This document shows, piece by piece, positions 1-64,000 of a stretch of DNA of 64,000 bases (positions within the stretch are counted from its first letter, which is position 1; every line of letters starts with the position of its first letter). The position numbers were made by a program, and so were the translations under genes. The stretch comes from Acidimicrobiia bacterium (GTDB lineage Bacteria > Actinomycetota > Acidimicrobiia > IMCC26256 > JAENVU01), in contig JBKJIQ010000047.1 in NCBI GenBank assembly GCA_046598395.1, positions 7,290 to 71,289 on the forward strand, in the 5' to 3' direction. The notes beneath the pieces were generated by a model, which was not told where the DNA came from, ran no database searches, and worked only from the letters and a program-made list of their open reading frames with translations.

Positions 1-1
1 G

Positions 2-436
2 GCCGCGGATGACGCGCTCGGGGTCGCGCTCGTCCTCGACGGTGTCGGCGCCGCGGAACGCGCGCTCGAACTCACGCTCGAATACGCGAAGGATCGCGAG
101 CAGTTCGGTAAACCCATCGGATCATTTCAAGCAGTACAACACCTCTGCGCCGACATGCTGCGCGCCGTCGAACTCGGCCGTGCCGCGGCGTACTACGCGG
201 CGTGGGCCTGCGACGGCACGGATCACGGTGAACGCCACCGAGCCGCCACCATGGCGCGCGCCTTTGCGGCCGATGGCTTCTACCGGGTGGCCGCAACGGC
301 GATGCAGGTGTTCGGCGGGATCGGGTTCACTTGGGAACACGACATCCACCTCTTCTACAAGCGCCTCCTCACCCTGCAACTTTTCGGCGGCAGTGCCGCC
401 GATCACTTGGAAGAACTTGCCGCGATGGTCCTCTGA
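2..436 (+). CDS. Acyl-CoA dehydrogenase, C-terminal part (5' truncated by window edge)
   Basis: Frame open from base 2: ALELTLEYAKDREQFGKPIGSFQAVQH...AMQVFGGIGFTWEHDIHLFYKR, the ACAD C-terminal signature. Confidence 0.9.
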   Translation, partial: AADDALGVALVLDGVGAAERALELTLEYAKDREQFGKPIGSFQAVQHLCADMLRAVELGRAAAYYAAWACDGTDHGERHRAATMARAFAADGFYRVAATAMQVFGGIGFTWEHDIHLFYKRLLTLQLFGGSAADHLEELAAMVL

Positions 437-1737
437 GTTCCTCGCCGCACCATCGCGCCGACGGCAACCGCGGCGAGGATCACGATCGTTGGTTCGGCGG
501 GGACCCGAAACCGGGTTTGGCCATAGGACAGCAGCGCGCCGACGGTCACGATGGCGGGCGGAACCAGAAACGGCCACACCCGCACCCGGCGACGCCGAAG
601 GAGCACTGCGCCACCGATCGCCAGTGCAGCGAGCGGATAGTAAAACCACATGCCGAGGGTCGTCACCCAGCGGGGCCGACCTTCGCTTTCGTTGATGAAC
701 GGCATGTCGTTCGGTTGGAACACTCCCCAGTCCCGCCCCACGCGTGCGGCCACCACCTTGAGGAACTGACCTCGACGGCCGTGGTTGATGTAGTCGAACG
801 CACGCTGGCGGTACAGCTTCGAGATCACCGACTGATCCCCCGGCGGCGCGTGCTTCGGAATGCACACCTGCAGGTTCGTCAGTCCAATCGCATGGCCGAA
901 GAACACCGCATCGCAGGTGGATCCGAGAATCGCGATTCCGTCATTCGTGGAAATGAACGTGGGCTCGTCAAACCGGCTGAGGTTGAAGCTGACCCACGGT
1001 CCGACCGCCAACACAACCCCGGCTGCAATGGCGGCCAGACCCGGAAGGCGTGGACGAAGCGCTCGACGCCAGGACCACAGCAACCCGAGCGCAAACAATG
1101 GGGCGAGGAGGATGAGTTCAGCGCGCGCCAACGCACCCAGTCCGCACAACACACCCAACGCCAGCGCCGTTGGCCACTTCCAAACGTCGATGAGCCGCAG
1201 CAGGAGCAGCAACGCACCCGTCACACACAGGACCGCAAGGGACTCGCTCATGATCAGTCCGTCGTTGACCCAGAGATATGGATAGACCGCGGCGATACCA
1301 GCAGCACAGAGACCCGCGGTTTCGCCGGCGAGGCGGCGGGCCAGCAAGGCCATCAACACGATGCCGAAGAGCCCGAAGAGCAGCATTTCGAACCGCACGA
1401 TCAGTTGTGTGGTCGACTCCGCGAAACCGATCTGATCACCGGCCCAGATGATCGGGAGAATCGCGAACACGGTCAGTGGTGGGTGGTCCGCGGCGGGCCG
1501 CGACAAACGGGTGTGGCCCGGAAGAAACTCGAACGGGTCGTTGTATCCGTGTCCTTGTCCCAACTGGCGAGCTTGCAGCTCGTAATAGCTCGCGTCGTAG
1601 AAGGTGTGGTCGTGACGGGCCACCGCCAGGATGAACGTGGTCCGGATGCTCGCGGCAAGCACCAGGATGAGCAGCACCGCAACGCGAAACCGGCGCGCTA
1701 CGGGTTCCGACGTTCGACTCGTCCCTCCCTCCAACAC
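403..1737 (-). CDS. GT-C fold membrane glycosyltransferase (PMT_2/GT39-like)
   Basis: Polytopic membrane protein with TM1 followed by YDASYY, an HPPL motif, LMSESL and a C-terminal RFRVP motif. Confidence 0.75.
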   Translation of the reverse strand: MLEGGTSRTSEPVARRFRVAVLLILVLAASIRTTFILAVARHDHTFYDASYYELQARQLGQGHGYNDPFEFLPGHTRLSRPAADHPPLTVFAILPIIWAGDQIGFAESTTQLIVRFEMLLFGLFGIVLMALLARRLAGETAGLCAAGIAAVYPYLWVNDGLIMSESLAVLCVTGALLLLLRLIDVWKWPTALALGVLCGLGALARAELILLAPLFALGLLWSWRRALRPRLPGLAAIAAGVVLAVGPWVSFNLSRFDEPTFISTNDGIAILGSTCDAVFFGHAIGLTNLQVCIPKHAPPGDQSVISKLYRQRAFDYINHGRRGQFLKVVAARVGRDWGVFQPNDMPFINESEGRPRWVTTLGMWFYYPLAALAIGGAVLLRRRRVRVWPFLVPPAIVTVGALLSYGQTRFRVPAEPTIVILAAVAVGAMVRRGTQRTIAASSSK

Positions 1738-1768
1738 CGGCCTGACGTTAGTGGTGGTGCAGCTCGGA

Positions 1769-2974
1769 TCAGCGGTGTGTCGTCAGGAGCAGTGCGCCCG
1801 CGAGGGGTCCGCCGCCGGCACACGCAACTCCAACCTCCGGTGATCCCGGCACTTGGCGGGGTCCGCCTTCGCCCCAGAGTTGGGTGCAGGCCTCGTGGAG
1901 AAATCCATAGCCGTGCAGCCGACCGGCCGAGAGCTGTCCGCCGTGAGTGTTCAGCGGCAGCACACCGCCCTCTCTCGCGATGTTCTGGCCGCCTTCAACG
2001 AACGCACCGGACTCGCCGTGACCGCAGAAGCCCATGGCTTCCAGCCACGCCAATGTGATGAACGTGAAGCCGTCGTACATTTCGGCAAGTTCCACGTCTG
2101 CCGGTTTGAGATCGGTTCTCGTCCACATCTGCGCGCCCGCGTCGCGACACGCCATCGTGGTGAGATCGTCGAACTGATCCCAACTCGGTCGACCGCGTAG
2201 CGCGGTGCCGACGGCCTCGACATGAATCGGGGGCTTGCGCAGATCTGCAATGGTGTCGACGTGCGACACGATCACCGCAGTGCCGCCGTCGCAGGGGACG
2301 TCGCAGTCGTAGAGGCTGAGCGGGCTGGAGACCATTCTGACGTTCAGGTAGTCGTCCATGGTCATGGGAACCGTGTAAATCGCCTTCGGGTTCAATGCCG
2401 CGTTCTTCCGGGCGTTGAGCGCGATCTGACCCATCTGTTCGCGGGTCGTGCCGAACTCGTGAAAATGCCGTTGGGCCATAAGTGCGATCCACGGTGCCGC
2501 TGACGGCGCGGCGAACGGCAGCGTCCACTCCATGAACCCCGAGGCTCGGAAGTTGGAGCTACCACCGCCGCCGGGCATCGTGGACGCACGACCTTTGTCG
2601 CCTTGGGCACTCCCCTCCCAGACGCTCCGGAAACACAGCACGTGATTCGCGAGACCGGCGGCCACCGCCAGGCAAGCGCCGATGACCGAGCCCAGCTGGC
2701 CCGGCGATTCAATGCCTCCCGACCACCATCCGAGTTCCAGCCGGAGCGCGTCCTGCACATCGACCACGCCGGCGCCGCTGAAGCCCGGGGGTGTGGCCAT
2801 CGGACCCGGATAGGTTGCGATGCCGTCGATGTCCTTGGTCGTCAGCCCTGCATCGGCGATCGCCGCGAGGCATGCGTCGAGGGTGAGTTCAAGCGGATCG
2901 CGGAACAGTCGACGCCCCACGTCTGACTGGCCAACCCCGCTGATGACGGTCGACTTCTCGATGAACTTCGACAC
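1769..2974 (-). CDS. SCP-x/Ltp2-like thiolase-fold protein
   Basis: ISGVGQS start, YDCDVPCDGG, MYDGF and LNTHGGQLS motifs; GTG start at 2974 next to the stop of the upstream OB-fold gene. Confidence 0.85.
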   Translation of the reverse strand: MSKFIEKSTVISGVGQSDVGRRLFRDPLELTLDACLAAIADAGLTTKDIDGIATYPGPMATPPGFSGAGVVDVQDALRLELGWWSGGIESPGQLGSVIGACLAVAAGLANHVLCFRSVWEGSAQGDKGRASTMPGGGGSSNFRASGFMEWTLPFAAPSAAPWIALMAQRHFHEFGTTREQMGQIALNARKNAALNPKAIYTVPMTMDDYLNVRMVSSPLSLYDCDVPCDGGTAVIVSHVDTIADLRKPPIHVEAVGTALRGRPSWDQFDDLTTMACRDAGAQMWTRTDLKPADVELAEMYDGFTFITLAWLEAMGFCGHGESGAFVEGGQNIAREGGVLPLNTHGGQLSAGRLHGYGFLHEACTQLWGEGGPRQVPGSPEVGVACAGGGPLAGALLLTTHR

Positions 2975-2975
2975 G

Positions 2976-3404
2976 TCAGCCCTCCGGCTCTGGTTCGAAG
3001 AGCGGTATGTAGATCTCGTCACCGTCGTCCGAGTGATGTTCAAACGTGACGCGCATCGGCATACCGATCACGAGATCCTCGGGCGAGCAGTTCACGATAT
3101 TGGTCGTGAGCCGTAGTCCAACCTGTTCGGGAAGCTCGACGATCGCGATCACGTACGGCAACTCCGGGCCCGGCATCCACGGCTGATGGTTGACGGTAAA
3201 GGTGTGCAAGGTCGCGGCACCGGACACGGTTGCCGGGGCGAGATCTTTGGAGTGACAGATCGGACAGATGGGTGTGGGCGGATGGTTGTAGTAGCCGCAC
3301 GCTTGGCAGCGTAGGAACCGCAGCTCGCCGCGCGCGCCGGCGGTCCAGAACTCTCGATTCAGATCGGTGAGCCTCGGAAGGATTCGGAACGGGACTTCAC
3401 TCAT
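2976..3404 (-). CDS. DUF35 Zn-ribbon/OB-fold protein
   Basis: FWTAGARGELRFLRCQACG...PICPICHS, ATLHTFTV, PYVIAIVEL; start overlaps the upstream stop (ATGAGTGA). Confidence 0.9.
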   Translation of the reverse strand: MSEVPFRILPRLTDLNREFWTAGARGELRFLRCQACGYYNHPPTPICPICHSKDLAPATVSGAATLHTFTVNHQPWMPGPELPYVIAIVELPEQVGLRLTTNIVNCSPEDLVIGMPMRVTFEHHSDDGDEIYIPLFEPEPEG

Positions 3405-3729
3405 CTTCGGGAATCTCCGCCGCGTCGAACCCGTCACGTGCCACCGGTATTGCCTCCACGGCTGCGAGCATTCCGAACGCAGGCACCGTCAACATGATCG
3501 AGCCCAACACCTCGTCCCACTCGGCGCCCACTTCGGCGGCCAGTTGTGCGTGCCGCCGGATCCCCGCCGGGTTTCGCAGTACCACCGTGCAGACGAGTCG
3601 GATGAGTTCGTGGGTCTTGCGGTCCGGAGCCGGCAAAGAATCGATCTGGCTCAGCCATGCGCTCTGCGCGTCGTGAAGCGCGGGAAACGCCTGATGTAAC
3701 GGCTCCTCAAACGGAAAGCTCCAGCCCAT
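3397..3729 (-). CDS. Carboxymuconolactone decarboxylase/AhpD-like protein
   Basis: DRKTHELIRLVCTVVL...RHAQLAAEVGAEWDEV pattern typical of the CMD family. Confidence 0.7.
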   Translation of the reverse strand: MGWSFPFEEPLHQAFPALHDAQSAWLSQIDSLPAPDRKTHELIRLVCTVVLRNPAGIRRHAQLAAEVGAEWDEVLGSIMLTVPAFGMLAAVEAIPVARDGFDAAEIPEDE

Positions 3730-3733
3730 GCGT

Positions 3734-4144
3734 TCAGCTCGCGGGACGGAACTGGACAATGGTGATGTCCTCCGAGGTCGGATGAAACACGGCCTCGAGT
3801 TCCATCTCGGTCGCGAGAAGCTCGAAATCGCAGTCGACCACGTTCGTCATCATCCGTGGACCTTCAGCCAGATCCACGATTGCGGCCACGTACGGGACCC
3901 GTTCGGGGAACGGAGGGAGATCGTTGCGATGCACCACCGACCATGTGTAAAGCGTGGCTCGACCGCTCGCCTCGAACCATTCCACGTCGTCGCTCCAGCA
4001 GTGGGGACAGAACGGACGCGGATAGAAATGGAACCGCTCACAGGTGTTGCAGCGCTTGATCAGGAGCCGACCTTCCCGCGCCGCGTCCCAGAAGGGTTGG
4101 GTCTCGAGATCGGGCTGGGGAAGATCGAATCGCATCGTCGTCAC
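3734..4144 (-). CDS. DUF35 Zn-ribbon/OB-fold protein
   Basis: PFWDAAREGRLLIKRCNTC...PRPFCPHCWS, LYTWSVVH, PYVAAIVDLAEGPRMMTNVV; GTGA overlap with the MaoC gene. Confidence 0.9.
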   Translation of the reverse strand: MTTMRFDLPQPDLETQPFWDAAREGRLLIKRCNTCERFHFYPRPFCPHCWSDDVEWFEASGRATLYTWSVVHRNDLPPFPERVPYVAAIVDLAEGPRMMTNVVDCDFELLATEMELEAVFHPTSEDITIVQFRPAS

Positions 4145-4572
4145 GGTGTTGGGGCGATCGCCGCGACTGCGACTCCGGACAGCTTGGTCTCCCCGTCCTG
4201 ATTCGTCACCGTGCACTCCAGGTCGACGCGCGCCTCGGACCCTTCGTCGTAGGTCCGTTCGACCATCACGTGGGTGGTCAACACCTCGCCGGGCCACGTC
4301 TGCTTCGTGAAACGGATCTTGTACTTCCGGAGATTGCCCACGCCCACAAAATCGGTAATCGCCTTACCGAGCAGACCGGCGGTGAACATCCCGTGGCCGA
4401 ACACGCTCGGGAGTCCCGTTGCTTGGGCCTGTACCTCGTCGGTATGCATCGGGTTGAAGTCACCCGATGCACCGGCGTACATCACCAAATCGGTGCGGGT
4501 GAGTGCGTGGGAGAACTCGGGCGCCGCGTCACCCACGGACAAGTCGCTGAAACACAGCTTCGGTTCTGTCAT
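4141..4572 (-). CDS. MaoC family (R)-hydratase
   Basis: YAGASGDFNPMH and FGHGMFT hydratase motifs. Confidence 0.9.
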   Translation of the reverse strand: MTEPKLCFSDLSVGDAAPEFSHALTRTDLVMYAGASGDFNPMHTDEVQAQATGLPSVFGHGMFTAGLLGKAITDFVGVGNLRKYKIRFTKQTWPGEVLTTHVMVERTYDEGSEARVDLECTVTNQDGETKLSGVAVAAIAPTP

Positions 4573-4610
4573 GGGGCGTCAGTGTCCCCGTTGCCTGACA
4601 CGAGCGTCAA
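4573..4610 (-). promoter_or_regulatory. Leaderless-type promoter (TTGACG-18 nt-GACACT-8 nt-ATG) overlapped by operator CTGACACGAGCGTCAA (4595-4610)
   Basis: Read directly; the motif recurs at 13409, 17458, 23339 and 36404. Confidence 0.6.
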
Positions 4611-4656
4611 CTCCAAGCGTCGATCCGCCGCTTCCGTCTGGGCAACCAAACTTCCG

Positions 4657-4703
4657 GCGCTTGTCGGATCGTGTGCGGCTACCGCCACCTATTCGACAAG
4701 CGC
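4657..4703. repeat. Intergenic inverted repeat (terminator or REP-like)
   Basis: GCGCTTGTCG (4657-4666) and CGACAAGCGC (4694-4703), 27 nt apart, downstream of the propeller gene. Confidence 0.55.
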
Positions 4704-4734
4704 TACTGGGCTTGCGCGCTTTCTCGGCTGCGGA

Positions 4735-6033
4735 TTAGGACCGGGCGTAGGCGGCGACGGTCCCGTTCGCGGTGGGGACGTAGACGCGACCGTTGGCCAC
4801 TTCGACGCCACCCGCGGCGGCGCCGACGTTCGTGTCCCACAGAGCCGAGCAGACGCGCGTCGTGGCCGAACACTGCGCGACGCCCGCAGCGTCGAACGCC
4901 TGCACGGTGCCATCCGACGATGAGACATAGACGAGACCGTTCGCGACCGCGGGGGCCGTGACATTCGGACCGACGAATGCTTTCCACAGCGGGAAGCACA
5001 CCTTCGGCGTACCCGAACAGTTGGTGACGCCGTGCGCGTCGTAGGCGCGCAGTTGCGAACCAATCGACCGATAAAGGATGCCGTTCGTGATTGCCGGTGC
5101 GGCATCGGCGGCGCTCGCCACGACATCGGTCGACCACAGCGGCGCGCAGAGTTTGGGCGATCCAGAGCATCCGGTCGTGCCGGTTGCGTCGAATCCCACC
5201 AGGCGCTCTCCATCTGCTGAGTGGTATCCGGTGATGACTACACCACCGCTCACTACCACGCTGCGCGTCGGTGGCCCCGGCAACGCCGCGCTCCAAAGCT
5301 GCGCTCCCGCGGCATCGGTACCGTCAAACGCGAACCGTGACCCGGCGTTCACGCCGACCGGGCCGTAGACCGCGTAGACCACTCCGCCCGCCACTGCCGG
5401 CGAGGCGGTGGTGCCACCCGAGGACCCTCCGCCGACATACGCCTGCCAACTCGCCGAACACGCAGCTCCGGAAAAGGCTGCGACACACGTCGGCGTCTCC
5501 GGGCTTGGATGGCCGTAGAGATAGACCTGCTCGGCGCCATGGATGCTGAACCCGCCGTAGTTGAAGTGCATCGTTCCCACATCAGTAGGCCCGCCGGAAA
5601 TCCTCGCGTCGTAATCCAGCCAACGCACGGCGCAGGATTTCGGCACGCCGCTGCAGCCCGTATTGCCGTCGGCGTCGAATGCTGCGGTGCCCAGGTACAA
5701 CGTGGACCCGATGACATCGGGAGCGCCGCCGAACGTGGTCGACCACTGGGGCGAGCACACCGAGCCAACACAGCCGTTCTGTCCATCGGCTGCGTAGACC
5801 CGTGTGGGAGACCCGTCGACGTAGATGTGGTTCCTGGCTACGACGAACGCTGGGATCACCGACGGGGTTGCGGAGGCAACGGAAAACGATTTCGTCAATG
5901 ACGCCCCGTTCGCCGCCGCGATATTCGTCTCGAACGGGTTCGCTCCGGCGTTGCCGGCATCGAAACGGGGTCGGGCCCAACCGCACCCCGCTCCGACGAA
6001 ACCCAGCACACACACGATCGCATACCGTCGCAT
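4735..6033 (-). CDS. PQQ-like beta-propeller repeat lipoprotein with repeated Cys-pair loops
   Basis: Signal peptide and lipobox (VGAGC); blades of type PAVAxGxVYV...AFDA...C..C..LW. Confidence 0.75.
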   Translation of the reverse strand: MRRYAIVCVLGFVGAGCGWARPRFDAGNAGANPFETNIAAANGASLTKSFSVASATPSVIPAFVVARNHIYVDGSPTRVYAADGQNGCVGSVCSPQWSTTFGGAPDVIGSTLYLGTAAFDADGNTGCSGVPKSCAVRWLDYDARISGGPTDVGTMHFNYGGFSIHGAEQVYLYGHPSPETPTCVAAFSGAACSASWQAYVGGGSSGGTTASPAVAGGVVYAVYGPVGVNAGSRFAFDGTDAAGAQLWSAALPGPPTRSVVVSGGVVITGYHSADGERLVGFDATGTTGCSGSPKLCAPLWSTDVVASAADAAPAITNGILYRSIGSQLRAYDAHGVTNCSGTPKVCFPLWKAFVGPNVTAPAVANGLVYVSSSDGTVQAFDAAGVAQCSATTRVCSALWDTNVGAAAGGVEVANGRVYVPTANGTVAAYARS

Positions 6034-6092
6034 CCAGTCCCCCCGAGGTCTGGCGTGGAGTCTGCCACCATCAGGAAGCCTTGCGTTCTGGA

Positions 6093-8264
6093 TCAAGGAT
6101 CCTTCGGAAGTCCGAGTACCCGCTCACCCACGATGTTGCGCTGAATCTCGCTGGTTCCGCCGGCGATCGTGAGGTTCCGGGTGAACAGGAACTGGTGCGC
6201 CCAGCCCATCGCCTCGCCCTCGAATACCGCACCGGCGGCGCCGAAGAGTGCCAGACCAACCTCCTGAACGCGCTGATCGTGTTCCACCCCGAGCAACTTG
6301 CGCACCGATGCTTCGGAGCCGGACGGGTCCGCGCCACCAAGTGCCGAGAGCATCAGCCGATGCCCGAGCACCGACAGCGCGTAGTCACGCGCCACGAGAT
6401 CGCCCGCCTCGGCCAATGCGGCGGTGTCATTGGTCAGCCCTTGTTCCCGAACGAGATCGAGCACGCCACGCACTCCACGTCCGATCGTGGTTCCGCTCCC
6501 CATGAACACCCGCTCGTTCGCAAGCGACGTGCGCGTGGCGCGCCATCCGTCGTGCTCGCGACCCACGAGACAGTCGTCGGGAACGAACACGTCGTCGAAG
6601 AACACCTCGTGAAAGAAGGCGTGGCCGGTGAGCTCACGGAGCGGACGAATGTCGATCCCGTCGGCGCTCATATCGAGCATGAAGAACGAGATCCCTTCGT
6701 GCTTCGGCACTTCGGGATCCGTCCGGGCGAGCAGAATTCCCCAGTCGGCTTCCTTCGCCATGGAAGTCCAGACCTTCTGACCGTTGATCAACCAACCACC
6801 TTCGATGCGCTCGGCGCGCGTCGAGAGCCCCGCGAGATCCGAACCTGCGCCCGGTTCACTGAAGAGTTGGCACCAGGCGATCTCGCCGCGCAAGGTGGGC
6901 GGGATCCAACGCTGCTGTTGTTCAGTGGTTCCGAACACCATTAGCGGCGGGAGTGCCCACGCGCCGATCATGAGACTTGGACGCGTCACCTTCGCGGCGC
7001 GGAACTCGTCGTCGATCACGAGCTGTTCGATCGCACTGGCGCTACGTCCCCACGGCATGGGCCACTGCGGCGCGAGGTACCCGGCATCCGCGAGGAGCCG
7101 GCGCGACTCGGGCGCATCGACACCATCGAGGCTCGCCACAAATGCGCGCACATCATCACGCCAATCGTTGGCCTCCTCGGGGAGGTCAACCTCCAAGCGG
7201 CGGTGCGCGCCATCCAATGCCAACCGAGCCGCTCGCACTCGCCAACCGTTGGAGGCGCCAATGAGCGAACGCGTGGTCATCGCACGCCGCAGATATACGT
7301 GGGCGTCATGTTCCCAAGTGAAGCCGATTCCACCCAGCACCTGCACACAGTCTTTGGCAGTCTCGAAGAACGCATCGATCGTGAGGGCACCGACCGCGGC
7401 CGCGGTGAGGCTTGCCGTGGTCGCATCGTGTGCGCCTCGGGCCGCATCCCAGACCGCGGCGCGAGCGAGTTCGGTACGGGCGAGCATGTTGGCGCACCGG
7501 TGCTTCACGCCCTGGAACTGTCCGATCGGGCGGCCAAACTGGCGGCGGTCGCGGGCATATTCCGCGGCCGTATCCACACACCATTGCGACGCGCCGACGG
7601 CCTCGGCGGCGAAGAGCAGCACTGCGAGGTCTCGAACCAATTCCGTGACCACCGACGGCAACCGTCGACTCCGTGAGATCGTGGCATCCACCATTACCTC
7701 AGCGACGCGCCGCGTGAGATCGACCGTCGGGAGTTCACGCGCTTCGTACTCCCCCGCGAGCAACACGACCCACCCGGCACCAGTGTCCGCGATCAGCAGC
7801 TCGCTCACATGACCGGAGAGGACGGGCGACAGCCGCCCTTCCACTCGCAGCTTTGCGCCAACATCGGTGGCCTGCACTGCACCAGTCAGCGCGACCGTAC
7901 CGACGAAGCCGGCGGCGGCCAGGCCCGGCAAGTACTCCGCCGCCGCGCTGTCCCCCGCGTCCGCTGCTCGCTGCAGCACTGCGCCAGCCAATGCGTGTGC
8001 CAGAAACGGTCCGGGTGCGCCAACGCGCCCGAGTTCCTCGAGCACCACCGCGAGCTCGAGGAGCGACGCTCCCTCGCCGCCGTATTCCTCGGTCACGTGG
8101 ATCCCGGGCCACCCTTGTCCCGACAGCTCCTGCCAGAACGTGGGCAGCGACTCAGTTGCCGCGTCGAGCATTGCCCGGGGCACGCTGGATGGGCACCGGC
8201 GTTCGGTCCAGCCTCGTACGGCGCGGTGGAGCTCCTGGTGTTCTTCGCTGATTCCAATCGGCAT
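6093..8264 (-). CDS. Fused two-domain acyl-CoA dehydrogenase (FadE34/ChsE3-like)
   Basis: 723 aa with two ACAD modules: RRQFGRPIGQFQGVKH...GGIGFTWEH, then WCQLFSEPGAGSDLA...TIAGGTSEIQRNI. Confidence 0.9.
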   Translation of the reverse strand: MPIGISEEHQELHRAVRGWTERRCPSSVPRAMLDAATESLPTFWQELSGQGWPGIHVTEEYGGEGASLLELAVVLEELGRVGAPGPFLAHALAGAVLQRAADAGDSAAAEYLPGLAAAGFVGTVALTGAVQATDVGAKLRVEGRLSPVLSGHVSELLIADTGAGWVVLLAGEYEARELPTVDLTRRVAEVMVDATISRSRRLPSVVTELVRDLAVLLFAAEAVGASQWCVDTAAEYARDRRQFGRPIGQFQGVKHRCANMLARTELARAAVWDAARGAHDATTASLTAAAVGALTIDAFFETAKDCVQVLGGIGFTWEHDAHVYLRRAMTTRSLIGASNGWRVRAARLALDGAHRRLEVDLPEEANDWRDDVRAFVASLDGVDAPESRRLLADAGYLAPQWPMPWGRSASAIEQLVIDDEFRAAKVTRPSLMIGAWALPPLMVFGTTEQQQRWIPPTLRGEIAWCQLFSEPGAGSDLAGLSTRAERIEGGWLINGQKVWTSMAKEADWGILLARTDPEVPKHEGISFFMLDMSADGIDIRPLRELTGHAFFHEVFFDDVFVPDDCLVGREHDGWRATRTSLANERVFMGSGTTIGRGVRGVLDLVREQGLTNDTAALAEAGDLVARDYALSVLGHRLMLSALGGADPSGSEASVRKLLGVEHDQRVQEVGLALFGAAGAVFEGEAMGWAHQFLFTRNLTIAGGTSEIQRNIVGERVLGLPKDP

Positions 8265-8292
8265 AGCTACGGATCGTAAGGGCCTGCGGAGA

Positions 8293-8335
8293 ATCTGACG
8301 AGTCGTCAGATCGGCATAGGCTGACCCTTCGTCAG
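8293..8335. promoter_or_regulatory. Two palindromic operators (ATCTGACGAGTCGTCAGAT 8293-8311; CTGACCCTTCGTCAG 8321-8335) in a divergent promoter region
   Basis: Perfect 8-bp arms in the first site; -10-like TAGGCT between the sites on +; TACGAT 8 nt before the ATG at 8264 on -. Confidence 0.7.
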
Positions 8336-8364
8336 CGGCCGCACCGCTCTTCAGGGGGATTCAT

Positions 8365-10095
8365 ATGCACGATCTCGTCATCTCGGGGGGAACGCTGGTC
8401 GACGGCACCGGCGCAGCACCCCGCCGAGCCGATGTGGCGGTCACCGACGGAGTCATTACCGAGGTCGGAACCCTCGAGGACAACGGAGCACGGCGCACCA
8501 TCGACGCCGACGGCCTGCTCGTGACCCCGGGATTCGTCGATGTGCACACCCACTTCGATGGACAAATCACCTGGGACCCACAGCTCACACCGTCGTGTTG
8601 GCACGGCGTGACCACCGTGGTCATGGGGAACTGTGGCGTTGGATTCGCGCCCGCCCGACCCGACAAGCACGAATGGCTGATCGGTCTCATGGAAGGCGTC
8701 GAGGACATCCCCGGCGCCGCGCTCTCCGAAGGCATCAAATGGGGTTGGGAGTCCTACCCCGAGTACCTCGATGCCATCGATCAGGTCCCGAAAGCGCTCG
8801 ACGTCGGATCCCAAGTTCCCCACGGCGCCGTCCGTGCGTACGTGATGGGAGATCGCGGCGCGCATAACGAGCCGGCTACTCCCGAAGACATCGACGGCAT
8901 GGCGAGGATCGTCCGCGAGGCAATCGAGGCGGGCGCGCTCGGCGTATCAACTTCTCGCACCATCGCCCACATGGCCATCGACGGCGAGCCCGTCCCCGGA
9001 ACGTTCGCAGCCGAAGACGAACTGTTCGGTATCGGCCGCGCCCTCGCCGAGGCGGGTTCGGGCCTGTTCGAACTCGCGCCCGCGGGTGCACTTGGCGAAG
9101 ACCTAGCGGCACCAGAGCGTGAGATGGACTGGATGCGCCGTCTCTCGGCGGCGATCGGTCGTCCGGTCACGTTTGCGCTCACGCAGAACGATCACGACCC
9201 CGAGAGTTGGCGCCGCATGCTCGATCTCGCGGGCCAAGCGCGCACTGAAGGCGCGAGCGTGCGGCCCCAGGTTGCGGGACGACCGGTCACGTTGCTGCTG
9301 GGGCTCGAAACCTTCCACCCCTTCGCATACTGCCCGAGTTGGGGCGAGCTCGGCCTGCTTCCGCTCGCCGAACGAGTCGGTCGACTCCGGGCGAACGCCG
9401 ATCTGCGGGCCCGCCTCATTGCCGAAGCATCCATTCCGAATCCGGCGATGCTCCAGTTCCTCGATCCCGCTACGTCGTACCCGCTCGGCGATCCGCCCAA
9501 CTACGAGCCCGACCCTTCCGACAATGTGGTGGGTCGCGCGGCGCGGGCGGGGCGCGATGTCTATGAGTTCTATCTCGACCTGCTGCTCGAGCACGACGGC
9601 CGCGCGCTCATTATGCGTCCGCTCCTGAACTACACCGATTCCAACCTCGATGCCGTGCGAGAAATGCTGCTGCACCCCACGAGCGCCTGGGGCCTGGGCG
9701 ACGGTGGCGCGCACTGCGGCACCACGTGTGACGCATCAACGCCCACCTACATGCTCACCCATTGGGCCCGTGACCGGGCGCGGGACCAGCTCCCACTCGA
9801 GTGGGTCGTGCGCAAGATGACCGCAGAGACTGCATCGCTCTACGGCCTCGGCGATCGGGGAACCGTGCGGCCTGGCCTACGCGGCGATCTCAACGTCATC
9901 GACCATGCCGGGTTGCGACTCCACGCGCCGGAGATGGTCTATGACCTACCAGGCGATGCGCGCCGGTTCGTGCAGCGCGCCGACGGCTACGTGGCCACGG
10001 TCGTAGCCGGTGAGGTGACCTTGGAACACGGCGAAGACACTGGTGCTCGTCCCGGTCAACTCATCCGCGGAGCCCGGGACTCACGCACGGCCTGA
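8365..10095 (+). CDS. N-acyl-D-amino-acid deacylase family amidohydrolase
   Basis: [37 protein letters not shown] and [10 protein letters not shown] motifs. Confidence 0.88.
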
Positions 10096-11483
10096 TCCAA
10101 ACCTGGCGTTTCGAAACTTGGCCGTTCCAAACCAGACCGCTCCAGCACCGGAGAGCCAAACTCCTCGGGATCAAGGCCGCATGCTCCCGGCGGCAGCGGC
10201 GCCCCCGCCTCACGGCGGCGGGCCACCAAGGTCGCCAAGGTGGCGAACTCTTTGGCCTCCAGCGCGGGATCGGCGACGGTCTCGGCCAGATCCACTTGCA
10301 GCAGGCCCGGAATCGGTCCTCGTGTCTCACGGAGCCGCACGCGAGTGCGGGCGATTTCTGCGCTGAGTTCGCACTGCTCCTCGCCGAGATCGAGCAGAAC
10401 ATCCGCAGCGCGCATATAGCCGTAATCGATGGACGCGCCGATGAGTTCGGCATCGATCGTCAACGCATCGTGCACGTCCACTTCGGGGACGATGACGGTG
10501 ACACGCCGACCCCAACCACGCGGCGGGTTGATCTCCTTGCGCAGCGTCTCGTCGGGTCCGATATCGGCCGTGACCCGACGCGCGATTTCAAAGAGTCCGC
10601 GATCACCTGCGTCGGCCCACGGGTCTACACCGGGCGCAGAGGCGACGACCGCGAAGATGTGGCCGGCCCCGAGTCCGTTGAACGCCAACGCCAACGGAAG
10701 GATTTCGCGCACGCCACCATCCACGTAGTGCTCACCTGCCATCGGGGTCGGCGGAAACACCACCGGGATCGAGGCCGAGGCGAGCACCGCGTCGTGGACT
10801 GACACGGGCGGTCCCGGCAGGAGCGCGTCGTCGCGCGCGTGAAGGTTGCCGTGTTGGTCCACGTAGCGCAGTTCGCCACTTTCGAGACTCACCGCACCCA
10901 CGCGCAAGGTGAGACCGGACGACTGCATCAAGTCCGGCGACAGGCGCTGCTCCACGATCGCCCGCACCGGCCCCATGCTGAGGAGCGATTTGGCCCTCAA
11001 TGCGCCGCGCAGGGCATCGACCGTTCCGTCGGTCTCGGGAGGATTGCGCACGATCTCGCCGAGCATCCGCATCACGACGCGCGCCTGGCTGCCCGCAGTC
11101 CCGTGCTCTCCCGCTCGTCCGCGCAGCTCCGAGGCCCAGTACACCTGCGCCCGAAGCTTGTCGAGCCACGGTTCCGTGAGCCACATGTCGTGGTTTGATC
11201 GCAGGCCACGCCATATCGTCTCGAGTTCGTCGATCGCTCGCCGACCCGTCTCCTCGTCATCACCTTCGGCGAGCTTGGCGGCCATGATCGCGCCTACCGA
11301 GGAACCGACCAAGATCGACGGCCGCAACCCCAGGTCGTCGTACAGATACCGCAACACCCCGACTTCGAAGCTGCCTTGCGATCCGCCGCCACTCAGGACG
11401 AACGCAATCGGCCGACGGGCCATACGGCGCCGAAGGTTGGCGCGCGCGGTGCGCACGAATCGGGTGAGCTCGAGCTCCGCCAT
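10056..11483 (-). CDS. Patatin-like phospholipase
   Basis: SGGGSQG, GSSVG nucleophile, ASASIP and YVDGG motifs. Confidence 0.88.
   Translation of the reverse strand: MAELELTRFVRTARANLRRRMARRPIAFVLSGGGSQGSFEVGVLRYLYDDLGLRPSILVGSSVGAIMAAKLAEGDDEETGRRAIDELETIWRGLRSNHDMWLTEPWLDKLRAQVYWASELRGRAGEHGTAGSQARVVMRMLGEIVRNPPETDGTVDALRGALRAKSLLSMGPVRAIVEQRLSPDLMQSSGLTLRVGAVSLESGELRYVDQHGNLHARDDALLPGPPVSVHDAVLASASIPVVFPPTPMAGEHYVDGGVREILPLALAFNGLGAGHIFAVVASAPGVDPWADAGDRGLFEIARRVTADIGPDETLRKEINPPRGWGRRVTVIVPEVDVHDALTIDAELIGASIDYGYMRAADVLLDLGEEQCELSAEIARTRVRLRETRGPIPGLLQVDLAETVADPALEAKEFATLATLVARRREAGAPLPPGACGLDPEEFGSPVLERSGLERPSFETPGLDQAVRESRAPRMS
10096..10155. repeat. Four imperfect 15-bp tandem repeats in the patatin 3' end
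   Basis: tccaaacctggcgtt / tcgaaacttggccgt / tccaaaccagaccgc / tccagcaccggagag; encodes approximately [18 protein letters not shown]. Confidence 0.55.
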
Positions 11484-11498
11484 GCGGCGGTCGCCTCT

Positions 11499-11708
11499 CT
11501 AGACGATCTTTTCGCCGTCGCGCATGACCGCGATCGCTTGGGTCGGACACCCTTGCGCGGCGAGAATCACCTTGTCCTCCGATTCACCCGCCGCGTCGAT
11601 CACGATCGCGACGCCGTCGTCGTCGAGGTCAAAGACTCCGGGGGCCCAGAACGAACAGTTCCCCGAACCCATACAGACTTCGCGGTTGATCTCAATCGAC
11701 AACGCCAC
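11499..11708 (-). CDS. Ferredoxin (Fer4_15, probably 3Fe-4S)
   Basis: CMGSGNC...APGVF...GCPTQAI; GTG start after a strong AAGGAGGT ribosome-binding site. Confidence 0.9.
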   Translation of the reverse strand: MALSIEINREVCMGSGNCSFWAPGVFDLDDDGVAIVIDAAGESEDKVILAAQGCPTQAIAVMRDGEKIV

Positions 11709-11809
11709 CGGGGCGACCTCCTTTTCGGACAACGGCCAACCTACCGCGGCGAGCAGGGGAGGCGACCGATGCGGAAGTCGTTCGAGCTGGGCCCGCTGCT
11801 GATGTTGGT

Positions 11810-12208
11810 TCAGACGCCGCGTGCCACGTTGAGCGCGCCCCAAAGCATCGGGAGCTGTAATGGCAGGCGCGCCCATGCCACCGCCGCCGAGTTCATCGGC
11901 GGCTTGGCGTCGGGCATTCCACCGTCGAGCGCGAGCTGCCAGTTCGCCGGCCACACCGCGAGAATTGTCGCCAACGACGCCCAGCCACCGACCTTGCGAG
12001 TCTGGGACCGCAGCATGAGCCCCGCGCATGCCAGCTCCGCCACGCCACTGAGGTACGTCCAGGTTCGGGGCGTTCCGGGCATCCATTGCGGCACAATCGG
12101 GTCATAGAACCCCGGATTTGTGAAGTGGGTCACTCCGGCGCCGCCCATCAGTGCGAGCATTCGCCACGGAATCCGGGAGGGGGCTGGGTCGACCGGTTGT
12201 TGCTTCAT
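11810..12208 (-). CDS. DoxX-like membrane protein
   Basis: GVTHF...YDPIVP...SGVAE...VWPANW...WARLPLQ pattern. Confidence 0.8.
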   Translation of the reverse strand: MKQQPVDPAPSRIPWRMLALMGGAGVTHFTNPGFYDPIVPQWMPGTPRTWTYLSGVAELACAGLMLRSQTRKVGGWASLATILAVWPANWQLALDGGMPDAKPPMNSAAVAWARLPLQLPMLWGALNVARGV

Positions 12209-12218
12209 CGCCGCCAAC

Positions 12219-13415
12219 TCAGGCGACGTCGAAAAGTACGGGCAGCGTGGTCGGAGAACGGAAACGTTCGCCATGAATATGCACATCGTCCGCGTCCCAG
12301 CGGGCAGGGTCCTGACGCAGGTTCGGGCACCGGTCGATGAGCCGGTTGACGGCAGTGGCCATCTCCATTCGGGCCAGGTGGATCCCGAGACACATGTGGA
12401 CACCGTGACCGAAGGCGATGTGCGGTTGCGGCTCACGGAAGATGTCGAACGTTTCGGGCCGGTCCCAACGGGTCTCGTCGTGGTTGGCGGCCCCGATATT
12501 CACGGTCACGAATCCACCCTTCGGAATCGTGACTCCGCTGATGTCGGTATCGGTTGCGCACTCGCGTGACGTAATGAGCAACGGCCCTTCCCACCGGATC
12601 GACTCTTCAATTGCTTGGGGCATGAGCTCACGATCCGATCGCAGCGCGTCGAACTGTTCCACATTGCTCAGCAGGCCGTGCAAGAAGCTGCCCGTGGCGC
12701 GATATGTGGTCTCGGCCCCGGCGGGAAGCAGCAGCCGCAGAAAAGAAAAGATCTCTTCGTCACCAAGTCGTTCGCCGTCGAGTTCGGCCACCGTCAACTC
12801 GCTGATGATGTCGGTACCCGGACGCGTCCGCCGTTCGTCCATGATTCCCGCGAAGTAGTCGCGCAGCTCCTCGCTCGCAACAATTCCTTCCTCCGGACGG
12901 ACCGCCACATTGATCACGGCCAGCGCACGCGGATGGAAGAAGGCATGGTCCTCTCGCGGCAAGCCGAGAATCGCGGCAATCACCTGGGCGGGATAGTGAT
13001 AGGTGAACTCGCTGACGAGATCGGCTTCGCCTCGGGCCGCGAATCCGTCGATCATGTCGTCGACGACCGGCACCACGAGGTCCGCATCCCAATGGGCAAG
13101 CGTGCGCTGACGAAACGCTTGTGCGACGAGCGCCCGCAGGCGGCGGTGCTCCGGTTCATCCATCCCTACCAGTGGATACGGACCCATCACCACGCTCATG
13201 AAGTCGCGAATCGAACCCGACGGGAACGTCACATTGTCGCGCATCACTGCGGAGACAAGCTCGTAGGGGTAGATCTCGTAGCCACCGTCTTCCATCAACT
13301 CCACGGGCTGCGTGGCGCGCTTGTCCCAGAAGCCCGGATATGGGTCACGGACGTCACCCGCGACGCCGGTGAACTGCGACATCGGGTCGAACGGAGCATC
13401 CACAGAAACTGACAT
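12219..13415 (-). CDS. Cytochrome P450
   Basis: AGAETT I-helix, EESIR (ExxR) and FGHGVHMCLG heme motif. Confidence 0.95.
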   Translation of the reverse strand: MSVSVDAPFDPMSQFTGVAGDVRDPYPGFWDKRATQPVELMEDGGYEIYPYELVSAVMRDNVTFPSGSIRDFMSVVMGPYPLVGMDEPEHRRLRALVAQAFRQRTLAHWDADLVVPVVDDMIDGFAARGEADLVSEFTYHYPAQVIAAILGLPREDHAFFHPRALAVINVAVRPEEGIVASEELRDYFAGIMDERRTRPGTDIISELTVAELDGERLGDEEIFSFLRLLLPAGAETTYRATGSFLHGLLSNVEQFDALRSDRELMPQAIEESIRWEGPLLITSRECATDTDISGVTIPKGGFVTVNIGAANHDETRWDRPETFDIFREPQPHIAFGHGVHMCLGIHLARMEMATAVNRLIDRCPNLRQDPARWDADDVHIHGERFRSPTTLPVLFDVA

Positions 13416-13430
13416 GCGTGTCAGCTTAGA
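13409..13430 (-). promoter_or_regulatory. Leaderless promoter (TAAGCT-7 nt-ATG) with operator CTGACATGCGTGTCAG over the P450 start codon
   Basis: Perfect 6-bp arms CTGACA/TGTCAG at 13409-13424. Confidence 0.65.
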
Positions 13431-14775
13431 GCGCGCAGAAGCGTTGGTAGCGAGCTTCGAGTGGGTCGGCCCAGCGGGGGTCGGGATCGATCGTCCGCCC
13501 GGCACGCGCCCACCGACGCGCGTCGGTCATCACACCGTCTTCGAGTCCCGCGGCCAAGCGAGCCAAGAAAGCCGAACCGAGCGCGGCGCCTTCGGGCACG
13601 GCGGTGCACTGCACGGGCAAGCCGGTGCAGTCGGCAAGGGCTTGAACCCATTCATCAACCCGCGTCCCTCCGCCGGTGGCGACGATACGGCGAGGAGTGA
13701 TCCCGTGGGCCGAGCTCACGGCGTCGATCATCCGTCGAGCCACGAAGCCGGACGCCTCGAAGGTGGCCCGCCGAATCGCCGCGGCGTCGTGCATCAGGTC
13801 GAGGTCTGTGAGCATCCCGCGCCGGTGGGGATCATGCAGCGGAACCCGTTCGCCGCGCGGGTAGGGCGCCCATACCGGAACCCGATCGCGATCAGGGCGC
13901 GCGCCCGGCGACTCCGCCCCCATCGAACGCGTGGCCCAGTTGATGAAGAGGCCACCCGCATTGCTCGGTCCTCCTGCGAGGAACAGGTCCGGCTCGGTGA
14001 ACGGCATCACCCAATAGTCCTCCACGGGGTCGTGACGCGGCGTCACCACACTCACGATCAGCGTGGTGCCCATCAGGATCAACACATCGCCGCCTTCTCG
14101 TGCACCGGCCACGATCTGATCGGTCAACACATCGATGCAGCCGGAGGCGAGCACCGGACCGTCGGGAACTCCCACAGTGCCGCACGCCCAGCCGGTCGGG
14201 ACAATCCGCGGTAGTTGTTCGATGCTGATGCCAACCTGGGCGACGACGTCGGGGTCCCACTTCGTCCAGTCGAAGAGCGGATAGGCCACGCTCGCGGTCG
14301 TGGTGTCGATGACTGCCTCGCCCGAGAGTGCGTGATTGGCCATCGTGGTCGCCGGCCAGAACGCCGCGGCATTGGGCGCGATTGCCTTGGCCCACCGAAG
14401 GAAGTTCACCAGCTCCCCGGTCTCTGCCGGGTTTCCGCTCGTGGCCTCACCCTGACCGCGAGCATCGCCGTAGAGCAGCCCGGGCGTGAGTGGTGTTCCG
14501 TGTTCGTCCACCGCGGCGAGCGACGGCACCATCGCGCACACGCTCACCCCGGCCGGCGCGAGATCCAAGTTCAGCGCGTCGAGCGCCGCGAGCGGACCCT
14601 GAGCCCAGGCTTGGGTCGGATCATGTTCGAAGTGGTCAGGAGCCGGAATGCCAATGTCGTGGGGGATCCGCGACGCGGCCACAACGTTGCCCGCTTCGTC
14701 GGCCGCGACGGCCTTCACCGACGACGTCCCAATATCGATCCCGACCGTGACCGGGCCGATCCCCCGGCCTGTCAT
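13426..14775 (-). CDS. FGGY-family carbohydrate kinase (xylulokinase-like)
   Basis: GIDIGTSSVKA, LLYGDAR, PYPRGERVP and ATGGGTRV motifs. Confidence 0.88.
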   Translation of the reverse strand: MTGRGIGPVTVGIDIGTSSVKAVAADEAGNVVAASRIPHDIGIPAPDHFEHDPTQAWAQGPLAALDALNLDLAPAGVSVCAMVPSLAAVDEHGTPLTPGLLYGDARGQGEATSGNPAETGELVNFLRWAKAIAPNAAAFWPATTMANHALSGEAVIDTTTASVAYPLFDWTKWDPDVVAQVGISIEQLPRIVPTGWACGTVGVPDGPVLASGCIDVLTDQIVAGAREGGDVLILMGTTLIVSVVTPRHDPVEDYWVMPFTEPDLFLAGGPSNAGGLFINWATRSMGAESPGARPDRDRVPVWAPYPRGERVPLHDPHRRGMLTDLDLMHDAAAIRRATFEASGFVARRMIDAVSSAHGITPRRIVATGGGTRVDEWVQALADCTGLPVQCTAVPEGAALGSAFLARLAAGLEDGVMTDARRWARAGRTIDPDPRWADPLEARYQRFCAL

Positions 14776-15566
14776 GGCCGGTCTTCACCTTGGGACCGGG
14801 GCTTGGCATCCGCGAGCGCGGCAAGGACCTCTTCGTGGAGCAGTCCGTTCGTCGAGACCGCGCTCCCGCCATTGGCCGTGCGTTCGCCTTCGAGATTCGT
14901 GAAGCGTCCACCTGCCTCCTCCACGATCACGAGAATCGGTGCGAGGTCCCACAGATTCACGATCGGTTCCGCGGCAACATCAGCGGCGCCTTCGGCCACG
15001 AACATGTGCTGAAGAAAATCGCCGACACCCCGGGTACGCCACACCGTGTGCAACAAGTCGATCATTGGTTGGGCCGAGCTCCGGTACTTGGTCCAGGAAG
15101 GCAGGTCCGAATAACACATCTGTGCTTGGCCAAGATCGGCGACGGTCGACACGTGAATGGCGCGTTCATTTGCGAACGCGCCCTCTCCCCGCGCGGCATA
15201 CCAACGCCCGTGGAGCGCGGGAGCAGAGACCACGCCGACCCGCATCTCCCCGTCTTCCTCCAGCGCGATGAGCGTGCCCCAAATCGGGAATCCCCGGACG
15301 TAACTCGCGGTTCCGTCGATCGGATCGACGATCCAGCGCCGGTGGCTGACACCCTCGACCCCAAACTCTTCGCCGAGCACTGCGTCGCCGGGACGCGCGG
15401 CTTGTATCCCTTCGCGAATCAGAACCTCGGTCGCATGGTCTGCCTCGGTCACGTGGGTGGTGTCGGCCTTGCGATCTATCCGCAGGTCGTGCGCGCGGAA
15501 TCGCGACATCGTGAGCGCGTCAGCGGCGTCCGCCAGTTCAAGAGCGAGGGCAAGGTCGGCGTCGAT
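14772..15566 (-). CDS. hisN: Inositol monophosphatase family, histidinol-phosphatase HisN-like; apparent ATC start
   Basis: VTEAD, LGEEFG, WIVDPIDGT and WDLAP motifs; the conserved N-terminal helix DADLALALELADAAD lies upstream of the first ATG (15509). Confidence 0.78.
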   Translation of the reverse strand: MDADLALALELADAADALTMSRFRAHDLRIDRKADTTHVTEADHATEVLIREGIQAARPGDAVLGEEFGVEGVSHRRWIVDPIDGTASYVRGFPIWGTLIALEEDGEMRVGVVSAPALHGRWYAARGEGAFANERAIHVSTVADLGQAQMCYSDLPSWTKYRSSAQPMIDLLHTVWRTRGVGDFLQHMFVAEGAADVAAEPIVNLWDLAPILVIVEEAGGRFTNLEGERTANGGSAVSTNGLLHEEVLAALADAKPRSQGEDRP

Positions 15567-15639
15567 GACGCCACGCTACCTGGGCCACGTTCACGAAGTG
15601 TCGCTTCCGGGGGTTGCCGATGCACCATAATTGGGATTC

Positions 15640-16203
15640 ATGATGCGACTCACTCATACCTTTCGTCGCGCGTCGCGAAGGCCGCGCTTCGCTCTCGTGA
15701 GCCTCGCCACGGTGACGGTGTTGACCCTCGCGGCGGCAGGCTGTGCGTCCGGGTCGAGTTCTCGAGCTACGAAACCACTCACATCTTCCACCACCCACCG
15801 CCGCAAACCGCTGCGGTCAACCAGCACCACTTCGGGAGCGTCGACCAGTACCACCACGGCACCGAGCTCGTCCTCTACGGCCGCACCACCGCCGAGCTCC
15901 TCCACTCCGCCGCCATCCGATATCTGTGGTGCCCGCTCCGGACCGATCTACGCCGCAGTACAAGGCGGTGACCTCGGACCCGTCCCGCTCGGCGACTACG
16001 AGATCACCGAGTGCCGGATCGCGACGTCGAACCAAATCTGGGCGGCCGTCACACTCAAACCGCTTCCCGGCAAGGCCGTGGTCCCGCTCACCGTCGCGCT
16101 GCTCCGCATCGGTTCCATCTGGACCGTGAAGCAGTACGCACAAAACCACGTGGCGTGTGACGCCCCGCCACCGGTCCCCACGGAACTTCGGCTCGGCTGC
16201 TGA
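15640..16203 (+). CDS. Secreted lipoprotein with Ser/Thr/Pro-rich linker and small Cys-containing C-terminal domain
   Basis: Basic N-terminus, hydrophobic stretch, lipobox AAAGC, S/T-rich run, three Cys in the C-terminal domain plus a terminal Cys. Confidence 0.7.
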   Translation: MMRLTHTFRRASRRPRFALVSLATVTVLTLAAAGCASGSSSRATKPLTSSTTHRRKPLRSTSTTSGASTSTTTAPSSSSTAAPPPSSSTPPPSDICGARSGPIYAAVQGGDLGPVPLGDYEITECRIATSNQIWAAVTLKPLPGKAVVPLTVALLRIGSIWTVKQYAQNHVACDAPPPVPTELRLGC

Positions 16204-16231
16204 CCTCCCGCACCCGGTTCGGTTGCGGGAG

Positions 16232-17410
16232 TTACGCGGGCATGACCTCGAGCACCGTCGCGGATCCCATACCGCCGCCGGCACACATACTCGAGACGCC
16301 AATGCCGCCGCCGCGACGCGCGAGTTCGTTCACGAGCGTCACGATCATGCGCGCGCCCGTGGCTGCTACGGGGTGACCGAGACTGCAGCCGCTTCCATTG
16401 ACGTTGGTGATCTCGTGCGAAATCCCCAGGATGCGAGTACTCGCCACGCACATCGATGCGAAGGCTTCGTTGATCTCGAACAAGTCGACGTCGCCAACGG
16501 CCAGACCTGCACGTGCGAGCGCCTTCGGAATGGCATACGTGGGACCAAGGCCGGTGTCCTGTGGTGGCACTCCCGATGAAGCCCACGACTTCACGATCGC
16601 CATCGGCTTGAGTCCATGCGCCTGCGCATACTCGGAATCCACCAACATCAGCGCCGCGGCCGCGTCGTTCAACCCTGACGAGTTACCTGCAGTGATGCTG
16701 AAGCCCTCGATCTCGGGGTGCAGTGGCTTGAGGCTTGCGAGCTTCTCCATCGTGGTGCCGCGGCGGGGGTGTTCATCCACGCTGAACGTGACCGTTTCCC
16801 CGTCGCGGCGCACGATGTCGATGGGGAAGATCTCTGCCTCAAACTTGCCGGCATCGATCGCAGCATTCGCCCGGTTATGTGATTCGTAGGCCCAGTAGTC
16901 CATCTCTTCGCGTGTCACGTTGGCCTTCTGCGCGGTGTTCCAACCCACGGTGATCGACATGTCGAACGCCGGAGCCTCCGGCGTCTCCGGGTGGCTCGGC
17001 GACATCCACGGCTTCATCTCGTCGGTGCCCATCACCCGCTTCATCGCGGCTGGCGAACTCGAGATGCTCTCCGCTCCGCCCGCGATTACCACGCGATCCA
17101 TGCCGGCACGGATACTCGCAGCCGCGCCCTGGACCGCGGCCATACCCGAGGCGCAGTGCCGGTTCAGGGCAACCCCGGGGACGTTCTCGAGGCCGAGTTG
17201 GACCGCGGCGTAGCGGGCAATGTCGCCGCCGCCTTGCAGCGACTCCCCCATCTGGAGATCGTCCACGTCGGCGTGCTCGACTCCTGATCGGCGCAGCGCT
17301 TCACCCACCGCGTACGCAGCCAGATCGAAGGCAGGAACATCGAGCAGGGTTCCCTTGCGGGCGGTACCGATCGCGCTACGAGCGGTCGAGACGATGACGG
17401 CGTCACCCAT
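16232..17410 (-). CDS. Acetyl-CoA C-acyltransferase (canonical thiolase)
   Basis: NRHCASG nucleophile, TAGNSSGLNDAA, EINEAF, GHPVAATG and MCAGGGMG motifs. Confidence 0.93.
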   Translation of the reverse strand: MGDAVIVSTARSAIGTARKGTLLDVPAFDLAAYAVGEALRRSGVEHADVDDLQMGESLQGGGDIARYAAVQLGLENVPGVALNRHCASGMAAVQGAAASIRAGMDRVVIAGGAESISSSPAAMKRVMGTDEMKPWMSPSHPETPEAPAFDMSITVGWNTAQKANVTREEMDYWAYESHNRANAAIDAGKFEAEIFPIDIVRRDGETVTFSVDEHPRRGTTMEKLASLKPLHPEIEGFSITAGNSSGLNDAAAALMLVDSEYAQAHGLKPMAIVKSWASSGVPPQDTGLGPTYAIPKALARAGLAVGDVDLFEINEAFASMCVASTRILGISHEITNVNGSGCSLGHPVAATGARMIVTLVNELARRGGGIGVSSMCAGGGMGSATVLEVMPA

Positions 17411-17448
17411 GGGTGCGTCCTCCGGGCTGAGGGGTTGCGAGCCCGGGG

Positions 17449-17473
17449 ATCGTATCCCTGACGCTGATGTCGG
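17449..17473 (-). promoter_or_regulatory. -10 TACGAT with adjacent operator-like CTGACGCTGATGTCGG (17458-17473)
   Basis: One mismatch to the TGACR-N4-YGTCA consensus; upstream of the thiolase. Confidence 0.5.
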
Positions 17474-17474
17474 C

Positions 17475-18680
17475 TCAGCAGCTCGACCCGCCGCTTGAGT
17501 TTGGCGTACTTTCCATGCCCGAAGGCACTCGTTCGGCGCCAAAGTCGGGGAGAAGGTCGCGGTGAGGCGTGAAGAGGTCCTCACCCGCGGGACCGACGAG
17601 TTCAAACCGGTTGGGGTCGTTCTGACTTGGTTGAACCGGGGCGGTCAGAAACATCCACGTCGACGGGTCATCGCGCACGAACCGACTGGCCAAGCTCAGG
17701 ATCTGGTCGCTCGTGAATCGGCTGTCGACCGTGAGCGACCGCACAATTGAGTCGGCCACGTCCCGCGCCTTCCCTAGATCGGAGCCGACGTCACGCCGGG
17801 TCCGGGCGAGGAGCGCCATCAGGAACTCCTGTTGGCGCGTGATCCGGCCAAGATCTCCTTGGCCCGACTCGTCGGTCCACTTCCCGGCCGAATCCCGCAA
17901 CTCGAGATGACGGCTGCGAACCCAGGCCAGCGCGTTGTTACCGTCGAGGGTCCTACACCCGGGGGCAGCGATATCGAGCCCCGAGTAAAGGTCGCGCACT
18001 GGTCCGGGAACCATGAGCCGAACGCCGCCGAGCTTGTCGACCACCTTGATGAATGCCGAGAAGTTGACTTGTACATAGTGGTCGACCTCGATCCTGAGGT
18101 GCGACCGGAGCGCATCGATCAACTCTTGCGGACCGTCGTCGAAATACGAGTTGAGCTGCCTCGGAGAACCGCCACCATCGGAGAACACGAGATCGCGCGG
18201 TAGCGAGACAACCGTGGTCGAGGACGCGGTGAGACGCACCAACATCATGACGTCGGCCCGCTGGGTGCCCTGGTGCGCCGCAGACCCGAATGCCCCTTCT
18301 TGGGTCGCGTTCTCAACGAAGGCCCGGCTGTCGGTGCCAACGACCAGGATCGTCATCGGAAACGGAACCGTCGATTCGTGCAGAGAACCCTTCGGCAGTG
18401 CGACGCGCCGGATCGCACCCACTCGATCATGGACCTGGCCGCGAGCAAAGAGCACGCCACCCACAGCGAAGACGGTCGTGACCGTGGCCGCGACGAGCGC
18501 TCGCCCGACCAACCGCCGGCGGGCTGGTTGCACAGCCGTGACGACTCCCAATTCCTCGCCACCAACGGCATCGCCGATGGCGGCATCGAGTGCAGCCCGG
18601 GCGCTTGCGCGTGCGTGCGCGTCGTCATTGGTTCTGGTCCGTTGACGTTTCCATTCGCCGAGCAGCTCGAGTTCATTCAT
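17475..18680 (-). CDS. LCP (LytR-CpsA-Psr) protein with N-terminal anti-sigma-like cytoplasmic segment
   Basis: ILVVGTDSR, RADVMML, SLPRD, VQVNF, WVRSRH and GDLGRITRQQ motifs; N-terminal MNELELL...ARASARAALDAAI followed by a TM helix. Confidence 0.85.
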   Translation of the reverse strand: MNELELLGEWKRQRTRTNDDAHARASARAALDAAIGDAVGGEELGVVTAVQPARRRLVGRALVAATVTTVFAVGGVLFARGQVHDRVGAIRRVALPKGSLHESTVPFPMTILVVGTDSRAFVENATQEGAFGSAAHQGTQRADVMMLVRLTASSTTVVSLPRDLVFSDGGGSPRQLNSYFDDGPQELIDALRSHLRIEVDHYVQVNFSAFIKVVDKLGGVRLMVPGPVRDLYSGLDIAAPGCRTLDGNNALAWVRSRHLELRDSAGKWTDESGQGDLGRITRQQEFLMALLARTRRDVGSDLGKARDVADSIVRSLTVDSRFTSDQILSLASRFVRDDPSTWMFLTAPVQPSQNDPNRFELVGPAGEDLFTPHRDLLPDFGAERVPSGMESTPNSSGGSSC

Positions 18681-19245
18681 GGTTGGTCAGCTCTTCATCC
18701 ACCTTCACCACGTCGGCGAGTGCGGCCTGCAACTTGGTGCGGGCACGCGAGATCCGCGAACGAACGGTGCCGATCGGAGTTCCGAGCGCCCGAGCGATCT
18801 GTTCGTAGGAAAGGTCGGCCCACGCATACAACAGGAGAGCATCGCGATCACGCGCCGAAATCGAGTTCAAGCTGATCGCGAGGCGGGTACCCAGCGCGTC
18901 CGCATCCAATCGGGCATCAAGGTCGAGTTGGAGCGGTGCCGTCGCGTGCAGTCGCCCGTACGCGCGCAATCGGCGCGCTTCGGAGCGTCGATGGCGGCGA
19001 ACCAGATTGCTCACAATGCCGTAGAGCCAGGGACGGGCATCGTCGCGATCGAACTCAAATCGATCTCTTACCCGGAACGCTTCGACGAAAGTGTTGGCGC
19101 TGACATCGTGGCCGTCACTGCCGAGGCGACGAACGCAATAACCGTCGATCACCCCGTAGTGACGCTCAAAAATCACGGCGAATCGCTCCGGCGCGTCGAG
19201 CGACGCCCGAATCAACTCACCGTCATGAAGCATCGCGTCCATCAC
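18673..19245 (-). CDS. ECF-type sigma-70 factor
   Basis: FAVIFERH, ARPWLYGIVSNL (region 2) and LSYEQIARALGTPIGTVRSRISRAR (region 4). Confidence 0.92.
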   Translation of the reverse strand: MMDAMLHDGELIRASLDAPERFAVIFERHYGVIDGYCVRRLGSDGHDVSANTFVEAFRVRDRFEFDRDDARPWLYGIVSNLVRRHRRSEARRLRAYGRLHATAPLQLDLDARLDADALGTRLAISLNSISARDRDALLLYAWADLSYEQIARALGTPIGTVRSRISRARTKLQAALADVVKVDEELTNHE

Positions 19246-19306
19246 CCACTCTTGCCCGCTCGCCCCGCTTCAGTTCACGGCGGGTCCCGAACTGGACACT
19301 GGCTGC

Positions 19307-19948
19307 TCAGGGGTCGTTGCGGACGGGGCGGACGTGGCCGGCCCGTATCTCAGCGGCGAGTTCGGCCGCGGTGTGAACGACGCGATCGATCTCGGTGGCG
19401 AACGCACCGGCCAGCCCCGGACCGTGCGCGTCGCTTGCCCCCACGGCCGGGCGCGGCGATGCGGCCAGTGCAGCCGCGGTCAGGGTGTGTTCCAACACGG
19501 TCGTCTGCGTACTGGCCGCCTCGATCGCGTGCACCATCTCCCATTGGGGCAGCGCCACGATCTCGGCCGCGTTCGGCGGAACTCGTCCGCCTTTGATCGC
19601 ACGCTCTCCCGCAAACCGTCGGAGCGGATGCGGCAACACCAAGGCGGTATCCGATTGGTCGCACTCTTCCACGAGTTCGGTGAGGGTGTAACCCATCCAC
19701 AGCGGCTTCCGCAGCGGCCCGAACGCGAGCACATGGCCAACATCGGTGGTGAGCTCCACGCCGGGGATCAGAGGGAATCCGAGCAGACGTGACGCGTCGG
19801 CCAGCTCGTCGTCGGGCCACCGCACGTCGTGTTCGGTGATGCACAGCGCGTCGAGCCCGCGCGACCGTGCCGTGGCGACGAGCTCGTCCAAAGTGGTACG
19901 CGAGCAGTTCGAGCGCGGTGATGTGTGCGCGTGCAGGTCGATGAGCAC
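19307..19948 (-). CDS. PHP-domain metallophosphoesterase
   Basis: IDLHAHT, LDALCITEHD, PGVELTT, GHVL, LPHP and GASDAH motifs. Confidence 0.88.
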   Translation of the reverse strand: MLIDLHAHTSPRSNCSRTTLDELVATARSRGLDALCITEHDVRWPDDELADASRLLGFPLIPGVELTTDVGHVLAFGPLRKPLWMGYTLTELVEECDQSDTALVLPHPLRRFAGERAIKGGRVPPNAAEIVALPQWEMVHAIEAASTQTTVLEHTLTAAALAASPRPAVGASDAHGPGLAGAFATEIDRVVHTAAELAAEIRAGHVRPVRNDP

Positions 19949-19953
19949 AAGAG

Positions 19954-21492
19954 TTAGCGTTCGATGCGTTCGGTATAGAGCCGGTGGGCATCGTCGTCGG
20001 ACGTCAGGCAGCGCCCGGTGGCCACGTCGAACTGCCAGTGGTGCACCTTGCACTCGAGCACACCGTCGGTCACGCTCCCGAACCGCTCGAGATCGGCGCG
20101 GAGATGCGGACACCGCTTCTGAATCAGGTACTCGCCGCACCGGAACACTTCGTCGACGGGCTCCGCGTGCATTGCGTAGTAGCCCTCGCAAAATGCCATG
20201 CGCTCGACCGAGAGACATTTGAAGAACGTGTAGATGTACTCGTTGTACGGGCCCTCGCGATGCGCACGGAATCGGCACGAGAGGAAGAGATCGTTGACCC
20301 AATCCTCCACGTGGCGATCGATCACGGACTCGATCAACGAACGGTCGACATCGAAGCGGTACAGAACCGCCTCACCGGCCCACTCGCGGACCTGGCCCGT
20401 GGCGAAATCAAGCAGGACTCCGGTGTCGCCCACATGGAGCAGCACCCGCCCACCGACCCCGGCGCGGGTGTACGGGGCCAGATCGAGGATCGGTTCGAAC
20501 CAGGCCCGAAGTTCGGCCACGATGTCGAACTGGCCTCGCGGCAACGACGCCCGCTCGCGATCGAGCCAGTCCGACCAGTCGGCGCGATAGCGCTCGAGGT
20601 GCGCGCGCTTATCGGAGAAGATCACACCCGGTGACGTGTCGCCGATGGGGTGATCGATCACGCACGCGGTGTGGTCGATTGTGGCAACCGAACCGGGAAC
20701 CACCAGTCGCGCCCAGGTCGATCCGCGTTTTCGGAGTTCGTCGATGAACACCGTCTGGTCCGGGAAAATGTTTGCGGCGTCGTCGTCCAGATCGTTGAGC
20801 GACCAGAGATCGTCGTCGAGAAAACACGGAGGACCCGCGACGGGAAACACGTTGGTGGCACCCACCGCGTCGATGTAGTGGATGGCCCGTTCCGTCTGCG
20901 CGGCACGCTTCTGTATTCCCAGCGCGCGCATTTCATCAGGCGGGAAGTCATAGACCATAGGGAACCAGATCGCACCTGAGAACTGCGTGAAGTGCGCATC
21001 GAATGGGCCCAGCGCATCGAGCGCGCCAAAGTCTCGGGGGCGAGAGTCATTTTGGTTCAGAATGGTCGCGGTGGAATCGCGCAAGATCAGTGCAGAATCT
21101 CCTGCGGGTCCATCAGCAGGAGCGGTCATCGCGATGATCGCGACCTCCAGCGCGTCGAGCACAACGGGAACAGCGTTGTCGGTCTCAATGAAGTTCCGGA
21201 AACCGAGTGTTCGAAGTTCGTGTTCTAGATGATCCACTTCGAACGCCGGCAACAACACCTGGGCTTCCCTGTCCACGTGCTGGGCGAGCCAACGGGGGTC
21301 GAAGTGGTCCCGGTGAAGATGCGAAATGTAGAGGTAATCAGGATTCGAGAACGGCGAGACGTCCAACGTGTCGTTACGCGGAAACGGAAACCACGAACCG
21401 AAGTACGCCGGGTTGAACCACGGATCACAAAGGACCGTCCCACCCTCGGTCTCGACGAACATACCGACGTGGCCGAGGAATGTGACGCGCAT
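19954..21492 (-). CDS. MBL-fold protein with C-terminal Rieske [2Fe-2S] domain (Rv3818-like)
   Basis: TFLGHVG, CDPWF, ISHLHRDHFD; C-terminal CPHL...CKVHHWQFD. Confidence 0.88.
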   Translation of the reverse strand: MRVTFLGHVGMFVETEGGTVLCDPWFNPAYFGSWFPFPRNDTLDVSPFSNPDYLYISHLHRDHFDPRWLAQHVDREAQVLLPAFEVDHLEHELRTLGFRNFIETDNAVPVVLDALEVAIIAMTAPADGPAGDSALILRDSTATILNQNDSRPRDFGALDALGPFDAHFTQFSGAIWFPMVYDFPPDEMRALGIQKRAAQTERAIHYIDAVGATNVFPVAGPPCFLDDDLWSLNDLDDDAANIFPDQTVFIDELRKRGSTWARLVVPGSVATIDHTACVIDHPIGDTSPGVIFSDKRAHLERYRADWSDWLDRERASLPRGQFDIVAELRAWFEPILDLAPYTRAGVGGRVLLHVGDTGVLLDFATGQVREWAGEAVLYRFDVDRSLIESVIDRHVEDWVNDLFLSCRFRAHREGPYNEYIYTFFKCLSVERMAFCEGYYAMHAEPVDEVFRCGEYLIQKRCPHLRADLERFGSVTDGVLECKVHHWQFDVATGRCLTSDDDAHRLYTERIER

Positions 21493-21611
21493 GGGCCCAG
21501 CCTGCCAGACCGTGACCAGACCCTCGGACCGCCTCGCCGCCAAAGACCACACCCCCGATTCCGTTCCGGCGATAGCGTCTCGGACCTCGTACACCACCGA
21601 AGAGGTTGGAC

Positions 21612-23147
21612 ATGCCCGAGTGGGGTGATCTCCAGGTCGATCAACTGCGGTTCATGGCGCGTCGCGATGGCGCCGCGGTTGCGTACCGAGACCTTGATGC
21701 AGGGACTGCGGTCACCTTCGCCGAATGGGACCAGCGTTCGAACCAACTGGCTCGCGCCCTCGTAGACGCGGGCATCGCACCCGGAGACCGAGTCTCCATC
21801 TACCTGCCGATCGAGGAGAGTCTGCGCTGGATTGTTTCCTACGCGGCCGTTCACAAAGCGGGCGCGGTCGTGGTCCCCACGAATACCAGACTCTCCATCC
21901 CGGAGGTCACGACGATCCTCGGTCACGCAGAAGCCGCCGCGATTATCACCGGGGGATCGCTGCTCGAGACCGCGCTCGCGGTGCGCGCCGCGGTCCCGTC
22001 GATCCGGTTCGTGGTGAGCACAGGCCACGCTCCGGCCGGCGGATTCCCCACCGGCGTCACCGATTTCGAGAGGTTTCTGGCCGGTGACGCCACCGACATC
22101 CAGGTGCCACGCACGCTCGATGATCTCGCCGACATCATGTATACCTCGGGCACGACCGGGTTGCCGAAGGGGGTTGCGGTCCGGCACCGGAACGTGGCCA
22201 TGATCCCGAACCACGAGCCGGCATGGACCGGCGGCGGATGGATTCACGGCGCGCCGATGTTCACCTTCGCGGGGATTGCGTTCATTTACAACCCGATGAA
22301 ACTGGGTTTGGCGGGTCTGTATCTGGCGAAGTTCGACGCCTCGCGTTGGTTCGATCTGGTGGCAACCGAACAGCCGACGATGGCGTTCCTCGTCCCGGCA
22401 ATGGCGGAGTTGCTCGTTGCGCATCCGCGGTTCGCCGAGCCGGACCTCACCAGTCTCGTCTCCGTCTCCATCGGGAGTGCACCACTTGCACCCCAGACGC
22501 TGCTCACGTTGCAGGCGCGCCTGCCCGGAGCGACCGTGTCCAACTCCTACGGCATGACCGAAGCCGGTCCCGCCTACATCGTGATGCCCAAAGACGAGGT
22601 CACCAAACGCATCGGTTCCGTGGGGAAGCCGATCGGTCCGATGCAGCTGAAGATCATTCGCCCCGATGGCACCGAATGCGATGCCCGCGAAGTGGGCGAA
22701 CTCCTCACCAAGATGGAAGGAGCGCAGCGCGAGTACTACAACGACGCGGCCGCGACCGCGAGCACGTGGACCGAAGATGGATGGCTCCGCAGTGGCGACC
22801 TCGCGTACCTCGACGAGGACGGCTTCCTCTACATCGCGGGTCGCAAGAAAGACATGATCATCCGCGGCGGACACAACGTGTACCCGACCGACGTAGAAGC
22901 GGTGCTCCTCGAACACCCCGACGTGCAGGAAGCGGCCGTCGTCGGTGTCCCGCATCAGGTGCTCGGCGAGGACATCGCGGCCTACGTGGTCCGGCGAGCA
23001 GGTACGGACCTCGATTCCGCTGCGCTACTCGAGTTCTGCGCCGAACGCCTCGCCGACTACAAGCGGCCGCGGGAGTTGCATTTCACCGACGAACTCCCCC
23101 GCAACGCCACCGGCAAGGTCATGAAGCACAAACTCGTCTCGGCGTAG
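21612..23147 (+). CDS. Class I adenylate-forming enzyme (acyl-CoA synthetase)
   Basis: YTSGTTGLPKG, YGMTEAG, GWLRSGDL and PRNATGKV motifs. Confidence 0.93.
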   Translation: MPEWGDLQVDQLRFMARRDGAAVAYRDLDAGTAVTFAEWDQRSNQLARALVDAGIAPGDRVSIYLPIEESLRWIVSYAAVHKAGAVVVPTNTRLSIPEVTTILGHAEAAAIITGGSLLETALAVRAAVPSIRFVVSTGHAPAGGFPTGVTDFERFLAGDATDIQVPRTLDDLADIMYTSGTTGLPKGVAVRHRNVAMIPNHEPAWTGGGWIHGAPMFTFAGIAFIYNPMKLGLAGLYLAKFDASRWFDLVATEQPTMAFLVPAMAELLVAHPRFAEPDLTSLVSVSIGSAPLAPQTLLTLQARLPGATVSNSYGMTEAGPAYIVMPKDEVTKRIGSVGKPIGPMQLKIIRPDGTECDAREVGELLTKMEGAQREYYNDAAATASTWTEDGWLRSGDLAYLDEDGFLYIAGRKKDMIIRGGHNVYPTDVEAVLLEHPDVQEAAVVGVPHQVLGEDIAAYVVRRAGTDLDSAALLEFCAERLADYKRPRELHFTDELPRNATGKVMKHKLVSA

Positions 23148-23150
23148 CGG

Positions 23151-23376
23151 ATGAAGGTAGCGCTGCGAGTCGTGGCGACCACCCTCGCCGCGCAGTTCGC
23201 GCTGCTGCTGGGTACAGGTCTCTGGCTGATCTGGAACTACCGGCCCACCCGCGCTCGTGATACCGACGGTTCTGCTGCTCCTCATCGCCGTCGCCGTCTG
23301 GCGGGCGTGGCGCCCCGCGATAGGTTCCCTCCCCGAACCTGACGTCGACGTCACCAGGAGTGAACCGTGGCACTGA
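23151..23376 (+). pseudogene. Frameshifted or internally deleted small membrane gene, possibly a cytochrome b N-terminal-like remnant
   Basis: TM1 (LLLGTGLWLIWNYRPT) in one frame; TM2 (ALVIPTVLLLLIAVAVWRAW) resumes in the +1 frame at 23251 and ends at TGA 23374-23376. Confidence 0.5.
23321..23354 (+). promoter_or_regulatory. -10 TAGGTT followed by operator CTGACGTCGACGTCAC (23339-23354)
   Basis: Matches TGACR-N4-YGTCA; AGGAG ribosome-binding site follows, before the GTG at 23367. Confidence 0.6.
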
Positions 23377-23822
23377 CCGAGTTGAAGGGCACGAAGGGCG
23401 GCACCCAGGTCGTGCGCATCGAACGGGGGCCGGTGCGCGTATTCGCGCAGGCCCTCATGGACACCGACGCCGTCTACGACCACGACGACGCGCCGGTACC
23501 CCCCACGTTCCCTTTCGTCATGCCGTTCTGGGGTTCCGATGGCGCAGGTGGCGCGGCGGGACTCCCCATCGAGAAGCTCCGCGGTCCCGGCCGGGCGATC
23601 CTCCACGGAGAGCAGGGCTTCGAATACTTCCGGTGGCCGAAAGTCGGCGACGTTCTCGAAGGCACCTCGGAGATCACCGACGTGTACGAGAAGGAAAAGT
23701 CCAACGGCGGGAAGCTCGAGTTCTACGTGCAGGAAACCACCTGGCGCGACCAAGCGACCGGCGACCCCGTCGTGAAGAACATTTTCACGCTCGTCATCAA
23801 CTGTCGTCCGCCCAAGCCGTAG
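23367..23822 (+). CDS. MaoC-like dehydratase N-terminal/hotdog subunit
   Basis: IERGPVRVFAQA, VPPTF, ILHGEQGFEYFR motifs. Confidence 0.85.
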   Translation: MALTELKGTKGGTQVVRIERGPVRVFAQALMDTDAVYDHDDAPVPPTFPFVMPFWGSDGAGGAAGLPIEKLRGPGRAILHGEQGFEYFRWPKVGDVLEGTSEITDVYEKEKSNGGKLEFYVQETTWRDQATGDPVVKNIFTLVINCRPPKP

Positions 23823-23833
23823 CCCACACTCGT

Positions 23834-24256
23834 ATGTCCACGATCGACGCACGCCAGAACGAGTCCGACATTCGGAAGCTGCTCGCGGCCTATTGCCATC
23901 ACTACGACGACCGGCGCGCCGGAGACTTCGCCGCACTGTTCGCCGAGGACGCCACCTTCACCGTGTTTGGGACGAGTCGGCACGGGCGCCAGGAGATTCA
24001 CGACCACATTGGGACCCAGCGGCCCGGCATGCCGCCCGGCCAGCACGTGACCTACAACTCCGTGATCGAAGTGGCGCCAGATTCGCTCACCGCTTTGGCC
24101 TGGACCGACTTTCTCTACATGAAGCAGACCGACGACGGCTTTTCGATCACCAACGCCGGTCGGTACCACGATCGCCTCGTGCGCGAGTCGGGCCGTTGGC
24201 GGTTCCAGGCCCGCACCATCGTCTTTCTCGGTGACCCGGTTCCGGACGGCGTGTGA
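23834..24256 (+). CDS. NTF2/SnoaL-like protein
   Basis: DIRKLLAAYCHHYDD, LFAEDA and GRYHDRLVR...WRF motifs. Confidence 0.85.
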   Translation: MSTIDARQNESDIRKLLAAYCHHYDDRRAGDFAALFAEDATFTVFGTSRHGRQEIHDHIGTQRPGMPPGQHVTYNSVIEVAPDSLTALAWTDFLYMKQTDDGFSITNAGRYHDRLVRESGRWRFQARTIVFLGDPVPDGV

Positions 24257-25029
24257 GTTCGCCCGCGCCAACGGTTCGCACGGGTGATCCTGCACTCCCC
24301 TACCGCCGCCGCATCCGGCTGGTCCGGATCGATGCCGCCACCGTGTGGGGTGGGCTCGAAGACGATTTCCACCACTTCGAAGTCCGACTCACCCACGACG
24401 CCACCCACGTCACCGACATTGCGATGGACGCGTTCCGGTGGCCATGGGCAACGTGCCCGGACGCGGGCCTGCGCCTCCGCGAACTTGTGGGCTTGGAGCT
24501 TTCCGATCGCTGCACCGCAGTAGCCGCGGCAAGCGACCCGCGCTGGCAGTGCACCCACCAGTTCGACCTCGCGGGACTGTGTGTCTCCCACGCGGCTCGC
24601 GGCACCCCCGAGCGCCAGTACGACATCTCCCTCGACATCGGGACAACCACCAGCCATCCGCGCTTGTGGCGCGACGGTGAACTCATCCAGGACTGGACCC
24701 TCGAGGGCGCAGGCATGGGTCGGGTACTCGTCAACCCGCCCGAGTTCCTCGGCGCGCCGTGGAAGGGAGGGTTCATCAAATGGGCCGACGCGAATATGGC
24801 CCCGTTCGACGCAGAAGCTGCGATCATCCTGCGCCGGGCCTGTGACATCGGGATGGGCCGCGGCATGGATCTCGAAGCAATCGCCACCGCGTCCGAACTC
24901 GCCGGGATCATGAGCGGCGTCTGTTATTCGATGCAACCCGCCGTCATGCCCGTGGCGTTTCGCAGCCGGGGCACGATCCGAGATTTCGGCATCAACCCCG
25001 CCGCCCTCCTCGCCGGGCGGCCGACCTAA
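24253..25029 (+). CDS. DUF2889 domain protein
   Basis: LEDDFHHF, PWATCP and CTHQFDLA motifs; GTGA overlap with the upstream gene. Confidence 0.8.
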   Translation: MSSPAPTVRTGDPALPYRRRIRLVRIDAATVWGGLEDDFHHFEVRLTHDATHVTDIAMDAFRWPWATCPDAGLRLRELVGLELSDRCTAVAAASDPRWQCTHQFDLAGLCVSHAARGTPERQYDISLDIGTTTSHPRLWRDGELIQDWTLEGAGMGRVLVNPPEFLGAPWKGGFIKWADANMAPFDAEAAIILRRACDIGMGRGMDLEAIATASELAGIMSGVCYSMQPAVMPVAFRSRGTIRDFGINPAALLAGRPT

Positions 25030-25036
25030 CCCATCC

Positions 25037-25085
25037 GAACTTGCGCCATTTTCCGACCTGGGCCGTCGGAAAATGGCGCAAGTTC
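25037..25085. terminator. Perfect 21-bp inverted repeat between convergent genes (bidirectional terminator or REP-like)
   Basis: GAACTTGCGCCATTTTCCGAC-ctgggcc-GTCGGAAAATGGCGCAAGTTC. Confidence 0.8.
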
Positions 25086-25863
25086 AGGACGTGAAGGACC
25101 CGTCGGGTTCGCGACGCCACCCACCGGCGCAACGATTCCCGCCGTCAACGTGCAGCGTGGTCCCGGTGATGAACCCGGAGAGCGCGGGGTTCGCGAGGAA
25201 GACCACGGCGGCGGCAACATCGTCGACGTGGCCCGCGCGCGGCAACGGCGTGCGCACCGGAACCTCACCAATGCCGGGCGTGGGGATCACATCCGGAGCG
25301 ACACAGTTGACCCGAATGCTGCGGGCGCCGAGTTCGAGTGCCAGGGATTCGGAGAGGTTCGCAACCGCGGCCTTCATGGCGCTGTAGACCGCATAGCCGG
25401 GTGCGGCGCGGTGCGCTTCAATCGAGGTGATGTTGATGATCGATCCGCCGACCGCCGGGATGTGCGGCACTGCCGCGCGAACAAAGTTGGTGACGCTCAA
25501 GAAGTTCTCGCGTACGAGTGCATCCTGTCCTTTGTCGTTGACGTCGAGGAAGTCGGAGAAGAAACCGCCGCCGGCATTGTTGACCACCACATCAATGCGT
25601 CCGAACCGTTGCGCCACTAACTCGACCCAGCTGCGGACCTGGTCACCGTCGCGCACGTCCAGAACGCCGGCAAACGCGCGCACATCCTGCGCCTCGATCT
25701 CGTCGATACACGTCGAGAGATTCACTTCGTCTCGGTCGCACACCGCCACGTCGGCCCCGAACGCGGCCAAGGCCAGCGCGGTTGCCCGCCCGATACCCAC
25801 GGCCGCTCCGGTGACCACCGCCACTGTGCCGTTGAGTCGAGTTGCTGCCGGGGTCAGGGTCAC
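25084..25863 (-). CDS. SDR family oxidoreductase
   Basis: TGAAVGIG, NNAG, YSAMK and NCVAP motifs; GTG start 8 nt after TAGCCT. Confidence 0.9.
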   Translation of the reverse strand: MTLTPAATRLNGTVAVVTGAAVGIGRATALALAAFGADVAVCDRDEVNLSTCIDEIEAQDVRAFAGVLDVRDGDQVRSWVELVAQRFGRIDVVVNNAGGGFFSDFLDVNDKGQDALVRENFLSVTNFVRAAVPHIPAVGGSIINITSIEAHRAAPGYAVYSAMKAAVANLSESLALELGARSIRVNCVAPDVIPTPGIGEVPVRTPLPRAGHVDDVAAAVVFLANPALSGFITGTTLHVDGGNRCAGGWRREPDGSFTS

Positions 25864-25924
25864 GGTCGCGGAGGCTATCGCCACCGTAAGCTCGATCGGG
25901 TCTGATCGGTACCGGAGGGACACC

Positions 25925-26719
25925 ATGAGCTATTCCGTCACCGGCAAGCACGTCCTCGTGACCGGAGCATCAACTGGAATCGGTGCCGCGCTCGCGATTG
26001 GCTTTGCCGCGGCGGGCGCGGTGGTGGGTATCTGCGCGCGGCGCGAACCCGAACTCGCCGAGGTGCTGGCGCAGGTCCAGGAACACTCCCCCGCTTCCCA
26101 GATGTGGACTGTCGATCTCGACGACCTCGACGCGCTGGAACCCTTCGCCGCGGAGGTGAGCCTGGAGATGGGCGGGCTCGACGTGCTGGTGAACAACGCC
26201 GGCATCCCGAAGCGAAGGAACGTTCTCGCGTTGGACCCCGAAACAGTGGAGTCGGTGATGCGACTCAACTATTTCTCACCGGTTCGCCTGATGCTCGCGT
26301 TCCTTCCGGAGCTCATCGAACGTAGCGGCCGCATCGTGAACATCTCGTCGGTTGCGGCGCGCCTCGGCCCTCCGGGCGAAGCTGCATACACCGCTTCGAA
26401 AGCCGCGATCACGGGCTTCTCCGAATCGATGCAGGTGGATCTCGGCATCGCAGGCCACGACGTTTCGGTCCATGTGGTGAACCCCGGGGTGATCGACACC
26501 CGGCTCTTCCATTTGCCCGACAACGACCCGTCGATTGCCACCATCGAGGCGCTGCCGACCACCGCGATGGTGGAGCCGGTCCTCGCGGCGCTCGATGCCG
26601 GAACGTTCGAGATCTATGTGCCCGGGTGGTTCGCGGAGGTGGTTGGAGGCAAGTTTCCCGACACCGGGGCGTTCCTCGCCGGCACCACCGCATGGGCACG
26701 GGAGCAAACCAACGCCTGA
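25925..26719 (+). CDS. SDR family oxidoreductase
   Basis: TGASTGIG, NNAG and YTASK motifs; GGAGG ribosome-binding site. Confidence 0.9.
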   Translation: MSYSVTGKHVLVTGASTGIGAALAIGFAAAGAVVGICARREPELAEVLAQVQEHSPASQMWTVDLDDLDALEPFAAEVSLEMGGLDVLVNNAGIPKRRNVLALDPETVESVMRLNYFSPVRLMLAFLPELIERSGRIVNISSVAARLGPPGEAAYTASKAAITGFSESMQVDLGIAGHDVSVHVVNPGVIDTRLFHLPDNDPSIATIEALPTTAMVEPVLAALDAGTFEIYVPGWFAEVVGGKFPDTGAFLAGTTAWAREQTNA

Positions 26720-26756
26720 CGTGCTCGTCCGGTGCGTTCCATGAGGAGACCGAACG

Positions 26757-27527
26757 TCAGTCGAACAGGTCGGGTTGTTCTGCGGTAATCACATCCCAGA
26801 GCGGCTGGAATGAGAATTGGCCGGCCGCGTGCGAACCGACCTGGCTCGCAGTGTGCGCAGCGACATCAGGGTCGATCAGCACCGGCGTGCCCGCCGCCTC
26901 GGCCAAGAGTTGCGCCTGACATGAGCGTTCCATCGTGATGAACCACCACGTGGCCTCGGCCACCGTATGGCCCACCGTCAGGAGTCCGTGGTTGCGCAAG
27001 ATCACGGCCTTGCCACCGCCGAGCGCGCCCCCGATACGGCGACCCTCCTCGAGGTCGAGGACCACGCCGGTAAAATCGTCGAACAGCGCGTGATCGTTAT
27101 AGAAGGCGCACGCATCCTGAGTGATCGGATCGAGCATCCGCCCGAGCGTTGACCACGCCTTGCCGTAGAGCGAGTGTGAGTGGGCCGCCGCGATCACATC
27201 GGAGCGGGCCGCGTGAACCTGGGAGTGAATGGCGAAGGCCGCCCCGTTCACGGGACGGTCGCCCTCCACGACCTCGCCCTGGTGGTTCACCAGAAGCAGA
27301 TCCGAGACGCAGATCTGCTTGAAGCTCTTGCCGAATGGGTTCACCCAAAAATGATCGGGCCTCTCCGGGTCACGCGCGGTGATGTGGCCCGCAACTCCCT
27401 CATCGAAGCCGAACTTCCCAAACAGGCGAAATGCCCCCGCTAACTGCTGTTTACGGTGCAGCCGCTCTTCATCGATCGTGCGAGCAGTGGTTCCATTGCC
27501 GGAAATTGTGACTTCGGTAGCTGCCAT
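26757..27527 (-). CDS. Class II aldolase/adducin family protein
   Basis: AGHITARDPE, AFAIHSQVH, HSHS zinc motif and LRNHGLLT. Confidence 0.9.
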   Translation of the reverse strand: MAATEVTISGNGTTARTIDEERLHRKQQLAGAFRLFGKFGFDEGVAGHITARDPERPDHFWVNPFGKSFKQICVSDLLLVNHQGEVVEGDRPVNGAAFAIHSQVHAARSDVIAAAHSHSLYGKAWSTLGRMLDPITQDACAFYNDHALFDDFTGVVLDLEEGRRIGGALGGGKAVILRNHGLLTVGHTVAEATWWFITMERSCQAQLLAEAAGTPVLIDPDVAAHTASQVGSHAAGQFSFQPLWDVITAEQPDLFD

Positions 27528-27564
27528 ATGCATCGGAGTCTACGGGTGGCCTATCATGATCTCT

Positions 27565-27624
27565 GGCAGGACCGTTGAGTACGCCGCACCCTGCCCGCGA
27601 CGTACTCCGGTCCTGCCTCTTTTT
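27565..27624. terminator. Long imperfect hairpin with adjacent T-rich tract, downstream of gpmA
   Basis: GGCAGGACCG..GAGTACG / CGTACTC-CGGTCCTGCC followed by TCTTTTT on +. Confidence 0.6.
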
Positions 27625-27653
27625 CACCCTGGCGAGTGCAGCATCGGAACCGC

Positions 27654-28379
27654 TCAGCCAGCCTGTTTGGCTACCGCGGCGGCCGCCACCGCCGCACCAT
27701 CCGGGTCGAGGTAGCGCCACGACTGCACCCGCATCTGGCCATCGAGCTCATACACGCGCGGCTGCCCCGTTGGGATATTGAGTTCCAACACTTCGTCGCT
27801 GGTCAACCCTTCGAGGTGCATCGCCAGCGCCCGCAGCGAGTTGCCGTGCGCAGCAACCAACGTGACCCGACCCACCACCAGATCAGGGACAACTCCGTCG
27901 TACCAATACGGCAACATCCGCCGCGCGACATCGGCCAGGCACTCCGACTTCGGGATCACGTCGGTTGGGAGCTCCGCGTATCGCGGATCAAGCGATGCAT
28001 CCCAGTCGAGCGGTGGCGGGGGAACGTCGAAAGACCGGCGCCAGACCTTCACGCTCTCCGCGCCATGGAGCTCGGTGGTCTCCAACTTGTCCTTCCCTTG
28101 CAACGCGCCGTAATGGCGCTCGTTCAACCGCCACGATCTCCGAACCGGAATCCACTGCCGGTCACAAGCCCGCAAGGACAACTCCGCGGTGCGGATCGCG
28201 CGTTGTTGCAACGAGGTGTGGACCACTGCGGGCAGCAGCCCTGCTTCCTGCAGCAGCTGGCCTCCGCGCACGGCCTCGCGTTCGCCCTGCTCGGTGAGGT
28301 CGACATCCTCCCAACCGGTGAACAAGTTCGCGAGGTTCCAAACGCTCTGGCCGTGACGCAACAGGATGAGAGTCGACAT
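27654..28379 (-). CDS. gpmA: 2,3-bisphosphoglycerate-dependent phosphoglycerate mutase
   Basis: [28 protein letters not shown] and AHGNSLRA motifs. Confidence 0.96.
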
Positions 28380-28414
28380 GCGCGGAGGTTACGCGAAGTG
28401 CGATGGGACGAGGT

Positions 28415-29887
28415 TCACGCTGACGGAGCAGGGAGGCCGATCGTCTTCGTTTCGAGGTATTCCTCGAAACCGGCGACACCGTGTTCCCGTCCGAGTCCAC
28501 TCTCCTTGTAACCGCCGAACGGTGAATCCGGACCGAACCACTGGCCGCCGTTCACCGCGATCGTTCCGGTGCGGATGCGCTTCGCGATCCCATAGGCCCG
28601 CTCCAGATCCTTGCCGTTCACCGCGCCCGAGAGTCCGTACTTCGAGTTGTTGGCGATGCGCACCGCGTGGTCGTCGTCGTCGTACGGGATCACCGATAGC
28701 ACCGGACCGAAGATTTCCTCTTGCGCGAGCGCGGAATCGGGGTCTACGTCCACGAAGAGCGTGGGTTCCACATAGAAGCCCTGCTCGAGATGAGCCGGTC
28801 TCCCACCGCCAACCAGGAGCCGAGCGCCATCGGCTTTCCCCCGTTCGATATGGCCGAGCACCCGCTCGCGCTGGCGTGCGTTGATCAGCGGACCCTGAAG
28901 ATTCGCGGTGTCATTCGGGTCGCCGTAGCTCCAGGCCTCGAACGCAGCTCGCAGCAGTTCGACGCCCTCGTCGTACCGTGAACGTGGCAACAACATGCGA
29001 GTGGTGATCGCACAACCCTGACCACCGTGCATACACACCATGGCGCCACTTCCGCACTGCGCGGCGAGATCAGCGTCATCCAAGATGATGTTCGCCGACT
29101 TCCCGCCGAGCTCGAGAAACACGCGCTTCAACGTCTCTGCGCCGCGCGCCATGATCCGCTTGCCCACGGCCGTGGAGCCGGTGAACGAGATCATGTCGAC
29201 CCGAGGGTCGCCGGTGAGTGCCTCGCCCACCGCCGCGGCATCACCCGCAGTCACCACGTTGAACACGCCGGGTGGGATGTCGGTCTGTTCGGCAACGAGT
29301 TTGCCAATGTGGGTCGCGCTCCACGGGGTGTCGGGGGCAGGTTTGAGGACCACGGTGTTGCCGGCGGCGAGCGCGGGAATGACCTTCGAGAGGTTGAGCA
29401 TGAACGGGAAGTTCCACGGCGTGATCGCGCCGACCACGCCGATCGGTTCGCGTACCACTCTGCGGGCACTGGTCTGACCGAAGAACTCGTGAACGGGAAG
29501 GTCGTACTCCCACTGGACGCGATCGATGCAGTCGATGTCCCAAGCCAGATCATCAATGCAGGAGTCCTGCTGGATAGCGTAGGTCAACATGATCGGCGTA
29601 CCGACCTCCGCCACGATCTGCGGCCGCAAAACTTCTCGCGATTCGCTCAATGCCGACTGGAGCTGGCGGAGTGACCGTTTCCGCAAGTCGGGGTCCGTTG
29701 CCCACGAACTCTCGTCGAACGCGCGCCGGGCCGCGCCGATCGCGCGGTCCATGTCGGCCACGCTGCCATCAGCGATCTCGCCGATCACCGCTTCGGTGGC
29801 GGGGTTGATGTTCGCGAAGGTCTGGCCCGAGGCCGCCGCAACCAGTTCCCCATCAATCAACATTCGGTCTTCGCCACTCACTGACAT
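28415..29887 (-). CDS. Aldehyde dehydrogenase
   Basis: ITPWNFP, FTGST, LELGGKS, GQGC and EEIFGPV motifs. Confidence 0.95.
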   Translation of the reverse strand: MSVSGEDRMLIDGELVAAASGQTFANINPATEAVIGEIADGSVADMDRAIGAARRAFDESSWATDPDLRKRSLRQLQSALSESREVLRPQIVAEVGTPIMLTYAIQQDSCIDDLAWDIDCIDRVQWEYDLPVHEFFGQTSARRVVREPIGVVGAITPWNFPFMLNLSKVIPALAAGNTVVLKPAPDTPWSATHIGKLVAEQTDIPPGVFNVVTAGDAAAVGEALTGDPRVDMISFTGSTAVGKRIMARGAETLKRVFLELGGKSANIILDDADLAAQCGSGAMVCMHGGQGCAITTRMLLPRSRYDEGVELLRAAFEAWSYGDPNDTANLQGPLINARQRERVLGHIERGKADGARLLVGGGRPAHLEQGFYVEPTLFVDVDPDSALAQEEIFGPVLSVIPYDDDDHAVRIANNSKYGLSGAVNGKDLERAYGIAKRIRTGTIAVNGGQWFGPDSPFGGYKESGLGREHGVAGFEEYLETKTIGLPAPSA

Positions 29888-29957
29888 ATTCTGCGTCCCT
29901 TCGTCCGTCGACCCACGATGGCGCGGAGCGTACCTCCGCCGGCCGTAACCTCAATGG

Positions 29958-31496
29958 GTGCGAATCGCGGCCGTCGACCTCGGGTCGAACTCCTTTCATC
30001 TCGTGGTCGCCGACGTCCATCCCGACGGCAGCTTCACCCCCATCAGCAGCGAGAAGGAGATGCTGCGCCTCGGCGATGTCGTGAGCCGTGAGGGGATCAT
30101 CACCCCTGAAGCCGCGGATGCCGCGGTCGCCACGATGCGTCGATTCCGGCTGATTGCCGAGGCCGCAGGGGCAACCGAGATACTGGCGTGTGCAACGAGC
30201 GCACTTCGCACGGCAACGAACGGCGACGAAGTTCTCGATCGCATCTCGCGTGAGGCAGGTATCGACGCTGACGCGATCGACGGTCTCGAAGAAGCTCGGC
30301 TGATCTTCACTGCGATTCGCGCTGCGGTCACAATCGATCCCGCGCCCGCCGTGTGCTTCGATCTCGGGGGCGGATCACTCGAGATCATGGTCGGAGACAT
30401 CGCGGGACTCACGTGGGCTGCGAGCGAGCGCCTCGGGGTGGCCCGCCTCACCGCCGAGTTCGTCCATTCCGATCCGATTGACGCAGCCGATCGACGGCGC
30501 TTACGCAAGCACATCGTCGACGTCCTCGGACCCAATGCCATCCACGTGGGCGCCTACGAGCCGAAGATGGCAATCGGGAGCAGCGGAACCATCGAGGACC
30601 TCGGCCACATGATCGCGGCACGTCGCGATGTGCGGGTTCCTCGCACCCTGCATCACCTGGCGTTCTCACGTTCCGAACTCGACGATCTCCGCAACGATCT
30701 CGTGGAGTCGACGAGCGCCCAACGCCGCAAGATGCACGGACTGGACCTCAAACGGGTCGATCTCATCGTGGTCGGCGCTGAGCTCATGAGCATCGCCATG
30801 GAGTTGTTCGACGTCCAGGACCTCACGGTCAGCGAATGGGCGCTCCGCGAAGGAATGGTGCTCGACGCCATTGGTCGCCACGAACCCGGCGATTTCTCCG
30901 ATGATCCTTTTGCAATACGGCGCGCCTCGGTGCAGTCCCTGGCTCGGCGCTGCTCCTGGCCGGAGGCCCATTCCCGTCATGTGGCCACGTTGGCGCTGCA
31001 ACTCTTTGATCAGCTCCGCGAACTCCACGGTCTCGACGACGACGACCGTGAGCTGCTGGAGTACGGCGCGCTCCTGCATGACATCGGCGAGCATGTTTCC
31101 CACGAAGGGCACGACCGCCATGCCGCGTACCTGGTGCACCATGGCCGGCTGCGCGGTCTGACCCCCGGGGCCGTCACCGCTCTCATTGCCATGGTCCGAT
31201 GGCATCGCCGCGGCGATCCCAAGAGCAACGACGATCTCGTGGGCAAGCTCGAACCCGAACAAAGGGATCGAACGCGAAGATTGGTGTCGCTGTTGCGCAT
31301 CGCCGATGGCTTAGACCGCGGCCGGAAGCAGAACGTGGTCGACATCCAGGCGCGCGTCGGCGCGGAATTGGTCCTGTTGCACGTCCGCGCTACCTCGGAC
31401 CCGGAACTCGAACTCTGGGGTGCCCGGCGCAAGCGTGAACTCTTCGAGAAGACCTTCGAGCGCGAGCTCGAGTTCACCGCGCACCCGTCGGGGTAG
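29958..31496 (+). CDS. ppx: Ppx/GppA exopolyphosphatase with C-terminal HD domain
   Basis: DLGSNSFHL, ATSALR, DLGGGSLE, LREG and LLHDIG motifs. Confidence 0.9.
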   Translation: MRIAAVDLGSNSFHLVVADVHPDGSFTPISSEKEMLRLGDVVSREGIITPEAADAAVATMRRFRLIAEAAGATEILACATSALRTATNGDEVLDRISREAGIDADAIDGLEEARLIFTAIRAAVTIDPAPAVCFDLGGGSLEIMVGDIAGLTWAASERLGVARLTAEFVHSDPIDAADRRRLRKHIVDVLGPNAIHVGAYEPKMAIGSSGTIEDLGHMIAARRDVRVPRTLHHLAFSRSELDDLRNDLVESTSAQRRKMHGLDLKRVDLIVVGAELMSIAMELFDVQDLTVSEWALREGMVLDAIGRHEPGDFSDDPFAIRRASVQSLARRCSWPEAHSRHVATLALQLFDQLRELHGLDDDDRELLEYGALLHDIGEHVSHEGHDRHAAYLVHHGRLRGLTPGAVTALIAMVRWHRRGDPKSNDDLVGKLEPEQRDRTRRLVSLLRIADGLDRGRKQNVVDIQARVGAELVLLHVRATSDPELELWGARRKRELFEKTFERELEFTAHPSG

Positions 31497-31509
31497 CCGA
31501 TCGAACGGT

Positions 31510-32064
31510 CTACTCCCCCAGAGATTCACGCCGAAGCCGACGAAGTTCGCCAAGTGCTCGCAGGTCTTTGTCGCGACCGGCCGTCTCCTTTGACTCAATG
31601 AGATCATCGAGGGCAGCAACCAACACTTCGTTCTCGGCGATCCTACGAATCGACGCCCGCGGCGCGAGAGCCTCGTACCCACCCGGCCCGTCGATCGCGA
31701 ACAACACGTCGAGCGGTCCGGCCGCCGTCGCGAATTGCCAAGCCGTTCTTCGTCGAAGTGCAGAGGGAGTGAAAGAGAAATCAGCCGCTTCGGGAGGTGA
31801 ACCGTCGTCGCCGACGTCGGATCGCGCGGGATTGGCATAGAGGGACGCATCGAGCGTGAGCAAGACATCACACAGGCGCGCCAGATTTTCATCGTCGTAT
31901 GCCGGAACCGTATCGGCGTCCTGGGTGAGACCGGTGTAGCCATGAACCAATGCAGCGAGTCCGCCGACCAAGACGAACCGAACGCCGCCCTTGGTCAAAC
32001 TCTCGATGATCCGAATCGGGTCGAGAGGCTCCACGCGTGAGGTCCAAATGGTCACGACGCTCAC
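31510..32064 (-). CDS. Nucleotidyltransferase-fold protein (putative toxin)
   Basis: FVLVGGLAA.HG...TQDAD and LDDLIESK..AGRDKD motifs; GTGA-coupled to the XRE gene. Confidence 0.72.
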   Translation of the reverse strand: MSVVTIWTSRVEPLDPIRIIESLTKGGVRFVLVGGLAALVHGYTGLTQDADTVPAYDDENLARLCDVLLTLDASLYANPARSDVGDDGSPPEAADFSFTPSALRRRTAWQFATAAGPLDVLFAIDGPGGYEALAPRASIRRIAENEVLVAALDDLIESKETAGRDKDLRALGELRRLRRESLGE

Positions 32065-32363
32065 TCACGCGGCTCGACGAGTTGGGCGAACTCCCCGACC
32101 ATACGCACCGCAGCCAGCCTTCCTTCGACATCGAGATCACCCCAACCAGACCGACCGCTCCAATCAATCTCGGTCGCTCGGATCCTCAACTCCAGACCAC
32201 ATGCTTCGACCAAGCGCGACAGGAGATCGAGTGTCGGCTCCATCCGTCCTCGTTCGATTCGAGCCACCGAGGACGGTGAGATACCTGCTCGATCAGCCAG
32301 CGCGCGTTGACTCAAGCCTGCACGAGATCGAGCGTCTTGGCAGATTGCGTAGGCCGCAGACAT
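32061..32363 (-). CDS. XRE-family HTH protein (putative antitoxin/regulator)
   Basis: ARSRAGLSQRALADRAGISPSSVARIERGRMEPTLDLL. Confidence 0.88.
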   Translation of the reverse strand: MSAAYAICQDARSRAGLSQRALADRAGISPSSVARIERGRMEPTLDLLSRLVEACGLELRIRATEIDWSGRSGWGDLDVEGRLAAVRMVGEFAQLVEPRE

Positions 32364-32401
32364 CATGCGAGCATATACGCTCGCATCGGTCTGAGCGGCC
32401 G

Positions 32402-33043
32402 CTATTTGCCCGTAGCGGTGTGGTGGAGGATGCGGGCGGTGGTTTCCACCACATCGGCACGTGACGTGCCGTAGGCCGCGAGGTCGGCGTGGAACGCGGC
32501 CATCCGTTCGAGCATGGAAACCATGGCGGCCCCGGCGGCATAGGGCGACAGTCCGGAGTTCGAACGCGCCAAGACCTTGGCGCCGATGCCTTCGGTCAGT
32601 GGTCGAAGGGAATCGTTGCGCACCGCGCGGAACCGATCGTCGCCCTCCTGAGCTGCGAGGTTCCGAGTTCGGAGCACGCACCGATGCTTGTCCCAGTTCG
32701 TGATGAAGTCTTCGACGAGGCGCCGAGCGATCCCGAGTCCTTCCGGACCGTTCCAATCTTCGGCGAGGAGTCCTGCGAGTGACGATGACTCCTCGCCCAC
32801 TGCGATCGAAAGCGCGAGGACCGCATCCTCGACGTCGGCAAAGTATTGATAGAACGTTGCCGGCGAGAGATCTACCGCCCGGGCGATATCGACCACCCGG
32901 AGTTCGCGCAACCCTTTGTCCTCCAACAGCTGAGCCGTGGCGTCGAGCAACCGTGCCCGGGTCTCGGTACCGCGACGCCCCAGCGACCGGCCATCGAGCG
33001 CCACCCGCTCCGCGATGCTCGGTCCGACCGCCGGATTAGTCAC
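32402..33043 (-). CDS. TetR family transcriptional regulator
   Basis: TRARLLDAT...VVDIARAVDLSPATFYQYF. Confidence 0.92.
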   Translation of the reverse strand: MTNPAVGPSIAERVALDGRSLGRRGTETRARLLDATAQLLEDKGLRELRVVDIARAVDLSPATFYQYFADVEDAVLALSIAVGEESSSLAGLLAEDWNGPEGLGIARRLVEDFITNWDKHRCVLRTRNLAAQEGDDRFRAVRNDSLRPLTEGIGAKVLARSNSGLSPYAAGAAMVSMLERMAAFHADLAAYGTSRADVVETTARILHHTATGK

Positions 33044-33479
33044 CGGCTTCGACCCCGACGGACTCGACGAACTCGACGAATGCGACCTCGTCGCTGGCCC
33101 GCTTGAAGGCGGCACGGACCCGAGCACCGATCACTGCTTCTTCCGGCGCGAGCGTGGGGAGTTGGGCCACGAGGCGAGCACCGTGCTCGTCGAGATCAAC
33201 GAGGCCAACCACGAACGGAACCTGTTCGCGGAACGGTGGGATCCCGTGTTGGCGGATAACGGTGAAGGAGTGCAGTGTTCCCAAACCTGACGAGGTGATC
33301 CACTCCAGGTCTTCCGCTCCGCAGTGCGGGCACGCGATCCGAGGATAGTGGTGATGCAATCCGCAGCTGCCACAGCGCTGGATTCGCAGTTCGCCGCGAA
33401 CCGTGCCCGCGAAGAACTCAGCCGCCTCCGGTGAGATTCTCGGAATCAAATACTTCGGCACGTCCTCCGCAGAACTCAT
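33036..33479 (-). CDS. DUF35 Zn-ribbon/OB-fold protein
   Basis: FFAGTVRGELRIQRCGSCG...PRIACPHCG, LHSFTV; ATGA overlap with the thiolase. Confidence 0.9.
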   Translation of the reverse strand: MSSAEDVPKYLIPRISPEAAEFFAGTVRGELRIQRCGSCGLHHHYPRIACPHCGAEDLEWITSSGLGTLHSFTVIRQHGIPPFREQVPFVVGLVDLDEHGARLVAQLPTLAPEEAVIGARVRAAFKRASDEVAFVEFVESVGVEAGD

Positions 33480-34642
33480 ACCGGTTCCGTTCCCAACACG
33501 ACGGTACCCATGGTGGAAAGCCAACCGCCGCTGCCGTGCGCTACCGCAATCTCTGCACCTTCGACCTGGCTGTCCCCCGCTTCGCCTCGCAGCTGCCGGG
33601 TCGCCTCGCACAGCAGGAAAAGCCCTCGCATTCCCGGGTGCGTTGCCGAGAGTCCCCCACCATCGGTGTTCGTTGGCAGCGCGCCGCCGAGCCGCAACGC
33701 GCCGGACGCGGCGAACGGACCCCCCTCGCCCTTCGGAGCGAACCCGAGGTCTTCGAGGCAGACGAGCACGGTGTACGTGAAGGAGTCGTACATCTGGAAT
33801 GTGTCGACATCTGTCGGGGAGATCCCTGCTTCGGTGAACGCCTTCGGACCCGTGACCGCGCCCGCCGTCACGGTGAGGTCGGGCATCGCTTGCATCGAGT
33901 GATGGGTCATGCCGGCGGCCGCACCCCGCACGAACACCAAGGGTCGACCGAGATCGCGTGCCCGATCTTCGGTGGTGAGGATCAATGCACAGCCGCCGTC
34001 GGACACCACGCAACAGTCGAGCTTGTGGAGTGGATCCGCAACGAGCCGCGAACTCACGACATCCTCGATGGTGATCAGGTCGCGATACATCGCATGCGGG
34101 TTCCGCTGCGCGTGCTCCCGAGTTTGCACCGAGATCGATGCCAACTGTTCGGCGGTGGTGCCGTACTGATACATGTGGCGCTGGGCGGCCATCGCGTACG
34201 CGCCCACCAGGGTGAGTCCGGTCGGGAGTTCCCAACTCATGGGATACGGCATCGCCGCTGCGCCGCCACCCGCGCGCCCAGTTCCGAGGGATCGACCTGC
34301 CGCCGAATACTCGTTGTTGCCGTAGACGATTGCGACCGTATCGACGTCGCCCGCCTGAATCGCTCGGAACGCGTGCAGCGCGTGGAACTCGAAACTCGAT
34401 CCGCCACAGCTCGTGGAATCGAGCCAATGCGGGCGCAAACCGAGATACTCCGCTAGCTGAACCTCGTGCATCCCTCCGTACCCGGCCGAGGCAAGTCCGT
34501 CGATCTCGTTCTTGGTGAGACCTGAATCCTTCACTGCTCGCCCAAAGGCTTGCGCCTGGAGCATGAGCGCCGACAAGTCCGGCGTCTTCGGCCCGTCGGC
34601 CAGACCGACGCCCACCACACACACTCGACGGTTTGCGCTCAC
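33476..34642 (-). CDS. SCP-x-type thiolase
   Basis: STSCGGSS, LDCCVVSDGG, MYDSF and NTDGGGLS motifs. Confidence 0.88.
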   Translation of the reverse strand: MSANRRVCVVGVGLADGPKTPDLSALMLQAQAFGRAVKDSGLTKNEIDGLASAGYGGMHEVQLAEYLGLRPHWLDSTSCGGSSFEFHALHAFRAIQAGDVDTVAIVYGNNEYSAAGRSLGTGRAGGGAAAMPYPMSWELPTGLTLVGAYAMAAQRHMYQYGTTAEQLASISVQTREHAQRNPHAMYRDLITIEDVVSSRLVADPLHKLDCCVVSDGGCALILTTEDRARDLGRPLVFVRGAAAGMTHHSMQAMPDLTVTAGAVTGPKAFTEAGISPTDVDTFQMYDSFTYTVLVCLEDLGFAPKGEGGPFAASGALRLGGALPTNTDGGGLSATHPGMRGLFLLCEATRQLRGEAGDSQVEGAEIAVAHGSGGWLSTMGTVVLGTEPV

Positions 34643-34695
34643 GACGGCGGACGTTATCCAAGTACGCGCGGTGGTGTTTGTGGAAGCATCCAGGC

Positions 34696-35628
34696 GTGCT
34701 GGCCGATCTGCTGCGATCCCTCTCCAACCCACTCGCGAATCAGTTCATCGAGGTCCCTGCCCCGGTTGCGCTCACCCTCCCCGGTCGACGACCTCGCAGC
34801 CCGACTCTCATGAACGTCGGTGAAGACGAGCGCTTCACCCCCGATCTGATCGCCGACCCGCATGGACGAATCGCGATCCTCGTCGGTCCGTTTGCGCTCC
34901 TCGACCCGGACGGCCTGCACCGAATCGCTCACCACCTGGGGGCACCAGTGGCGAACACCTGGGGCGCGAAGGGCATCTACCCATGGAACAGCCCGCATCA
35001 CATGGGCACCGGCGGACTCCAACGTGATGATTTCGCACTGTTGGGTCTGGCCGACTTCGATCTCGTCCTCACGATCGGCATCGACTCCGCGGAGACGTCG
35101 CCACCCTTCCCCTCCGCGGCACGGATCTTCCACTTACCCGACGGACTAAGACCGTTGGTGGTTCCCGGCGCGCCCCGCCCGTTCGTTCCCATCCCCAACG
35201 ACCTCTTCACGAGGATCAGCGCGATCGCCCAACCCGGATACGTGGATGACGCATTCCCCCGTCACCCGGCCCGCGCGGTGATGGATCTCAAGCAATCCCT
35301 TGGCGAATCAACCCGGGTGACGGCGCAACCTGGTCCGGTCGGGCTGTGGATCGCTCGCACGTTTCCCACCGACCGCATGGGCAGCGTGATCGTCCCGGCA
35401 TACGACCGACCCGGCATCGGCGCCGCCGTCGGCCTCGTCTCCGCAGCCCAAGGAACCGAAACCGTATGCGTCGTCGCCGGCCCCATCGACGCCACGACCC
35501 ACGAGGCCCTCCACGTCGCCCGTCATCATGGTTTCCCGCTGCGTCTCGAGGTGTGGGAGGACGACGTGAACTGGAACCGCACCGAGGATCTCATCGCGGT
35601 CGCGGGTCCCGTCGTAGCGTGGACGTGA
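34696..35628 (+). CDS. Degenerate ThDP-enzyme (acetolactate synthase-like) homologue
   Basis: Middle domain APVANTWGAKG...MGTGGLQ..DF...ADFDLVLTIG; C-domain HPARAVMDL..LWIAR; GDG motif replaced by AGP. Confidence 0.6.
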   Translation: MLADLLRSLSNPLANQFIEVPAPVALTLPGRRPRSPTLMNVGEDERFTPDLIADPHGRIAILVGPFALLDPDGLHRIAHHLGAPVANTWGAKGIYPWNSPHHMGTGGLQRDDFALLGLADFDLVLTIGIDSAETSPPFPSAARIFHLPDGLRPLVVPGAPRPFVPIPNDLFTRISAIAQPGYVDDAFPRHPARAVMDLKQSLGESTRVTAQPGPVGLWIARTFPTDRMGSVIVPAYDRPGIGAAVGLVSAAQGTETVCVVAGPIDATTHEALHVARHHGFPLRLEVWEDDVNWNRTEDLIAVAGPVVAWT

Positions 35629-36407
35629 TGGAAGAAACTCGCACCGCGGCAATCTCCGGCGCGTCCGGCGGCATCGGTCGCGCGATTGCTCTCGGCCTGG
35701 GCCGACTCGGCTGGTCGGTGGCGCTCGGTGGTCGTCGGATCGACGCGTTGGAGATCACCGCCGATCTGGTGACGCTCGAAGGCGGCACCCCGTTCGTCCA
35801 CTCGCTCGACGTGACCGATGCCGGAAGCATCGATGCCTTTTTCAACGCATCCGAAGCCGCGCTCGGCCCCGTTGATGCCCTGGTGAACAACGCGGGAATC
35901 GCCGTGCCCGGACTGCTCGTCGACACCGACGCCGACGCGCTGGCTCGGGAGATCGACACCAACTTGCTCGGGCCACTGCTCTGCACGCGCCGGGCGCTCG
36001 GCTCGATGCTCGACGCCGGGCGCGGCGACATCGTGTTCGTCTCGTCCGACGCGGCGCGTACCCCGCGCCCGGGGCTGATCGGATACAGCGCAAGTAAGGC
36101 TGCGCTCGAAACCGTTGCGCGCGTGGTCGATATGGAGACGGAGGGACGGGGCATCCGCACCACCGTGATCCGAGTCGGCCCGACACTCACCGACTTTGCC
36201 GGCGAGTGGACCCCCGGTACCTACGAGCATCTGGTGGGGATGTGGCCCCGTTTCGGGATCCAACGCCACTTCAACACCATGGCACCCGAAGACATCGCCG
36301 GCGTCGTGATCCATGCCCTCACCGCACCACCGCATGCCCGCATGGACACCATCGAAATCCAACCGGTCGCTCCGGTCGCTGCCGTCAAGCCACCAGCGGT
36401 ACCCTGA
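35628..36407 (+). CDS. SDR family oxidoreductase
   Basis: SGASGGIG, NNAG and YSASK motifs; TGATG coupling to the upstream gene. Confidence 0.9.
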   Translation: MEETRTAAISGASGGIGRAIALGLGRLGWSVALGGRRIDALEITADLVTLEGGTPFVHSLDVTDAGSIDAFFNASEAALGPVDALVNNAGIAVPGLLVDTDADALAREIDTNLLGPLLCTRRALGSMLDAGRGDIVFVSSDAARTPRPGLIGYSASKAALETVARVVDMETEGRGIRTTVIRVGPTLTDFAGEWTPGTYEHLVGMWPRFGIQRHFNTMAPEDIAGVVIHALTAPPHARMDTIEIQPVAPVAAVKPPAVP

Positions 36408-36420
36408 CGCCGACGTCAGG
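36400..36420 (+). promoter_or_regulatory. -10 TACCCT overlapped by operator CCTGACGCCGACGTCAGG
   Basis: Perfect 7-bp arms (36403-36420), upstream of the amidohydrolase. Confidence 0.65.
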
Positions 36421-36440
36421 CTCGGACCCAAGGGAATGCA

Positions 36441-37724
36441 ATGCAGATCAACGACATGATCATCGTGAGCGTGGACGACCATGTGGTGGAACCGCCCAAT
36501 ATGTTCGACGCACACCTCCCCGCGAAGTACCGAGACATTGCTCCGAAACTCGTACACAAAGCCGACGGCACCGACGTATGGCGGTTCGGCGCGATCGAAG
36601 TGCCCAACATCGGCCTGAACGCAGTCGCGGGACGACCGAAAGAGGAATACGGAATCGAACCGACCAGCTTCGGCGAGATTCGTCCGGGCTGTTACGACGT
36701 CGAGAAGCGCATCCTCGACATGAATGCCAACGGCACCCTCGGCTCGATGAACTTCCCGAGCCTCCCGGGTTTCGCAGGCCGCCTCTTTGCCACCCTCGAT
36801 GACAAAGACGCAGCCTGCGCTCTCGCTCGCGCCTACAACGATTGGCACATCGATGAATGGTGCGGCCATGCGCCGGAGCGATTCATTCCTCTCGCGATTC
36901 CCATGATCTGGGATCCGGACGCACTCGCGGATGAGGTACGACGAGTTGCGAATAAAGGGTGCCACGCGATCACGTTCCCGGAGAATCCCGAACCGTTGAA
37001 CCGTCCGAGCCTGCACTCGGACTACTGGGATCCGTTCTGGCAAGCCTGCTCCGATGTCGGCACCGTGGTGTGTATGCACATCGGTTCGTCAGGCAAGCTT
37101 GTCATGACATCGGTCGATGCCCCGATTGACGTGCTGATCACGCTGCAGCCAATGAACATTGTGCAATGCGCGGCTGACCTCATCCACTCGCCGGTATTCA
37201 AGAAGTTCCCCGACGTCACCGTTGCGCTCTCCGAGGGAGGCATCGGTTGGATTCCATACTTCCTCGAGCGCCTCGACCACTCCTATCGGATCCACAAGGC
37301 ATGGACCGGCTCCGACTTTGGTCATCAGATGCCGAGCGAAGTGTTCATGGAACACGTGATCCTCTGCTACATCAACGACGCGGTGGGCGTGAAACTGGCG
37401 CGCGATATCGGCGTCGATCGCATCGCAGTTGAGGTCGACTATCCGCACTCCGATGCGAACTGGCCCGAGGCCCCCGAGACCCTCGCTTCCGAGTTTGCGG
37501 CTACGGATCTCGACGACGGCGAGGTCAATGCCATGACCCACGAAAATGCCATGCGGTTCTTTCAATACGATCCGTTCTCGGTCCGTCCACGTGAGCGCTG
37601 CACTGTTGGAGCGTTGCGGTCCGAGGCCGTCGGCTGGGACGTTGCGCCACACGCGACGGCACGGCGTCCACTCGTCGAACGGGTGGGGCCGGTCAAGATC
37701 GTCGACCTCTCGCCCACCGCGTAA
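36441..37724 (+). CDS. Amidohydrolase_2 family protein
   Basis: SVDDHVVEP, YNDWHIDEWC, MHIGS, LSEGGIGWIP and DYPHSD motifs. Confidence 0.9.
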   Translation: MQINDMIIVSVDDHVVEPPNMFDAHLPAKYRDIAPKLVHKADGTDVWRFGAIEVPNIGLNAVAGRPKEEYGIEPTSFGEIRPGCYDVEKRILDMNANGTLGSMNFPSLPGFAGRLFATLDDKDAACALARAYNDWHIDEWCGHAPERFIPLAIPMIWDPDALADEVRRVANKGCHAITFPENPEPLNRPSLHSDYWDPFWQACSDVGTVVCMHIGSSGKLVMTSVDAPIDVLITLQPMNIVQCAADLIHSPVFKKFPDVTVALSEGGIGWIPYFLERLDHSYRIHKAWTGSDFGHQMPSEVFMEHVILCYINDAVGVKLARDIGVDRIAVEVDYPHSDANWPEAPETLASEFAATDLDDGEVNAMTHENAMRFFQYDPFSVRPRERCTVGALRSEAVGWDVAPHATARRPLVERVGPVKIVDLSPTA

Positions 37725-37758
37725 TCACATCCTGACTCCAGACCGCCGGTCTCGAACC

Positions 37759-38526
37759 ATGACCGATCGCACCTCGGACGCCGAGCGCACGAACCGTGAT
37801 TTCTGGGATGCCGATGCCGACGACTACCAAGCAGCGCATCGCGAACAGCTCGATCGGACTGGCCGCTGGGGCGTATGGGGAATCCCCGAGTCCGAGCTGA
37901 GCGCGATCGGTGACGTCTCCGGGCTCGATGTCTTGGAACTCGGTTGCGGCGGCGCGCAGCACACAATTGGAGTCGCGATGGCTGCTCGCCGCCGGGTCGG
38001 TCTCGACGTGTCGGTGCACCAGCTCCGGCACGCAGGTCGCAACCTGGCCGCGGCCGAACTGCCCACGGCGCTCACCTGCGCGAGTGCCACCGCGACACCG
38101 TTCCGGGCCGAGAGCTTCGATGTCGTCTTCTGCGACCACGGAGCCATGAGCTTCTGTGACCCGTCGGCGACGGTCCCCGAGGTCGCTCGGGTGTTACGCC
38201 CCGGCGGTCTCCTCGTGTTCAACGCGTCCACGCTGTTCCGGAACCTGTGCTTCCCCACCGATGATCCCGACGCACGGATCACGCGGACGCTGCAAAGCCC
38301 ATACTTCGGAGCCCGCATGTTCGACTGGGGTGACGGCACGATCGACTTCCAGATTCCTCATGGGGAATGGATCGCACTCTTTGGGGCACATGGATTGAGG
38401 GTCGAAGCCCTGATCGAGATCCGGCCACCGAAGGACGCAGCCACCAGCTACCCCGACTACACCGATCTCGACTGGGCCCGACGGTGGCCCGCCGAAGAAA
38501 TCTGGCGCGTTCGCAAGCAACTCTGA
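37759..38526 (+). CDS. Class I SAM-dependent methyltransferase
   Basis: VLELGCGGA, PFRAESFDVV and RVLRPGG motifs. Confidence 0.9.
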   Translation: MTDRTSDAERTNRDFWDADADDYQAAHREQLDRTGRWGVWGIPESELSAIGDVSGLDVLELGCGGAQHTIGVAMAARRRVGLDVSVHQLRHAGRNLAAAELPTALTCASATATPFRAESFDVVFCDHGAMSFCDPSATVPEVARVLRPGGLLVFNASTLFRNLCFPTDDPDARITRTLQSPYFGARMFDWGDGTIDFQIPHGEWIALFGAHGLRVEALIEIRPPKDAATSYPDYTDLDWARRWPAEEIWRVRKQL

Positions 38527-38536
38527 ACGACGCCGG

Positions 38537-40135
38537 TCAGCGGTCGAAGTTCACACCGGCCACTTCACGGTCCCAGGTTGACGCGGTCGCGCCGTCGGCG
38601 CGAAGTTCGTATTTCAACACCCGGCCCACCGGGTTACGGGGCAGGTCTGAGCGGAACTCGATGTAGCGCGGAATCGCGAAGTACGGAACCCGTTCCGCGC
38701 ACCACCGACAGAAGTCCTCCTCGGAAAGCACCGCGCCGACCACCAGCACAGCAGTGATCTTCACGTCGTCTTCGCCGTGCTCGCTCGCCACGGCGTGCAC
38801 GGCGACATCCGCGATGGACTCGTGCGCGATGACCGTGCGTTCAATCTCGAAACTCGAGATGTTCTCACCCCGCCGCCGGAGGTAGTCCTTCTTGCGGTCG
38901 ACGAAGAACAGGAAGCCGTCCTCATCGATCCGACCGAGGTCGCCGGTATGGAACCAGAGATTTCGCAACACCTCGACCGTTGCCTCCGGTCGCTGCCAGT
39001 AACCCGCGAACATGAGATTCGGTCCGGTCGGCCGACACACGATCTCACCGATCGCGTCATGGGCCACGGGCTGATCGTTGCCATCCACAATCTTGACTTC
39101 GAACTCGTGCGTATTCGGCCGTCCCGCCGCACCGACCTTGTTGCTCTCGCCCACAGGAAGCATCGAGATGAGCGACGCCTCCGTGAGTCCGTAGCCCCCA
39201 CTGAACGTCGCGCAGCCAAACCGCTGCCGCCAGATCCGATCGGTATCGGGCGGTATCGGCGCCGCGGCACAGAGACGAAGCCGGTGCCCGGCCGATTCCG
39301 GGTGGTCATCGGCGTTCGCAATGAGAATCGCCAGCGAGCCCAACATCGACAGCATCGTCGCACCGGTCCGCTGTACCTCCGGCCAGAACCGACTGACCGA
39401 GAACTTGCGCACGATCGCCGCACGCCCACCGGTGAGCAAGGTCCCGACCACGCACACCGAGATGGCATTGAAATGGAACAGCGGAAGCGGTGTCAGGACC
39501 ACGTCATCGGCGGTGCGCCCCCAGGCCCGGGCGATTTGCTCGGCCAACGAAACCACGTATTGGTGCGGGAGCATGCAACCCTTGGACGCGCCCGTGGTTC
39601 CGGCGGTATAGATGAAACACGCAAGGTCGGCCGGTCCAACCTGCACGACAGGTAGGGCATCGTCTCGAGCCTCGGCGAGCAGATGACTCCACGCATAGGC
39701 CGATACCGAACCGGACCACGCCACCATTTCTCCCACCACGATGACTGCGGCGAGTTTCGGAACTGTCGAGCCGACAACCGCCGCGGCCCGCTCCGCCAAT
39801 CCACTCTGCACCACCACGATGGCGGCGCCGGAGTCGGCCAGAACGTGGCGGAGGAAATCTCCTTTGTATGCAGTGTTGATCGGTACGTGTATCGCGCCCA
39901 GTTTGAGGGTTGCAAAGAACGCGATGACTTGTTCGGGCGAGTTTTCCAGCAACGTCGCGACGCGGTCTCCCTGCGTGACGCCAAGGGCGGCCAATGCATG
40001 CGCGATCCGATTCGCAGCAACATCGATACTGCGAGCGGTGTGGGTGAGACCGTCGAAGTCGAGGTACGGGCCGTCCGGGTCGGAACCCAACCGGGCTGCG
40101 AGTGCCGCCAGCACGGTGTCCGGTCCATTCGTCAC
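38537..40135 (-). CDS. ATP-dependent acyl-CoA ligase (CaiC-like)
   Basis: YTAGTTGASKG, YGLTE, WFHTGDLG and RRRGENISSFEIE motifs. Confidence 0.92.
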   Translation of the reverse strand: MTNGPDTVLAALAARLGSDPDGPYLDFDGLTHTARSIDVAANRIAHALAALGVTQGDRVATLLENSPEQVIAFFATLKLGAIHVPINTAYKGDFLRHVLADSGAAIVVVQSGLAERAAAVVGSTVPKLAAVIVVGEMVAWSGSVSAYAWSHLLAEARDDALPVVQVGPADLACFIYTAGTTGASKGCMLPHQYVVSLAEQIARAWGRTADDVVLTPLPLFHFNAISVCVVGTLLTGGRAAIVRKFSVSRFWPEVQRTGATMLSMLGSLAILIANADDHPESAGHRLRLCAAAPIPPDTDRIWRQRFGCATFSGGYGLTEASLISMLPVGESNKVGAAGRPNTHEFEVKIVDGNDQPVAHDAIGEIVCRPTGPNLMFAGYWQRPEATVEVLRNLWFHTGDLGRIDEDGFLFFVDRKKDYLRRRGENISSFEIERTVIAHESIADVAVHAVASEHGEDDVKITAVLVVGAVLSEEDFCRWCAERVPYFAIPRYIEFRSDLPRNPVGRVLKYELRADGATASTWDREVAGVNFDR

Positions 40136-40221
40136 CCGGCCGAGCGTAGCGGCGGCCCGGTGGGCGCCGTGGCGGAGCACTGGTGCCGGACGTCCTGGGG
40201 AGCCAAGATATCCGCCGACCT

Positions 40222-42729
40222 ATGACGGTGAACGCTCCGACTCCCAACGAACCGACAGCATCGCCATCGCCGGACCTCACCGACGCCGACTCATTCCGGC
40301 TCGTCTTCGAGCATTCGCCGGTCGGCGTGGCGATTGGACGTCCCGGCGGCGAGATCGTGTACGTCAACGAAACCATGTGCCGACTACTCGGATCTCCTCG
40401 CGATGAGATCACGGTCAGCACCTTCATCAATGCCGCCCACCCTGACCACAAGTTACGAGTCCGAGTTCGGCTCGCATCCCTGCAGTCCGGGGAGTTCCAG
40501 ACCTTCGTCAGGGAGACCCGGTTTCAACACGCAGACGGAACGGTGGTGAGTGCCCGCTTCCACGTGAGCGCATCCCGGAATCCCGACGGCTCGATCGTCT
40601 ACCTCGTCGCCCACGCCGAAGACATCACCGAGAGTCGGCGAACCGAGGAAGCGCTCGCGCTCAGCGAGGACCGATTTCGTGCGGCCAGCGAAGCGAGCCT
40701 TGATTCGCTCGTCATGATGGACGCCGTGCGCGATGACGCCGGAACGATCGTCGACTTCACAATCACGGTCGCCAATGAGAACGCGGCCAAGCTCTTCGGC
40801 CTGCCCGTCGCGGACCTGCTGGGGAAACGGGTCACCCGTCATTTCCCCCCAGCCCACAAGGACGCACTCCTCAAGAAGTACGTCGACGTTGTCGAGTCGG
40901 GCGAACCGGTCAATGCCGAATACCCCGCGGCACACCCTCGCGTTCAGGCGACCTGGATCAGAGAGCAAATCGTCAAGGTCGACGACGGTGTTGCGATGAC
41001 GTCGAGCGATATCTCGGACCAGAAGAACGCCGAGTTGACCGTCCGCGAGAGCGAGGAGCGCTATCGGGCACTCTTGCTCCATGCCATCGATGTGGTCTGC
41101 ATCATCGATCCGGGCGGCTTCATCCGATACACCAGTCCGGCGGTCGAACGGGTACTCGGGTACAACCCTGAGGAGTTCTGTCAGCTGCATCCGTTCGACC
41201 TGGTGCATCCCACCGATCTCGACTCCTGGCTGGAGCAATGGCGCAATTTGGAAGGGCGGCTCGACGCACGGTTCACCGCCGAAGTACGCGCCCGGCACCG
41301 CGACGGTGGCTACCGCTGGTTCGAGGTCAGCTTGCGTGATCTTCGCCACGACGATCGCATCAACGGATTCGTTGTCCACTTCTACGACGTCGGCGATCGC
41401 CGGGAGGCCCAAGAAGCGCTCGTCCATCAGACCCTGCACGACGGGCTCACCGGACTTCCCAACCGTGCGCTCCTGCTCGACCGCCTCGGCCATGCCCTCG
41501 ATCGGTCCCTCCGGCGTGAGCACAGTGCGGCGTTGCTATTTCTCGACGTCGATCACTTCAAGGCAGTCAATGACGCACTCGGTCACGCAACGGGCGACGC
41601 GCTCCTGCGTGAGGTCGCATCGCGGCTCCGCTCCACGATGCGCCCCGAGGACACCGTCGCACGCCTGGGGGGTGACGAATTCGTCATCTGCTGCGAAGAG
41701 ATCGACGACGTCACTGGCGCAATCGCAATGGCCGACCGTATTCGCGAGGTCTTCGCCGAACCGTTCCACCCGGACGGCCACGAGTTGACCGTCGGCACCA
41801 GCATCGGAGTCGCACTGGCCACCAGCACCACCGAAGGCCCCGAAGCCCTGCTGCGCGATGCCGACGCCGCGATGTACGTCGCGAAGGCCCGAGGTCGAGA
41901 CCGCTATGTGGTGTACGACGACGCGCTCCGGCGCCGAGTTCTGAACCACCTCGACACCGAAGCTGGGTTGCGCGAGGCGCTCACCAACGGCGACCTCGTG
42001 GTTCATTGGCAACCCGTGTTCGACCTGACCACCGACCACATCGTTGGCATGGAGGCCTTGGTCCGGTGGCAACACGCAGAACGCGGGCTCCTCCTCCCCG
42101 CCGACTTCCTGGGCGCGGCCATGATCGCGGGGCTTGACGCTCCGCTCGGCGGGTTTGTTCTCGAAACTGCGTGCGGTGTGCTCAGCGAGTGGGAGAGTGC
42201 CGGGATCGCCCCTCCCATCATTTGGCTCAACCTGAGCACCAGCCAGCTCACGTGGTCGGGAACCGTCGACCGCGTCCGAGCATCGCTGCGCGCCAACGGG
42301 ATCGAACCCCATCGAATTGGATTCGACGTTGCGGAGCAGGCAATCGCCGAGATCGACCGCGCTCGCCGCGCCAGTGCAGAGCTGGCCGGGCTCCGTGATC
42401 TCGGATGCGCGATTGCCATCGACGACTTCGGCACCGGACACGCGTCTCCCCTCGCAGTGCGCCGCTACGGGATCACCCACGTGAAGCTCGACCGATCCCT
42501 CGTCCAAACCGCATCGGACAATGACCCCATGCTCCCTGCGTTGTTGAGCCTCGCCCGCATGCTCGGTGTCGAGGTTCTCGCGGAAGGAGTCGAGACGGCC
42601 GAGCAGCTCGATCGGGTACGCCACGCCGGCTGCCAAGCTGCGACCGGCAACTTCTTGGCGCCGGCCGCGTCCACGACCGATACCACCGCACTGCTCCGCC
42701 GCCATGCCGAGATGCTTCGCTCCGAGTGA
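40222..42729 (+). CDS. Three-PAS GGDEF-EAL c-di-GMP signalling protein
   Basis: Three PAS/PAC repeats, HDGLTGLPNR, RLGGDEF with RxxD I-site, MEALVRW, DDFGTG and EGVE motifs. Confidence 0.93.
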   Translation: MTVNAPTPNEPTASPSPDLTDADSFRLVFEHSPVGVAIGRPGGEIVYVNETMCRLLGSPRDEITVSTFINAAHPDHKLRVRVRLASLQSGEFQTFVRETRFQHADGTVVSARFHVSASRNPDGSIVYLVAHAEDITESRRTEEALALSEDRFRAASEASLDSLVMMDAVRDDAGTIVDFTITVANENAAKLFGLPVADLLGKRVTRHFPPAHKDALLKKYVDVVESGEPVNAEYPAAHPRVQATWIREQIVKVDDGVAMTSSDISDQKNAELTVRESEERYRALLLHAIDVVCIIDPGGFIRYTSPAVERVLGYNPEEFCQLHPFDLVHPTDLDSWLEQWRNLEGRLDARFTAEVRARHRDGGYRWFEVSLRDLRHDDRINGFVVHFYDVGDRREAQEALVHQTLHDGLTGLPNRALLLDRLGHALDRSLRREHSAALLFLDVDHFKAVNDALGHATGDALLREVASRLRSTMRPEDTVARLGGDEFVICCEEIDDVTGAIAMADRIREVFAEPFHPDGHELTVGTSIGVALATSTTEGPEALLRDADAAMYVAKARGRDRYVVYDDALRRRVLNHLDTEAGLREALTNGDLVVHWQPVFDLTTDHIVGMEALVRWQHAERGLLLPADFLGAAMIAGLDAPLGGFVLETACGVLSEWESAGIAPPIIWLNLSTSQLTWSGTVDRVRASLRANGIEPHRIGFDVAEQAIAEIDRARRASAELAGLRDLGCAIAIDDFGTGHASPLAVRRYGITHVKLDRSLVQTASDNDPMLPALLSLARMLGVEVLAEGVETAEQLDRVRHAGCQAATGNFLAPAASTTDTTALLRRHAEMLRSE

Positions 42730-42737
42730 ACCGTTCG

Positions 42738-44294
42738 TTACGGACGTACGCCCCGAAGGTCCGGCCTCGGGGGCACTCGAAGCCGGGCCGCGCTCAACTC
42801 GAGCGCGCGGATGAGCTCGTTCCGTAGATCACGGGGATCGATGACGTCGTCGTAACTCATCCGATCCGCGGCGGCGAAGGCGCCGCCAAGATCGCCATGT
42901 TCCATCAGCGCCCGCACATCCGGCTCGATGCCGGCCGCGTCGGCCCCACTTTCCGCCGGCATCGCGCCAAGGCGCGCTCCGGGGAACGCAACCGTGGTGG
43001 TCTGCGTGTCGAACGGGTTCATCGCCATGAGCGACGACCCAAACCCGTAGGCCTTTCGGAGGGTCACGTGAAGTTTCGGGCCGGTGACGCGCGCCTGCGC
43101 GGCGTACATCCGTGCCGCGTGGCGCAGGATTCCGCTTCGCTCGGCCACCGTGCCCGCCATCACGCCGGGATTATCGGCGAGAAACACCACCGGCAGCTGG
43201 AACGCAGCAGCAACCTCGAGGAAGTGCGCGGCTTTGTCGGCGGCGTCACTATCGATCGCGCCGGCTTTTACTGCAGGATTGTTGGCCACTACCGCGACGG
43301 ACACTCCGCCGAGGTACGCGAGCGCGGTGACGACCGAGCGTCCAAAGCCCGGTTGGATCTCGAGCACGCCACCACGATCCGCATCTTCCCCCGAAGCCGA
43401 CGCGATCGGATCTGAACGATCGAAGACCGCTTCGATCACCGGACGGATGTCATAGGGACGGCGTGGATCGGCGGGGATCAGCTCGAGGATCGCGTCGACC
43501 CGACGCGAACCGTCGGTGCCTACTCCCGCCGGAGCGCGCGTCCATGCGTTCGACGGGAAATGGCCGAGATAGGTGCGTACCAGATCGAGCGCGGCCGAGT
43601 CGTCGGCGACAACATTGTGCGCGACGCCGGAAACCGCGGTATGAAGTTCCGCGCCGCCCAATTCCTCTTTCGTCACTTCTTCACCGGTGGCCGCGGCCAC
43701 GAGCGGCGGCCCGGCGCTGAACATCGCCGCACCCTGCACCATCACGGTGAAGTCCATGAGTGGCGCGGTCAAGGCACCATGACCGGCGCTCGCCCCCATG
43801 ACCACGGCAACCGTCGGCACCGCACCGCTGAGGCGAACCAACGCCTGGAGATCATTCGGCGCGTGGGGGTAGCGCTCGAATGCGTTTTGCGCGCGCTCGC
43901 CCGCTCCTTCGAGCAGCATCACCAACGGGACTCGTTCCTGGGCCGCCAGCTCCGCCAGCCGTAACCGCTTGGCATGGGTGCCGATCCCGATCGACCCACC
44001 CATGACCGTGAAGTCTTCGGCTCCGATCAACACCGGTCGGCCGTCGATGGATCCGTGCCCCGCAACCAAACCGTCGGCAGGGGCGATTGGTGTCATCCCG
44101 CGCCCGACACTTCCCGCGTACGCACCCAGCTCACGGAACGTTCCCTCGTCCAGCAGGTACGCAACCCGACCGCGAGCATCGAGCCGTCCCTCGGCCCGCT
44201 GACGCGTCAGGCGTTCCGGTCCGCCCATCGCCTCACTCGCGGCACGGCGGACGGCGAGATCGCCGAGAAGAAGCTCCCAATCAGGATTGGTCAT
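42738..44294 (-). CDS. Acyl-CoA carboxylase carboxyltransferase subunit
   Basis: DFTVMGGSIG, LEGAGER, ELGGAELH, DNPGVMAG and LRKAYG motifs. Confidence 0.9.
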   Translation of the reverse strand: MTNPDWELLLGDLAVRRAASEAMGGPERLTRQRAEGRLDARGRVAYLLDEGTFRELGAYAGSVGRGMTPIAPADGLVAGHGSIDGRPVLIGAEDFTVMGGSIGIGTHAKRLRLAELAAQERVPLVMLLEGAGERAQNAFERYPHAPNDLQALVRLSGAVPTVAVVMGASAGHGALTAPLMDFTVMVQGAAMFSAGPPLVAAATGEEVTKEELGGAELHTAVSGVAHNVVADDSAALDLVRTYLGHFPSNAWTRAPAGVGTDGSRRVDAILELIPADPRRPYDIRPVIEAVFDRSDPIASASGEDADRGGVLEIQPGFGRSVVTALAYLGGVSVAVVANNPAVKAGAIDSDAADKAAHFLEVAAAFQLPVVFLADNPGVMAGTVAERSGILRHAARMYAAQARVTGPKLHVTLRKAYGFGSSLMAMNPFDTQTTTVAFPGARLGAMPAESGADAAGIEPDVRALMEHGDLGGAFAAADRMSYDDVIDPRDLRNELIRALELSAARLRVPPRPDLRGVRP

Positions 44295-44310
44295 CAGGTC
44301 GACGCATCAC

Positions 44311-45219
44311 TCATGTCGGCATCGTGGCGGCCACGGCGTCGGCGTGGTGATCCCCCGCGCCGAAATGGGTGTCGAGCACCCACGCGCGCTTCAGGAACAA
44401 ATGCACATCCACCTCCCACGTGAAGCCCATGCCGCCGTAAACCTGGGTGGCGCTCCGTCCGTTCAACACTGCGGCTTCACCGGCGAGCAACTTCGCACCA
44501 CTCACCGCTCGCACCGCATCACCCGTCGCCGGATCATCCAACACACACGCAGCCGCGTGAGTCGAGACTCTCGCCAACTCGGCCCGGACTGCCATATCGG
44601 CGCAGATGTGTTTGACGGCTTGGAACGATCCAATCGGGCGCTCGAACTGTTGGCGTTCTAACGCATAAGCCACCGACATTTCGGTGAGGCGGTCGGCCAT
44701 TCCCACACAGAATGCCGCGGTCAGCAGCGCGCCGTGCAGCCGCACCTCATCAACGCCCACCGGATGGGGCGCGCCAGCCGCACTCTCGATGCCATCGACG
44801 ACCGAAACCGGCGACAACGGATCGAGGGGCCAGTCCTGGTTGACTCCGGTGAGCGATGCGGCCGCCACCACCGAAGCTTGATCGGAACCGAGCACGATGA
44901 GTTCGTCGAGCGCGTCGAAATGCTCGACGAGCGCCGCGCCGCCGATCGTGGTGTCGAAGCCACCCGCGATGAGATCGCGGCCGAAGCACCACACCAGAGG
45001 TCCAGGCACGACGCCCCGACCCAGTTCCTCGTACACAACTGCACAATCCGCCCACGAGAAGCCGTCGGTACGCAGTGAAAAGACACCGGCCTCGGCGAGC
45101 TCCGCGTGCACCTTGCGGCTGAACCCTTCGCGCACGCGTTTGATGGGGAAGCGACCTTCGACCACGGCCCGCATGCCATCGCGCAGTGCGATCTGATCGT
45201 CGGTCAGATCAAAGTTCAT
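44311..45219 (-). CDS. Acyl-CoA dehydrogenase, short beta-type subunit
   Basis: RQQFERPIGSFQAVKH and YGGMGFTWEVDVH; reduced N-terminal half; ATGA-coupled to the alpha subunit. Confidence 0.88.
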   Translation of the reverse strand: MNFDLTDDQIALRDGMRAVVEGRFPIKRVREGFSRKVHAELAEAGVFSLRTDGFSWADCAVVYEELGRGVVPGPLVWCFGRDLIAGGFDTTIGGAALVEHFDALDELIVLGSDQASVVAAASLTGVNQDWPLDPLSPVSVVDGIESAAGAPHPVGVDEVRLHGALLTAAFCVGMADRLTEMSVAYALERQQFERPIGSFQAVKHICADMAVRAELARVSTHAAACVLDDPATGDAVRAVSGAKLLAGEAAVLNGRSATQVYGGMGFTWEVDVHLFLKRAWVLDTHFGAGDHHADAVAATMPT

Positions 45220-46355
45220 CTCGGCTCCCGTGGCATTCCCAAGACGCGTTCGCTGAGAATGTTGCGCTGAATCTGTGAAGTACCTGCCGCGATCGTGAAC
45301 GCCAACGAACGGAGACGCTCCTCGACGAAGGGACCTTCGCCGTCGACCGACAGTGCGTTGCGTTCGAGGACCCGCAGCGACAGTTCGCCGAGTTTCTGAC
45401 ACACCTCGCTGTATGCCAACTTGATCATGTACTGCCCGCGGCCGGCTGTCCCACGAGTGGATTGGGTCACGTTGCGTTTGGTCAGCATCCAAATCGCGTC
45501 GAGCTCGGCCGCGATGTGCCCGAGTTCGCGCCGGTGGGCTGGATCGGTGACGTAGGGCGCAAGATCTTCGACCAGGCGGGTGGCGTCCACGAGGTCACTG
45601 ACGAACGCGGTGCCACGTTCGAACGCCAGCGTCACGTTCGTGACCCGCCAGCCGTCATTCTCGGCGCCGATACGACATTCGACTGGCACGCGCACTTCGT
45701 CGAGAAAGAGTTCGGCAAACTCGCTGGAGCCCAGGACCGTCTTGAGCGGTCGCACTTCGATTCCCGGCAGATCCATCGGGAGCATGAGCCAGGTGATTCC
45801 CTTGTGCTTGGGCGCGTCTGGGTCGGTTCGCACCAAGAGCTCACCGAAGTCACCGATCTGCCCATAAGAGCACCAGATCTTTTGACCGGTGACCACGTAG
45901 TGGTCGCCGTCGCGTACCGCCTTCGTGCGCAGCGACGCCAAGTCCGATCCCGCGCCGGGCTCCGAGAATCCTTGACACCACACCTCGTCGCCCCGCAGGA
46001 TCTTCGGCAGGTGTTCTGCCTTCTGTTCCGATGTTCCCTCGGCCACGATCGTGGGCCCGGCGTGGAGCAGGCCAACGAAGTTCACGCCCACATACGGCGC
46101 CCGAGCGCGAGTGGTTTCTTCGAGAAATACCAACTGCTGGCTCGGCGCGCCATCCTGGCCACCGTATTCCTTTGGCCAGTTCAGACCGGCGTACCCGGCA
46201 TCAAACAGCCGTCGTTGCCAGTCGGTGTCCCACACTCGCCGCGCGTCCCAGTCGTCTCGGGTCGGTTGGGGCGCGAGATCGGGAAGCACTCCCGCTAACC
46301 ACGCTCGCAAGTTCGTCCGAAACGCTTCGTCAACGTCAGAGAAGCGCAGGTCCAT
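45216..46355 (-). CDS. Acyl-CoA dehydrogenase, alpha-type subunit
   Basis: WCQGFSEPGAGSDLASL, GQKIW and TIAAGTSQIQRNI motifs. Confidence 0.92.
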   Translation of the reverse strand: MDLRFSDVDEAFRTNLRAWLAGVLPDLAPQPTRDDWDARRVWDTDWQRRLFDAGYAGLNWPKEYGGQDGAPSQQLVFLEETTRARAPYVGVNFVGLLHAGPTIVAEGTSEQKAEHLPKILRGDEVWCQGFSEPGAGSDLASLRTKAVRDGDHYVVTGQKIWCSYGQIGDFGELLVRTDPDAPKHKGITWLMLPMDLPGIEVRPLKTVLGSSEFAELFLDEVRVPVECRIGAENDGWRVTNVTLAFERGTAFVSDLVDATRLVEDLAPYVTDPAHRRELGHIAAELDAIWMLTKRNVTQSTRGTAGRGQYMIKLAYSEVCQKLGELSLRVLERNALSVDGEGPFVEERLRSLAFTIAAGTSQIQRNILSERVLGMPREPR

Positions 46356-46391
46356 AGCCAGCGAAGTTTAGGGCTCGATGCCGATCAGACT

Positions 46392-47636
46392 TCAGCTCGT
46401 GGCGCGAGGGTTCCGAGAGCCTCGGTGGTTCGATCCTCGCTTCGGCGGTCCCCCACGGCGACGCGCCGGAGCACCATCAGGACGCTCGACACGCGGACGA
46501 TCAGAACGTGGACGATCGCCTTGGCCGCGCGAGCGTTTGGCATCGCTTTCGACCTCGAACCCGAGGTCACGCTGGAGGCGAAGGCTGTCACGAACTTGAT
46601 CCGGAAGCACAAACGACACCACGACCCCGGATGCACCCTTACGCGCCGTGCGGCCGGAACGGTGAATGTAGGACTTCGTGTCGGCCGGCGGGTCGAAGTG
46701 CACCACGCAGGCAACATCGTCGACATGGATTCCACGCGCGGCCACATCGGTGGCGATGAGTGCGTGGACCCGGCCGCGGGAAAACTCGGCTAACGCACGG
46801 TCGCGTTTCGCCTGCGAGAGACCACCATGGATCGGCGCCGACGGCACGCCCGACTGCGACAACTTCTTCGCGACTTTGTCGGCGCCGTGACGGGTCCGAC
46901 AGAACACAATCGTGGGACCTTCCGCGCCGATCACTTCGGCAACGCGCTCGACGCGGTCCTCGTTCCGGACGCGCTCGAAACGGTGATCGGCCTCGCTACC
47001 GTCGGACTCCACGCCTTCGACCTCGTGGCGGACCGGCGACTTCTGGTAATCGCGGGTCAAGACCGCGATGTCACCGTCGAGCGTCGCGGAGAAGAGCAAC
47101 GTCTGACGATCGGGGTTCGTCTGATCCAAGATGCGCCGGACCGCCGGCATGAATCCCATGTCAGCCATGCGGTCAGCCTCATCGACCACGACGAACTTCA
47201 CACCGTCAAGTGACAGCGCTCGCTGGGCGATCAAATCTTCGAGACGACCCGGACACGCGACGAGGATTTCGACACCACGGCGCAGCGCACGCTTCTGAGG
47301 CTCGTAGCCCACCCCGCCATAGATGGTGAAGACCCGGTGGTTCCGAGCAACCGCCATCGGCTCGAGTTCGCGGGCAATCTGGGCGGCCAGCTCGCGTGTG
47401 GGAGCCAGAATCAGTGCGCTGGGACGACGCGGCCGAGCCTTTTCCACGCGCTCCACGAGCGGGGCACCAAAGGCGATGGTCTTGCCAGAGCCGGTAGGGG
47501 CGCGACCGCAAACATCAAGGCCCGCGAGGGCATCGGGGATCGTCGCGGCCTGAACCGGGAACGGTGAGGTGATGCCGCCGGCCGCAAGCGCGTCGACGAG
47601 ATCGGGCGCGAGCCCAAGGGCAGAAAAGGTGGACAC
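46392..47636 (-). CDS. DEAD-box RNA helicase (RhlE-like)
   Basis: Q motif, APTGSGKT, PTRELA, DEAD, SAT, ARGIH and HRSGRTAR; basic C-terminal tail. Confidence 0.96.
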   Translation of the reverse strand: MSTFSALGLAPDLVDALAAGGITSPFPVQAATIPDALAGLDVCGRAPTGSGKTIAFGAPLVERVEKARPRRPSALILAPTRELAAQIARELEPMAVARNHRVFTIYGGVGYEPQKRALRRGVEILVACPGRLEDLIAQRALSLDGVKFVVVDEADRMADMGFMPAVRRILDQTNPDRQTLLFSATLDGDIAVLTRDYQKSPVRHEVEGVESDGSEADHRFERVRNEDRVERVAEVIGAEGPTIVFCRTRHGADKVAKKLSQSGVPSAPIHGGLSQAKRDRALAEFSRGRVHALIATDVAARGIHVDDVACVVHFDPPADTKSYIHRSGRTARKGASGVVVSFVLPDQVRDSLRLQRDLGFEVESDAKRSRGQGDRPRSDRPRVERPDGAPARRRGGPPKRGSNHRGSRNPRATS

Positions 47637-47737
47637 TGGTTACTCCTTACCCGCGTGGGCGGGTCGACTTCCGCGCGACGGAAATCAAGAAGTGTCTCCA
47701 GCGCGGCTGTCCACGAGTGCGGACTGCGAGGACCCTA
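47637..47737 (-). promoter_or_regulatory. Probable promoter and structured ~90-nt 5' leader of the helicase
   Basis: -10-like TAGGGT (47737-47732); several short stems; TAAGGAG ribosome-binding site. Confidence 0.45.
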
Positions 47738-47854
47738 GTCGCCACGGCCGAGTAATCCGGCATTTGGTGACGCGAGGCTCACCGAGCGCGTGATCGTTGA
47801 GGGCACATGCAATGGAGGCCGTGACGACGGGCGTGGCCGGTAGCGTGCGCGCCA

Positions 47855-48247
47855 ATGATGACGGACGGAATCGCCACCACTCCGGAACCTCCGTACTACG
47901 CGGTGATCTTCACATCCATTCACACCGGCTTCTCGGTCGCGGAGTACCGCGCAGTCGCGACCTTGATGTTCACACTTGCAGCCGAGCAGCCGGGGTACCT
48001 CGGCGTGGAGACGGCCCACGCCGAGGTCGGCATCACGGTGAGCTACTGGAACGACGAGAAATCCATCCGTGCCTGGCGTGAACACTTGGAGCATGCGGTC
48101 GTCCGCGAACGCGGCCGGTCCGAGTGGTACTCGCGATATGCGCTCCGAGTCGCACGCGTCGAACGGGCGTATACCTTCAGCGCGGAGCACGCTACGGAGT
48201 CGGTGCCACCAGACTCGTTTGTAACCGAAGCACCGCCTCCGGACTAA
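47855..48247 (+). CDS. Antibiotic biosynthesis monooxygenase (ABM) family protein
   Basis: PPYYAVIF, QPGYLGVE, ITVSYW and W...Y.LRVARVER motifs. Confidence 0.85.
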   Translation: MMTDGIATTPEPPYYAVIFTSIHTGFSVAEYRAVATLMFTLAAEQPGYLGVETAHAEVGITVSYWNDEKSIRAWREHLEHAVVRERGRSEWYSRYALRVARVERAYTFSAEHATESVPPDSFVTEAPPPD

Positions 48248-48950
48248 CACCGGCCGCCTCGACGTAGCCCAGAATCGAGCCATATTCGGTTCGCACCGAT
48301 CCCAGCACGGCGGCCATCGTGGCGGGCTGCGCGCCGTAGTTCTGCACCGCGACTTCGGCTCGGTCCGTGGCCGTCTCGGCCCGTTCCGTATGGCGAGCGA
48401 TCATCGTGGGCATCTGGTCTTCGGTCACCGCGAAGTCGGCCGCGATCAGATCATCGGACACGCCGCAGATTCCGAGGATGAGCGCGGCCGCGAGTCCCGT
48501 ACGGTCTTTCCCCGCGGCACAATGGAAGACCACTGGCTGCGCCTCCGGTTCGGCAATCACGTTCAGCACTGCCGCAAATCGGTGCGCGTACTCCCGCAAC
48601 ATGAACTGGTAGATCTCTACCAGCGTCAGAAATCGAGGCTCTTGCGGCTGGGCGCCCGCCGGCTGACGGGTCTGATCCACGATCGGCATGTGCAGTTGGC
48701 GTACGTGCGCCTCCAGCGGCCCGTGGCCGAAGTCCTCCACTTCGTGGGGCGCACGGAGATCGATCACCGTGCGCACCCGAAGCTCATCGCGCAGCCGGAC
48801 CAAGTCCTGATCACTCAGGTAGGAAAGTGAGTCACTCCGGAACACGAGACCCGTGCGCACCACCCCTCCGTCGACGGTGGGATACCCGCCCAGGTCCCGG
48901 AAGTTCGCCGGGCCGTCGAGTTGCAGCGCTTCGGAGAGGTTCACCCGCAC
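48192..48950 (-). CDS. Protein tyrosine phosphatase (PtpB/Y_phosphatase3-like)
   Basis: NFRDLGGY, VIDLR and FHCAAGKDRTG motifs. Confidence 0.92.
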   Translation of the reverse strand: MRVNLSEALQLDGPANFRDLGGYPTVDGGVVRTGLVFRSDSLSYLSDQDLVRLRDELRVRTVIDLRAPHEVEDFGHGPLEAHVRQLHMPIVDQTRQPAGAQPQEPRFLTLVEIYQFMLREYAHRFAAVLNVIAEPEAQPVVFHCAAGKDRTGLAAALILGICGVSDDLIAADFAVTEDQMPTMIARHTERAETATDRAEVAVQNYGAQPATMAAVLGSVRTEYGSILGYVEAAGVSPEAVLRLQTSLVAPTP

Positions 48951-48968
48951 ATTCTTGCCGTCGTCGGG

Positions 48969-50195
48969 TCAGCGATCGAGATCGAGGCCCAGCATGCGGA
49001 TGGCGTTGCCCCGCACGATCTTGTAGACGACGTCGGCCGGGAGGTGTCCCATCATCGCTTCCGCGACTGCGAGCGTGTTCGGCCACGTGGAATCGGTATG
49101 CGGGTAGTCGGTCTCGAAGGTGACGTTGTCGACGCCGATGCGGTGCAGGGACTCGAGACCGTGGATGTCCCGGAAGAAGCACCCATAGACCTGACGGAAG
49201 TAGTAGCTCGACGGCGGCTCGGGAATGAGATCCTTCACGCCGCCCCAGGCACGGTGCTCGTTCCACACGTCGTCGACCCGTTCGAGGATGTACGGCAACC
49301 AACCGATCTGACCCTCGGAGTACGCGAGTTTGAGGTCGGGATACCTCACCAACACTCCCGAGAACAAGAAGTCACTGAGGCTCGCCATTGCATTGCCGAA
49401 GCTCAAACTCGCCGCGACCGCGACGGGCGCGTCGGCCGATGTCGCCGGCATCCGGGAGCTGGACCCGATGTGCATGCACACCACGTTCTGGGTCTCTTGG
49501 CAGGCCACGAAAAACGGATCCCACTCCCCTGAGTGAATGCTCGGCAACCCCAAGTGTGGCGGGATCTCCGAAAAACACACGGCGCGTACGCCGCGTTGCG
49601 CGTTGCGGCGCACCTCGGCCGCAGCAAGATCGGCGTCCCAGAGCGGAACGATGATCAAGGGAACCAGCCGACCGGAGCTGTCGCCGCACCACTCCTCCAC
49701 CATCCAGTCGTTGTAGGCGTATACGCACGCCTCCGCGAGTTCGCGATCCTGGGCTTCCAGGAATGTTTGGCCACAGAAACGAGGGAAGGTGGGAAAACAC
49801 AGCGACGCCTCGACATGATTCATCTCCATGTCTTCGACGCGCGCCGACGGGTCGTAGCAACCGGGGCGCATCTCGTCGTAGGTGATCGGCGACATGGTCA
49901 TGTCGTCACGGTCGAACCCCACGGCGGCCACGTGGCGTTTGTTGATGTAGACGAGATCTTCGTAGACCCAACAGTCGGCCTGCGGACCGTCGTCATCGAA
50001 GGTCTGCTCATACGCTCCCCCTCCCACGTGACGCATGGTGCCGATGCCCCGCCGCTCGACGCGAGGGCCCGCGGCCCGAAACCGTTCGGGCAACCAGGCC
50101 TTCCAGAGGTGGGCCGGCTCGACCACGTGATCATCGACGCTCACGATCCGAGGGATCTCGGTCCTCGGTGCTCCCGGGTCGATAACGGCCGTCAC
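48969..50195 (-). CDS. Amidohydrolase_2 family protein
   Basis: SVDDHVVEP, YNDWMVEEWC, MHIGS, YSEGQIGW and FETDYPHTD motifs. Confidence 0.92.
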   Translation of the reverse strand: MTAVIDPGAPRTEIPRIVSVDDHVVEPAHLWKAWLPERFRAAGPRVERRGIGTMRHVGGGAYEQTFDDDGPQADCWVYEDLVYINKRHVAAVGFDRDDMTMSPITYDEMRPGCYDPSARVEDMEMNHVEASLCFPTFPRFCGQTFLEAQDRELAEACVYAYNDWMVEEWCGDSSGRLVPLIIVPLWDADLAAAEVRRNAQRGVRAVCFSEIPPHLGLPSIHSGEWDPFFVACQETQNVVCMHIGSSSRMPATSADAPVAVAASLSFGNAMASLSDFLFSGVLVRYPDLKLAYSEGQIGWLPYILERVDDVWNEHRAWGGVKDLIPEPPSSYYFRQVYGCFFRDIHGLESLHRIGVDNVTFETDYPHTDSTWPNTLAVAEAMMGHLPADVVYKIVRGNAIRMLGLDLDR

Positions 50196-50213
50196 AGCGT
50201 GCCTCCTGAACGA

Positions 50214-50237
50214 AATCTGATGGGTCGTCAGATTCTA
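50214..50237 (-). promoter_or_regulatory. -10 TAGAAT overlapped by operator AATCTGATGGGTCGTCAGATT (50214-50234)
   Basis: Read on -, it shares AGAATCTGACGA and TCAGAT with the 8293 site; CAGGAGG ribosome-binding site downstream. Confidence 0.68.
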
Positions 50238-50283
50238 CGGCGCAGGAGAGATCCGGCCCGATTTCGAAGGGCCACACGTGGCT

Positions 50284-51804
50284 CTAGCGTGTCCGAGCGC
50301 CGCACCGAGTGCCGCTTGCCGGTGCGTCACGATCGACGAAATAGCGCGTGAGTATCCCTTCCAGACAGGGATTGCCGTTGAGGCTCGCGGTGTGGGTGGA
50401 CCCGGTCACGGCGACGAGTCGTCCCGACCCCAGTTGACGAGCCAAGGACTCGGACCACGCGAAGGGTGTGGCCGGGTCACCCGTGGTCCCGACCACCGCG
50501 ATCGGGGGCGCGCTCGGAGCCGAGAAGCTGGTCGGTGCCGACCGGTCCGGCGGGTAGGGCCAGTACGAGCACTGGTAGCCAAGGCCCACATTCCCCGCGC
50601 CGAAGTCTGGCGCTTCGACGCCGGCCCGCTGTTGCAGTGTTTCCATCTCACCGACTGTCAGGTTCGGGCCATCGGCACAACTGATGGCGATGAACGCTGC
50701 CCATTCCGCGTCATAGCGACCACCCGCGCCGCGACCCACGTACTGGTCGGACACGGAGCGCAAGGTCGCCGGCGTTCCACGTTCCAGGTCTCGGAGCCCG
50801 TCGGCCAACGCCGTGTACTGGTCCTCGCCTCCATACAGGAGCGCACCTACCGCAAGATCGAGTTGGGTGGGACCGACCCGATTCGTCCCGGTGCCCCGAG
50901 GGTTCGTATCGATCGACCGGACGAGCGCTTCGTACGCCGCCCGCGGATCACCGTTGTGACGGAACGCGCACGTCGTGCGATTCGCGCACCAATCAAAAAA
51001 CGTCTGGAGCGATCCGCCGAATCCCTTGGCTTGTTGCACCGCAACGTCCTCGGCCGACAGCGCCGGGTCGACGGCTCCATCGAGCACGAGCGCGCGCACC
51101 CGGGAGGGAAACATCGAGGCGTACATCGCTCCGATGTACGTGCCATACGAGAAACCGAGGTACGTGAGACGCGGATCACCCAGGGCGGCGCGCAGCCGAT
51201 CGAGATCACGCACGGTGTCGCGCGTGGAGATGTGCTCGAGGAGGTCACCGCTGCGGCGCACACACGCATCGACAAATCGCCGAGCATTGACTTCGAGACT
51301 CGTGCGCTCCGCAGCATTGTCCGGCGCGGTATCACCGTCGAAGAGGTAGTCGAGGTCGCGTCCACAACGAACGGGCGAGCTTGCACCACTCCCCCGTGGG
51401 TCCCACCCCACGATGTCGAACCGGTCGGTGATGGCCCGCGGGAGTACCGACGCCACATACTCAGCCAAGTCGCGGCCGGCGGCGCCGGGACCTCCCGGGT
51501 TGACGATCAGGGACCCGATTCGTCTTCCCGGTTGTCCTCGATGGCCCCGTGCCACCGCAAGGTCGAGGTGGCGACCCAACGGCAGTTTGTAGTCGAGCGG
51601 CACCGACAATGTTGCGCATTCACCGATGCCGCACGCGTGCCACTCCAACGACTTCGTCGGCGCGGGCGCGGCGCCCGACGACCCCGGGGACCGGTGGGAC
51701 TCCGGCTGAGAGCCGGGTGTGCCGGTAGGACGGGTCGTGTTCCCCGACGAACAGCCTGCCGCGCCGATCACGGCCACCAGCGCCACGGAGAGGACTCGTC
51801 GCAT
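50284..51804 (-). CDS. TAP-like secreted alpha/beta hydrolase (peptidase S33) lipoprotein
   Basis: Lipobox AAGC, NPGGPG, WDPRG, GFSYGT, DPATP and H motifs. Confidence 0.9.
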   Translation of the reverse strand: MRRVLSVALVAVIGAAGCSSGNTTRPTGTPGSQPESHRSPGSSGAAPAPTKSLEWHACGIGECATLSVPLDYKLPLGRHLDLAVARGHRGQPGRRIGSLIVNPGGPGAAGRDLAEYVASVLPRAITDRFDIVGWDPRGSGASSPVRCGRDLDYLFDGDTAPDNAAERTSLEVNARRFVDACVRRSGDLLEHISTRDTVRDLDRLRAALGDPRLTYLGFSYGTYIGAMYASMFPSRVRALVLDGAVDPALSAEDVAVQQAKGFGGSLQTFFDWCANRTTCAFRHNGDPRAAYEALVRSIDTNPRGTGTNRVGPTQLDLAVGALLYGGEDQYTALADGLRDLERGTPATLRSVSDQYVGRGAGGRYDAEWAAFIAISCADGPNLTVGEMETLQQRAGVEAPDFGAGNVGLGYQCSYWPYPPDRSAPTSFSAPSAPPIAVVGTTGDPATPFAWSESLARQLGSGRLVAVTGSTHTASLNGNPCLEGILTRYFVDRDAPASGTRCGARTR

Positions 51805-51892
51805 CACAGAATGCACCCTGACACACGGGTGCCCTGGGGTTGGGTCGCCCGGAAGCGGCTTTCGCTGCGAGCGTCCGGATACGGTGCTCGCC

Positions 51893-53317
51893 GTGGATCT
51901 CTTCATCGGTGGTACTCATCGTCCGGCGAGCACTGACGACATCCTGAGCATTCGGGAACCCGGAACGGGCGAGGTCATGACCACAATCGCGGCCGGCGGT
52001 TCTGCCGATGTGGACGCTGCGATTCGCGCGGCGAGGGAGTCTTTCGACGCCGGCGCGTGGGCTGGGCAGAGCGCGACCGCGCGCGGCCGCGTTCTGTTGC
52101 GAGTCGCAGCCTTGATCCGAGAACGCGTCGAGGAGATTGCGACACTCGAGGCCCGCAATGCTGGCAAACCGATCGGTGACGCGCGGTGGGAAGTGAATGC
52201 CGCGGCCGATGTCTTCGAGTACTACGCCGGCGCCGCGAACAAGATCTTTGGCGAGACAATCCCGGTGCAGGACGCAGGGATAGATCTCGTATTGCGCGAG
52301 CCCGTGGGCGTGTGTGCCCTCATTGTGCCATGGAACTTCCCACTGCTGATCACGACCTGGAAAACCGCACCGGCGCTGGCCTGCGGGAACTCGGTGATCA
52401 TCAAGCCGGCGTCGCTCACTCCTCTCTCCGCGCTGAAGCTGGGCGAAATTCTGGTGGAGGCAGGCGTACCACCAGGGTGCGTTTCGGTACTCCCCGGACC
52501 GGGGCGTGTGATCGGAGATGCGCTGGTAAGCGATCCCCGTGTCGACAAGATCGGTTTTACCGGCGAGACCACCACCGGCGCTTCCATCTTGCGCGCGTCT
52601 TCGGAAAACATCACTCGCGTTTCGTTGGAACTCGGTGGGAAATCAGCGTGCGTGGTGTTCGCCGATGCCGATTGGCGCAAGGCGGCGGCCGAAACACCGA
52701 TGGCAGTCTTTGCGAATACTGGACAGGACTGTTGCGCGCGCAGCCGCATCGTGGTCGAAGCATCGATCTATGACGACTTCGTGACCGCATTCACCGAGAC
52801 CACCAAAGCCCTCCGTATCGGCACACCACTCGATGAAGGCACCGAGGTCGGGCCGATGATCTCGACAGCTCAGCGGCAAGTCTCGCTCGACTACCTCGAT
52901 ATCGCGGCGGCCGAAGGCGCGGAGCGAGTCACCGGGGGTGTCATGCCCGACGATCCTGGCTTCTACCTCTCGCCCGCAGTGCTTGCGAACGTCGATAACT
53001 CGATGCGGGTAGCCCAGGAGGAAATCTTCGGGCCGGTCGCATCCATCATTCCCTTCCGTGATGAAGCGGACGCGATCCGTATCGCGAATGACACTCCCTA
53101 CGGGCTCTCGGGCTCGGTGTGGACACGTGACCTCGGACGGGCGATCCGTTCGGCCAAGGCCATCCGGACCGGAACGATCTCGGTGAATACCAACCGGTCG
53201 GTTCGAACGGAGGCACCGTTCGGCGGATACAAGCGCTCCGGCCTGGGACGGGAGCTCGGCATGCACGCGATGGCCCACTACACCGAAGTCAAAAACGTCT
53301 TCCTCTCCTCCGAGTAG
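51893..53317 (+). CDS. Aldehyde dehydrogenase
   Basis: IVPWNFP, FTGET, LELGGKS, GQDC and EEIFGPV; GTG start 7 nt after TACGGT. Confidence 0.94.
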   Translation: MDLFIGGTHRPASTDDILSIREPGTGEVMTTIAAGGSADVDAAIRAARESFDAGAWAGQSATARGRVLLRVAALIRERVEEIATLEARNAGKPIGDARWEVNAAADVFEYYAGAANKIFGETIPVQDAGIDLVLREPVGVCALIVPWNFPLLITTWKTAPALACGNSVIIKPASLTPLSALKLGEILVEAGVPPGCVSVLPGPGRVIGDALVSDPRVDKIGFTGETTTGASILRASSENITRVSLELGGKSACVVFADADWRKAAAETPMAVFANTGQDCCARSRIVVEASIYDDFVTAFTETTKALRIGTPLDEGTEVGPMISTAQRQVSLDYLDIAAAEGAERVTGGVMPDDPGFYLSPAVLANVDNSMRVAQEEIFGPVASIIPFRDEADAIRIANDTPYGLSGSVWTRDLGRAIRSAKAIRTGTISVNTNRSVRTEAPFGGYKRSGLGRELGMHAMAHYTEVKNVFLSSE

Positions 53318-53367
53318 GCCCTACTGGGCTCTCCAGGCGAGGGTCCGGATGGTCGACACTCCCGACG

Positions 53368-54798
53368 ATGGATCCCGCTTCCGAGATCAGGCTGCTGTTG
53401 CAGTCGGGTCACTCCCTCATCGCGGTCGCCACCGCGGAAGAACAACGCCTCCTGCGCGTCTTGCGCGAGGCGAGCGGCACGATTCCGCTCTGGACGTGGT
53501 CGCGCGCAAGTGGGCTCAGCCGCGATGCCGGCGCTCCCATCTACGGAACCGCCGACGCGAGCCAGATGCTCTCCAACCTGTTGGCCATGACCGGCACGTG
53601 GACTGCGGCTCTGTGCGACCCGGCGCCGATCCTCGCGGATCCCACGACCCTCCGACAGCTCAAGGAACTCGGTCAGCGGGCCACCCCGGGGCAAACCGTC
53701 GTCCTCGTCGGCAATGAACTGACGCTCCCCTCGGACCTCGACGGCGTTGCGCGCGTTTGGCGCCTTCCGCATCCCACCGTGGCAGAACTCGTGACCTTGA
53801 TTGAACGCGTCACGATACGACTCGGCCAACGGTCCATCAGTGTCACACTGACCGACGCAGAACGCATTTCGCTCGCACGATCGCTGACCGGAATCACCCT
53901 GCTCGAGGCGGAACGCCAGCTGATGGCTGTGGCGCTCACCGACGGACGACTCGACGGAGACGACATCGCCACCACACTCGCGGCCAAGGCCGAACTCTTG
54001 AACACGGACGGTGTGCTCGAAATCGTCGAGCCCGGCACGGTCCGACTGGATTCCCTCGGCGGACTCGCCCACTTCAAGGAATGGGTGCGGGAACGACTTG
54101 CGGCCGGAATGGATCGTGCGATCGATCCACCGCGCGGCGCGCTCCTGACCGGCGTTCCCGGTTGTGGGAAGTCGGCACTGGCTCACGCAATCGCTCTGGA
54201 GTGGTCGGTACCCCTCGTGCTGCTCGACCCGGGCCGGATCTATCGCAAGTACGTAGGTGAATCCGAAGAACGATTCGATGCCGCGCTCGCGACCATCGAA
54301 TCAATGGCACCCGCCGTGCTCTGGATCGACGAGATCGAAAAGGGCTTCGCGTCCGGCGGAGAAGACGGCGGCGTCTCCGGACGAGTTCTCGCCACGTTCC
54401 TGCGCTGGCTCCAGGATCGCGCTCCCGGAGTGTTCGTCGTCGCGACCGCCAACGATGTCTCTCGTCTACCACCGGAACTCACACGCAAAGGCCGGTTCGA
54501 CGAAGTCTTCTTCGTCGACCTGCCCAATGAATCGGCGCGCACCGAGATACTGCGTGCCCAACTCTTGACCCGTTCGGTCGTCCTCGCCGACACCGACATT
54601 GCGTCGATCGCATCGCATGCCGACGGATACAGCGGCGCCGAACTGGAAGCTGCGATCGTAGCCACGTCATATCGCGGCGCGGTGACTACGGCGTCCCTCT
54701 CATCCGAACTGGACGCTGCAGTCCCACTTTCGCGTTCACGACCCACAGAGATCGCAGCGCTGCGCGCCTGGGCTCGGGAGCACGCTCGCGCGGCCTGA
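53368..54798 (+). CDS. Ycf46-like AAA+ ATPase
   Basis: Degenerate N-terminal AAA-like domain; GVPGCGKS, LWIDEIEK and RKGRFDEVFFVDLP motifs. Confidence 0.85.
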   Translation: MDPASEIRLLLQSGHSLIAVATAEEQRLLRVLREASGTIPLWTWSRASGLSRDAGAPIYGTADASQMLSNLLAMTGTWTAALCDPAPILADPTTLRQLKELGQRATPGQTVVLVGNELTLPSDLDGVARVWRLPHPTVAELVTLIERVTIRLGQRSISVTLTDAERISLARSLTGITLLEAERQLMAVALTDGRLDGDDIATTLAAKAELLNTDGVLEIVEPGTVRLDSLGGLAHFKEWVRERLAAGMDRAIDPPRGALLTGVPGCGKSALAHAIALEWSVPLVLLDPGRIYRKYVGESEERFDAALATIESMAPAVLWIDEIEKGFASGGEDGGVSGRVLATFLRWLQDRAPGVFVVATANDVSRLPPELTRKGRFDEVFFVDLPNESARTEILRAQLLTRSVVLADTDIASIASHADGYSGAELEAAIVATSYRGAVTTASLSSELDAAVPLSRSRPTEIAALRAWAREHARAA

Positions 54799-54848
54799 GC
54801 ACCTTGCCGGAGGTGCCGTCGGAGCGGGTGCAGCTGCTGTTGCGTTCG

Positions 54849-55313
54849 CTATGCACCGATCACATTGGGTCGTGCGATTCCGTTCGCCTCGCAGAGCGCG
54901 AAGTACGAGTCACGCACGAGGCCCGCGTCCACGACCGATTCGACGTTGCCGTCGGCATCGAGGTTGAGATTGGCGCCATGAATCGCGAACCACACGTCGG
55001 TCATGCCGTCATTGGTGTCCGGCACGACGAGCGTGTGCTGGGAACCGGCGGGCTCGTAGAGGTAGGAACCGGCCACGTTCACCTCGGGGTACTCGAGGTA
55101 GTGCCATGAGCCGCTGATAGTGAACGCAAAGATGTGACCGGTGTGCTTGTGGGTTTGAATTTTCACGCCCGGCTCGAACTTGGTGCGGATCACCCAGAGC
55201 CCGGCCTCCACATCAACCTGCAGGAGCGACAGGTGTGTGCCATCACCCAGTGCAACAAACGGGTTCTCGTTCTCACCGACGTGCAGCGCCTTCGGAATCT
55301 CGGTCATCGTCAT
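54849..55313 (-). CDS. Cupin, 2,4'-dihydroxyacetophenone dioxygenase-like
   Basis: HKHTG...TISGSWHYLEY...YLYEPAGSQH. Confidence 0.82.
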   Translation of the reverse strand: MTMTEIPKALHVGENENPFVALGDGTHLSLLQVDVEAGLWVIRTKFEPGVKIQTHKHTGHIFAFTISGSWHYLEYPEVNVAGSYLYEPAGSQHTLVVPDTNDGMTDVWFAIHGANLNLDADGNVESVVDAGLVRDSYFALCEANGIARPNVIGA

Positions 55314-55320
55314 GGGCCGT

Positions 55321-55341
55321 ATTCTAAACGGCGTTCAGATC
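55321..55341 (-). promoter_or_regulatory. Leaderless promoter (TAGAAT-7 nt-ATG) with palindrome TCTGAACGCCGTTTAGA
   Basis: Near-perfect 7-bp arms at 55323-55339, overlapping the -10. Confidence 0.55.
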
Positions 55342-55365
55342 ACCCGGGTCGATCATCATGGTCAT

Positions 55366-56007
55366 ATGCCTGCCTCCGTCGACCGCGATACTTCGTTTGT
55401 GGAATCGGCCAGACTCGTCTTGTTGCACGCACTGCCGTTCGACGCCCGCATGTGGCAGGCCGAGTTGGACTGGTTGCCCGACAACACCCTGGCACCGTCG
55501 CTCTACCGACTCGGTCCCACCATGGCCGATTGGGGGCCGCTCTTCGGCCGGAACGCTTCTCCCGACGTCGTCGCTGCCGCTCGCGCTCACGCCTTCGAGC
55601 AAGAAGCGGACGACATCGCCAACGGCCTGCGGGCGTTCCATGACCGGCGGGATCTGACCCCATTCGCCATGACGTGGCCAAACCCAATCGTCGCTATCAG
55701 CGGCGATCAGGATCGGAGTCCCGACCCGGCGAGCGCCGGTTTCCTGACCGAGGGACCGATGCGATCGCTCCATGTCGTCCCGGACTGCGGTCACGACGTC
55801 AACCTCGAGCAACCCGGCTCGGCACTTGCTGGCATCTGCCATCAATCAGTTCATGAGACCGGTTTGACCCACTCCAACGCCCGCCGTTCTACAACTGCGC
55901 GACGCGAAAACCCCACTCTCACGTCCGCCAACTGGTCGAGAAACCCCGGTTCCCGTCCAAATCAGACTACCGACGACCGGATTGCGGCGACCAACTCCGC
56001 CAGGTAA
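55366..56007 (+). pseudogene. Alpha/beta hydrolase with in-frame internal deletion (no nucleophile elbow)
   Basis: N-terminal LVLLHALPFDARMW and C-terminal ISGDQD...CGHDVNLEQP are joined at MADW|GPLFG with no GxSxG. Confidence 0.6.
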
Positions 56008-56879
56008 GGCTCAATGTCGGCGCGGGTGCGCAACGACCGGCCCAACGCCACCGATACTGCAGTCACCCCAATCGCGCCGAGCGCGGAAACACCGGTCATC
56101 GTCGCAGCGGCATCCACCCGGCCCGCGTCGTCGGTGACGACAGGGATACCCACGCGCACGCCGAGCGTGAACGGATCGCGACCCTGCGCGACGAACGCGG
56201 CGCGTAGCACTTCGATCCCCGTGGCGATCTCGGAGACCGTCGGTCCCAGTGGCAACCACCCGTCGCCCAGTTGGGAGATACGCGCCACCATCGGCTCGGT
56301 CAACTGGCCGCCGTACCAAACCGGGACTCGAGCCTGCGCGGGACGCGGCTCACTCCAGATGTCGGAAAAAGAAATCGTGGGAGATGCAAACGAGACTGGC
56401 GGCGCCGTCTCCCACAACGCTCGACACGCGCGAACCGCATCGTCCATGCGCGCGGTGCGACCAAGGAACTCCATGCCCGGCTCCACGAACTCTTCACGCT
56501 GCCAACCGGTCCCGATGCCGAGATCGAGTCGACCGCGGGATAGGACATCCAGCGTGGCAACCGTCTTGGCCAACAACAGCACCGGACGAAGCGGTGCGAT
56601 GAGCACACCCGTTCCGAGTCGCACTCGAGATGTCGCCCCGGCGATCGCGGCGAGCGCAGTGAGTGGCTCCAGCCACGGTTCCTCAGCCGGGTACGGAAAC
56701 TTGGCACCGTACGGATAGCGATCGAGGCGCGATCCGATCGCAACATGATCGGGAAAGACCAACTGGTCGACGCCAAGGTCGTCCGCCATGCGCGCGATAT
56801 CGACCACCGCGCCCAGATCGTCGCCGAACAAGCGAGCAAGACCAGAGATCGTGACCGACAGTGCTATCCCTTCGGACAT
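55962..56879 (-). CDS. LLM-class F420-dependent oxidoreductase
   Basis: FPDHV, WLEPLTALAAIA, RLGTGVL, LSRGRLDLGIGTGWQREEF. Confidence 0.9.
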   Translation of the reverse strand: MSEGIALSVTISGLARLFGDDLGAVVDIARMADDLGVDQLVFPDHVAIGSRLDRYPYGAKFPYPAEEPWLEPLTALAAIAGATSRVRLGTGVLIAPLRPVLLLAKTVATLDVLSRGRLDLGIGTGWQREEFVEPGMEFLGRTARMDDAVRACRALWETAPPVSFASPTISFSDIWSEPRPAQARVPVWYGGQLTEPMVARISQLGDGWLPLGPTVSEIATGIEVLRAAFVAQGRDPFTLGVRVGIPVVTDDAGRVDAAATMTGVSALGAIGVTAVSVALGRSLRTRADIEPYLAELVAAIRSSVV

Positions 56880-57949
56880 GGGATCTCCGTTTCACCTTGG
56901 AGCCGGGCCGCGAGCCACAGCAACGATTGTTTGAACGCCGCGGACCACACGTCGAAGGTGTGCTCGCCGCCTGCGATCTCAACTGCGCACGTCGTGATGC
57001 CCGCTGCACGCGTGACGGGTACCAACTCCCGTTGCGCGGCGAGAGGCCCGGCGTCATCGGTCCCCACCTCGAACCATGCGCCCATGCCGGTCAACCGAGT
57101 CCGTTCGAGGATGGTGAGCGGTTCGTGCGCTGTGAACGCCGTGTCGTCGCCACCGAACAAGTTCGCCACGGTGTTACCCACCGAGTTGTCGTCGCCCGAT
57201 CGGGGCCCGAGTAACCCGCCGTAGTCCAGGAAGGTCTGGAACACATCGGGGTGGCGAATCGACAGCATCAGACCACACATCCCTCCTTCCGACAGTCCGC
57301 CCACCGCCCAAGCCTTCGCGTCGGTGGGCAACGAGAACCGTTTCGAGACGAACGCGGGAACATCGCGAGTGAGATAATTTTCCACGGCCCCGACACACTC
57401 GGTATCGGCGGTCAACGATCCATTGTTGTCCGCCATCACGAGAACGGGGGTCTGTCCCTCGTGCCGGGCGGCATAGGCGTCACTGTTGACGTCGGCGTCA
57501 CCGCCATGCGTCCAATCCTCCGGTGTACCTGGCGTTCCGGCCAGTAACACTACGACGCCGAGGGCCGGGCGGGGCGAGGCGAACCACGCCGGCGGGAGAT
57601 ACACCTGTGCGTCCCGCGGTTCGAATCCGGGGCTACTCGACGGAATCGGAATCTGGATGACCTTGCCACGAGCCGGGACGCCGCGTTGATCTCTCACCGA
57701 CGCCACCGAGGCCGCGTCTTGCGCGCGTTGACCGAGCAGTTCTTGCCACGTAGGAATGTAGTCATAATGACGGTTCACCCAGCCCGCCGTGTTCACTGCG
57801 AGCAACAGCACGACCGCGATCGCGCCGACGATCTCACCGAGCCGACCACGCCGCCGGCCGAATATCACGATCAATCCCGTCACCACCAGCGTGAAGACTC
57901 CGATCGCAGCGAGAAACGGCACGCTGACAATTGAATCGTCGGCGACCAT
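56864..57949 (-). CDS. Membrane-anchored esterase (PF00756/antigen-85-like alpha/beta hydrolase)
   Basis: Two N-terminal TMs, VYLPP, GGLSEGG nucleophile, GTDD and GGEH triad residues; ATG 7 nt after TAACTT. Confidence 0.85.
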   Translation of the reverse strand: MVADDSIVSVPFLAAIGVFTLVVTGLIVIFGRRRGRLGEIVGAIAVVLLLAVNTAGWVNRHYDYIPTWQELLGQRAQDAASVASVRDQRGVPARGKVIQIPIPSSSPGFEPRDAQVYLPPAWFASPRPALGVVVLLAGTPGTPEDWTHGGDADVNSDAYAARHEGQTPVLVMADNNGSLTADTECVGAVENYLTRDVPAFVSKRFSLPTDAKAWAVGGLSEGGMCGLMLSIRHPDVFQTFLDYGGLLGPRSGDDNSVGNTVANLFGGDDTAFTAHEPLTILERTRLTGMGAWFEVGTDDAGPLAAQRELVPVTRAAGITTCAVEIAGGEHTFDVWSAAFKQSLLWLAARLQGETEIPCPKG

Positions 57950-58061
57950 CATTGGGAAGTTACTGGCCCACGACAACGACGGCGGGGACACCGCGACTCA
58001 GGCCGGTCTTCCCGGCCGGACATCCAAACGCCCGGGTGGGCCAGCGAGTTGACTATTCACC

Positions 58062-58952
58062 GTGTCTTGGGTCGCGGTGCTGCTTGCGTTGGGCGCGGCC
58101 GCAATTTTTTCGGTGGGTGCGGTCGCCCAACAGCAAGAAGCCTCGAACCTCGGCGAGACGGGCGCGGGATTCATTGGCGGCTTGATGCGCAGTCCGCGGT
58201 GGTGGGCCGCCACGATCGGCGACGGCGTGGGTTACCTCCTGCAAGCGGCTGCACTCGCCGTTGGATCCATCCTCGTGGTTCAGCCGCTCCTCATCATGGC
58301 GCTCGTGTTCGCCCTCCCCCTCGCGGCGCGATGGAACGCCCGGCCGATCAGCCGCGGTGCCGTGGCCTGGGCCGGTGCGATCGCCCTCGCGCTCGCCACG
58401 TTCTTGGTGGTGGGTGATCCGGGTGGCGGGGTCGACGTTGCCACCATCAAGCAGTGGCTACCGTCGATCATCGGGTGTTCCATCCTCACCGCGGCCGGTT
58501 TCGTAATTGCCCTCACCGGCCGAGCACGCCTCCGCGCCATCGGACTTGCGATCGTTGCCGGCACAATGTTCGGATTGGCCTCTGCACTGACGAAATCGAT
58601 GATGTATCTCCTCGGCGCCGACATTGGCCACGCCTTGACCTCGTGGGAGACCTACGCCGTCGTCGCGACTGGTGGGATCGGGTTGTTGTGCCAACAGCTG
58701 GCATTCCAAGCTGGTTCACTCGAGATTTCGTTCCCCGCCGCGATCGTGTTGGACCCGGTGGTGAGCGTGGCCGTCGGCCTGGCCGCGCTCGACGAGCAAG
58801 TGCACGCGTCCGGCATCGAATGGCTGCTCATCGGTGGGAGCGCGATCGTCATGATCATCGGGACCATCACACTCGCACGCGTCGGCGCACCCACGCTGCC
58901 CATACAAACGGGGGCAGACAGAGCACGATCGTCGCCCCTGCCAGCAGACTGA
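58062..58952 (+). CDS. DMT superfamily membrane transporter
   Basis: About 9-10 TMs; AVAQQ, PRWWAA, VQPL and LCQQLAFQAG motifs. Confidence 0.8.
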   Translation: MSWVAVLLALGAAAIFSVGAVAQQQEASNLGETGAGFIGGLMRSPRWWAATIGDGVGYLLQAAALAVGSILVVQPLLIMALVFALPLAARWNARPISRGAVAWAGAIALALATFLVVGDPGGGVDVATIKQWLPSIIGCSILTAAGFVIALTGRARLRAIGLAIVAGTMFGLASALTKSMMYLLGADIGHALTSWETYAVVATGGIGLLCQQLAFQAGSLEISFPAAIVLDPVVSVAVGLAALDEQVHASGIEWLLIGGSAIVMIIGTITLARVGAPTLPIQTGADRARSSPLPAD

Positions 58953-60309
58953 CGTACACGACCGGACTTCCCGTCTTGAGCTGATCCGGTGGGATGAAGC
59001 CCAACAGCAGTGACCCGGTGCACGCAAGAACGCCGACGATCCCGACACACCACATGCCGACTCCTCCGCCGGGAACTCGATAGGGACGCACGCGGTCCGG
59101 TTGGCTGAACCGCAATCGGATGAACGCTGCGAACACCAGCGCGTACATCACCGCGACGATCTGGGCCGTGACCGCGGAGAGCATCCAGTAGCTCGTCGAG
59201 GCATTGGGGACGAACAGAAACAGCAGCGAAAAGATCGTGCCCCCCATCCCTTGCGTGATCAACAACCCCACTGGCACACCGCGTGCGTTCATCCTGCCAA
59301 AGGACGCCGGGGCCCGACCATCGTGCGCGACCGCGGCCATCCCCTTGGCCGGGCCGAGGATCCATGGACTGAGATGGGCCAGACCGCCGAGACCTACGAG
59401 CAACGCAAGTGGGTGCAGCAACCAGGAAATCCCGAGCCGTGAGAGCGCGCGTTGGAACAGTTCCATCGTTCCCGACACGAGGCTCAGCTCATGGGCAGGC
59501 ACAATGAAGGCGAGGAACAACGATCCCAGCACCGAGAACACCACGATCACGATCACCGAGAGTGCGATCGAGCGGGGAACGGTCCGCCCCGGGTCAACGG
59601 TGTCATTTGCATGGAACCCTGCCATCTCCATGCCCGTGAAGAGCAGGATGATCCCCCCGAGAAACGCCAGGTTTCCGAACGAGATGTCGGGGACCAGCGC
59701 GTGACCCGAGAATGGAATCTCGGATCGCTGGCCCGATACCAACCATGCGATTCCGAGACCGACGACGAGCACCGCCGGAACGATCGAGCCGACCACAGTT
59801 CCGATCCCTCCAAACCAGGCGGAGGCAGCAGCGCCGCGCAGGTTGATCAATGTGGCCGCCCAGAACATCACCAGCATCACGGTGACGAGATACAGCTTGT
59901 TCGTGGCGAGGTCGGGATCAACCACGTACGCGAGGGATGCCGCCATGAACGACAGGACCGTTGGGAACCAAGGGATGTTCTCGGCATAGTCGCACCACAC
60001 GGCCAGAAACCCGGTGCGACCGCCGAAGGCTTCCCGTACCCATGCGTACACACCGCCCTCTTCCGGCCACGCGGTTCCAAGCTCCGAGGCCACCATCGAA
60101 ATCGGCACCAGGAAGACGAGAATCGCGAGTGCGAACAACACCAGCATCGACCAGCCGTAGACCGCCATCACCGGAAGGTTCCGTGCGCTCACGATCGCGG
60201 CCACATTGATCGCCATGAGCGCTAACACACCAAGGCTGCGGCGGCCACCTTCGCCAGTCTCCGACGATGTGCCGGACGCAGGGATCGCGCTCCCACTCGA
60301 AGCAATCAT
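58867..60309 (-). CDS. APC-superfamily amino acid antiporter (GadC-like)
   Basis: AINVAAIVSARNLP, ELGTAWPEEGGVYAWV, FTGMEMAG and RPYRVPGG; about 12 TMs. Confidence 0.85.
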   Translation of the reverse strand: MIASSGSAIPASGTSSETGEGGRRSLGVLALMAINVAAIVSARNLPVMAVYGWSMLVLFALAILVFLVPISMVASELGTAWPEEGGVYAWVREAFGGRTGFLAVWCDYAENIPWFPTVLSFMAASLAYVVDPDLATNKLYLVTVMLVMFWAATLINLRGAAASAWFGGIGTVVGSIVPAVLVVGLGIAWLVSGQRSEIPFSGHALVPDISFGNLAFLGGIILLFTGMEMAGFHANDTVDPGRTVPRSIALSVIVIVVFSVLGSLFLAFIVPAHELSLVSGTMELFQRALSRLGISWLLHPLALLVGLGGLAHLSPWILGPAKGMAAVAHDGRAPASFGRMNARGVPVGLLITQGMGGTIFSLLFLFVPNASTSYWMLSAVTAQIVAVMYALVFAAFIRLRFSQPDRVRPYRVPGGGVGMWCVGIVGVLACTGSLLLGFIPPDQLKTGSPVVYVSLLAGATIVLCLPPFVWAAWVRRRVRV

Positions 60310-60761
60310 TTGGCGCCGATTTGATCAAGGGCCAGTGTGAGGCGTTCCATGATCGCGTCGTCACGGCCTGCCGCTGCCTCGAGGGTGAACTGCCCGAAGG
60401 TCCAGACCACGCCGTCGGCATGGGGCCGTTGCTGAGACTCCAAGTTTCTCGCCGCCGCATCGCGATCGTCTCTGTTCGCGAACTCGTCGACGATCAATGT
60501 CACCACTTCGTCGTGGCAATCGATGGCGACGAACAGGATTCGGGTCGACATGGCTTGGTTGGCGAAACCGTTCGAGTTCCTAGAGGTTGAACACACCTCC
60601 AGGCCCCCCTGTTCGACGGCCGCTGTGAGCTCACCGATCGTGTGGTGATCGAACTCGTCATGTCCGGGCCCGCAGGCCACCATGCCGACGGCAGCAATCA
60701 CCACCAGGACCGACGCTCCGCGCAAATGCCTCCAACCCGGACGCGCGGGTCGTCGGGTCAC
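60306..60761 (-). CDS. Hypothetical lipoprotein
   Basis: Hydrophobic signal and lipobox MVAC; GTGA and ATGA overlaps with both neighbours. Confidence 0.7.
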   Translation of the reverse strand: MTRRPARPGWRHLRGASVLVVIAAVGMVACGPGHDEFDHHTIGELTAAVEQGGLEVCSTSRNSNGFANQAMSTRILFVAIDCHDEVVTLIVDEFANRDDRDAAARNLESQQRPHADGVVWTFGQFTLEAAAGRDDAIMERLTLALDQIGAK

Positions 60762-63700
60762 GCCACGTGTGCGGCTGAGTCGGCAACCTGGTCAGGGGCC
60801 GGAACACCCCCCACCGGGGTCGGGACGAACAGCGCGCGGCCAAAGGGCAGCACCAAGAAACCTTCCGCTCCCGCGTACAAGGCGGCAACACGCGGGAGAT
60901 CGGAGGCGTCGGCGTAGACGATGCTGCGCGGCAGCCAGAGCGGATCGAACTTCTCGTTGAACGTCCGCAACGACTCGATCTGGAAGTACGGATTCGCTTT
61001 GCGAATCCCCCATGCCGCGACCCGCTGCACCATGCCTTGCTGAATGTCAGGATCAAGGAGCCGACCCCAGGCCGCAAAATTCATCGAGAGTCGCCGCACG
61101 CCCCGCTCGGCCAAGGCGGTTGCCGCCTTCACGATCAGGAACTCGGTGATGCCGTTCGGCGCATCAGGGTCGTGCCGCATGAGATCTAGCGTGTAGCCGC
61201 GGTCGCGCCCGTAGGCGGGGACGATGCGCAGAAACCCGCTGGGCGCGCCCGCTTGGTCATAGGCGATGCACAACAGAAACTCGGGGTTCTCACCCTTGAT
61301 GTCTTGAGAGAGTGACATCGTGAAGCCGCGCTCGGGGTTCGTACCTCGCCACCGTGCGCTGATCGCGTTCAACGCCGCGACCGTGGTCTTCGGCGCGCTC
61401 GACTCCGTGATCATCTGGAACCGTTGGGTCTTCTCCAATCGGCGGGTCGCTTGGTGAATGCTCTTTGCTCCTGCTCCTTGCTGAATGGCATCGCAGCGCA
61501 CGATCGCCTCATCACCGAGATACACGTGCCGCAAACCTCTCGACGAGTAGAGCGGAAGATCGCCTTCGCGCGTCGCGAGGAACGCGGGCTTCCATGCCCG
61601 TTCACGGCAGAACGCTAGGAACTCGTCCACCACGAGCGCGATCGATTCCGGCCGTCCGATCGGGTCGCCGGCGCCGAGCCCATGGCCGGCCATATAGGTG
61701 TAGGCAATCATCGCCTCGCCGTCGGATGCAAAGAAGAAGCTCTTGTCGCTACGCAACGCAAAGTATGCGAGCGTGTCCCATCCATAGTCGTGGACCAGGC
61801 GGGTGGCGTGATCCCAATCCTCCTGGCGATGAGGGTCGCGTTGTACCAACGGCCGGAACACCACCACGACCAGGCCGATCAACCCGAAGATCCCGACGGC
61901 GAGCAGCGCGGCGGGATAGAAGTCGTGAAAGAACCGCGCCTGATAGGTGTACGGACCACTGACTCCTACCAACCCGAGCGTCACCGTTTCGATTGCACCA
62001 CCGAGCGACACCGACGGCGATATCCGTCCACGATCGAGGAACAGCGCCAACAGACCGAAGCCGTAGACCACGAGGACGTAGATCGGAAACAAACGAACGA
62101 GCCGCCACACCGATGGTGGATCCGACGGCGCCCGGAATCGATCTCGATTGGCCACCAAGAGCACGAGGAGAATCACGGAATAGGCAGCCGCAACCACATG
62201 CGGACCCTTCACTACATGCAACACAGAGCTGACCGCTGCTACCGCGGTCGCAAGTTGCCACGCGCGGTGTTTCCCCGAGCGCAGTTGGTCGGCCAAGAAC
62301 AAGAGCCCGAAGCCGGCCAACACGATCACCACTCGTCCCGAGACGCGCAGCTCCAACGGCAGGAAGCTGTCGCGGAGCGGCTCGATTTGGCGGTGGAACC
62401 ACGGCACCAGCGCGGCGGCGGAGAGCAATCCCACAACCGCAACGAGCATGGTGATCACCCGGACCGGAACCCGGGACTGGCTGAGGGGCGGCGCCGGTGC
62501 GCTCGTCAGTGCCGTGACGGTGGCGGTGAGTTCCGGCGGGGCGTCGCCCTGAGAAGAAGCTGCAGTTTCGCCGCCTGATCCGAGACCTCCCATGCCCGGT
62601 TCCGGACGCAACGTGGGGAACAGAATCACTTCGCGGATCGACGACGTTCCGGTGATCAGCATCACCAATCGGTCGACTCCAATGCCGAGTCCGCCGGTAG
62701 GAGGCATGCCGTATTCGAGTGCCCGAACGTAGTCGAGGTCGACATCTCCGGCCTCGGGATCACCTGCTCGCTTGTGGATCGCCTCGGCTTCGAACCGCTC
62801 GAGCTGATCGACCGGGTCGTTCAACTCGCTGTAGGCGTTCGCAAGTTCGTGACGGTTCACTACCAGCTCGAAACGCTCGGTCAACGTCGGGTCGTCACGA
62901 TGCGCCCGCGCGAGCGGCGACACCTCACGCGGATGATCGAGCACGAACGTCGGTTGCACCAACTTGTCCTCGACGTACTCGTCATAGACCTCGTTCGTGA
63001 GCTTGCCGGGCCCCCAGCTGGCTTCGTACGCAATCCCCAGGCCGTCGAGCACCGCGCGCGCGGCATCGAGTGTCATCGCGGGGTTGATGTCGACGCCCAC
63101 GTGTTCCTTGATCAGCTCGACCATGGTGGCGCGCCGGAACGGTGGTGACAGGTCGATCGTCTCCTCGCCCACCGTGACCTGCAGGTCCGGAACGATCGCG
63201 CGCGCACTCTCCACCACCAGACCTTCGACGAGGTCCATCATGTCGTAATAGTCCCCATACGCCTGGTACGCCTCGAGCATCGTGAACTCAGGGATGTGGG
63301 TGGTGTCGATGCCTTCATTACGGAACACGCGTCCGATTTCGAAGACCCGGTCGAGCCCACCCACGATGAGGCGCTTGAGGTGGAGTTCCAGTGCGATGCG
63401 CAAGTACATGTCTTGGCCAAGCGCGTTGAAGTGCGTGATGAATGGTCGGGCGGTCGCTCCGCCCTGGATCGATTGCAGGACAGGTCCTTCCACCTCGCGA
63501 AACCCGCGTTCCATGAGGTGGCGCCGCAACGCCGCGATGATCTCGATCCGGGCAACGGCAATTCGATGCGCGTCTTCGTTGACCACCAGATCCACGTATC
63601 GCTGCCGGTACCGCGTGTCGGTGTCGGTCAGGCCGTGCCATTTGTTCGGAAGCGGACGAACAGCTTTCGCGAGGAGCTCGAAGGACTCCACATTCACGGA

Positions 63701-64000
63701 GAGCTCGCCTCGGCGCGTGGTCATCACGGAACCGGTAACGCCCACCCAGTCGCCCCGATCGAGATGATCGAACTCGTCGTGCTTGGCCTCGCCGATCACC
63801 TTCTGGCTGACGAACAGCTGGATCTGCCCGTCGCGGTCCTGCAGCGTTGCGAAACTCAGCTTCCCTTGCCGACGGAGCAACAGCAACCGGCCGGCAATGC
63901 AGACGTTGGTTTCGGTGGTCGTACCCGGTTCCAGGTCACCGAACTCGGCGCGCAGTCCGCCCGCGGTCGCAGTGAAGTCGAACCGCACCGGATAGGGCTC
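60758..64000 (-). CDS. Class II lysyl-tRNA synthetase fused N-terminally to an MprF-type TM + DUF2156 aminoacyl transferase (5' end beyond window)
   Basis: OB domain (AGR...GKLSF..LQD), YRQRYVDL, motif 2 FRNEG, motif 3 GLGIGVDRL and REVILFP; linker; about 6 TMs; DTLAYFALRSDK, GDPIG, ERGFTM, LDLMR and SLRTFNEKF. Confidence 0.93.
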   Translation of the reverse strand, partial: EPYPVRFDFTATAGGLRAEFGDLEPGTTTETNVCIAGRLLLLRRQGKLSFATLQDRDGQIQLFVSQKVIGEAKHDEFDHLDRGDWVGVTGSVMTTRRGELSVNVESFELLAKAVRPLPNKWHGLTDTDTRYRQRYVDLVVNEDAHRIAVARIEIIAALRRHLMERGFREVEGPVLQSIQGGATARPFITHFNALGQDMYLRIALELHLKRLIVGGLDRVFEIGRVFRNEGIDTTHIPEFTMLEAYQAYGDYYDMMDLVEGLVVESARAIVPDLQVTVGEETIDLSPPFRRATMVELIKEHVGVDINPAMTLDAARAVLDGLGIAYEASWGPGKLTNEVYDEYVEDKLVQPTFVLDHPREVSPLARAHRDDPTLTERFELVVNRHELANAYSELNDPVDQLERFEAEAIHKRAGDPEAGDVDLDYVRALEYGMPPTGGLGIGVDRLVMLITGTSSIREVILFPTLRPEPGMGGLGSGGETAASSQGDAPPELTATVTALTSAPAPPLSQSRVPVRVITMLVAVVGLLSAAALVPWFHRQIEPLRDSFLPLELRVSGRVVIVLAGFGLLFLADQLRSGKHRAWQLATAVAAVSSVLHVVKGPHVVAAAYSVILLVLLVANRDRFRAPSDPPSVWRLVRLFPIYVLVVYGFGLLALFLDRGRISPSVSLGGAIETVTLGLVGVSGPYTYQARFFHDFYPAALLAVGIFGLIGLVVVVFRPLVQRDPHRQEDWDHATRLVHDYGWDTLAYFALRSDKSFFFASDGEAMIAYTYMAGHGLGAGDPIGRPESIALVVDEFLAFCRERAWKPAFLATREGDLPLYSSRGLRHVYLGDEAIVRCDAIQQGAGAKSIHQATRRLEKTQRFQMITESSAPKTTVAALNAISARWRGTNPERGFTMSLSQDIKGENPEFLLCIAYDQAGAPSGFLRIVPAYGRDRGYTLDLMRHDPDAPNGITEFLIVKAATALAERGVRRLSMNFAAWGRLLDPDIQQGMVQRVAAWGIRKANPYFQIESLRTFNEKFDPLWLPRSIVYADASDLPRVAALYAGAEGFLVLPFGRALFVPTPVGGVPAPDQVADSAAHVA

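Follow-up and report, generated by a model that had tools for sequence, protein, structure and literature searches.

The palindromic sites that recur in the 64,000-nucleotide stretch of DNA analysed here (the window) are very probably operators of a TetR-family repressor, most likely a TetR encoded outside the window (G000:C29:20667-21299; the C29 TetR), and their sequence and placement point to a dispersed catabolic regulon in this uncultured Acidimicrobiia bacterium from soil. As a pairing of a TetR repressor and a palindromic operator, the system is of an ordinary type. In full, the motif spans 16-20 bp and reads aCCTGAC(A/G)(C/T)-nn-(A/G)(C/T)GTCAGGt; the 3.58 Mb genome has about 22 strong copies of this palindrome, almost all of them 12-70 bp 5' of start codons. 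A literature search for published reports of this box (the N6 box) or of an Acidimicrobiia TetR regulon gave nothing relevant.

Recurrence of the palindrome above chance

The first-pass annotation had described a shorter pattern, TGACR-N4-YGTCA, at five sites, all of which were found exactly where it had placed them. Its claim that this palindrome recurs far above chance was borne out, although the motif proved to be longer than first described: the window contains 6 perfect matches compared with 0.67 +/- 0.79 expected, and 6 matches were reached in 0 of 100 dinucleotide shuffles. While the window makes up just 1.8% of the genome, it holds 6 of the 33 perfect matches (p = 2e-5). Genome-wide, 17 of these 33 are intergenic (binomial p = 5e-10) against a background of 9.1% intergenic bases, as delimited by our own crude gene caller. 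Two of the window's six matches, unlisted in the first-pass annotation and inside coding genes, at 41673..41686 (unstranded, in a PAS-GGDEF-EAL gene) and 57487..57500 (unstranded, in gene 56864-57952 on the minus strand), are regarded as chance matches because of this location, their missing C/G flanks and matrix scores below 10.

The sharper form CTGAC-N6-GTCAG occurs in 16 copies genome-wide, 14 of them intergenic. The remaining two are nominally coding because the gene caller placed starts too far upstream; they are situated 28 and 68 nt 5' of the evident true start codons. Among sites scoring at least 16 with a position weight matrix, 19 of 25 are intergenic compared with a 9% background (p = 2e-15). 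The operator arms are invariant, with TGAC present in 44 of 44 half-sites, and the centre is variable. Control patterns (CTGAC-N4, N7 and N8, GTCAG-N6-CTGAC, and CAGTC, CTCAG and CTGTC variants) were found in 0-2 copies each in the whole genome. The CTGAC-N5 spacing control gave 9 intergenic copies, which proved to be a separate box.

Proposed operator copies and their target genes

As the first-pass annotation had stated, each of the five sites in the window lies on a promoter, 12-47 bp upstream of a start codon or overlapping it. The -35 and -10 hexamers named below were read by eye, with conservation as their sole support. Copy 1 (4595..4610, TTGACGCTCGTGTCAG on the minus strand; perfect core from 4596; matrix score 21.1) precedes a five-gene operon on the same strand (1769..4572; Pfam, PDB). 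This operon encodes a MaoC dehydratase (4141-4572), a DUF35/ChsH2-type OB protein (3734-4144), an unknown protein (3397-3729), a second DUF35 protein (2976-3404) and an Ltp2-like thiolase-fold protein (1769-2974), which matched the 'lipid-transfer protein' of PDB entry 6ok1 (E = 9e-56). The left half of the operator forms a -35-like TTGACG, followed 18 nt on by GACACT and then by the MaoC ATG; the box is kept in 23 of 30 orthologous promoters.

Copy 2 (13409..13424, CTGACACGCATGTCAG on the minus strand; perfect core from 13410; matrix score 26.8) belongs to a minus-strand operon (11499..13415; Pfam) of a cytochrome P450 (12219-13415), an unknown protein (11810-12160) and a 4Fe-4S ferredoxin (11499-11708). 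Its first two bases are overlapped by a -10-like TAAGCT, and the conserved in-frame ATG of the P450 (13415-13413) lies inside the box; of 30 orthologous promoters, 25 retain both the box and the ATG within it. This layout of TAAGCT, box and internal ATG suggests that the P450 mRNA may be leaderless. In a PDB search, the P450 was no nearer to CYP125/142 than to many other P450s.

Copy 3 (17458..17473, CCGACATCAGCGTCAG on the minus strand; matrix score 18.6) has one mismatch, the site at 17458 reading CTGACGCTGATGTCGG. It adjoins a -10-like TACGAT, and 47 nt 3' of it is the start codon of an acetyl-CoA C-acyltransferase, a true thiolase (16232..17410, minus strand; Pfam; NCBIfam TIGR01930, 1.5e-118). 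Here the box is kept in 20 of 30 orthologous promoters together with the neighbouring TACGAT.

On the plus strand, copy 4 (23339..23354, CTGACGTCGACGTCAC; perfect core from 23340; matrix score 13.4) has a weaker right flank and is placed after a conserved -10-like TAGGTT and before the ribosome-binding site and GTG of a hot-dog gene. At the equivalent place 12 of 30 orthologous promoters score at least 13. The plus-strand operon (23367..25029; Pfam) encodes a hot-dog hydratase-like protein (23367-23822), a SnoaL_4 protein (23834-24256) and an unknown protein (24253-25029); the last of these had been annotated as DUF2889, an assignment that Pfam did not confirm, with no match at 1e-5.

Copy 5 (36404..36419, plus strand, CTGACGCCGACGTCAG; perfect core from 36405; matrix score 23.9) is overlapped in its first two bases by a -10-like TACCCT and followed by a ribosome-binding site, AAGGGA, with the ATG 21 nt downstream. 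The gene (36441..37724, plus strand) encodes an Amidohydro_2 protein (Pfam) of the amidohydrolase-related dinuclear oxygenase type, which is DitZ-like over its full length (PDB 8uyr, E = 9e-107). DitZ is a diiron diterpenoid hydroxylase (PMC13154177). A methyltransferase gene (37759-38526) may be co-transcribed. Only 6 of 30 orthologous promoters share the box, which looks like a recruitment peculiar to this lineage; a TACCCT-type -10 is widely retained. A top-scoring box (27.7) at C23:6569 lies 720 bp beyond the left edge of the window, in the divergent promoter of an acyl-CoA dehydrogenase gene whose 3' part occupies positions 1..436 (plus strand).

The C29 TetR as candidate reader

The candidate reader is a TetR of 210 residues, whose gene and that of a MaoC hydratase are divergently transcribed. 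The box found 20 bp 5' of its own start codon implies autoregulation as far as sequence can tell, and boxes were found directly 5' of almost every orthologue at loci in 30 relatives. In a comparison of 80 loci from species-representative genomes, 24 of 26 orthologues (at least 50% identity) had a box in the 250 bp before the gene, but only 2 of 54 paralogues (36-49% identity) did (Fisher p = 6e-16). For the distant orthologues L031 and L033 a clear upstream box was not found. By raw genome counts, which ignore phylogenetic kinship, all 36 relatives holding the C29 TetR have 7-36 boxes each, and the five relatives without it (G011, G032, G034, G035, G036) have 0-3, the level of the reversed-pattern control. 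G017 has a frameshifted orthologue, yet 14 boxes. G014 and G022, both fragmented or incomplete assemblies, have a paralogue-level match only, yet 9 and 7 boxes.

The latter two genomes favour a different reader, the C18-type paralogue (C18:100110-100718; 44% identical to the C29 TetR), acting alone or together with the C29 TetR, as they carry this paralogue only. A short-chain dehydrogenase promoter with a box (C18:97106) lies some 3 kb from its gene, and the paralogue, like the C29 TetR, is absent from all five motif-less genomes, so that the two proteins can be separated by autoregulatory sites only and not by presence or absence. These sites, rare in the paralogue group as described above, make the C18-type reading unlikely: the C18 gene's own upstream region was searched and a box was not found, and G033 apparently has the orthologue only, yet contains 12 boxes.

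The C29 TetR itself carries a TetR_N domain (PF00440, 2.5e-14, residues 28-74), which the genome-wide PF00440 scan placed at C29:20748-20888. An AlphaFold2 model with nine helices (mean pLDDT 89.3, pTM 0.83) gave EthR, FasR, GusR and TtgR as top Foldseek matches (probability 1.00, TM up to 0.8). Searches for a finer name returned only sub-threshold helix-turn-helix matches in NCBIfam, with no equivalog above cut-off, and only generic TetR matches in the PDB sequence search.

A natural knock-out

Most targets are missing in four of the five TetR-less genomes, which leaves G011 alone as informative in the manner of a knock-out. This genome is of the same genus and 97% complete, and it retains the neighbouring MaoC gene at 85% identity; a search for the C29 TetR gene or a remnant of it found neither. 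Although orthologues of all five window targets are retained in G011 (82-89% identity), none of the five orthologous promoters has a box (all scores below 9). A degraded remnant with an intact left half and a lost right half-site persists in front of the P450, MaoC and thiolase genes. The other two promoters, those of the hot-dog and amidohydrolase genes, have lost the box completely, with the TAGGTT of the former kept. The -35- and -10-like elements of the target promoters are kept.

This pattern bears on the notion that the repeats bind no protein and are instead TTGACA-like -35 hexamers, RNA hairpins or terminators, or a small dispersed repeat. The left half is indeed TTGACA-like, with TTGACG at -35 distance in the MaoC promoter, and the site sequence is an inverted repeat. 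However, in G011 the MaoC promoter kept the -35-like half and lost the right half alone, the right half is as invariant as the left, the orientation relative to the gene varies, and intergenic copies of CTGAC...GTCAG number 14 compared with 2 of TTGAC...GTCAA. A hairpin or terminator is contradicted by arms that never covary, by a stem of 5-7 bp with no T-run and by sites lying 5' and not 3' of genes; a dispersed repeat, by flanks that are unrelated beyond 20 bp. Right-half conservation, absence of covariation and unrelated flanks thus largely refute these readings, which we reject as extremely improbable.

The local TetR and a second box

The first-pass annotation had interpreted the sites as repressor sites with the TetR at 32402..33043 (minus strand; TetR_N and TetR_C_38) as the local candidate. 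The first part, an operator on catabolic promoters, was upheld, but the second had to be abandoned. This protein is the sole TetR in the window, it is surrounded by the five boxes, and it is the third gene of a thiolase-like/DUF35/TetR operon, confirmed by short Logan contigs, that encodes the same enzyme types as the targets. Nevertheless, no N6 box was found upstream of this operon (34619-34695). Two genomes with N6 boxes at background level possess an orthologue of the local TetR, G011 (intact, 88% identity) and G036, and it is missing from G022, G024, G027, G028, G033, G038 and G040, each with 7-17 N6 boxes. Phyletic pattern and the box-free operon argue against the local TetR as reader of the N6 box, a role we reject as highly unlikely.

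Its distribution tracks instead a second box, TCTGAC-N5-GTCAGA, present in at least two copies in 29 of 29 genomes with a local TetR orthologue and absent from 8 of 11 without; the local TetR is therefore its likely reader, judged from co-occurrence. Two copies lie in the window at 8294..8336 (unstranded; TCTGACGAGTCGTCAGA at 8294-8310 and a degenerate copy at 8320-8336) between a fused double acyl-CoA dehydrogenase gene and an Amidohydro_3 gene. This pair belongs to a different regulon from the N6 box. A further copy with one mismatch (50216..50232, minus strand) is located 21 bp 5' of an Amidohydro_2 gene (48969-50195). We put forward tentatively, as a possibility with the balance against it, that two distantly related TetRs use one CTGAC half-site and are told apart by the spacer alone (N6 for the C29 type, N5 for TetR_C_38), forming a two-tier circuit like that of KstR/KstR2. 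If true, such a circuit would govern a pathway in which diiron hydroxylases and P450s abound and which acts on terpenoid- or steroid-like compounds, conserved over soil and sediment Acidimicrobiia.

Regulon content and proposed mechanism

The predicted regulon of the N6 box comprises about 22 sites and at least 20 transcription units. Among its products are two P450s with a ferredoxin as well as four Amidohydro_2 proteins, one of them shown to be DitZ-like. CoA-related genes include MaoC/DUF35/Ltp2-like hydratase-aldolase units, thiolase, acyl-CoA dehydrogenases, family III CoA transferases and an acyl-CoA ligase; short-chain dehydrogenases and two solute-binding proteins are also present. As judged from this gene content, the regulon probably encodes a pathway degrading a hydrophobic, alicyclic (terpenoid- or steroid-like) acid as its CoA ester, since DitZ-like hydroxylases occur together with an Ltp2/ChsH-type unit. 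The earlier label of lipid catabolism is hence fair, but loose with respect to the alicyclic CoA esters which the enzymes indicate.

The size and symmetry of the 16-20 bp palindrome would fit one helix-turn-helix of a TetR dimer per arm. By the hexamers proposed here, the box would overlap the -35 and spacer in the MaoC operon, cover the spacer up to the -10 in the thiolase gene and the C29 TetR's own gene, overlap the -10 and transcription start in the P450 and amidohydrolase genes, and cover the first bases of the 5' leader in the hot-dog operon. As the box overlaps core promoter elements, a bound dimer should exclude or stall RNA polymerase; we infer repression, and not activation, from site position alone. 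Release of the repressor would be brought about by an acyl-CoA-type intermediate of the pathway, if KstR, KstR2, FadR and FasR are taken as models.

The Acidimicrobiia are an abundant class with hardly any cultured members, and to our knowledge nothing is known of their gene regulation. The definition of an operator with its probable repressor brings many 'amidohydrolase', DUF35 and hot-dog genes without a known role together in one pathway of about 20 units, and the regulon offers a handle on the substrate of this pathway. G011, where the regulator was lost, and a second box differing by spacing only make it possible to test cleanly how operators decay and how spacing may serve discrimination. 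In addition, the conserved TAnnnT boxes and the P450 start codon inside an operator hint at the nature of Acidimicrobiia promoters and at leaderless transcripts.

Comparison with known systems

The KstR motif is TnnAACnnGTTnnA. KstR and KstR2, which act in cholesterol catabolism of Mycobacterium and Rhodococcus, share with the present system a TetR repressor and a short palindrome over many promoters, with P450, thiolase, acyl-CoA dehydrogenase, MaoC/DUF35/Ltp2-type and CoA-ligase genes as targets. They also resemble it in an autoregulated repressor and in two TetR/box pairs dividing the pathway genes (PMC3068626). The KstR2 box, AnCAAGnnCTTGnT, shares its palindromic form and its length of 14 bp with the KstR box (PMC3068626), and the operator described here, cCTGACry-nn-ryGTCAGg, matches neither consensus; a distinction from both had already been drawn in the first-pass annotation. 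KstR2 (4w1u) matched the C29 TetR at 4e-5 only and in its N-terminal half (residues 22-131; PDB search) and is not orthologous, and KstR was not among the best 60 of 99 PDB matches. The host here is an uncultured member of the Acidimicrobiia, and its regulon, unlike those of KstR and KstR2, is rich in DitZ-like diiron hydroxylases.

The RutR box of E. coli is TTGACCAnnTGGTCAA. In Thermus thermophilus, the SbtR box TGACYRNNYRGTCA is read by a TetR, as shown by REPSA, gel shift and biolayer interferometry (PMC4948773). Both boxes resemble the N6 box in having TGAC and GTCA arms six bases apart and a TetR dimer as reader. They lack the outer C/G flank (cCTGAC...GTCAGg) by which the box described here is set apart, and the regulons are unrelated; moreover, the inner positions are Y-R in SbtR and R-Y here. 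The readers of these boxes have no more than a generic relationship to the C29 TetR, which RutR (NCBIfam) matched at 3.5e-7 in its N-terminal part (residues 21-106).

EthR and FasR of Mycobacterium tuberculosis have the closest solved folds, the nine-helix model matching EthR with a TM of 0.75-0.8. Their identity to the C29 TetR is 21-25%, and neither has a similar regulon. EthR covers a long operator as an octamer, and FasR differs in being an activator of fatty-acid synthesis. Structures of FasR are available with DNA and with C20-CoA, the latter indicating that the TetR branch near the C29 TetR can read acyl-CoA ligands.

Recurrence and consensus of the N6 box

The palindrome TGACR-N4-YGTCA (N6 box) is represented by six perfect matches in the window, compared to 0.67 +/- 0.79 expected from dinucleotide-preserving shuffles. 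Four of them (4596, 13410, 23340 and 36405), together with a site carrying one mismatch at 17458, correspond to the sites listed in the first-pass annotation, all of which proved to be real. The two unlisted matches at 41673 and 57487 are located inside coding regions; they lack the conserved flanks, score below 10 with the position weight matrix and were rejected as chance occurrences. In the complete genome (3.58 Mb, 50 contigs, 65.6% G+C), 17 of 33 perfect matches are intergenic while intergenic DNA accounts for 9.1% of the bases (p = 5e-10). All intergenic and coding assignments were made with a crude, simple gene caller built on codon bias, which predicted 3327 genes and 91% coding sequence.

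Nearly all intergenic copies carry an additional outer C...G pair, which extends the palindrome to CTGAC-N6-GTCAG with 14 intergenic and two nominally coding copies in the genome. The latter two are situated 28 and 68 nt upstream of evident starts, consisting of a ribosome-binding site and an ATG, of a short-chain dehydrogenase and an Amidohydro_2 gene, the starts of which had been set too far upstream by the caller. Control patterns with changed spacing or permuted arms occurred 0–2 times genome-wide, except for N5 spacing. An iterated position weight matrix yielded 25 sites with scores >=16, 19 of which are intergenic (p = 2e-15). Among 22 curated sites, TGAC is present in all 44 half-sites, preceded by C in 38 and followed by A or G in 41 of them, and the centre is variable, giving the consensus a(C)CTGAC-R-Y-nn-R-Y-GTCAG(G)t. 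The recurrence of the N6 box is real and strongly non-random, and its conservation extends over an order of uncultured Acidimicrobiia.

As five sites of this motif lie inside the window and a sixth is found 720 bp beyond its left end, where two acyl-CoA dehydrogenase genes share a divergent promoter and one of them extends into window positions 1-436, the window is the largest island of the regulon. A weak box-like match at 26716-26731 (score 10.8) is located away from promoters between convergent short-chain dehydrogenase and class II aldolase genes and is probably due to chance.

Putative target genes of the N6 box

Functions of the putative targets were assigned by Pfam, NCBIfam and PDB searches. 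The box at 4595 precedes an operon encoding MaoC, DUF35, unknown, DUF35 and Ltp2-like thiolase-fold proteins (6ok1, 9e-56), the one at 13409 a P450, an unknown protein and a ferredoxin, and the one at 17458 a true thiolase. The box at 23339 is followed by genes for a hot-dog hydratase-like, a SnoaL_4 and an unknown protein, and the box at 36404 by a gene for an Amidohydro_2 protein with a full-length match to DitZ (8uyr, 9e-107), an amidohydrolase-related dinuclear oxygenase which acts as diiron hydroxylase of the diterpenoid dehydroabietic acid (PMC13154177). Elsewhere in the genome, boxes precede three more Amidohydro_2 genes, a second P450, two family III CoA-transferase genes, an acyl-CoA ligase, a hydantoinase-B-type enzyme, a zinc alcohol dehydrogenase, two short-chain dehydrogenases, a 2-hydroxyacid dehydrogenase, a divergent MaoC/TetR pair and two solute-binding proteins, the latter identified by visual inspection of the sequence. 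Judged by these predicted functions, the genes behind the N6 box form a catabolic regulon that would process a hydrophobic acid as its CoA ester. The presence of DitZ-like and Ltp2/ChsH-type proteins suggests that the substrate is alicyclic and terpenoid- or steroid-like.

DitZ-like amidohydrolase-related diiron oxygenases are encoded by at least six paralogues in this genome (E <=1e-60) and by up to 20 in relatives; several of them (e.g. 36441-37724 and 48969-50195) are preceded by one of the two TetR boxes. An association of such diiron oxygenases with Rieske ferredoxins has been reported (PMC13154177). The window encodes at 19954-21597 (minus strand) a 547-aa protein comprising a metallo-beta-lactamase-like region, an Rv3818-like SCP2 domain and a C-terminal Rieske domain, which might supply these oxygenases with electrons. 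A 692-aa protein encoded at 6093-8171 (minus strand) consists of two acyl-CoA dehydrogenase modules, the N-terminal one similar to IpdE2/PimD-type small subunits and the C-terminal one similar to PimC-type large subunits, which suggests a fused heteromeric acyl-CoA dehydrogenase.

A TetR protein on another contig as probable reader of the box

A TetR_N scan of the genome revealed 22 TetR genes, of which only the one at C29:20667-21299, on contig C29 outside the window, carries the box in its own promoter, 20 bp upstream of the gene and between it and a divergent MaoC gene. Orthologues of this C29 TetR (46-85% identity) were found in 36 of 41 related genomes, and in 30 fetched orthologue loci the box is located directly upstream in almost all cases. 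Among 80 species-representative loci, a box within 250 bp upstream was present in 24 of 26 at >=50% identity but in only 2 of 54 belonging to the paralogue group with 36-49% identity. CTGAC-N6-GTCAG occurs 7-36 times in each of the 36 genomes with a C29-type TetR and 0-3 times, the level of a reversed-pattern control, in the five genomes without it; these counts are phylogenetically non-independent, and most target genes are likewise missing from four of those five genomes. By comparative genomics, the box is thus tied to one TetR orthologue group. The structural model of the C29 TetR shows a confident nine-helix TetR fold (pLDDT 89) with EthR as closest match and FasR, solved with C20-CoA, among the top matches; an acyl-CoA-like compound is a plausible candidate inducer.

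A search with the regulator sequence retrieved exclusively metagenome-assembled genomes, and almost all of these relatives are annotated as Acidimicrobiia or unclassified Actinomycetota, which identifies the source of the window as an uncultured member of the Acidimicrobiia. The records of some bins encoding this Acidimicrobiia-type TetR (L043, L048, L051, L083 and L084) give Bifidobacteriaceae, Frankiaceae or Burkholderiales as taxon; these bins are probably mislabelled or chimeric.

The local TetR and a second box

The first-pass annotation had favoured as regulator the TetR encoded in the window at 32402-33043 (TetR_N and TetR_C_38 domains), the third gene of a thiolase-like/DUF35/TetR operon. 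The regulon idea stands, but this candidate has to be abandoned: no N6 box was found upstream of its operon, and its phyletic distribution does not match that of the box. Orthologues are present in G011 (88% identity) and G036, two genomes with the box at background level, and absent from seven genomes (G022, G024, G027, G028, G033, G038 and G040) with 7-17 boxes.

The N5 exception among the control patterns represents a second palindrome, TCTGAC-N5-GTCAGA, which shares the CTGAC half-site with the N6 box and has a spacer one base shorter. It occurs in 2-7 copies in all 29 genomes with a clear orthologue of the local TetR and is missing from 8 of 11 genomes without one, the control count being 0 nearly everywhere. 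Across the 41 genomes, the presence of the second box thus tracks the TetR_C_38 regulator rather than the C29-type TetR; no copy was seen at the promoter of the TetR_C_38 operon itself. Nine intergenic and three coding copies were counted in the genome, behind which genes for an acyl-CoA dehydrogenase, Amidohydro_2, an enoyl-CoA hydratase, an ADP-forming CoA ligase and a solute-binding protein were found. In the window, a copy at 8294-8310 with a degenerate one at 8320-8336 separates the fused double acyl-CoA dehydrogenase gene from an Amidohydro_3 gene, a further copy at 50216-50232 is located upstream of another Amidohydro_2 gene (48969-50195), and the match at 45192-45208 is coding.

Natural loss of the regulator

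The informative case among the five TetR-less genomes is G011, which belongs to the same genus and is 97% complete. It has kept the TetR-adjacent MaoC gene (85% identity), but no C29-type TetR gene or remnant was detected. Each of the five window targets also has an orthologue in G011 (82-89% identity). The box is absent from all five orthologous promoters, where nothing scores >=9. The P450, MaoC and thiolase promoters retain a recognisable remnant in which the left half is intact but the right half-site is missing, the box is wholly gone from the hot-dog and amidohydrolase promoters, and the adjoining promoter-like -35/-10 hexamers are kept. This pattern is expected for an operator freed from selection by loss of its repressor, and G011 represents a natural knock-out, an experiment in operator decay.

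In genome G017 (contig C102; L265 1631-2244), the TetR orthologue is split by a frameshift that puts residues 1-123 and 125-206 into separate frames. The box upstream of it is degraded (CCTGACCGTGCGGTCCGAG), yet 14 boxes are still found in the genome. This could be an early stage of repressor loss by recent pseudogenisation; the frameshift could also be an assembly error.

Promoter architecture and proposed repression

Promoter hexamers and leaderless starts were assigned from sequence and conservation. Alignments of orthologous promoters revealed TAnnnT-type hexamers that are conserved and keep a constant position with respect to the box. At the P450 promoter, TAAGCT or TAGGCT overlaps the first two box bases, and the TAA of TAAGCT also terminates the FGGY kinase gene located upstream. 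An in-frame ATG (13415) located inside the box, 7 nt after TAAGCT, is kept in orthologues (window 13403-13424). The P450 thus most likely starts within the operator, a layout that would be that of a leaderless actinobacterial mRNA. At the MaoC operon, the left half-site itself provides TTGACG, with a GACACT or TAGCAn hexamer at a distance of 18 nt. At the thiolase promoter, TACGAT follows 1-3 nt after the end of the box; at the amidohydrolase promoter, TACCCT overlaps its left edge, and at the hot-dog operon the box is placed between TAGGTT and the ribosome-binding site. The promoter of the C29 TetR has the order box, TAGCCT and, 6 nt later, ATG. As a bound dimer would cover the -35, spacer, -10 or +1 region of every promoter listed, repression by occlusion is the natural reading of these sequences.

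Comparison with known systems

A literature search found no paper on the N6 box or on any Acidimicrobiia TetR regulon. The E. coli RutR box is similar in having TGAC and GTCA arms separated by six bases. Among validated operators, that of Thermus SbtR, TGACYRNNYRGTCA (PMC4948773), comes closest in sequence geometry. Arms and six-base gap are common to all three, whereas the N6 box deviates at the inner and outer bases, and neither the proteins nor the regulons are related. In function, the system resembles mycobacterial KstR and KstR2, TetR repressors which act through short palindromes on many catabolic promoters and likewise form two regulator/box pairs. The N6 box is unlike the KstR2 box AnCAAGnnCTTGnT (PMC3068626), and the proposed reader is not orthologous to either regulator. 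Comparative genomics, the sole line of support, points to a TetR regulator/box system of a well-known kind, which brings with it a natural knock-out and a second, spacing-variant box.

Follow-up and report, generated by a model that had tools for sequence, protein, structure and literature searches.

In a 64,000-nucleotide stretch of an Acidimicrobiia genome (hereafter the window), we found an ECF sigma factor gene that overlaps a gene for a single-pass membrane protein, whose N-terminus is a short cytoplasmic head and whose outer part is a LytR-CpsA-Psr (LCP) domain. We consider it fairly probable, from sequence and gene context, that the two products form an autoregulated sigma/anti-sigma-like pair in which an active LCP ligase serves as the membrane partner. 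Our literature search returned no paper describing such a pair of an ECF sigma factor and a head-LCP fusion, and a 2021 review of LCP proteins leaves sigma and anti-sigma factors unmentioned.

The overlapping sigma and LCP genes

The sigma gene (18673..19245; all coordinates are window positions, and every feature is on the minus strand) has its start codon at GTG 19245, or possibly ATG 19242, and encodes 190 amino acids. Its product scored above the cut-off for each of the Pfam profiles Sigma70_r2, r4 and r4_2 (PF04542, PF04545 and PF08281) and for TIGR02937 (sigma70-ECF; 67.5 bits, cut-off 42.9), and the Pfam profiles gave no match to a sigma-3 region (r3) in this protein. With sigma-2 and sigma-4 domains only, and a length in the range of 170-220 amino acids, it is an ECF (group 4) member of the sigma-70 family. 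The partner gene (17475..18680) encodes a single-pass membrane protein of 401 amino acids with an LCP domain. The first-pass annotation had placed an ECF sigma gene beside an LCP gene here, with the stop of the one overlapping the start of the other, and both statements are borne out by the Pfam and TIGR matches and by the letters themselves: the plus strand reads tcattcat at 18673..18680 and the coding strand ATGAATGA, so that the sigma TGA and the partner ATG overlap by 8 nt, implying translational coupling of the two genes. Such overlaps are usual: of 78 related sigma loci for which a partner was called, 67 have an overlap of 4 nt (34 loci) or 8 nt (33 loci).

The outer part of the partner is, by profiles and fold, an extracytoplasmic LCP glycopolymer phosphotransferase domain (residues ~105-370; 17571..18368). 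PF03816 (LytR_cpsA_psr) matched residues 141-294 with 103.2 bits (cut-off 24.6), and TIGR00350 matched the partner with 98.3 bits (cut-off 62.3). In the AF2 model, this domain has pLDDT values above 90 throughout and adopts the alpha-beta-alpha LCP fold. The best 33 PDB fold matches of the partner in Foldseek were LCP-family or LCP-like structures; LcpA of Actinomyces oris (PDB 5V8C) was matched both by sequence (E 1e-30) and by fold (Foldseek E 1.3e-22, TM 0.78).

The partner contains the aspartate and arginine residues D117, R119, R141, D143, R162, D163, R255, R257, D276, R279 and R282. An alignment of 29 family members shows all of them invariant apart from R141, where several rows have lysine. 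We found that R141, R162 and R279/R282 align with R128, R149 and R266, the catalytic residues of A. oris LcpA (PMC6381275); at these positions the 29 sequences thus have invariant R162, R279 and R282, and either arginine or lysine at 141. The same alignment revealed no family-specific degeneration of the LCP active site that would mark a sensor. Because all catalytic residues are kept, the LCP domain is probably enzymatically active and not just a sensor. The earlier description of an LCP domain with its D/R motifs intact therefore agrees with the PF03816 match, the fold match and the alignment. Also invariant in the 29 sequences are C242 and C401, the latter being the last residue of the protein (codon at 17478..17480). 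These two cysteines probably form a stabilising disulfide, analogous to the one between C179 and C365 in A. oris LcpA (PMC6381275) but at different positions.

The cytoplasmic head and its relatives

The first 38 residues of the partner (18567..18680) form a candidate sigma-binding, anti-sigma-like element, delineated by alignment, the AF2 model and hhalign. Two short helices, MNELELLGEW and AHARASARAALDAAIGDA, are predicted at residues 3-10 and 21-38, and the model gives them low confidence (pLDDT about 46-75). Residues M1, L7, A27 and L31 of the head are invariant among the 29 aligned family members, and W10 is nearly so. The head is followed by a poorly conserved linker (residues 39-60; 18501..18566) that is predicted to be disordered and ends in the basic stretch ARRRLVGR, with pLDDT below 50 across residues 39-78. 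A single transmembrane helix (ALVAATVTTVFAVGGVLFA; residues 61-79; 18444..18500) was assigned by sequence reading and corresponds to an AF2 helix at residues 63-75. An RRR cluster precedes this hydrophobic stretch and, under the positive-inside rule, points to an N-in topology. The proposed order of a short helical cytoplasmic segment and then one transmembrane helix was thus confirmed.

We found no resemblance of this head to described anti-sigma domains. Pfam and NCBIfam scans of partner residues 1-98 gave no match even at E values up to 10, and residues 1-60 contain no Cys/His motif, HxxxCxxC included; by these marks the head is not recognisable as a class I anti-sigma domain of the zf-HC2 (PF13490) or RskA type. 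Nor did hhalign, comparing single sequences with a profile and hence with low power, detect similarity of the head to AS39_1438 or to AS38_1322, a Streptomyces anti-sigma factor with 54-fold specific repression (Rhodius et al. 2013, supplement); P was about 0.1. CnrY was matched once, weakly and at chance level (E 0.0088), among 73 partner proteins of related sigma factors. A few related partners matched NF052375 weakly. We did not count these matches as anti-sigma evidence, because NF052375 is an ordinary anti-sigma family, encoded downstream of another ECF gene in the same genome, and because the matched stretch (residues 20-95 of the protein in one shown case) spans the second helix and the transmembrane helix.

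The head does have relatives. Its 35 alignment columns matched the cytoplasmic N-termini of CU044_5270-type partners in hhalign (97.4% probability, P 1.1e-11), and the heads of a second LCP family, from Streptosporangiales, gave 96.7% and 3.6e-10 in this comparison. CU044_5270 proteins are the usual overlapping partners of the clade to which the window sigma belongs, and NF038083 (CU044_5270) was matched by 69 of 73 partners of related sigma factors. The Streptosporangiales LCP fusions match this model through their N-terminus only (model positions 1-63, E 2.7e-4). The window partner gave no NF038083 match and is not a full-length member of the family (more than 100 bits, with head, transmembrane helix and an ectodomain of ~230 residues). 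Head-carrying proteins form at least 374 representative clusters at E 1e-3 or better, most of them annotated 'CU044_5270 family protein'. Among the best 97 full-length head carriers, 74 are CU044_5270-type, and other C-terminal parts are SecDF-P1 head (two), LCP, an SCO4651-like lipoprotein and the repeat domains DUF6923 and DUF5074 (one each); a glyoxalase form of the head protein exists without a transmembrane helix (L157). An apparent fusion of sigma factor and head in one protein (P0136) was rejected as a frame-mixed ORF call. An anti-sigma factor would be expected to show such an architecture, with one head joined to several unrelated C-terminal domains. The claim of an anti-sigma-like N-terminus thus stands insofar as the head is a conserved module homologous to that of CU044_5270 partners, but it matches no Pfam or NCBIfam anti-sigma domain. 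Our literature search found no experimental study, and no binding or inhibition data, for any CU044_5270-family protein.

Conservation, origin and putative promoter of the pair

The first-pass annotation had proposed a search for ECF genes paired with N-extended LCP genes, and had named an LCP with this N-terminus and no ECF gene as the case that would speak against it. We found the sigma gene immediately upstream of the head-LCP gene in all 11 examined loci of the Acidimicrobiia family and in 25 of 25 loci of the Streptosporangiales family, the latter found from the LCP side; the pairing thus held in all 36 of these loci of the two head-carrying families, and a head-carrying LCP gene without a sigma gene was looked for and did not turn up. 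Among the remaining 78 loci that the LCP profile recovered, where this full-length head is missing, none has a sigma homologue within 4 kb. The distribution in Acidimicrobiia is patchy: about 5 of 151 sampled genomes had a full-length match, and the representative genome of the same genus had none. The LCP version is also present in cultured genera such as Actinomadura, Microbispora and Streptosporangium.

In the sigma tree, LCP-partnered members fall into two clades (support 100/97 and 99/95), each with a CU044-partnered sister. In the LCP tree, each fusion clade nests among the LCPs of its own lineage, and the window clade adjoins the LCP-LytR_C paralogue of the same genome. Read together, the two trees show that the LCP fusion arose independently in the Acidimicrobiia and Streptosporangiales lineages, and two independent origins suggest that the fusion is useful to the cell.

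The sigma factor itself is 56-64% identical to its orthologues in the aligned Acidimicrobiia family loci and 45-53% identical to relatives across Actinomycetota. Against 14 library ECF sigma factors, it gave phmmer scores of 52 bits (ECF32_1122), 48 bits (ECF34_1384) and only 15-26 bits (ECF38_1322, ECF38_1442, ECF39_1438 and ECF39_2973); with TIGR02983 (SigE family) it scored 67.5 bits, under the cut-off of 141.55. This comparison did not place it in ECF38 or ECF39. The statement by Casas-Pastor et al. that ECF222, 51, 38 and 39, an actinobacterial clade, have a common one-TM type of anti-sigma factor is therefore hard to apply to it with confidence. We also inspected about 12 other ECF-like sigma genes of the same genome. 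Several of them precede ordinary anti-sigma-like proteins, which makes the position of the LCP partner the expected anti-sigma slot, and the window head is absent from all the ORFs downstream of these genes.

Upstream of the sigma gene lies a putative ECF-type, autoregulated promoter, GTGAAC-N15-GGGCAAG (19251..19278), recognised by motif conservation. Its -35 element GTGAAC (19278-19273) is separated by a 15-nt spacer from a -10-like GGGCAAG (19257-19251), and no sigma-70-type promoter was found in this upstream region. Because the element ends 5 nt before the GTG start, the sigma-partner mRNA is probably leaderless. In 9 of 11 orthologous loci, GAAC-N15-GGG(C/A)AA(G/T) stands 5-8 nt before the annotated sigma start; at another locus (L082), it stands about 60 nt before it. 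Of 80 related sigma genes, 18 are preceded by a related element of the form GAACC-N14-16-GGGCA. A scan of the whole genome with the strict motif returned nine matches, of which the sigma gene's own promoter is the only clearly intergenic one; of the remainder, one stands in front of a purE-like gene, and most of the rest fall within long open frames. The promoter is probably recognised by the sigma factor that it serves.

Candidate circuit, rival explanations and known systems

The mechanism that we favour would run as follows. Sigma factor and single-pass partner would be made from one mRNA, from an ECF-type promoter that the sigma factor probably recognises itself. The two-helix head of ~35 residues would engage the sigma factor and most likely hold it inactive at the membrane, as its homology and gene context suggest, and the outer part, judging from fold and residues, would be a catalytically competent ligase that joins lipid-linked glycopolymers to the wall. 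An envelope signal would remove or alter the partner, so that sigma is released and more sigma factor and ligase are made. Because the only clear predicted target of the sigma factor is its own operon, the simplest circuit would be a feedback loop by which the amount of an extra LCP ligase is set. Candidates for the signal are the substrate state of the LCP domain itself and general envelope-stress proteolysis; the LCP domain may report on lipid-carrier or wall-polymer status, as the first-pass annotation had inferred. We put forward only tentatively, as rather less than an even chance, the broader idea that a large actinobacterial anti-sigma class, whose head 'MNELxLLR...ARxRL' is common to the CU044_5270 family, acquired LCP ligases as outer domains on at least two independent occasions, with the substrate state of the enzyme controlling sigma release.

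In a rival explanation, with its catalytic residues intact and its fold confident, the LCP gene could simply be the effector of the operon, co-transcribed within an ECF regulon, while the head does something other than inhibit sigma and might be a positive 'pro-sigma' element or act in localisation or in coupling to a cytoplasmic wall-synthesis partner. LCP genes are indeed known ECF targets, as sco3044 and sco5358 of S. coelicolor are under sigma-E (PMC6767563), the B. thuringiensis LCP protein EcfY is separate from the adjoining anti-sigma EcfX (PMC2632651), and the head lacks similarity to known anti-sigma domains. We nevertheless regard this explanation as doubtful: the head also occurs in partners of this sigma clade that are not enzymes, and it accompanies the sigma gene whatever the ectodomain, it joined LCP domains twice independently, and no other candidate anti-sigma gene is conserved at the Acidimicrobiia loci. 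A purely inherited adjacency, with no functional link between the genes, appears highly improbable. Most Acidimicrobiia loci do have common flanks (Rieske/SCP2, PHP, thiolase, inositol phosphatase and FGGY genes), yet the pair is kept at L082 although the surrounding genes differ; starts and stops overlap by 4 or 8 nt; and all 25 loci from a distant order have the pair too, with a separate evolutionary origin.

If the head is a sigma-binding anti-sigma module, the LCP ectodomain could still stand outside the signalling, with sigma released through generic envelope-stress proteolysis and the fusion doing no more than subjecting an additional ligase to the same control and stoichiometry. The head is used with many unrelated ectodomains, and in the glyoxalase form even without a transmembrane helix, so no particular ectodomain chemistry is required, and an active site free of sensor-like degeneration is consistent with this explanation. 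Two independent acquisitions of LCP domains argue instead for a specific advantage of this domain, and we judge generic release possible, if on balance somewhat unlikely.

The last reaction that joins teichoic acids, capsules, arabinogalactan and similar polymers to peptidoglycan is catalysed by LCP enzymes, and we know of no dedicated sensor for this step. If a ligase does double as the membrane partner of a sigma factor, this would offer a simple and testable circuit for sensing that step. If substrate state is what is read, then occupancy by lipid-linked glycopolymer or the availability of acceptor peptidoglycan could be the control variable, and the pair would serve as a direct feedback sensor of the final step in attaching wall glycopolymers. 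Moreover, if the head were shown to bind sigma, a role could be assigned to the many proteins annotated as 'CU044_5270 family'.

Among known systems, the sigW-ecfX-ecfY operon of B. thuringiensis is likewise an ECF operon with an LCP protein proposed to act in negative control, as reported in PMC2632651, which cites Espinasse et al. 2004; as described there, the anti-sigma EcfX and the LCP protein EcfY are separate, whereas here head and LCP domain are in one protein. That host belongs to the Firmicutes, whereas pairs of the window type occur in Actinomycetota. With A. oris LcpA (5V8C), TagT/U/V and S. aureus LcpA/MsrR, the window protein has in common the LCP fold, the arginine triad and a single-pass topology with an outer domain, but the cytoplasmic tails of those proteins are short or unrelated, and no sigma factor is encoded with them. 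The actinobacterial-style C-terminal disulfide predicted for the window protein resembles that of A. oris LcpA, except that the partner cysteine would be C242 and not a helix-H2 cysteine.

The closest likeness is to the pairs of an ECF sigma factor and a CU044_5270 (NF038083) protein, which are widespread in Streptomyces, Actinomadura, Nonomuraea and other Actinomycetota: the sigma factors are of the same clade (45-53% identity), the genes overlap by 4 or 8 nt, the partner has one transmembrane helix, and the heads have the common pattern M-[ND]-[ED]-L-x-x-L-R ... P ... A-R-x-R-L. The ectodomains differ, being an LCP ligase in the window partner and a CU044_5270 domain of unknown function in the others. 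Like the classical single-pass anti-sigma factors RsiW, RslA and RskA, the window partner is encoded by an overlapping gene after the ECF gene and has a predicted N-in topology, a small helical head and a variable outer domain; unlike the class I anti-sigma domain (zf-HC2/RskA type), its head matches no ASD model and has no HxxxCxxC. In size, the two predicted short helices are closer to the short class II anti-sigma factors CnrY and NepR. The same concept is seen in the SigI-RsgI systems of Clostridium thermocellum, in which an anti-sigma factor with an extracellular carbohydrate-binding or carbohydrate-active domain reads polysaccharide. Those systems differ from the window pair in sigma family, in anti-sigma domain and in ectodomain (CBM or GH rather than LCP), and their substrate is external, whereas that of the window pair would be the cell's own wall.

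An ECF sigma gene overlapping the gene for an LCP partner

The gene pair lies on the minus strand. The upstream gene (18673-19245) encodes a 190-aa ECF sigma factor that passes the Sigma70_r2 and r4_2 profiles (TIGR02937, 67.5 bits), with no r3 region found in a domain profile scan of the ORF, and the downstream gene (17475-18680) encodes a 401-aa partner with a LytR_cpsA_psr domain at aa 141-294 (PF03816, 103 bits; TIGR00350, 98 bits). As the first-pass annotation had described, the ECF stop overlaps the partner start: the two ORFs share 8 nt, and the coding strand reads ATGAATGA.

An AlphaFold2 model of the partner, with a 29-sequence family alignment as input, gave a mean pLDDT of 78.5, with the LCP domain above 90. 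The model places two cytoplasmic helices, at modest confidence, at aa 3-10 and 21-38, after which the linker is disordered and leads to a hydrophobic stretch (aa 61-79) with ARRR before it. The best fold match of the LCP domain was Actinomyces oris LcpA (5V8C; Foldseek E 1.3e-22, TM 0.78), which the partner also matches by sequence (E 1e-30). The catalytic arginines of LcpA, R128, R149 and R266 (PMC6381275), align with R141, R162 and R279/R282 of the partner. We found that R162, R279/R282, D117/R119, D143, D163, R255/R257 and D276 are invariant in the partner family; R141, the sole exception among these D/R positions, is R or K. As judged from these alignments, the active site of the outer domain is intact. 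The fold, the catalytic-residue alignment and the family invariance, together with the profiles, thus confirm an ECF sigma factor with an LCP-fused partner, and the description of a helical cytoplasmic segment, one TM helix and an LCP domain retaining its D/R motifs was accurate.

Two cysteines, Cys401 (17478-17480) and Cys242 (17955-17957), are invariant in all 29 sigma-linked family sequences, six of which carry 3-4 extra residues beyond the Cys401 position. A Cys242-Cys401 disulfide is likely; its partner position would differ from that in the C179-C365 disulfide of LcpA. A C-terminal or near-C-terminal cysteine also occurs in Acidimicrobiia LCPs, including the LCP-LytR_C paralogue of this genome.

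Conserved pairing, a shared head and separate origins

The whole partner architecture is common to about 30-50 database proteins (380-396 aa, 37-59% identical; N-terminal motif MNELDLLRxWxP...S..RAxARAxL), which the databases call only 'LCP family protein'; the nearest relatives come from Acidimicrobiia MAGs. In this Acidimicrobiia family, a sigma gene lies directly upstream in 11 of 11 inspected loci, with a 4-nt ATGA overlap in nine; the remaining two, L166 and L167, have a frame-shifted motif. At L166 (2910-3010, MNELDLLQAW...) and L167 (2825-3010, MNDLDLLRAW...), the heads keep the ATGA overlap but do not share the reading frame of the LCP body; these breaks may reflect either frameshifts in the assemblies or copies in decay. 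A thiolase gene is also fragmented at L167. At locus L082, the sigma-LCP pair is kept amid entirely different flanking genes. Among the best 80 LCP loci of species-representative genomes, only the two that encode the complete N-terminus had a sigma-70 homologue within 4 kb, with the same outcome by tblastn and by a clade profile HMM. A PQQ beta-propeller gene, absent from the window, stands beside the pair, either upstream of the sigma gene or downstream of the LCP gene, at L083 (5215-6621), L167 (719-2116) and L169 (953-2350).

Relatives of the sigma factor (45-53% identity) are plentiful in Streptomyces, Actinomadura, Nonomuraea, Lentzea and other Actinomycetota, and 67 of the 78 related loci with a called downstream partner showed a 4- or 8-nt overlap. 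Their partners are single-pass proteins of 290-420 aa with the N-terminus M-[ND]-[ED]-L-x-x-L-R ... P ... A-R-x-R-L, and belong to NCBIfam NF038083, 'CU044_5270 family protein' (69 of 73 scanned, 125-188 bits). A second LCP-bearing group is made up of eight sigma-linked partners from Actinomadura, Spirillospora, Sphaerisporangium and Streptosporangium, in all of which this head is followed by a TM helix and an LCP domain. From the LCP side, a search of species-representative genomes gave 25 loci of this group, adding Microbispora, Microtetraspora and Sphaerimonospora, and a sigma ORF ends at the LCP start in every one. The search for ECF genes paired with N-extended LCPs, proposed in the first-pass annotation, yielded a sigma gene at all inspected loci of both groups. 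When only the cytoplasmic stretches N-terminal to the TM helix were compared by hhalign, CU044-type heads aligned with those of the Acidimicrobiia family (97.4% probability, P 1.1e-11, 35 columns) and of the second group (96.7%, P 3.6e-10). This profile comparison demonstrates that the partner head is homologous to CU044_5270-type heads.

The head is also modular. A 45-position head profile searched against 1.84 billion representative proteins matched 374 at E <=1e-3, at residues 1-45 in almost all. Among the 97 full-length top matches, 74 were of the CU044_5270 type, two carried a SecDF P1-head domain and one each an LCP domain, an SCO4651-like lipoprotein domain, DUF6923 and DUF5074; the remainder had no recognised domain. 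Three proteins with head and TM helix (P0221, P0238 and P0125) are further uncharacterised partner types of this sigma group: two have a SecDF P1-head-like domain and the third a repeat-rich ectodomain that we read as beta-propeller-like. At L157 (3543-4151), from an uncultured Acidimicrobiaceae, a same-clade ECF gene is followed with a 1-nt overlap by a 203-aa glyoxalase/VOC protein with a related N-terminal motif and no TM helix, which may represent a cytoplasmic form of the partner. In P0178 (246 aa), the head motif occurs twice in tandem before the TM helix (ELDALRDLW...ARATLFDEI, then ELDALGDLW...ARARLFAEI).

A maximum-likelihood tree built from 88 sigma factors divided the LCP-partnered sigmas into an Acidimicrobiia clade (100/97) and a Streptosporangiales clade (99/95), each with a CU044-partnered sister. 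In the LCP-domain tree, the Acidimicrobiia clade lies among Acidimicrobiia LCPs, adjoining the genome's own LCP-LytR_C paralogue, and the Streptosporangiales clade groups with Nocardiopsis and Streptomyces LCPs. From the two trees together, we conclude that the head-LCP combination arose at least twice.

The genome of the window (3.58 Mb, 98.7% complete) encodes three LCP paralogues. The nearest, an LCP-LytR_C protein of 454 aa encoded on a different contig, shares 51% identity over the catalytic domain and does not have the special N-terminus. Of about a dozen further ECF-like sigma genes in the genome, several stand before genes for ordinary anti-sigma-like proteins; the partner's N-terminus occurs downstream of none of them. 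Of 151 Acidimicrobiia genomes sampled, roughly five gave a full-length partner match, and the same-genus representative G084 (93% complete) gave only an LCP match beginning at model position 16. The sigma-LCP pair is thus an accessory, patchily distributed module.

A putative promoter of the sigma-LCP operon

A putative ECF-type promoter, GTGAAC-N15-GGGCAAG (19278-19251, minus strand), ends 5 nt before the sigma GTG; given this spacing, the mRNA would be leaderless. The GAAC -35 element appears typical of ECF promoters. Neither a sigma-70-type promoter nor a terminator was evident at the operon. Ten of the 11 orthologous loci have the putative promoter ahead of the sigma gene: nine place it 5-8 nt before the annotated start and L082 ~60 nt before, and related GAACC-N14-16-GGGCA elements lie upstream of 18 of 80 related sigma genes. 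The exception, L084 (Acidimicrobiia MAG GCA_025361725.1), has an ISL3-family transposase gene (2110-3413) directly upstream of the sigma gene, which may be a natural promoter disruption; GAAC is missing there and a -10-like GGGAAAG is retained. A strict motif scan of the genome gave nine matches, about the chance number by rough estimate, and the only convincingly placed one is that of the sigma-LCP operon itself. The one other match with a plausible placement precedes a purE-like gene outside the window by 16 nt (C26, about 24895-24923) and, with nine matches genome-wide, is probably due to chance.

Proposed mechanism and known systems

We consider it most likely, with moderate confidence, that the genes form an autoregulated sigma/anti-sigma-like pair, in which the two-helix cytoplasmic head would hold the sigma factor at the membrane, the sigma factor would drive its own operon from the GTGAAC-N15-GGGCAAG promoter and the outer domain would work as an LCP ligase. 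We infer that the head binds the sigma factor and inhibits rather than activates it; promoter function, autoregulation and any signal are likewise deduced. Anti-sigma factors would be expected to show just such a pattern: a single conserved head with many outer domains, always beside one sigma clade. The anti-sigma reading of the first-pass annotation is thus supported in part, by head homology, modularity and conserved pairing; against it, the head matched no known anti-sigma domain in Pfam or NCBIfam. Nor was similarity detectable to AS39_1438 or to AS38_1322, an experimentally active Streptomyces anti-sigma factor (Rhodius et al. 2013). ECF222, 51, 38 and 39 are said to share a one-TM anti-sigma factor (Casas-Pastor et al.); the sigma factor here was assigned to no named ECF group and does not resemble ECF38 or ECF39 library members, so this remark is not transferable to it.

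Two independent LCP fusions make it attractive to regard the LCP domain as a sensor of lipid-carrier or wall-polymer status. The sigma factor may instead be released by generic proteolysis, or the LCP domain may be an effector only, and the present evidence does not discriminate either from the sensor reading.

In Streptomyces, ECF sigma factors are known to target LCP genes (PMC6767563). The ECF reclassification paper makes no mention of LCP or LytR, the 2021 LCP review none of sigma or anti-sigma factors, and we found no description of an LCP domain fused to an ECF partner head in the literature searched. A Bacillus thuringiensis ECF operon contains both an anti-sigma factor and an LCP protein as separate proteins (PMC2632651), whereas here head and LCP domain are joined in one. 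An ECF sigma factor with a single-pass partner is a known architecture; here the outer domain of that partner is an enzyme of the LCP family.

Follow-up and report, generated by a model that had tools for sequence, protein, structure and literature searches.

Based on the analysis of a 64,000-nucleotide stretch of an Acidimicrobiia genome (hereafter the window), we found that five genes, lying from position 56864 to beyond the window end, are a real conserved set that is kept together across many actinobacteria. The set contains a single polypeptide in which a class II lysyl-tRNA synthetase (LysRS) is followed by a membrane region and an aminoacyl-lipid synthase (aaPGS) domain, and this fusion is the only LysRS encoded in the genome. 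We consider it probable, at about 0.6, that the five genes form a module for the synthesis and turnover of lysyl-lipid, in which an esterase and two transporters would release, transport and recover the lysine.

All five genes, and both four-nucleotide overlaps between them, were borne out on the window sequence. The gene for the LysRS-TM-aaPGS fusion (P0005; 60758 to beyond 64000, minus strand; ORF call and Pfam) ends in a GTGA overlap at 60761-60758, where its final ...GCG TGA shares letters with the GTG ACC that opens the gene for a small protein of 151 aa (60306-60761, minus strand; ORF call). This small gene in turn runs into the gene for an APC permease (P0003; 58867-60309, minus strand; ORF call, PF13520 and NCBIfam) through an ATGA overlap at 60309-60306, with ...AAA TGA and ATG ATT sharing letters. 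The permease gene and the gene for a DMT transporter (P0002; 58062-58952, plus strand; ORF call and NCBIfam) are convergent, with an 86-nt overlap of their 3' ends, and the DMT gene is divergent from a PF00756 esterase gene (P0001; 56864-57991, minus strand; ORF call and Pfam) across a gap of 70-110 nt that varies with the esterase start chosen. An earlier sequence-only reading of this DNA had chained the fusion, the small gene and the permease by the two overlaps, had described the DMT gene as convergent with the antiporter gene and divergent from the esterase gene, and had noted that no decarboxylase is visible in the window. The overlaps are seen in the sequence, the coordinates agree with the orientations, and the cluster holds no decarboxylase gene. 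Promoter and terminator scans of the locus gave results at chance level. The locus was seen only in soil and sediment DNA metagenomes, and no RNA runs containing it were found.

The fusion gene starts 231 nt outside the window end, with the first 77 codons outside the window; in the genome the full-length protein has 1157 aa and an ATG start. It carries the Pfam domains tRNA_anti-codon, tRNA-synt_2 and LPG_synthase_C in a single frame. The class II LysRS domain, with an OB anticodon-binding fold and catalytic core (62600-64000, minus strand; PF01336 and PF00152; residues 1-467 in the numbering of the window-truncated P0005), scored 591 bits with TIGR00499, for which the cut-off is 428. A low-complexity linker of ~45 aa precedes the membrane region of ~6 helices (61844-62458, minus strand), where a Kyte-Doolittle scan gave five strong and one or two weak hydrophobic segments within residues 592-796 of the fusion. 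The aminoacyl-lipid synthase domain (LPG_synthase_C/DUF2156; 60914-61801, minus strand; residues 734-1029 of the truncated P0005) is complete, as it matches PF09924 with 205 bits over profile positions 2-298 of 298 and has the TM helices before it. Pfam gave no match to the MprF flippase domain (PplT, PF03706) in the fusion. The LysX model NF002821 scored 821 bits (cut-off 742), with the match split into two stretches.

No second LysRS, of either class II or class I, was found in the genome itself or in the genus. With no further LysRS gene to draw on in this genus, translation must obtain its Lys-tRNA from the fusion polypeptide as well. In a maximum-likelihood tree the LysRS of the fusion nests among the Acidimicrobiia housekeeping LysRS, apart from LysX, and LysX and the Actinomycete LysS form one clade (support 100/100). 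The fusion is not an orthologue of LysX, and its LysRS domain is of separate origin from that of LysX; the sequence-only reading of the five genes had raised neither this nor the lack of a second LysRS. Actinomycete carriers of the reverse fusion retain a separate housekeeping LysS, and one genome (G295) has both kinds of fusion, reverse and LysX, plus LysS. A random sample of the phylum (251 genomes) yielded no additional one-frame reverse fusion and one more lineage with split lysS and aaPGS genes (G072 and G145). An arrangement of lysS and the DMT gene without aaPGS was considered as the ancestral state and rejected, since the tree puts such lineages inside the fusion-carrier clade, so that secondary loss is more likely.

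Conservation of the set was scored in an aaPGS-centred census of 63 loci with sufficient flank, from Acidimicrobiia, Pseudonocardia, Geodermatophilus, Modestobacter, Actinomycetospora, Frankiaceae and Thermoleophilia, with partners counted within 7 kb. The DMT gene was the most constant partner (50/63 loci, 79%), and the APC permease was present at 39 loci (62%), the PF00756 esterase at 37 (59%) and the small-protein gene at 27. All four partners were found at 16 of the 63 loci (25%), and eight fusion loci had none within the 7 kb. Gene order and orientation vary by lineage, with at least three distinct orders, and the set is still kept together, recurring in three classes. Within the genus the five-gene arrangement was found six times (G000, G018, G014, G011, G007 and L060); G015 has it too, although its esterase match is split, and so does G010, where a contig end cuts it. 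A DMT-centred scan detected the full module in Pseudonocardia endophytica DSM 44969, and the module without an esterase inside the 6-kb flank in Geodermatophilus maliterrae, Blastococcus and Miltoncostaeaceae. In an esterase-centred scan, 53 of the 80 esterase homologues were at most 6 kb from an aaPGS, and such homologues also flank unfused aaPGS genes (L045, L195 and L200) and classical LysX genes. On the genus comparison, the two scans and the census, the earlier claim that the five genes form a module clearly passed the check for co-occurrence that the same reading had put forward.

The esterase has PF00756 as its sole Pfam match (43.4 bits, cut-off 22) and belongs to the esterase D/CE1/Ag85 fold class. 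Its catalytic residues Ser234 (57290-57292), Asp313 (57053-57055) and His344 (56960-56962), all read on the minus strand, are invariant in 33 sequences. At the N-terminus a two-helix membrane hairpin was found, its helices linked by an RRRGR loop, and the true start is probably the ATG at 57952 or 57949. Pfam gave no match of P0001 to the AhyD alpha/beta-hydrolase or VirJ families. Hydrolases that regulate the levels of aminoacyl-lipids are frequent partners of aaPGS genes, among them PesT, a 'putative esterase' of Actinobacteria (PMC6103681), and the pairing of synthase and esterase proposed from the sequence fits the published aaPGS-linked hydrolases AhyD, VirJ and PesT (PMC6103681). In M. 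marinum, disruption of the gene beside lysX left Lys-DAG levels unchanged (bioRxiv 10.1101/2025.11.06.685907); that gene may be unrelated to the present ones.

The DMT transporter scored 166 bits with NF038012 (DMT_1; cut-off 50), covering 1-274 of 276, and has 9-10 predicted hydrophobic segments, or ~10 TM helices. A role as lipid flippase stays speculative: the DMT gene is the most constant partner, but it still adjoins lysS in three members of the genus that have no aaPGS, permease or esterase, and the genome has, at other sites, four stand-alone MprF-type flippase (PF03706) genes whose products could translocate the lipid instead. Homologues of the DMT protein with 40-45% identity occur in Nocardia and Rhodococcus in unrelated contexts (gnd, guaB-like and CNNM genes), which are uninformative as to function. 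ArnE/ArnF, a DMT-superfamily flippase for undecaprenyl-phosphate-aminoarabinose, provides a precedent for a DMT protein that flips a cationic lipid-linked group in cationic-peptide resistance, a role that is purely hypothetical for P0002.

The permease (PF13520, AA_permease_2, 195 bits) belongs to the GadC/TyrP-like (GGA) group of the APC superfamily. Its best NCBIfam matches were GadC models and all were below cut-off, with scores of 415 versus 650 for TIGR03813, 392 versus 640 for NF053662 and 231 versus 673 for TIGR00910; among named families it comes closest to Glu/Gln-GABA and Tyr-tyramine antiporters rather than to lysine transporters. Related permeases adjoin decarboxylases in two other organisms. 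The permease was found in eight of 41 relatives, each time adjoining the fusion, and both it and the small protein are missing wherever a relative has a stand-alone lysS. These data and the census agree with the earlier view that an amino-acid transporter belongs to the set.

For the 151-aa protein we predict a membrane-tethered extracytoplasmic domain, with the lipobox Cys30 at 60672-60674, and its homologues have a lipobox or a signal anchor together with two invariant Cys. It gave no sequence match in Pfam, NCBIfam or PDB. An AF2 model reached a pLDDT of 86, and Foldseek returned no significant match for it; the best were the sensor domain of PknH (E 0.055, TM 0.46) and TiME, to which we attach no importance. 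The small gene is always beside a permease gene, and in one lineage the small domain is fused to an APC permease 45% identical to P0003 (P0232, a Rosetta-stone case); another pair of permease and small genes was found separately elsewhere. The 151-aa protein is predicted to be an accessory partner of the permease. An apparent fusion of aaPGS with the small domain (P0223) was discarded, as it looks like a frameshifted gene call.

In the mechanism that we propose, the fusion would charge tRNA-Lys and its C-terminal DUF2156 domain would hand the lysine to a membrane lipid at the cytoplasmic face, with phosphatidylglycerol or diacylglycerol as the putative acceptor. The lysyl-lipid would reach the outer face, possibly via the DMT transporter, and there the membrane-anchored Ser-Asp-His esterase would take the lysine off or pass it on. 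The APC permease and its tethered partner protein may then return the amino acid across the membrane, a basic amino acid such as lysine being the likeliest permease substrate. The analysis itself establishes the gene content, the domains, the catalytic residues, the predicted topology, the conserved co-occurrence, the single LysRS and its origin apart from LysX; from these we infer the lipid product, the membrane side of each step, the substrates of both transporters and the choice between hydrolysis and transfer by the esterase. A self-contained export of lysine on a lipid, similar in logic to D-alanylation by Dlt, with the DMT protein as dedicated flippase for aaPGS enzymes that have none, the PF00756 enzyme transferring the lysyl group to a second envelope acceptor and not merely hydrolysing it, the two-part permease recapturing released lysine and the essential, sole LysRS of these Acidimicrobiia permanently tethered to the membrane, seems rather improbable to us.

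The sequence-only reading had also labelled the locus with acid stress. As an acid-stress island it would combine a GadC-type precursor/product antiporter with a decarboxylase, and the lysyl-lipid genes would be co-regulated, a positive surface protecting the cell at low pH. In rhizobia, low pH induces the mprF homologue lpiA together with acvB. The GadC models among the permease matches point in the same direction, as does the genuine glutamate decarboxylase (TIGR01788, 649 bits) that a different contig encodes in this genome, whose only GadC-like permease is P0003. In Pseudonocardia endophytica the fusion gene is immediately preceded by gadB in the same orientation, and elsewhere the gene for a 45%-identical permease with the small domain follows an AdiA/CadA-type decarboxylase gene by 2 nt, adjoining a Usp gene. 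However, the two leading GadC scores fall short of their cut-offs, and the permease tracks the fusion and not gadB, which occurs in 27 of the 41 relatives irrespective of the permease. Moreover, of 250 related loci (3.4 Mb) just one has a decarboxylase homologue, the gadB that adjoins the module, and an AdiA/CadA-type decarboxylase is absent from the genome. The case for acid stress is therefore weak, the earlier label was not upheld, and we consider it unlikely that the genes serve this purpose.

The esterase could instead be a transferase that uses lysyl-lipid as donor for a second product, which might be Lys-PG, derived from Lys-DAG, or an envelope component bearing lysine. PesT has been proposed to act either as a hydrolase or as a transferase (PMC6103681), and LysX yields Lys-DAG, with Lys-PG requiring an undefined downstream step (PMC10580965). 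PF00756 also contains the Ag85 and PS1 mycoloyltransferases; PS1 turned up with the esterase in the sequence search, and Ag85C matched its fold with a TM of 0.67-0.71. The closest folds, however, are hydrolases, namely feruloyl esterases and esterase D (TM ~0.8), and no sequence feature separates the two activities; we regard transfer as a doubtful assignment. The two transporters might also serve the housekeeping LysRS by importing lysine for a cell that relies on one membrane-bound synthetase; the lack of another LysRS and the DMT gene that stays by lysS after the loss of aaPGS would be consistent with this, but it is made very unlikely by the absence of permease and small protein from all relatives with a stand-alone lysS and by the occurrence of the whole module in Actinomycetes that retain a separate housekeeping LysS. 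Inherited synteny without a common function is hardly credible as an explanation, although most close examples come from one genus and any single partner can be missing. The set is found in three classes, arranged in at least three orders and orientations; the permease gene always has the small gene at its side in these arrangements where the latter occurs, and the esterase is found also beside unfused aaPGS and classical LysX.

If the five genes act in lysyl-lipid synthesis and turnover, they supply candidates for questions that are open in Actinobacteria, namely how lipids made by synthases that lack a flippase, such as LysX, get to the outer leaflet, the role of PesT-type esterases and the origin of Lys-PG, given that LysX makes Lys-DAG. 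These candidates are the DMT transporter (at ~80% of the reverse-fusion loci), the extracytoplasmic Ser-Asp-His enzyme, which has its fold in common with both esterases and mycolyltransferases, and the two-part permease. Cultured strains carry these genes, with the full set in Pseudonocardia endophytica DSM 44969 and partial sets in Geodermatophilus (G. obscurus DSM 43162 among them), Modestobacter and Actinomycetospora, so that their roles are directly testable. Furthermore, this would be a free-living bacterium whose only LysRS is predicted to be a membrane protein, in contrast to the published view, in which a fused aminoacyl-tRNA synthetase (LysX, ErdS) is a dedicated paralogue and the cell keeps a housekeeping enzyme as well. 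The database labels 'LysX' and 'lysine--tRNA ligase' both miss this reversed and independently derived architecture.

Compared with known systems, the permease resembles GadC, AdiC and CadB in its APC fold and in its best family matches to GadC, and one relative that has the small domain is linked to a decarboxylase of the AdiA/CadA kind, but the permease is below all equivalog cut-offs and has no decarboxylase partner here. The coupling to glutamate decarboxylase that is typical of GadC was not seen, as gadB is on another contig, with Pseudonocardia endophytica as the exception. To our knowledge, no extracytoplasmic accessory protein has been described for the GadC, AdiC and CadB antiporters, whereas the permease of this set carries one.

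The fungal ErdS/ErdH system is similar in having the aminoacyl-tRNA synthetase N-terminal to DUF2156 and a divergent gene for an alpha/beta-hydrolase by which the amino acid is taken off again (PMC7334510). ErdS, in contrast to the present fusion, is based on AspRS, lacks TM segments and modifies ergosterol; ErdH belongs to PF07859 and the esterase to PF00756, and every fungus with ErdS has a separate AspRS, whereas the organism studied here has no second LysRS. LysX (M. tuberculosis Rv1640c, and Corynebacterium) likewise combines a class II LysRS and a membrane DUF2156 lysyl-transferase in one polypeptide, with ~6 TM helices and no flippase domain. The order is reversed, however, as the LysRS is N-terminal in the fusion and C-terminal in LysX; the LysRS of the fusion falls in the Acidimicrobiia housekeeping clade and that of LysX in the Actinomycete LysS clade, and LysX coexists with LysS (PMC6103681), whereas in the present genome the fusion stands alone. 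The AlaDAGS-PesT operon of Corynebacterium glutamicum also joins an aaPGS homologue to a 'putative esterase', PesT, proposed as hydrolase or transferase (PMC6103681), but the amino acid is fixed here by the fused LysRS. The systems of MprF with AhyD or VirJ/AcvB/PA0919 resemble the set in pairing a synthase gene with one for an extracytoplasmic serine hydrolase that serves the turnover of aminoacyl lipids (PMC6103681, PMC7334510); in contrast to those systems the putative hydrolase here is of the PF00756 family, the synthase has no flippase domain, and two transporters and a small tethered protein are part of the set. Judged from these sequence comparisons, the gene set is a variation on the known synthase/hydrolase systems for lipid aminoacylation.

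At the end of the window we found the five ORFs as the sequence-only reading had described them, and both stop/start overlaps, GTGA and ATGA, were seen in the sequence. These are a PF00756 esterase (56864-57991, reverse strand, 375 aa), a DMT transporter matching NF038012 (DMT_1) without a Pfam match (58062-58952, forward, 296 aa), an AA_permease_2 permease of the APC type (58867-60309, reverse, 480 aa), a small ORF that gave no match in family searches (60306-60761, reverse, 151 aa), and a reverse-strand fusion running from 60758 beyond the window end, with tRNA_anti-codon, tRNA-synt_2 and LPG_synthase_C domains. The permease and DMT genes converge and share 86 nt at their 3' ends (58867-58952), an overlap also found in most relatives of the genus, and the divergent DMT and esterase genes are spaced by 70-110 nt. 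In the genome (3.58 Mb, 98.7% complete; window at C23:7290-71289) the full fusion is 1157 aa, with its ATG start 231 nt beyond the window end and an SDR gene divergent from it. Soil and sediment metagenomes contain the locus, and the related contigs are uncultured Acidimicrobiia MAGs.

The fusion consists of a lysyl-tRNA synthetase (LysRS), a linker of ~45 aa, about six hydrophobic segments and an aminoacyl-lipid synthase (aaPGS) domain. In family searches the LPG_synthase_C match was full-length and the PF03706 flippase domain was absent. This domain order is opposite to that of published LysX (PMC6103681, PMC10580965), and the fusion differed from LysX in three of four membership tests; PF16995, a Pfam model of the transmembrane part, matched the Pseudonocardia fusion weakly. 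Collinear fusions are common in the databases, under the name 'lysine--tRNA ligase'.

For its own genome, and for nine or more genomes of the genus, the fusion was the only lysyl-tRNA synthetase found. A whole-genome search for a second class II LysRS returned only AspRS, nothing scored above cut-off for class I LysRS, and in the genus and 25 relatives, too, no additional LysRS was found. Cultured Actinomycetes with the fusion also encode a separate LysS alongside it, 46-48% identical, and one genome (G295) has three LysRS genes (C6:221548-224868, C4:1396044-1399067 and C1:75855-77345), comprising a reverse fusion, a LysX of classical order and a LysS that stands alone. In a maximum-likelihood tree of 54 LysRS sequences, the classical LysX domains clustered with Actinomycete LysS (support 100/100). 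The Actinomycete reverse-fusion domains (100/100) were sister (97/89) to the Acidimicrobiia clade containing the window, and both were nested among Acidimicrobiia housekeeping LysRS. Other Acidimicrobiia families have separate but adjacent lysS and short aaPGS genes, with a 1-nt overlap in G028 (L038, 8732-11994) or 55 nt apart in G072 (L239, 978-4478), which is likely a pre-fusion or fission state. The tree grouping and these split pairs together indicate that the reverse fusion is an invention from a housekeeping lysS, independent of LysX; with its partners, it was probably transferred to other classes later.

That the five genes form a module was borne out by four independent scans, covering genus and order relatives and loci centred on the DMT, the esterase and the aaPGS. 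Among the relatives, the five-gene arrangement was present in G000 (the window's own genome), G018, G014, G011 and G007, and in G015 with a split esterase match; in G010 the contig stops before the esterase. The G015 match (L032, 944-1618) falls into two parts, lacking the middle, and may reflect gene disruption or faulty assembly. G008, G016 and G003 have the fusion and DMT, and G017 these plus the esterase, all without the small gene and permease, while in G001, G013 and G004 the DMT accompanies a lysS that stands alone. In the DMT-centred scan (80 loci), Pseudonocardia endophytica DSM 44969 had the same arrangement as the window; in Geodermatophilus maliterrae, Blastococcus and Miltoncostaeaceae it was present with the esterase absent within the 6-kb flank, the Miltoncostaeaceae genes all lying on one strand, and several Pseudonocardia and Modestobacter had the fusion and DMT. 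In the esterase-centred scan an aaPGS lay within 6 kb at 53 of 80 loci; pairs of esterase with unfused aaPGS were also found, and in Actinomycetospora the order was DMT, fusion, permease, esterase.

The aaPGS-centred census was unbiased as to partners and comprised 63 loci whose downstream flank was 6 kb or longer. At 60 of them LysRS was fused upstream; the DMT was present at 50, the permease at 39, the esterase at 37 and the small protein at 27, the last an undercount owing to low similarity. All four partners were present at 16 loci and none at 8, although at some of the latter (L255, L159) partners are found on the same contig just past 7 kb. Gene order and orientation take at least three forms, such as reverse-strand permease, small gene and DMT diverging from fusion and esterase. 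In a split version from an Acidimicrobiaceae MAG (L211, 739-5645), lysS is ATGA-coupled to the gene of a 1018-aa metallophosphoesterase-TM-aaPGS protein, whose N-terminal domain is of the calcineurin-like phosphoesterase type. The permease gene comes next, and the esterase and DMT genes are divergent from these.

The small gene adjoins the permease at every surveyed locus where it is present. Acidimicrobiia versions of its product have a signal peptide bearing a lipobox cysteine, Actinomycete versions a signal anchor, and two cysteines are invariant. An alpha/beta fold was predicted with confidence (pLDDT 86), with no significant structural neighbour found, and when 1.84 billion representative proteins were searched with a profile, only 150 clusters of the small domain were found. 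One of these, P0232 (687 aa), joins a permease 45% identical to that of the window through a linker and a 13th TM helix to the small domain, and at another locus, away from any fusion gene, a permease gene overlaps a small gene that follows it. Because of this constant adjacency, the P0232 fusion and the fusion-free pair, the best reading of the small protein is that of a putative extracytoplasmic accessory part of the transporter.

The sequence-only reading had also put the module forward as a candidate for acid stress, which would couple the permease to a decarboxylase. We consider this reading weak; in the window's organism nothing links the two. The genome has a true glutamate decarboxylase, but on a different contig, and no AdiA/CadA-type decarboxylase was found in it; gadB occurs in 27 of 41 relatives with or without the permease, which is present in 8 of the 41 and beside the fusion in every one. 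The best NCBIfam scores of the permease (GadC 415 and 392 bits, TyrP 301 bits) were all far under cut-offs, and membership tests placed it outside GadC. Only one of 250 related loci has a decarboxylase, namely that of P. endophytica (L254, 5526-10716), where gadB, 58% identical in product to the GadB of the window's genome, is the gene immediately upstream of the fusion, in the same orientation. This locus speaks for the acid-stress reading, as does that of the P0232 permease, which starts 2 nt after an AdiA/CadA-like decarboxylase, with a Usp gene adjacent (L318, 2505-7280). Judging from these two neighbourhoods, the permease subfamily can presumably pair with decarboxylases, among them one that acts on basic amino acids.

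It was further suggested that the DMT might be the flippase for the lysyl-lipid, which is speculation. The DMT is the most constant partner and the fusion lacks a flippase domain, but more distant DMT homologues occur in unrelated contexts, and four stand-alone PF03706 genes lie elsewhere in the genome (C41:90262-91140, C36:73573-74493, C11:39071-39925 and C19:19654-20508), one of them within an 833-aa frame. Flippase domains of this type are known to act in trans (bioRxiv 10.1101/2022.03.11.483950). The DMT is also kept beside lysS in relatives without aaPGS; since in the tree the lineages with lysS alone fall within the fusion carriers, this pair would most simply be a remnant after aaPGS loss, which eases the objection.

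The esterase has two N-terminal helices with an RRRGR loop between them, a hairpin that should place its catalytic domain outside the cell. Ser234 (in GLSEGG), Asp313, His344 and two cysteines are invariant across 33 homologues, and the AF2 model (pLDDT 88) resembled feruloyl esterases and esterase D (TM about 0.8) and Ag85C (TM 0.67-0.71). At two Saccharopolyspora loci (L178, L185) two PF00756 esterase homologues come after a LysX of classical order, and thus the esterase family is linked to true LysX too.

Every functional step beyond gene content is inferred here. In the literature searched we found no account of the reversed fusion, of its status as sole LysRS, or of its association with the permease, the small protein and the DMT. 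The core pairing of synthase with hydrolase is of an already known kind: a synthase with a putative extracytoplasmic serine hydrolase would work like MprF/AhyD, MprF/VirJ, AlaDAGS/PesT and ErdS/ErdH (PMC6103681, PMC7334510).
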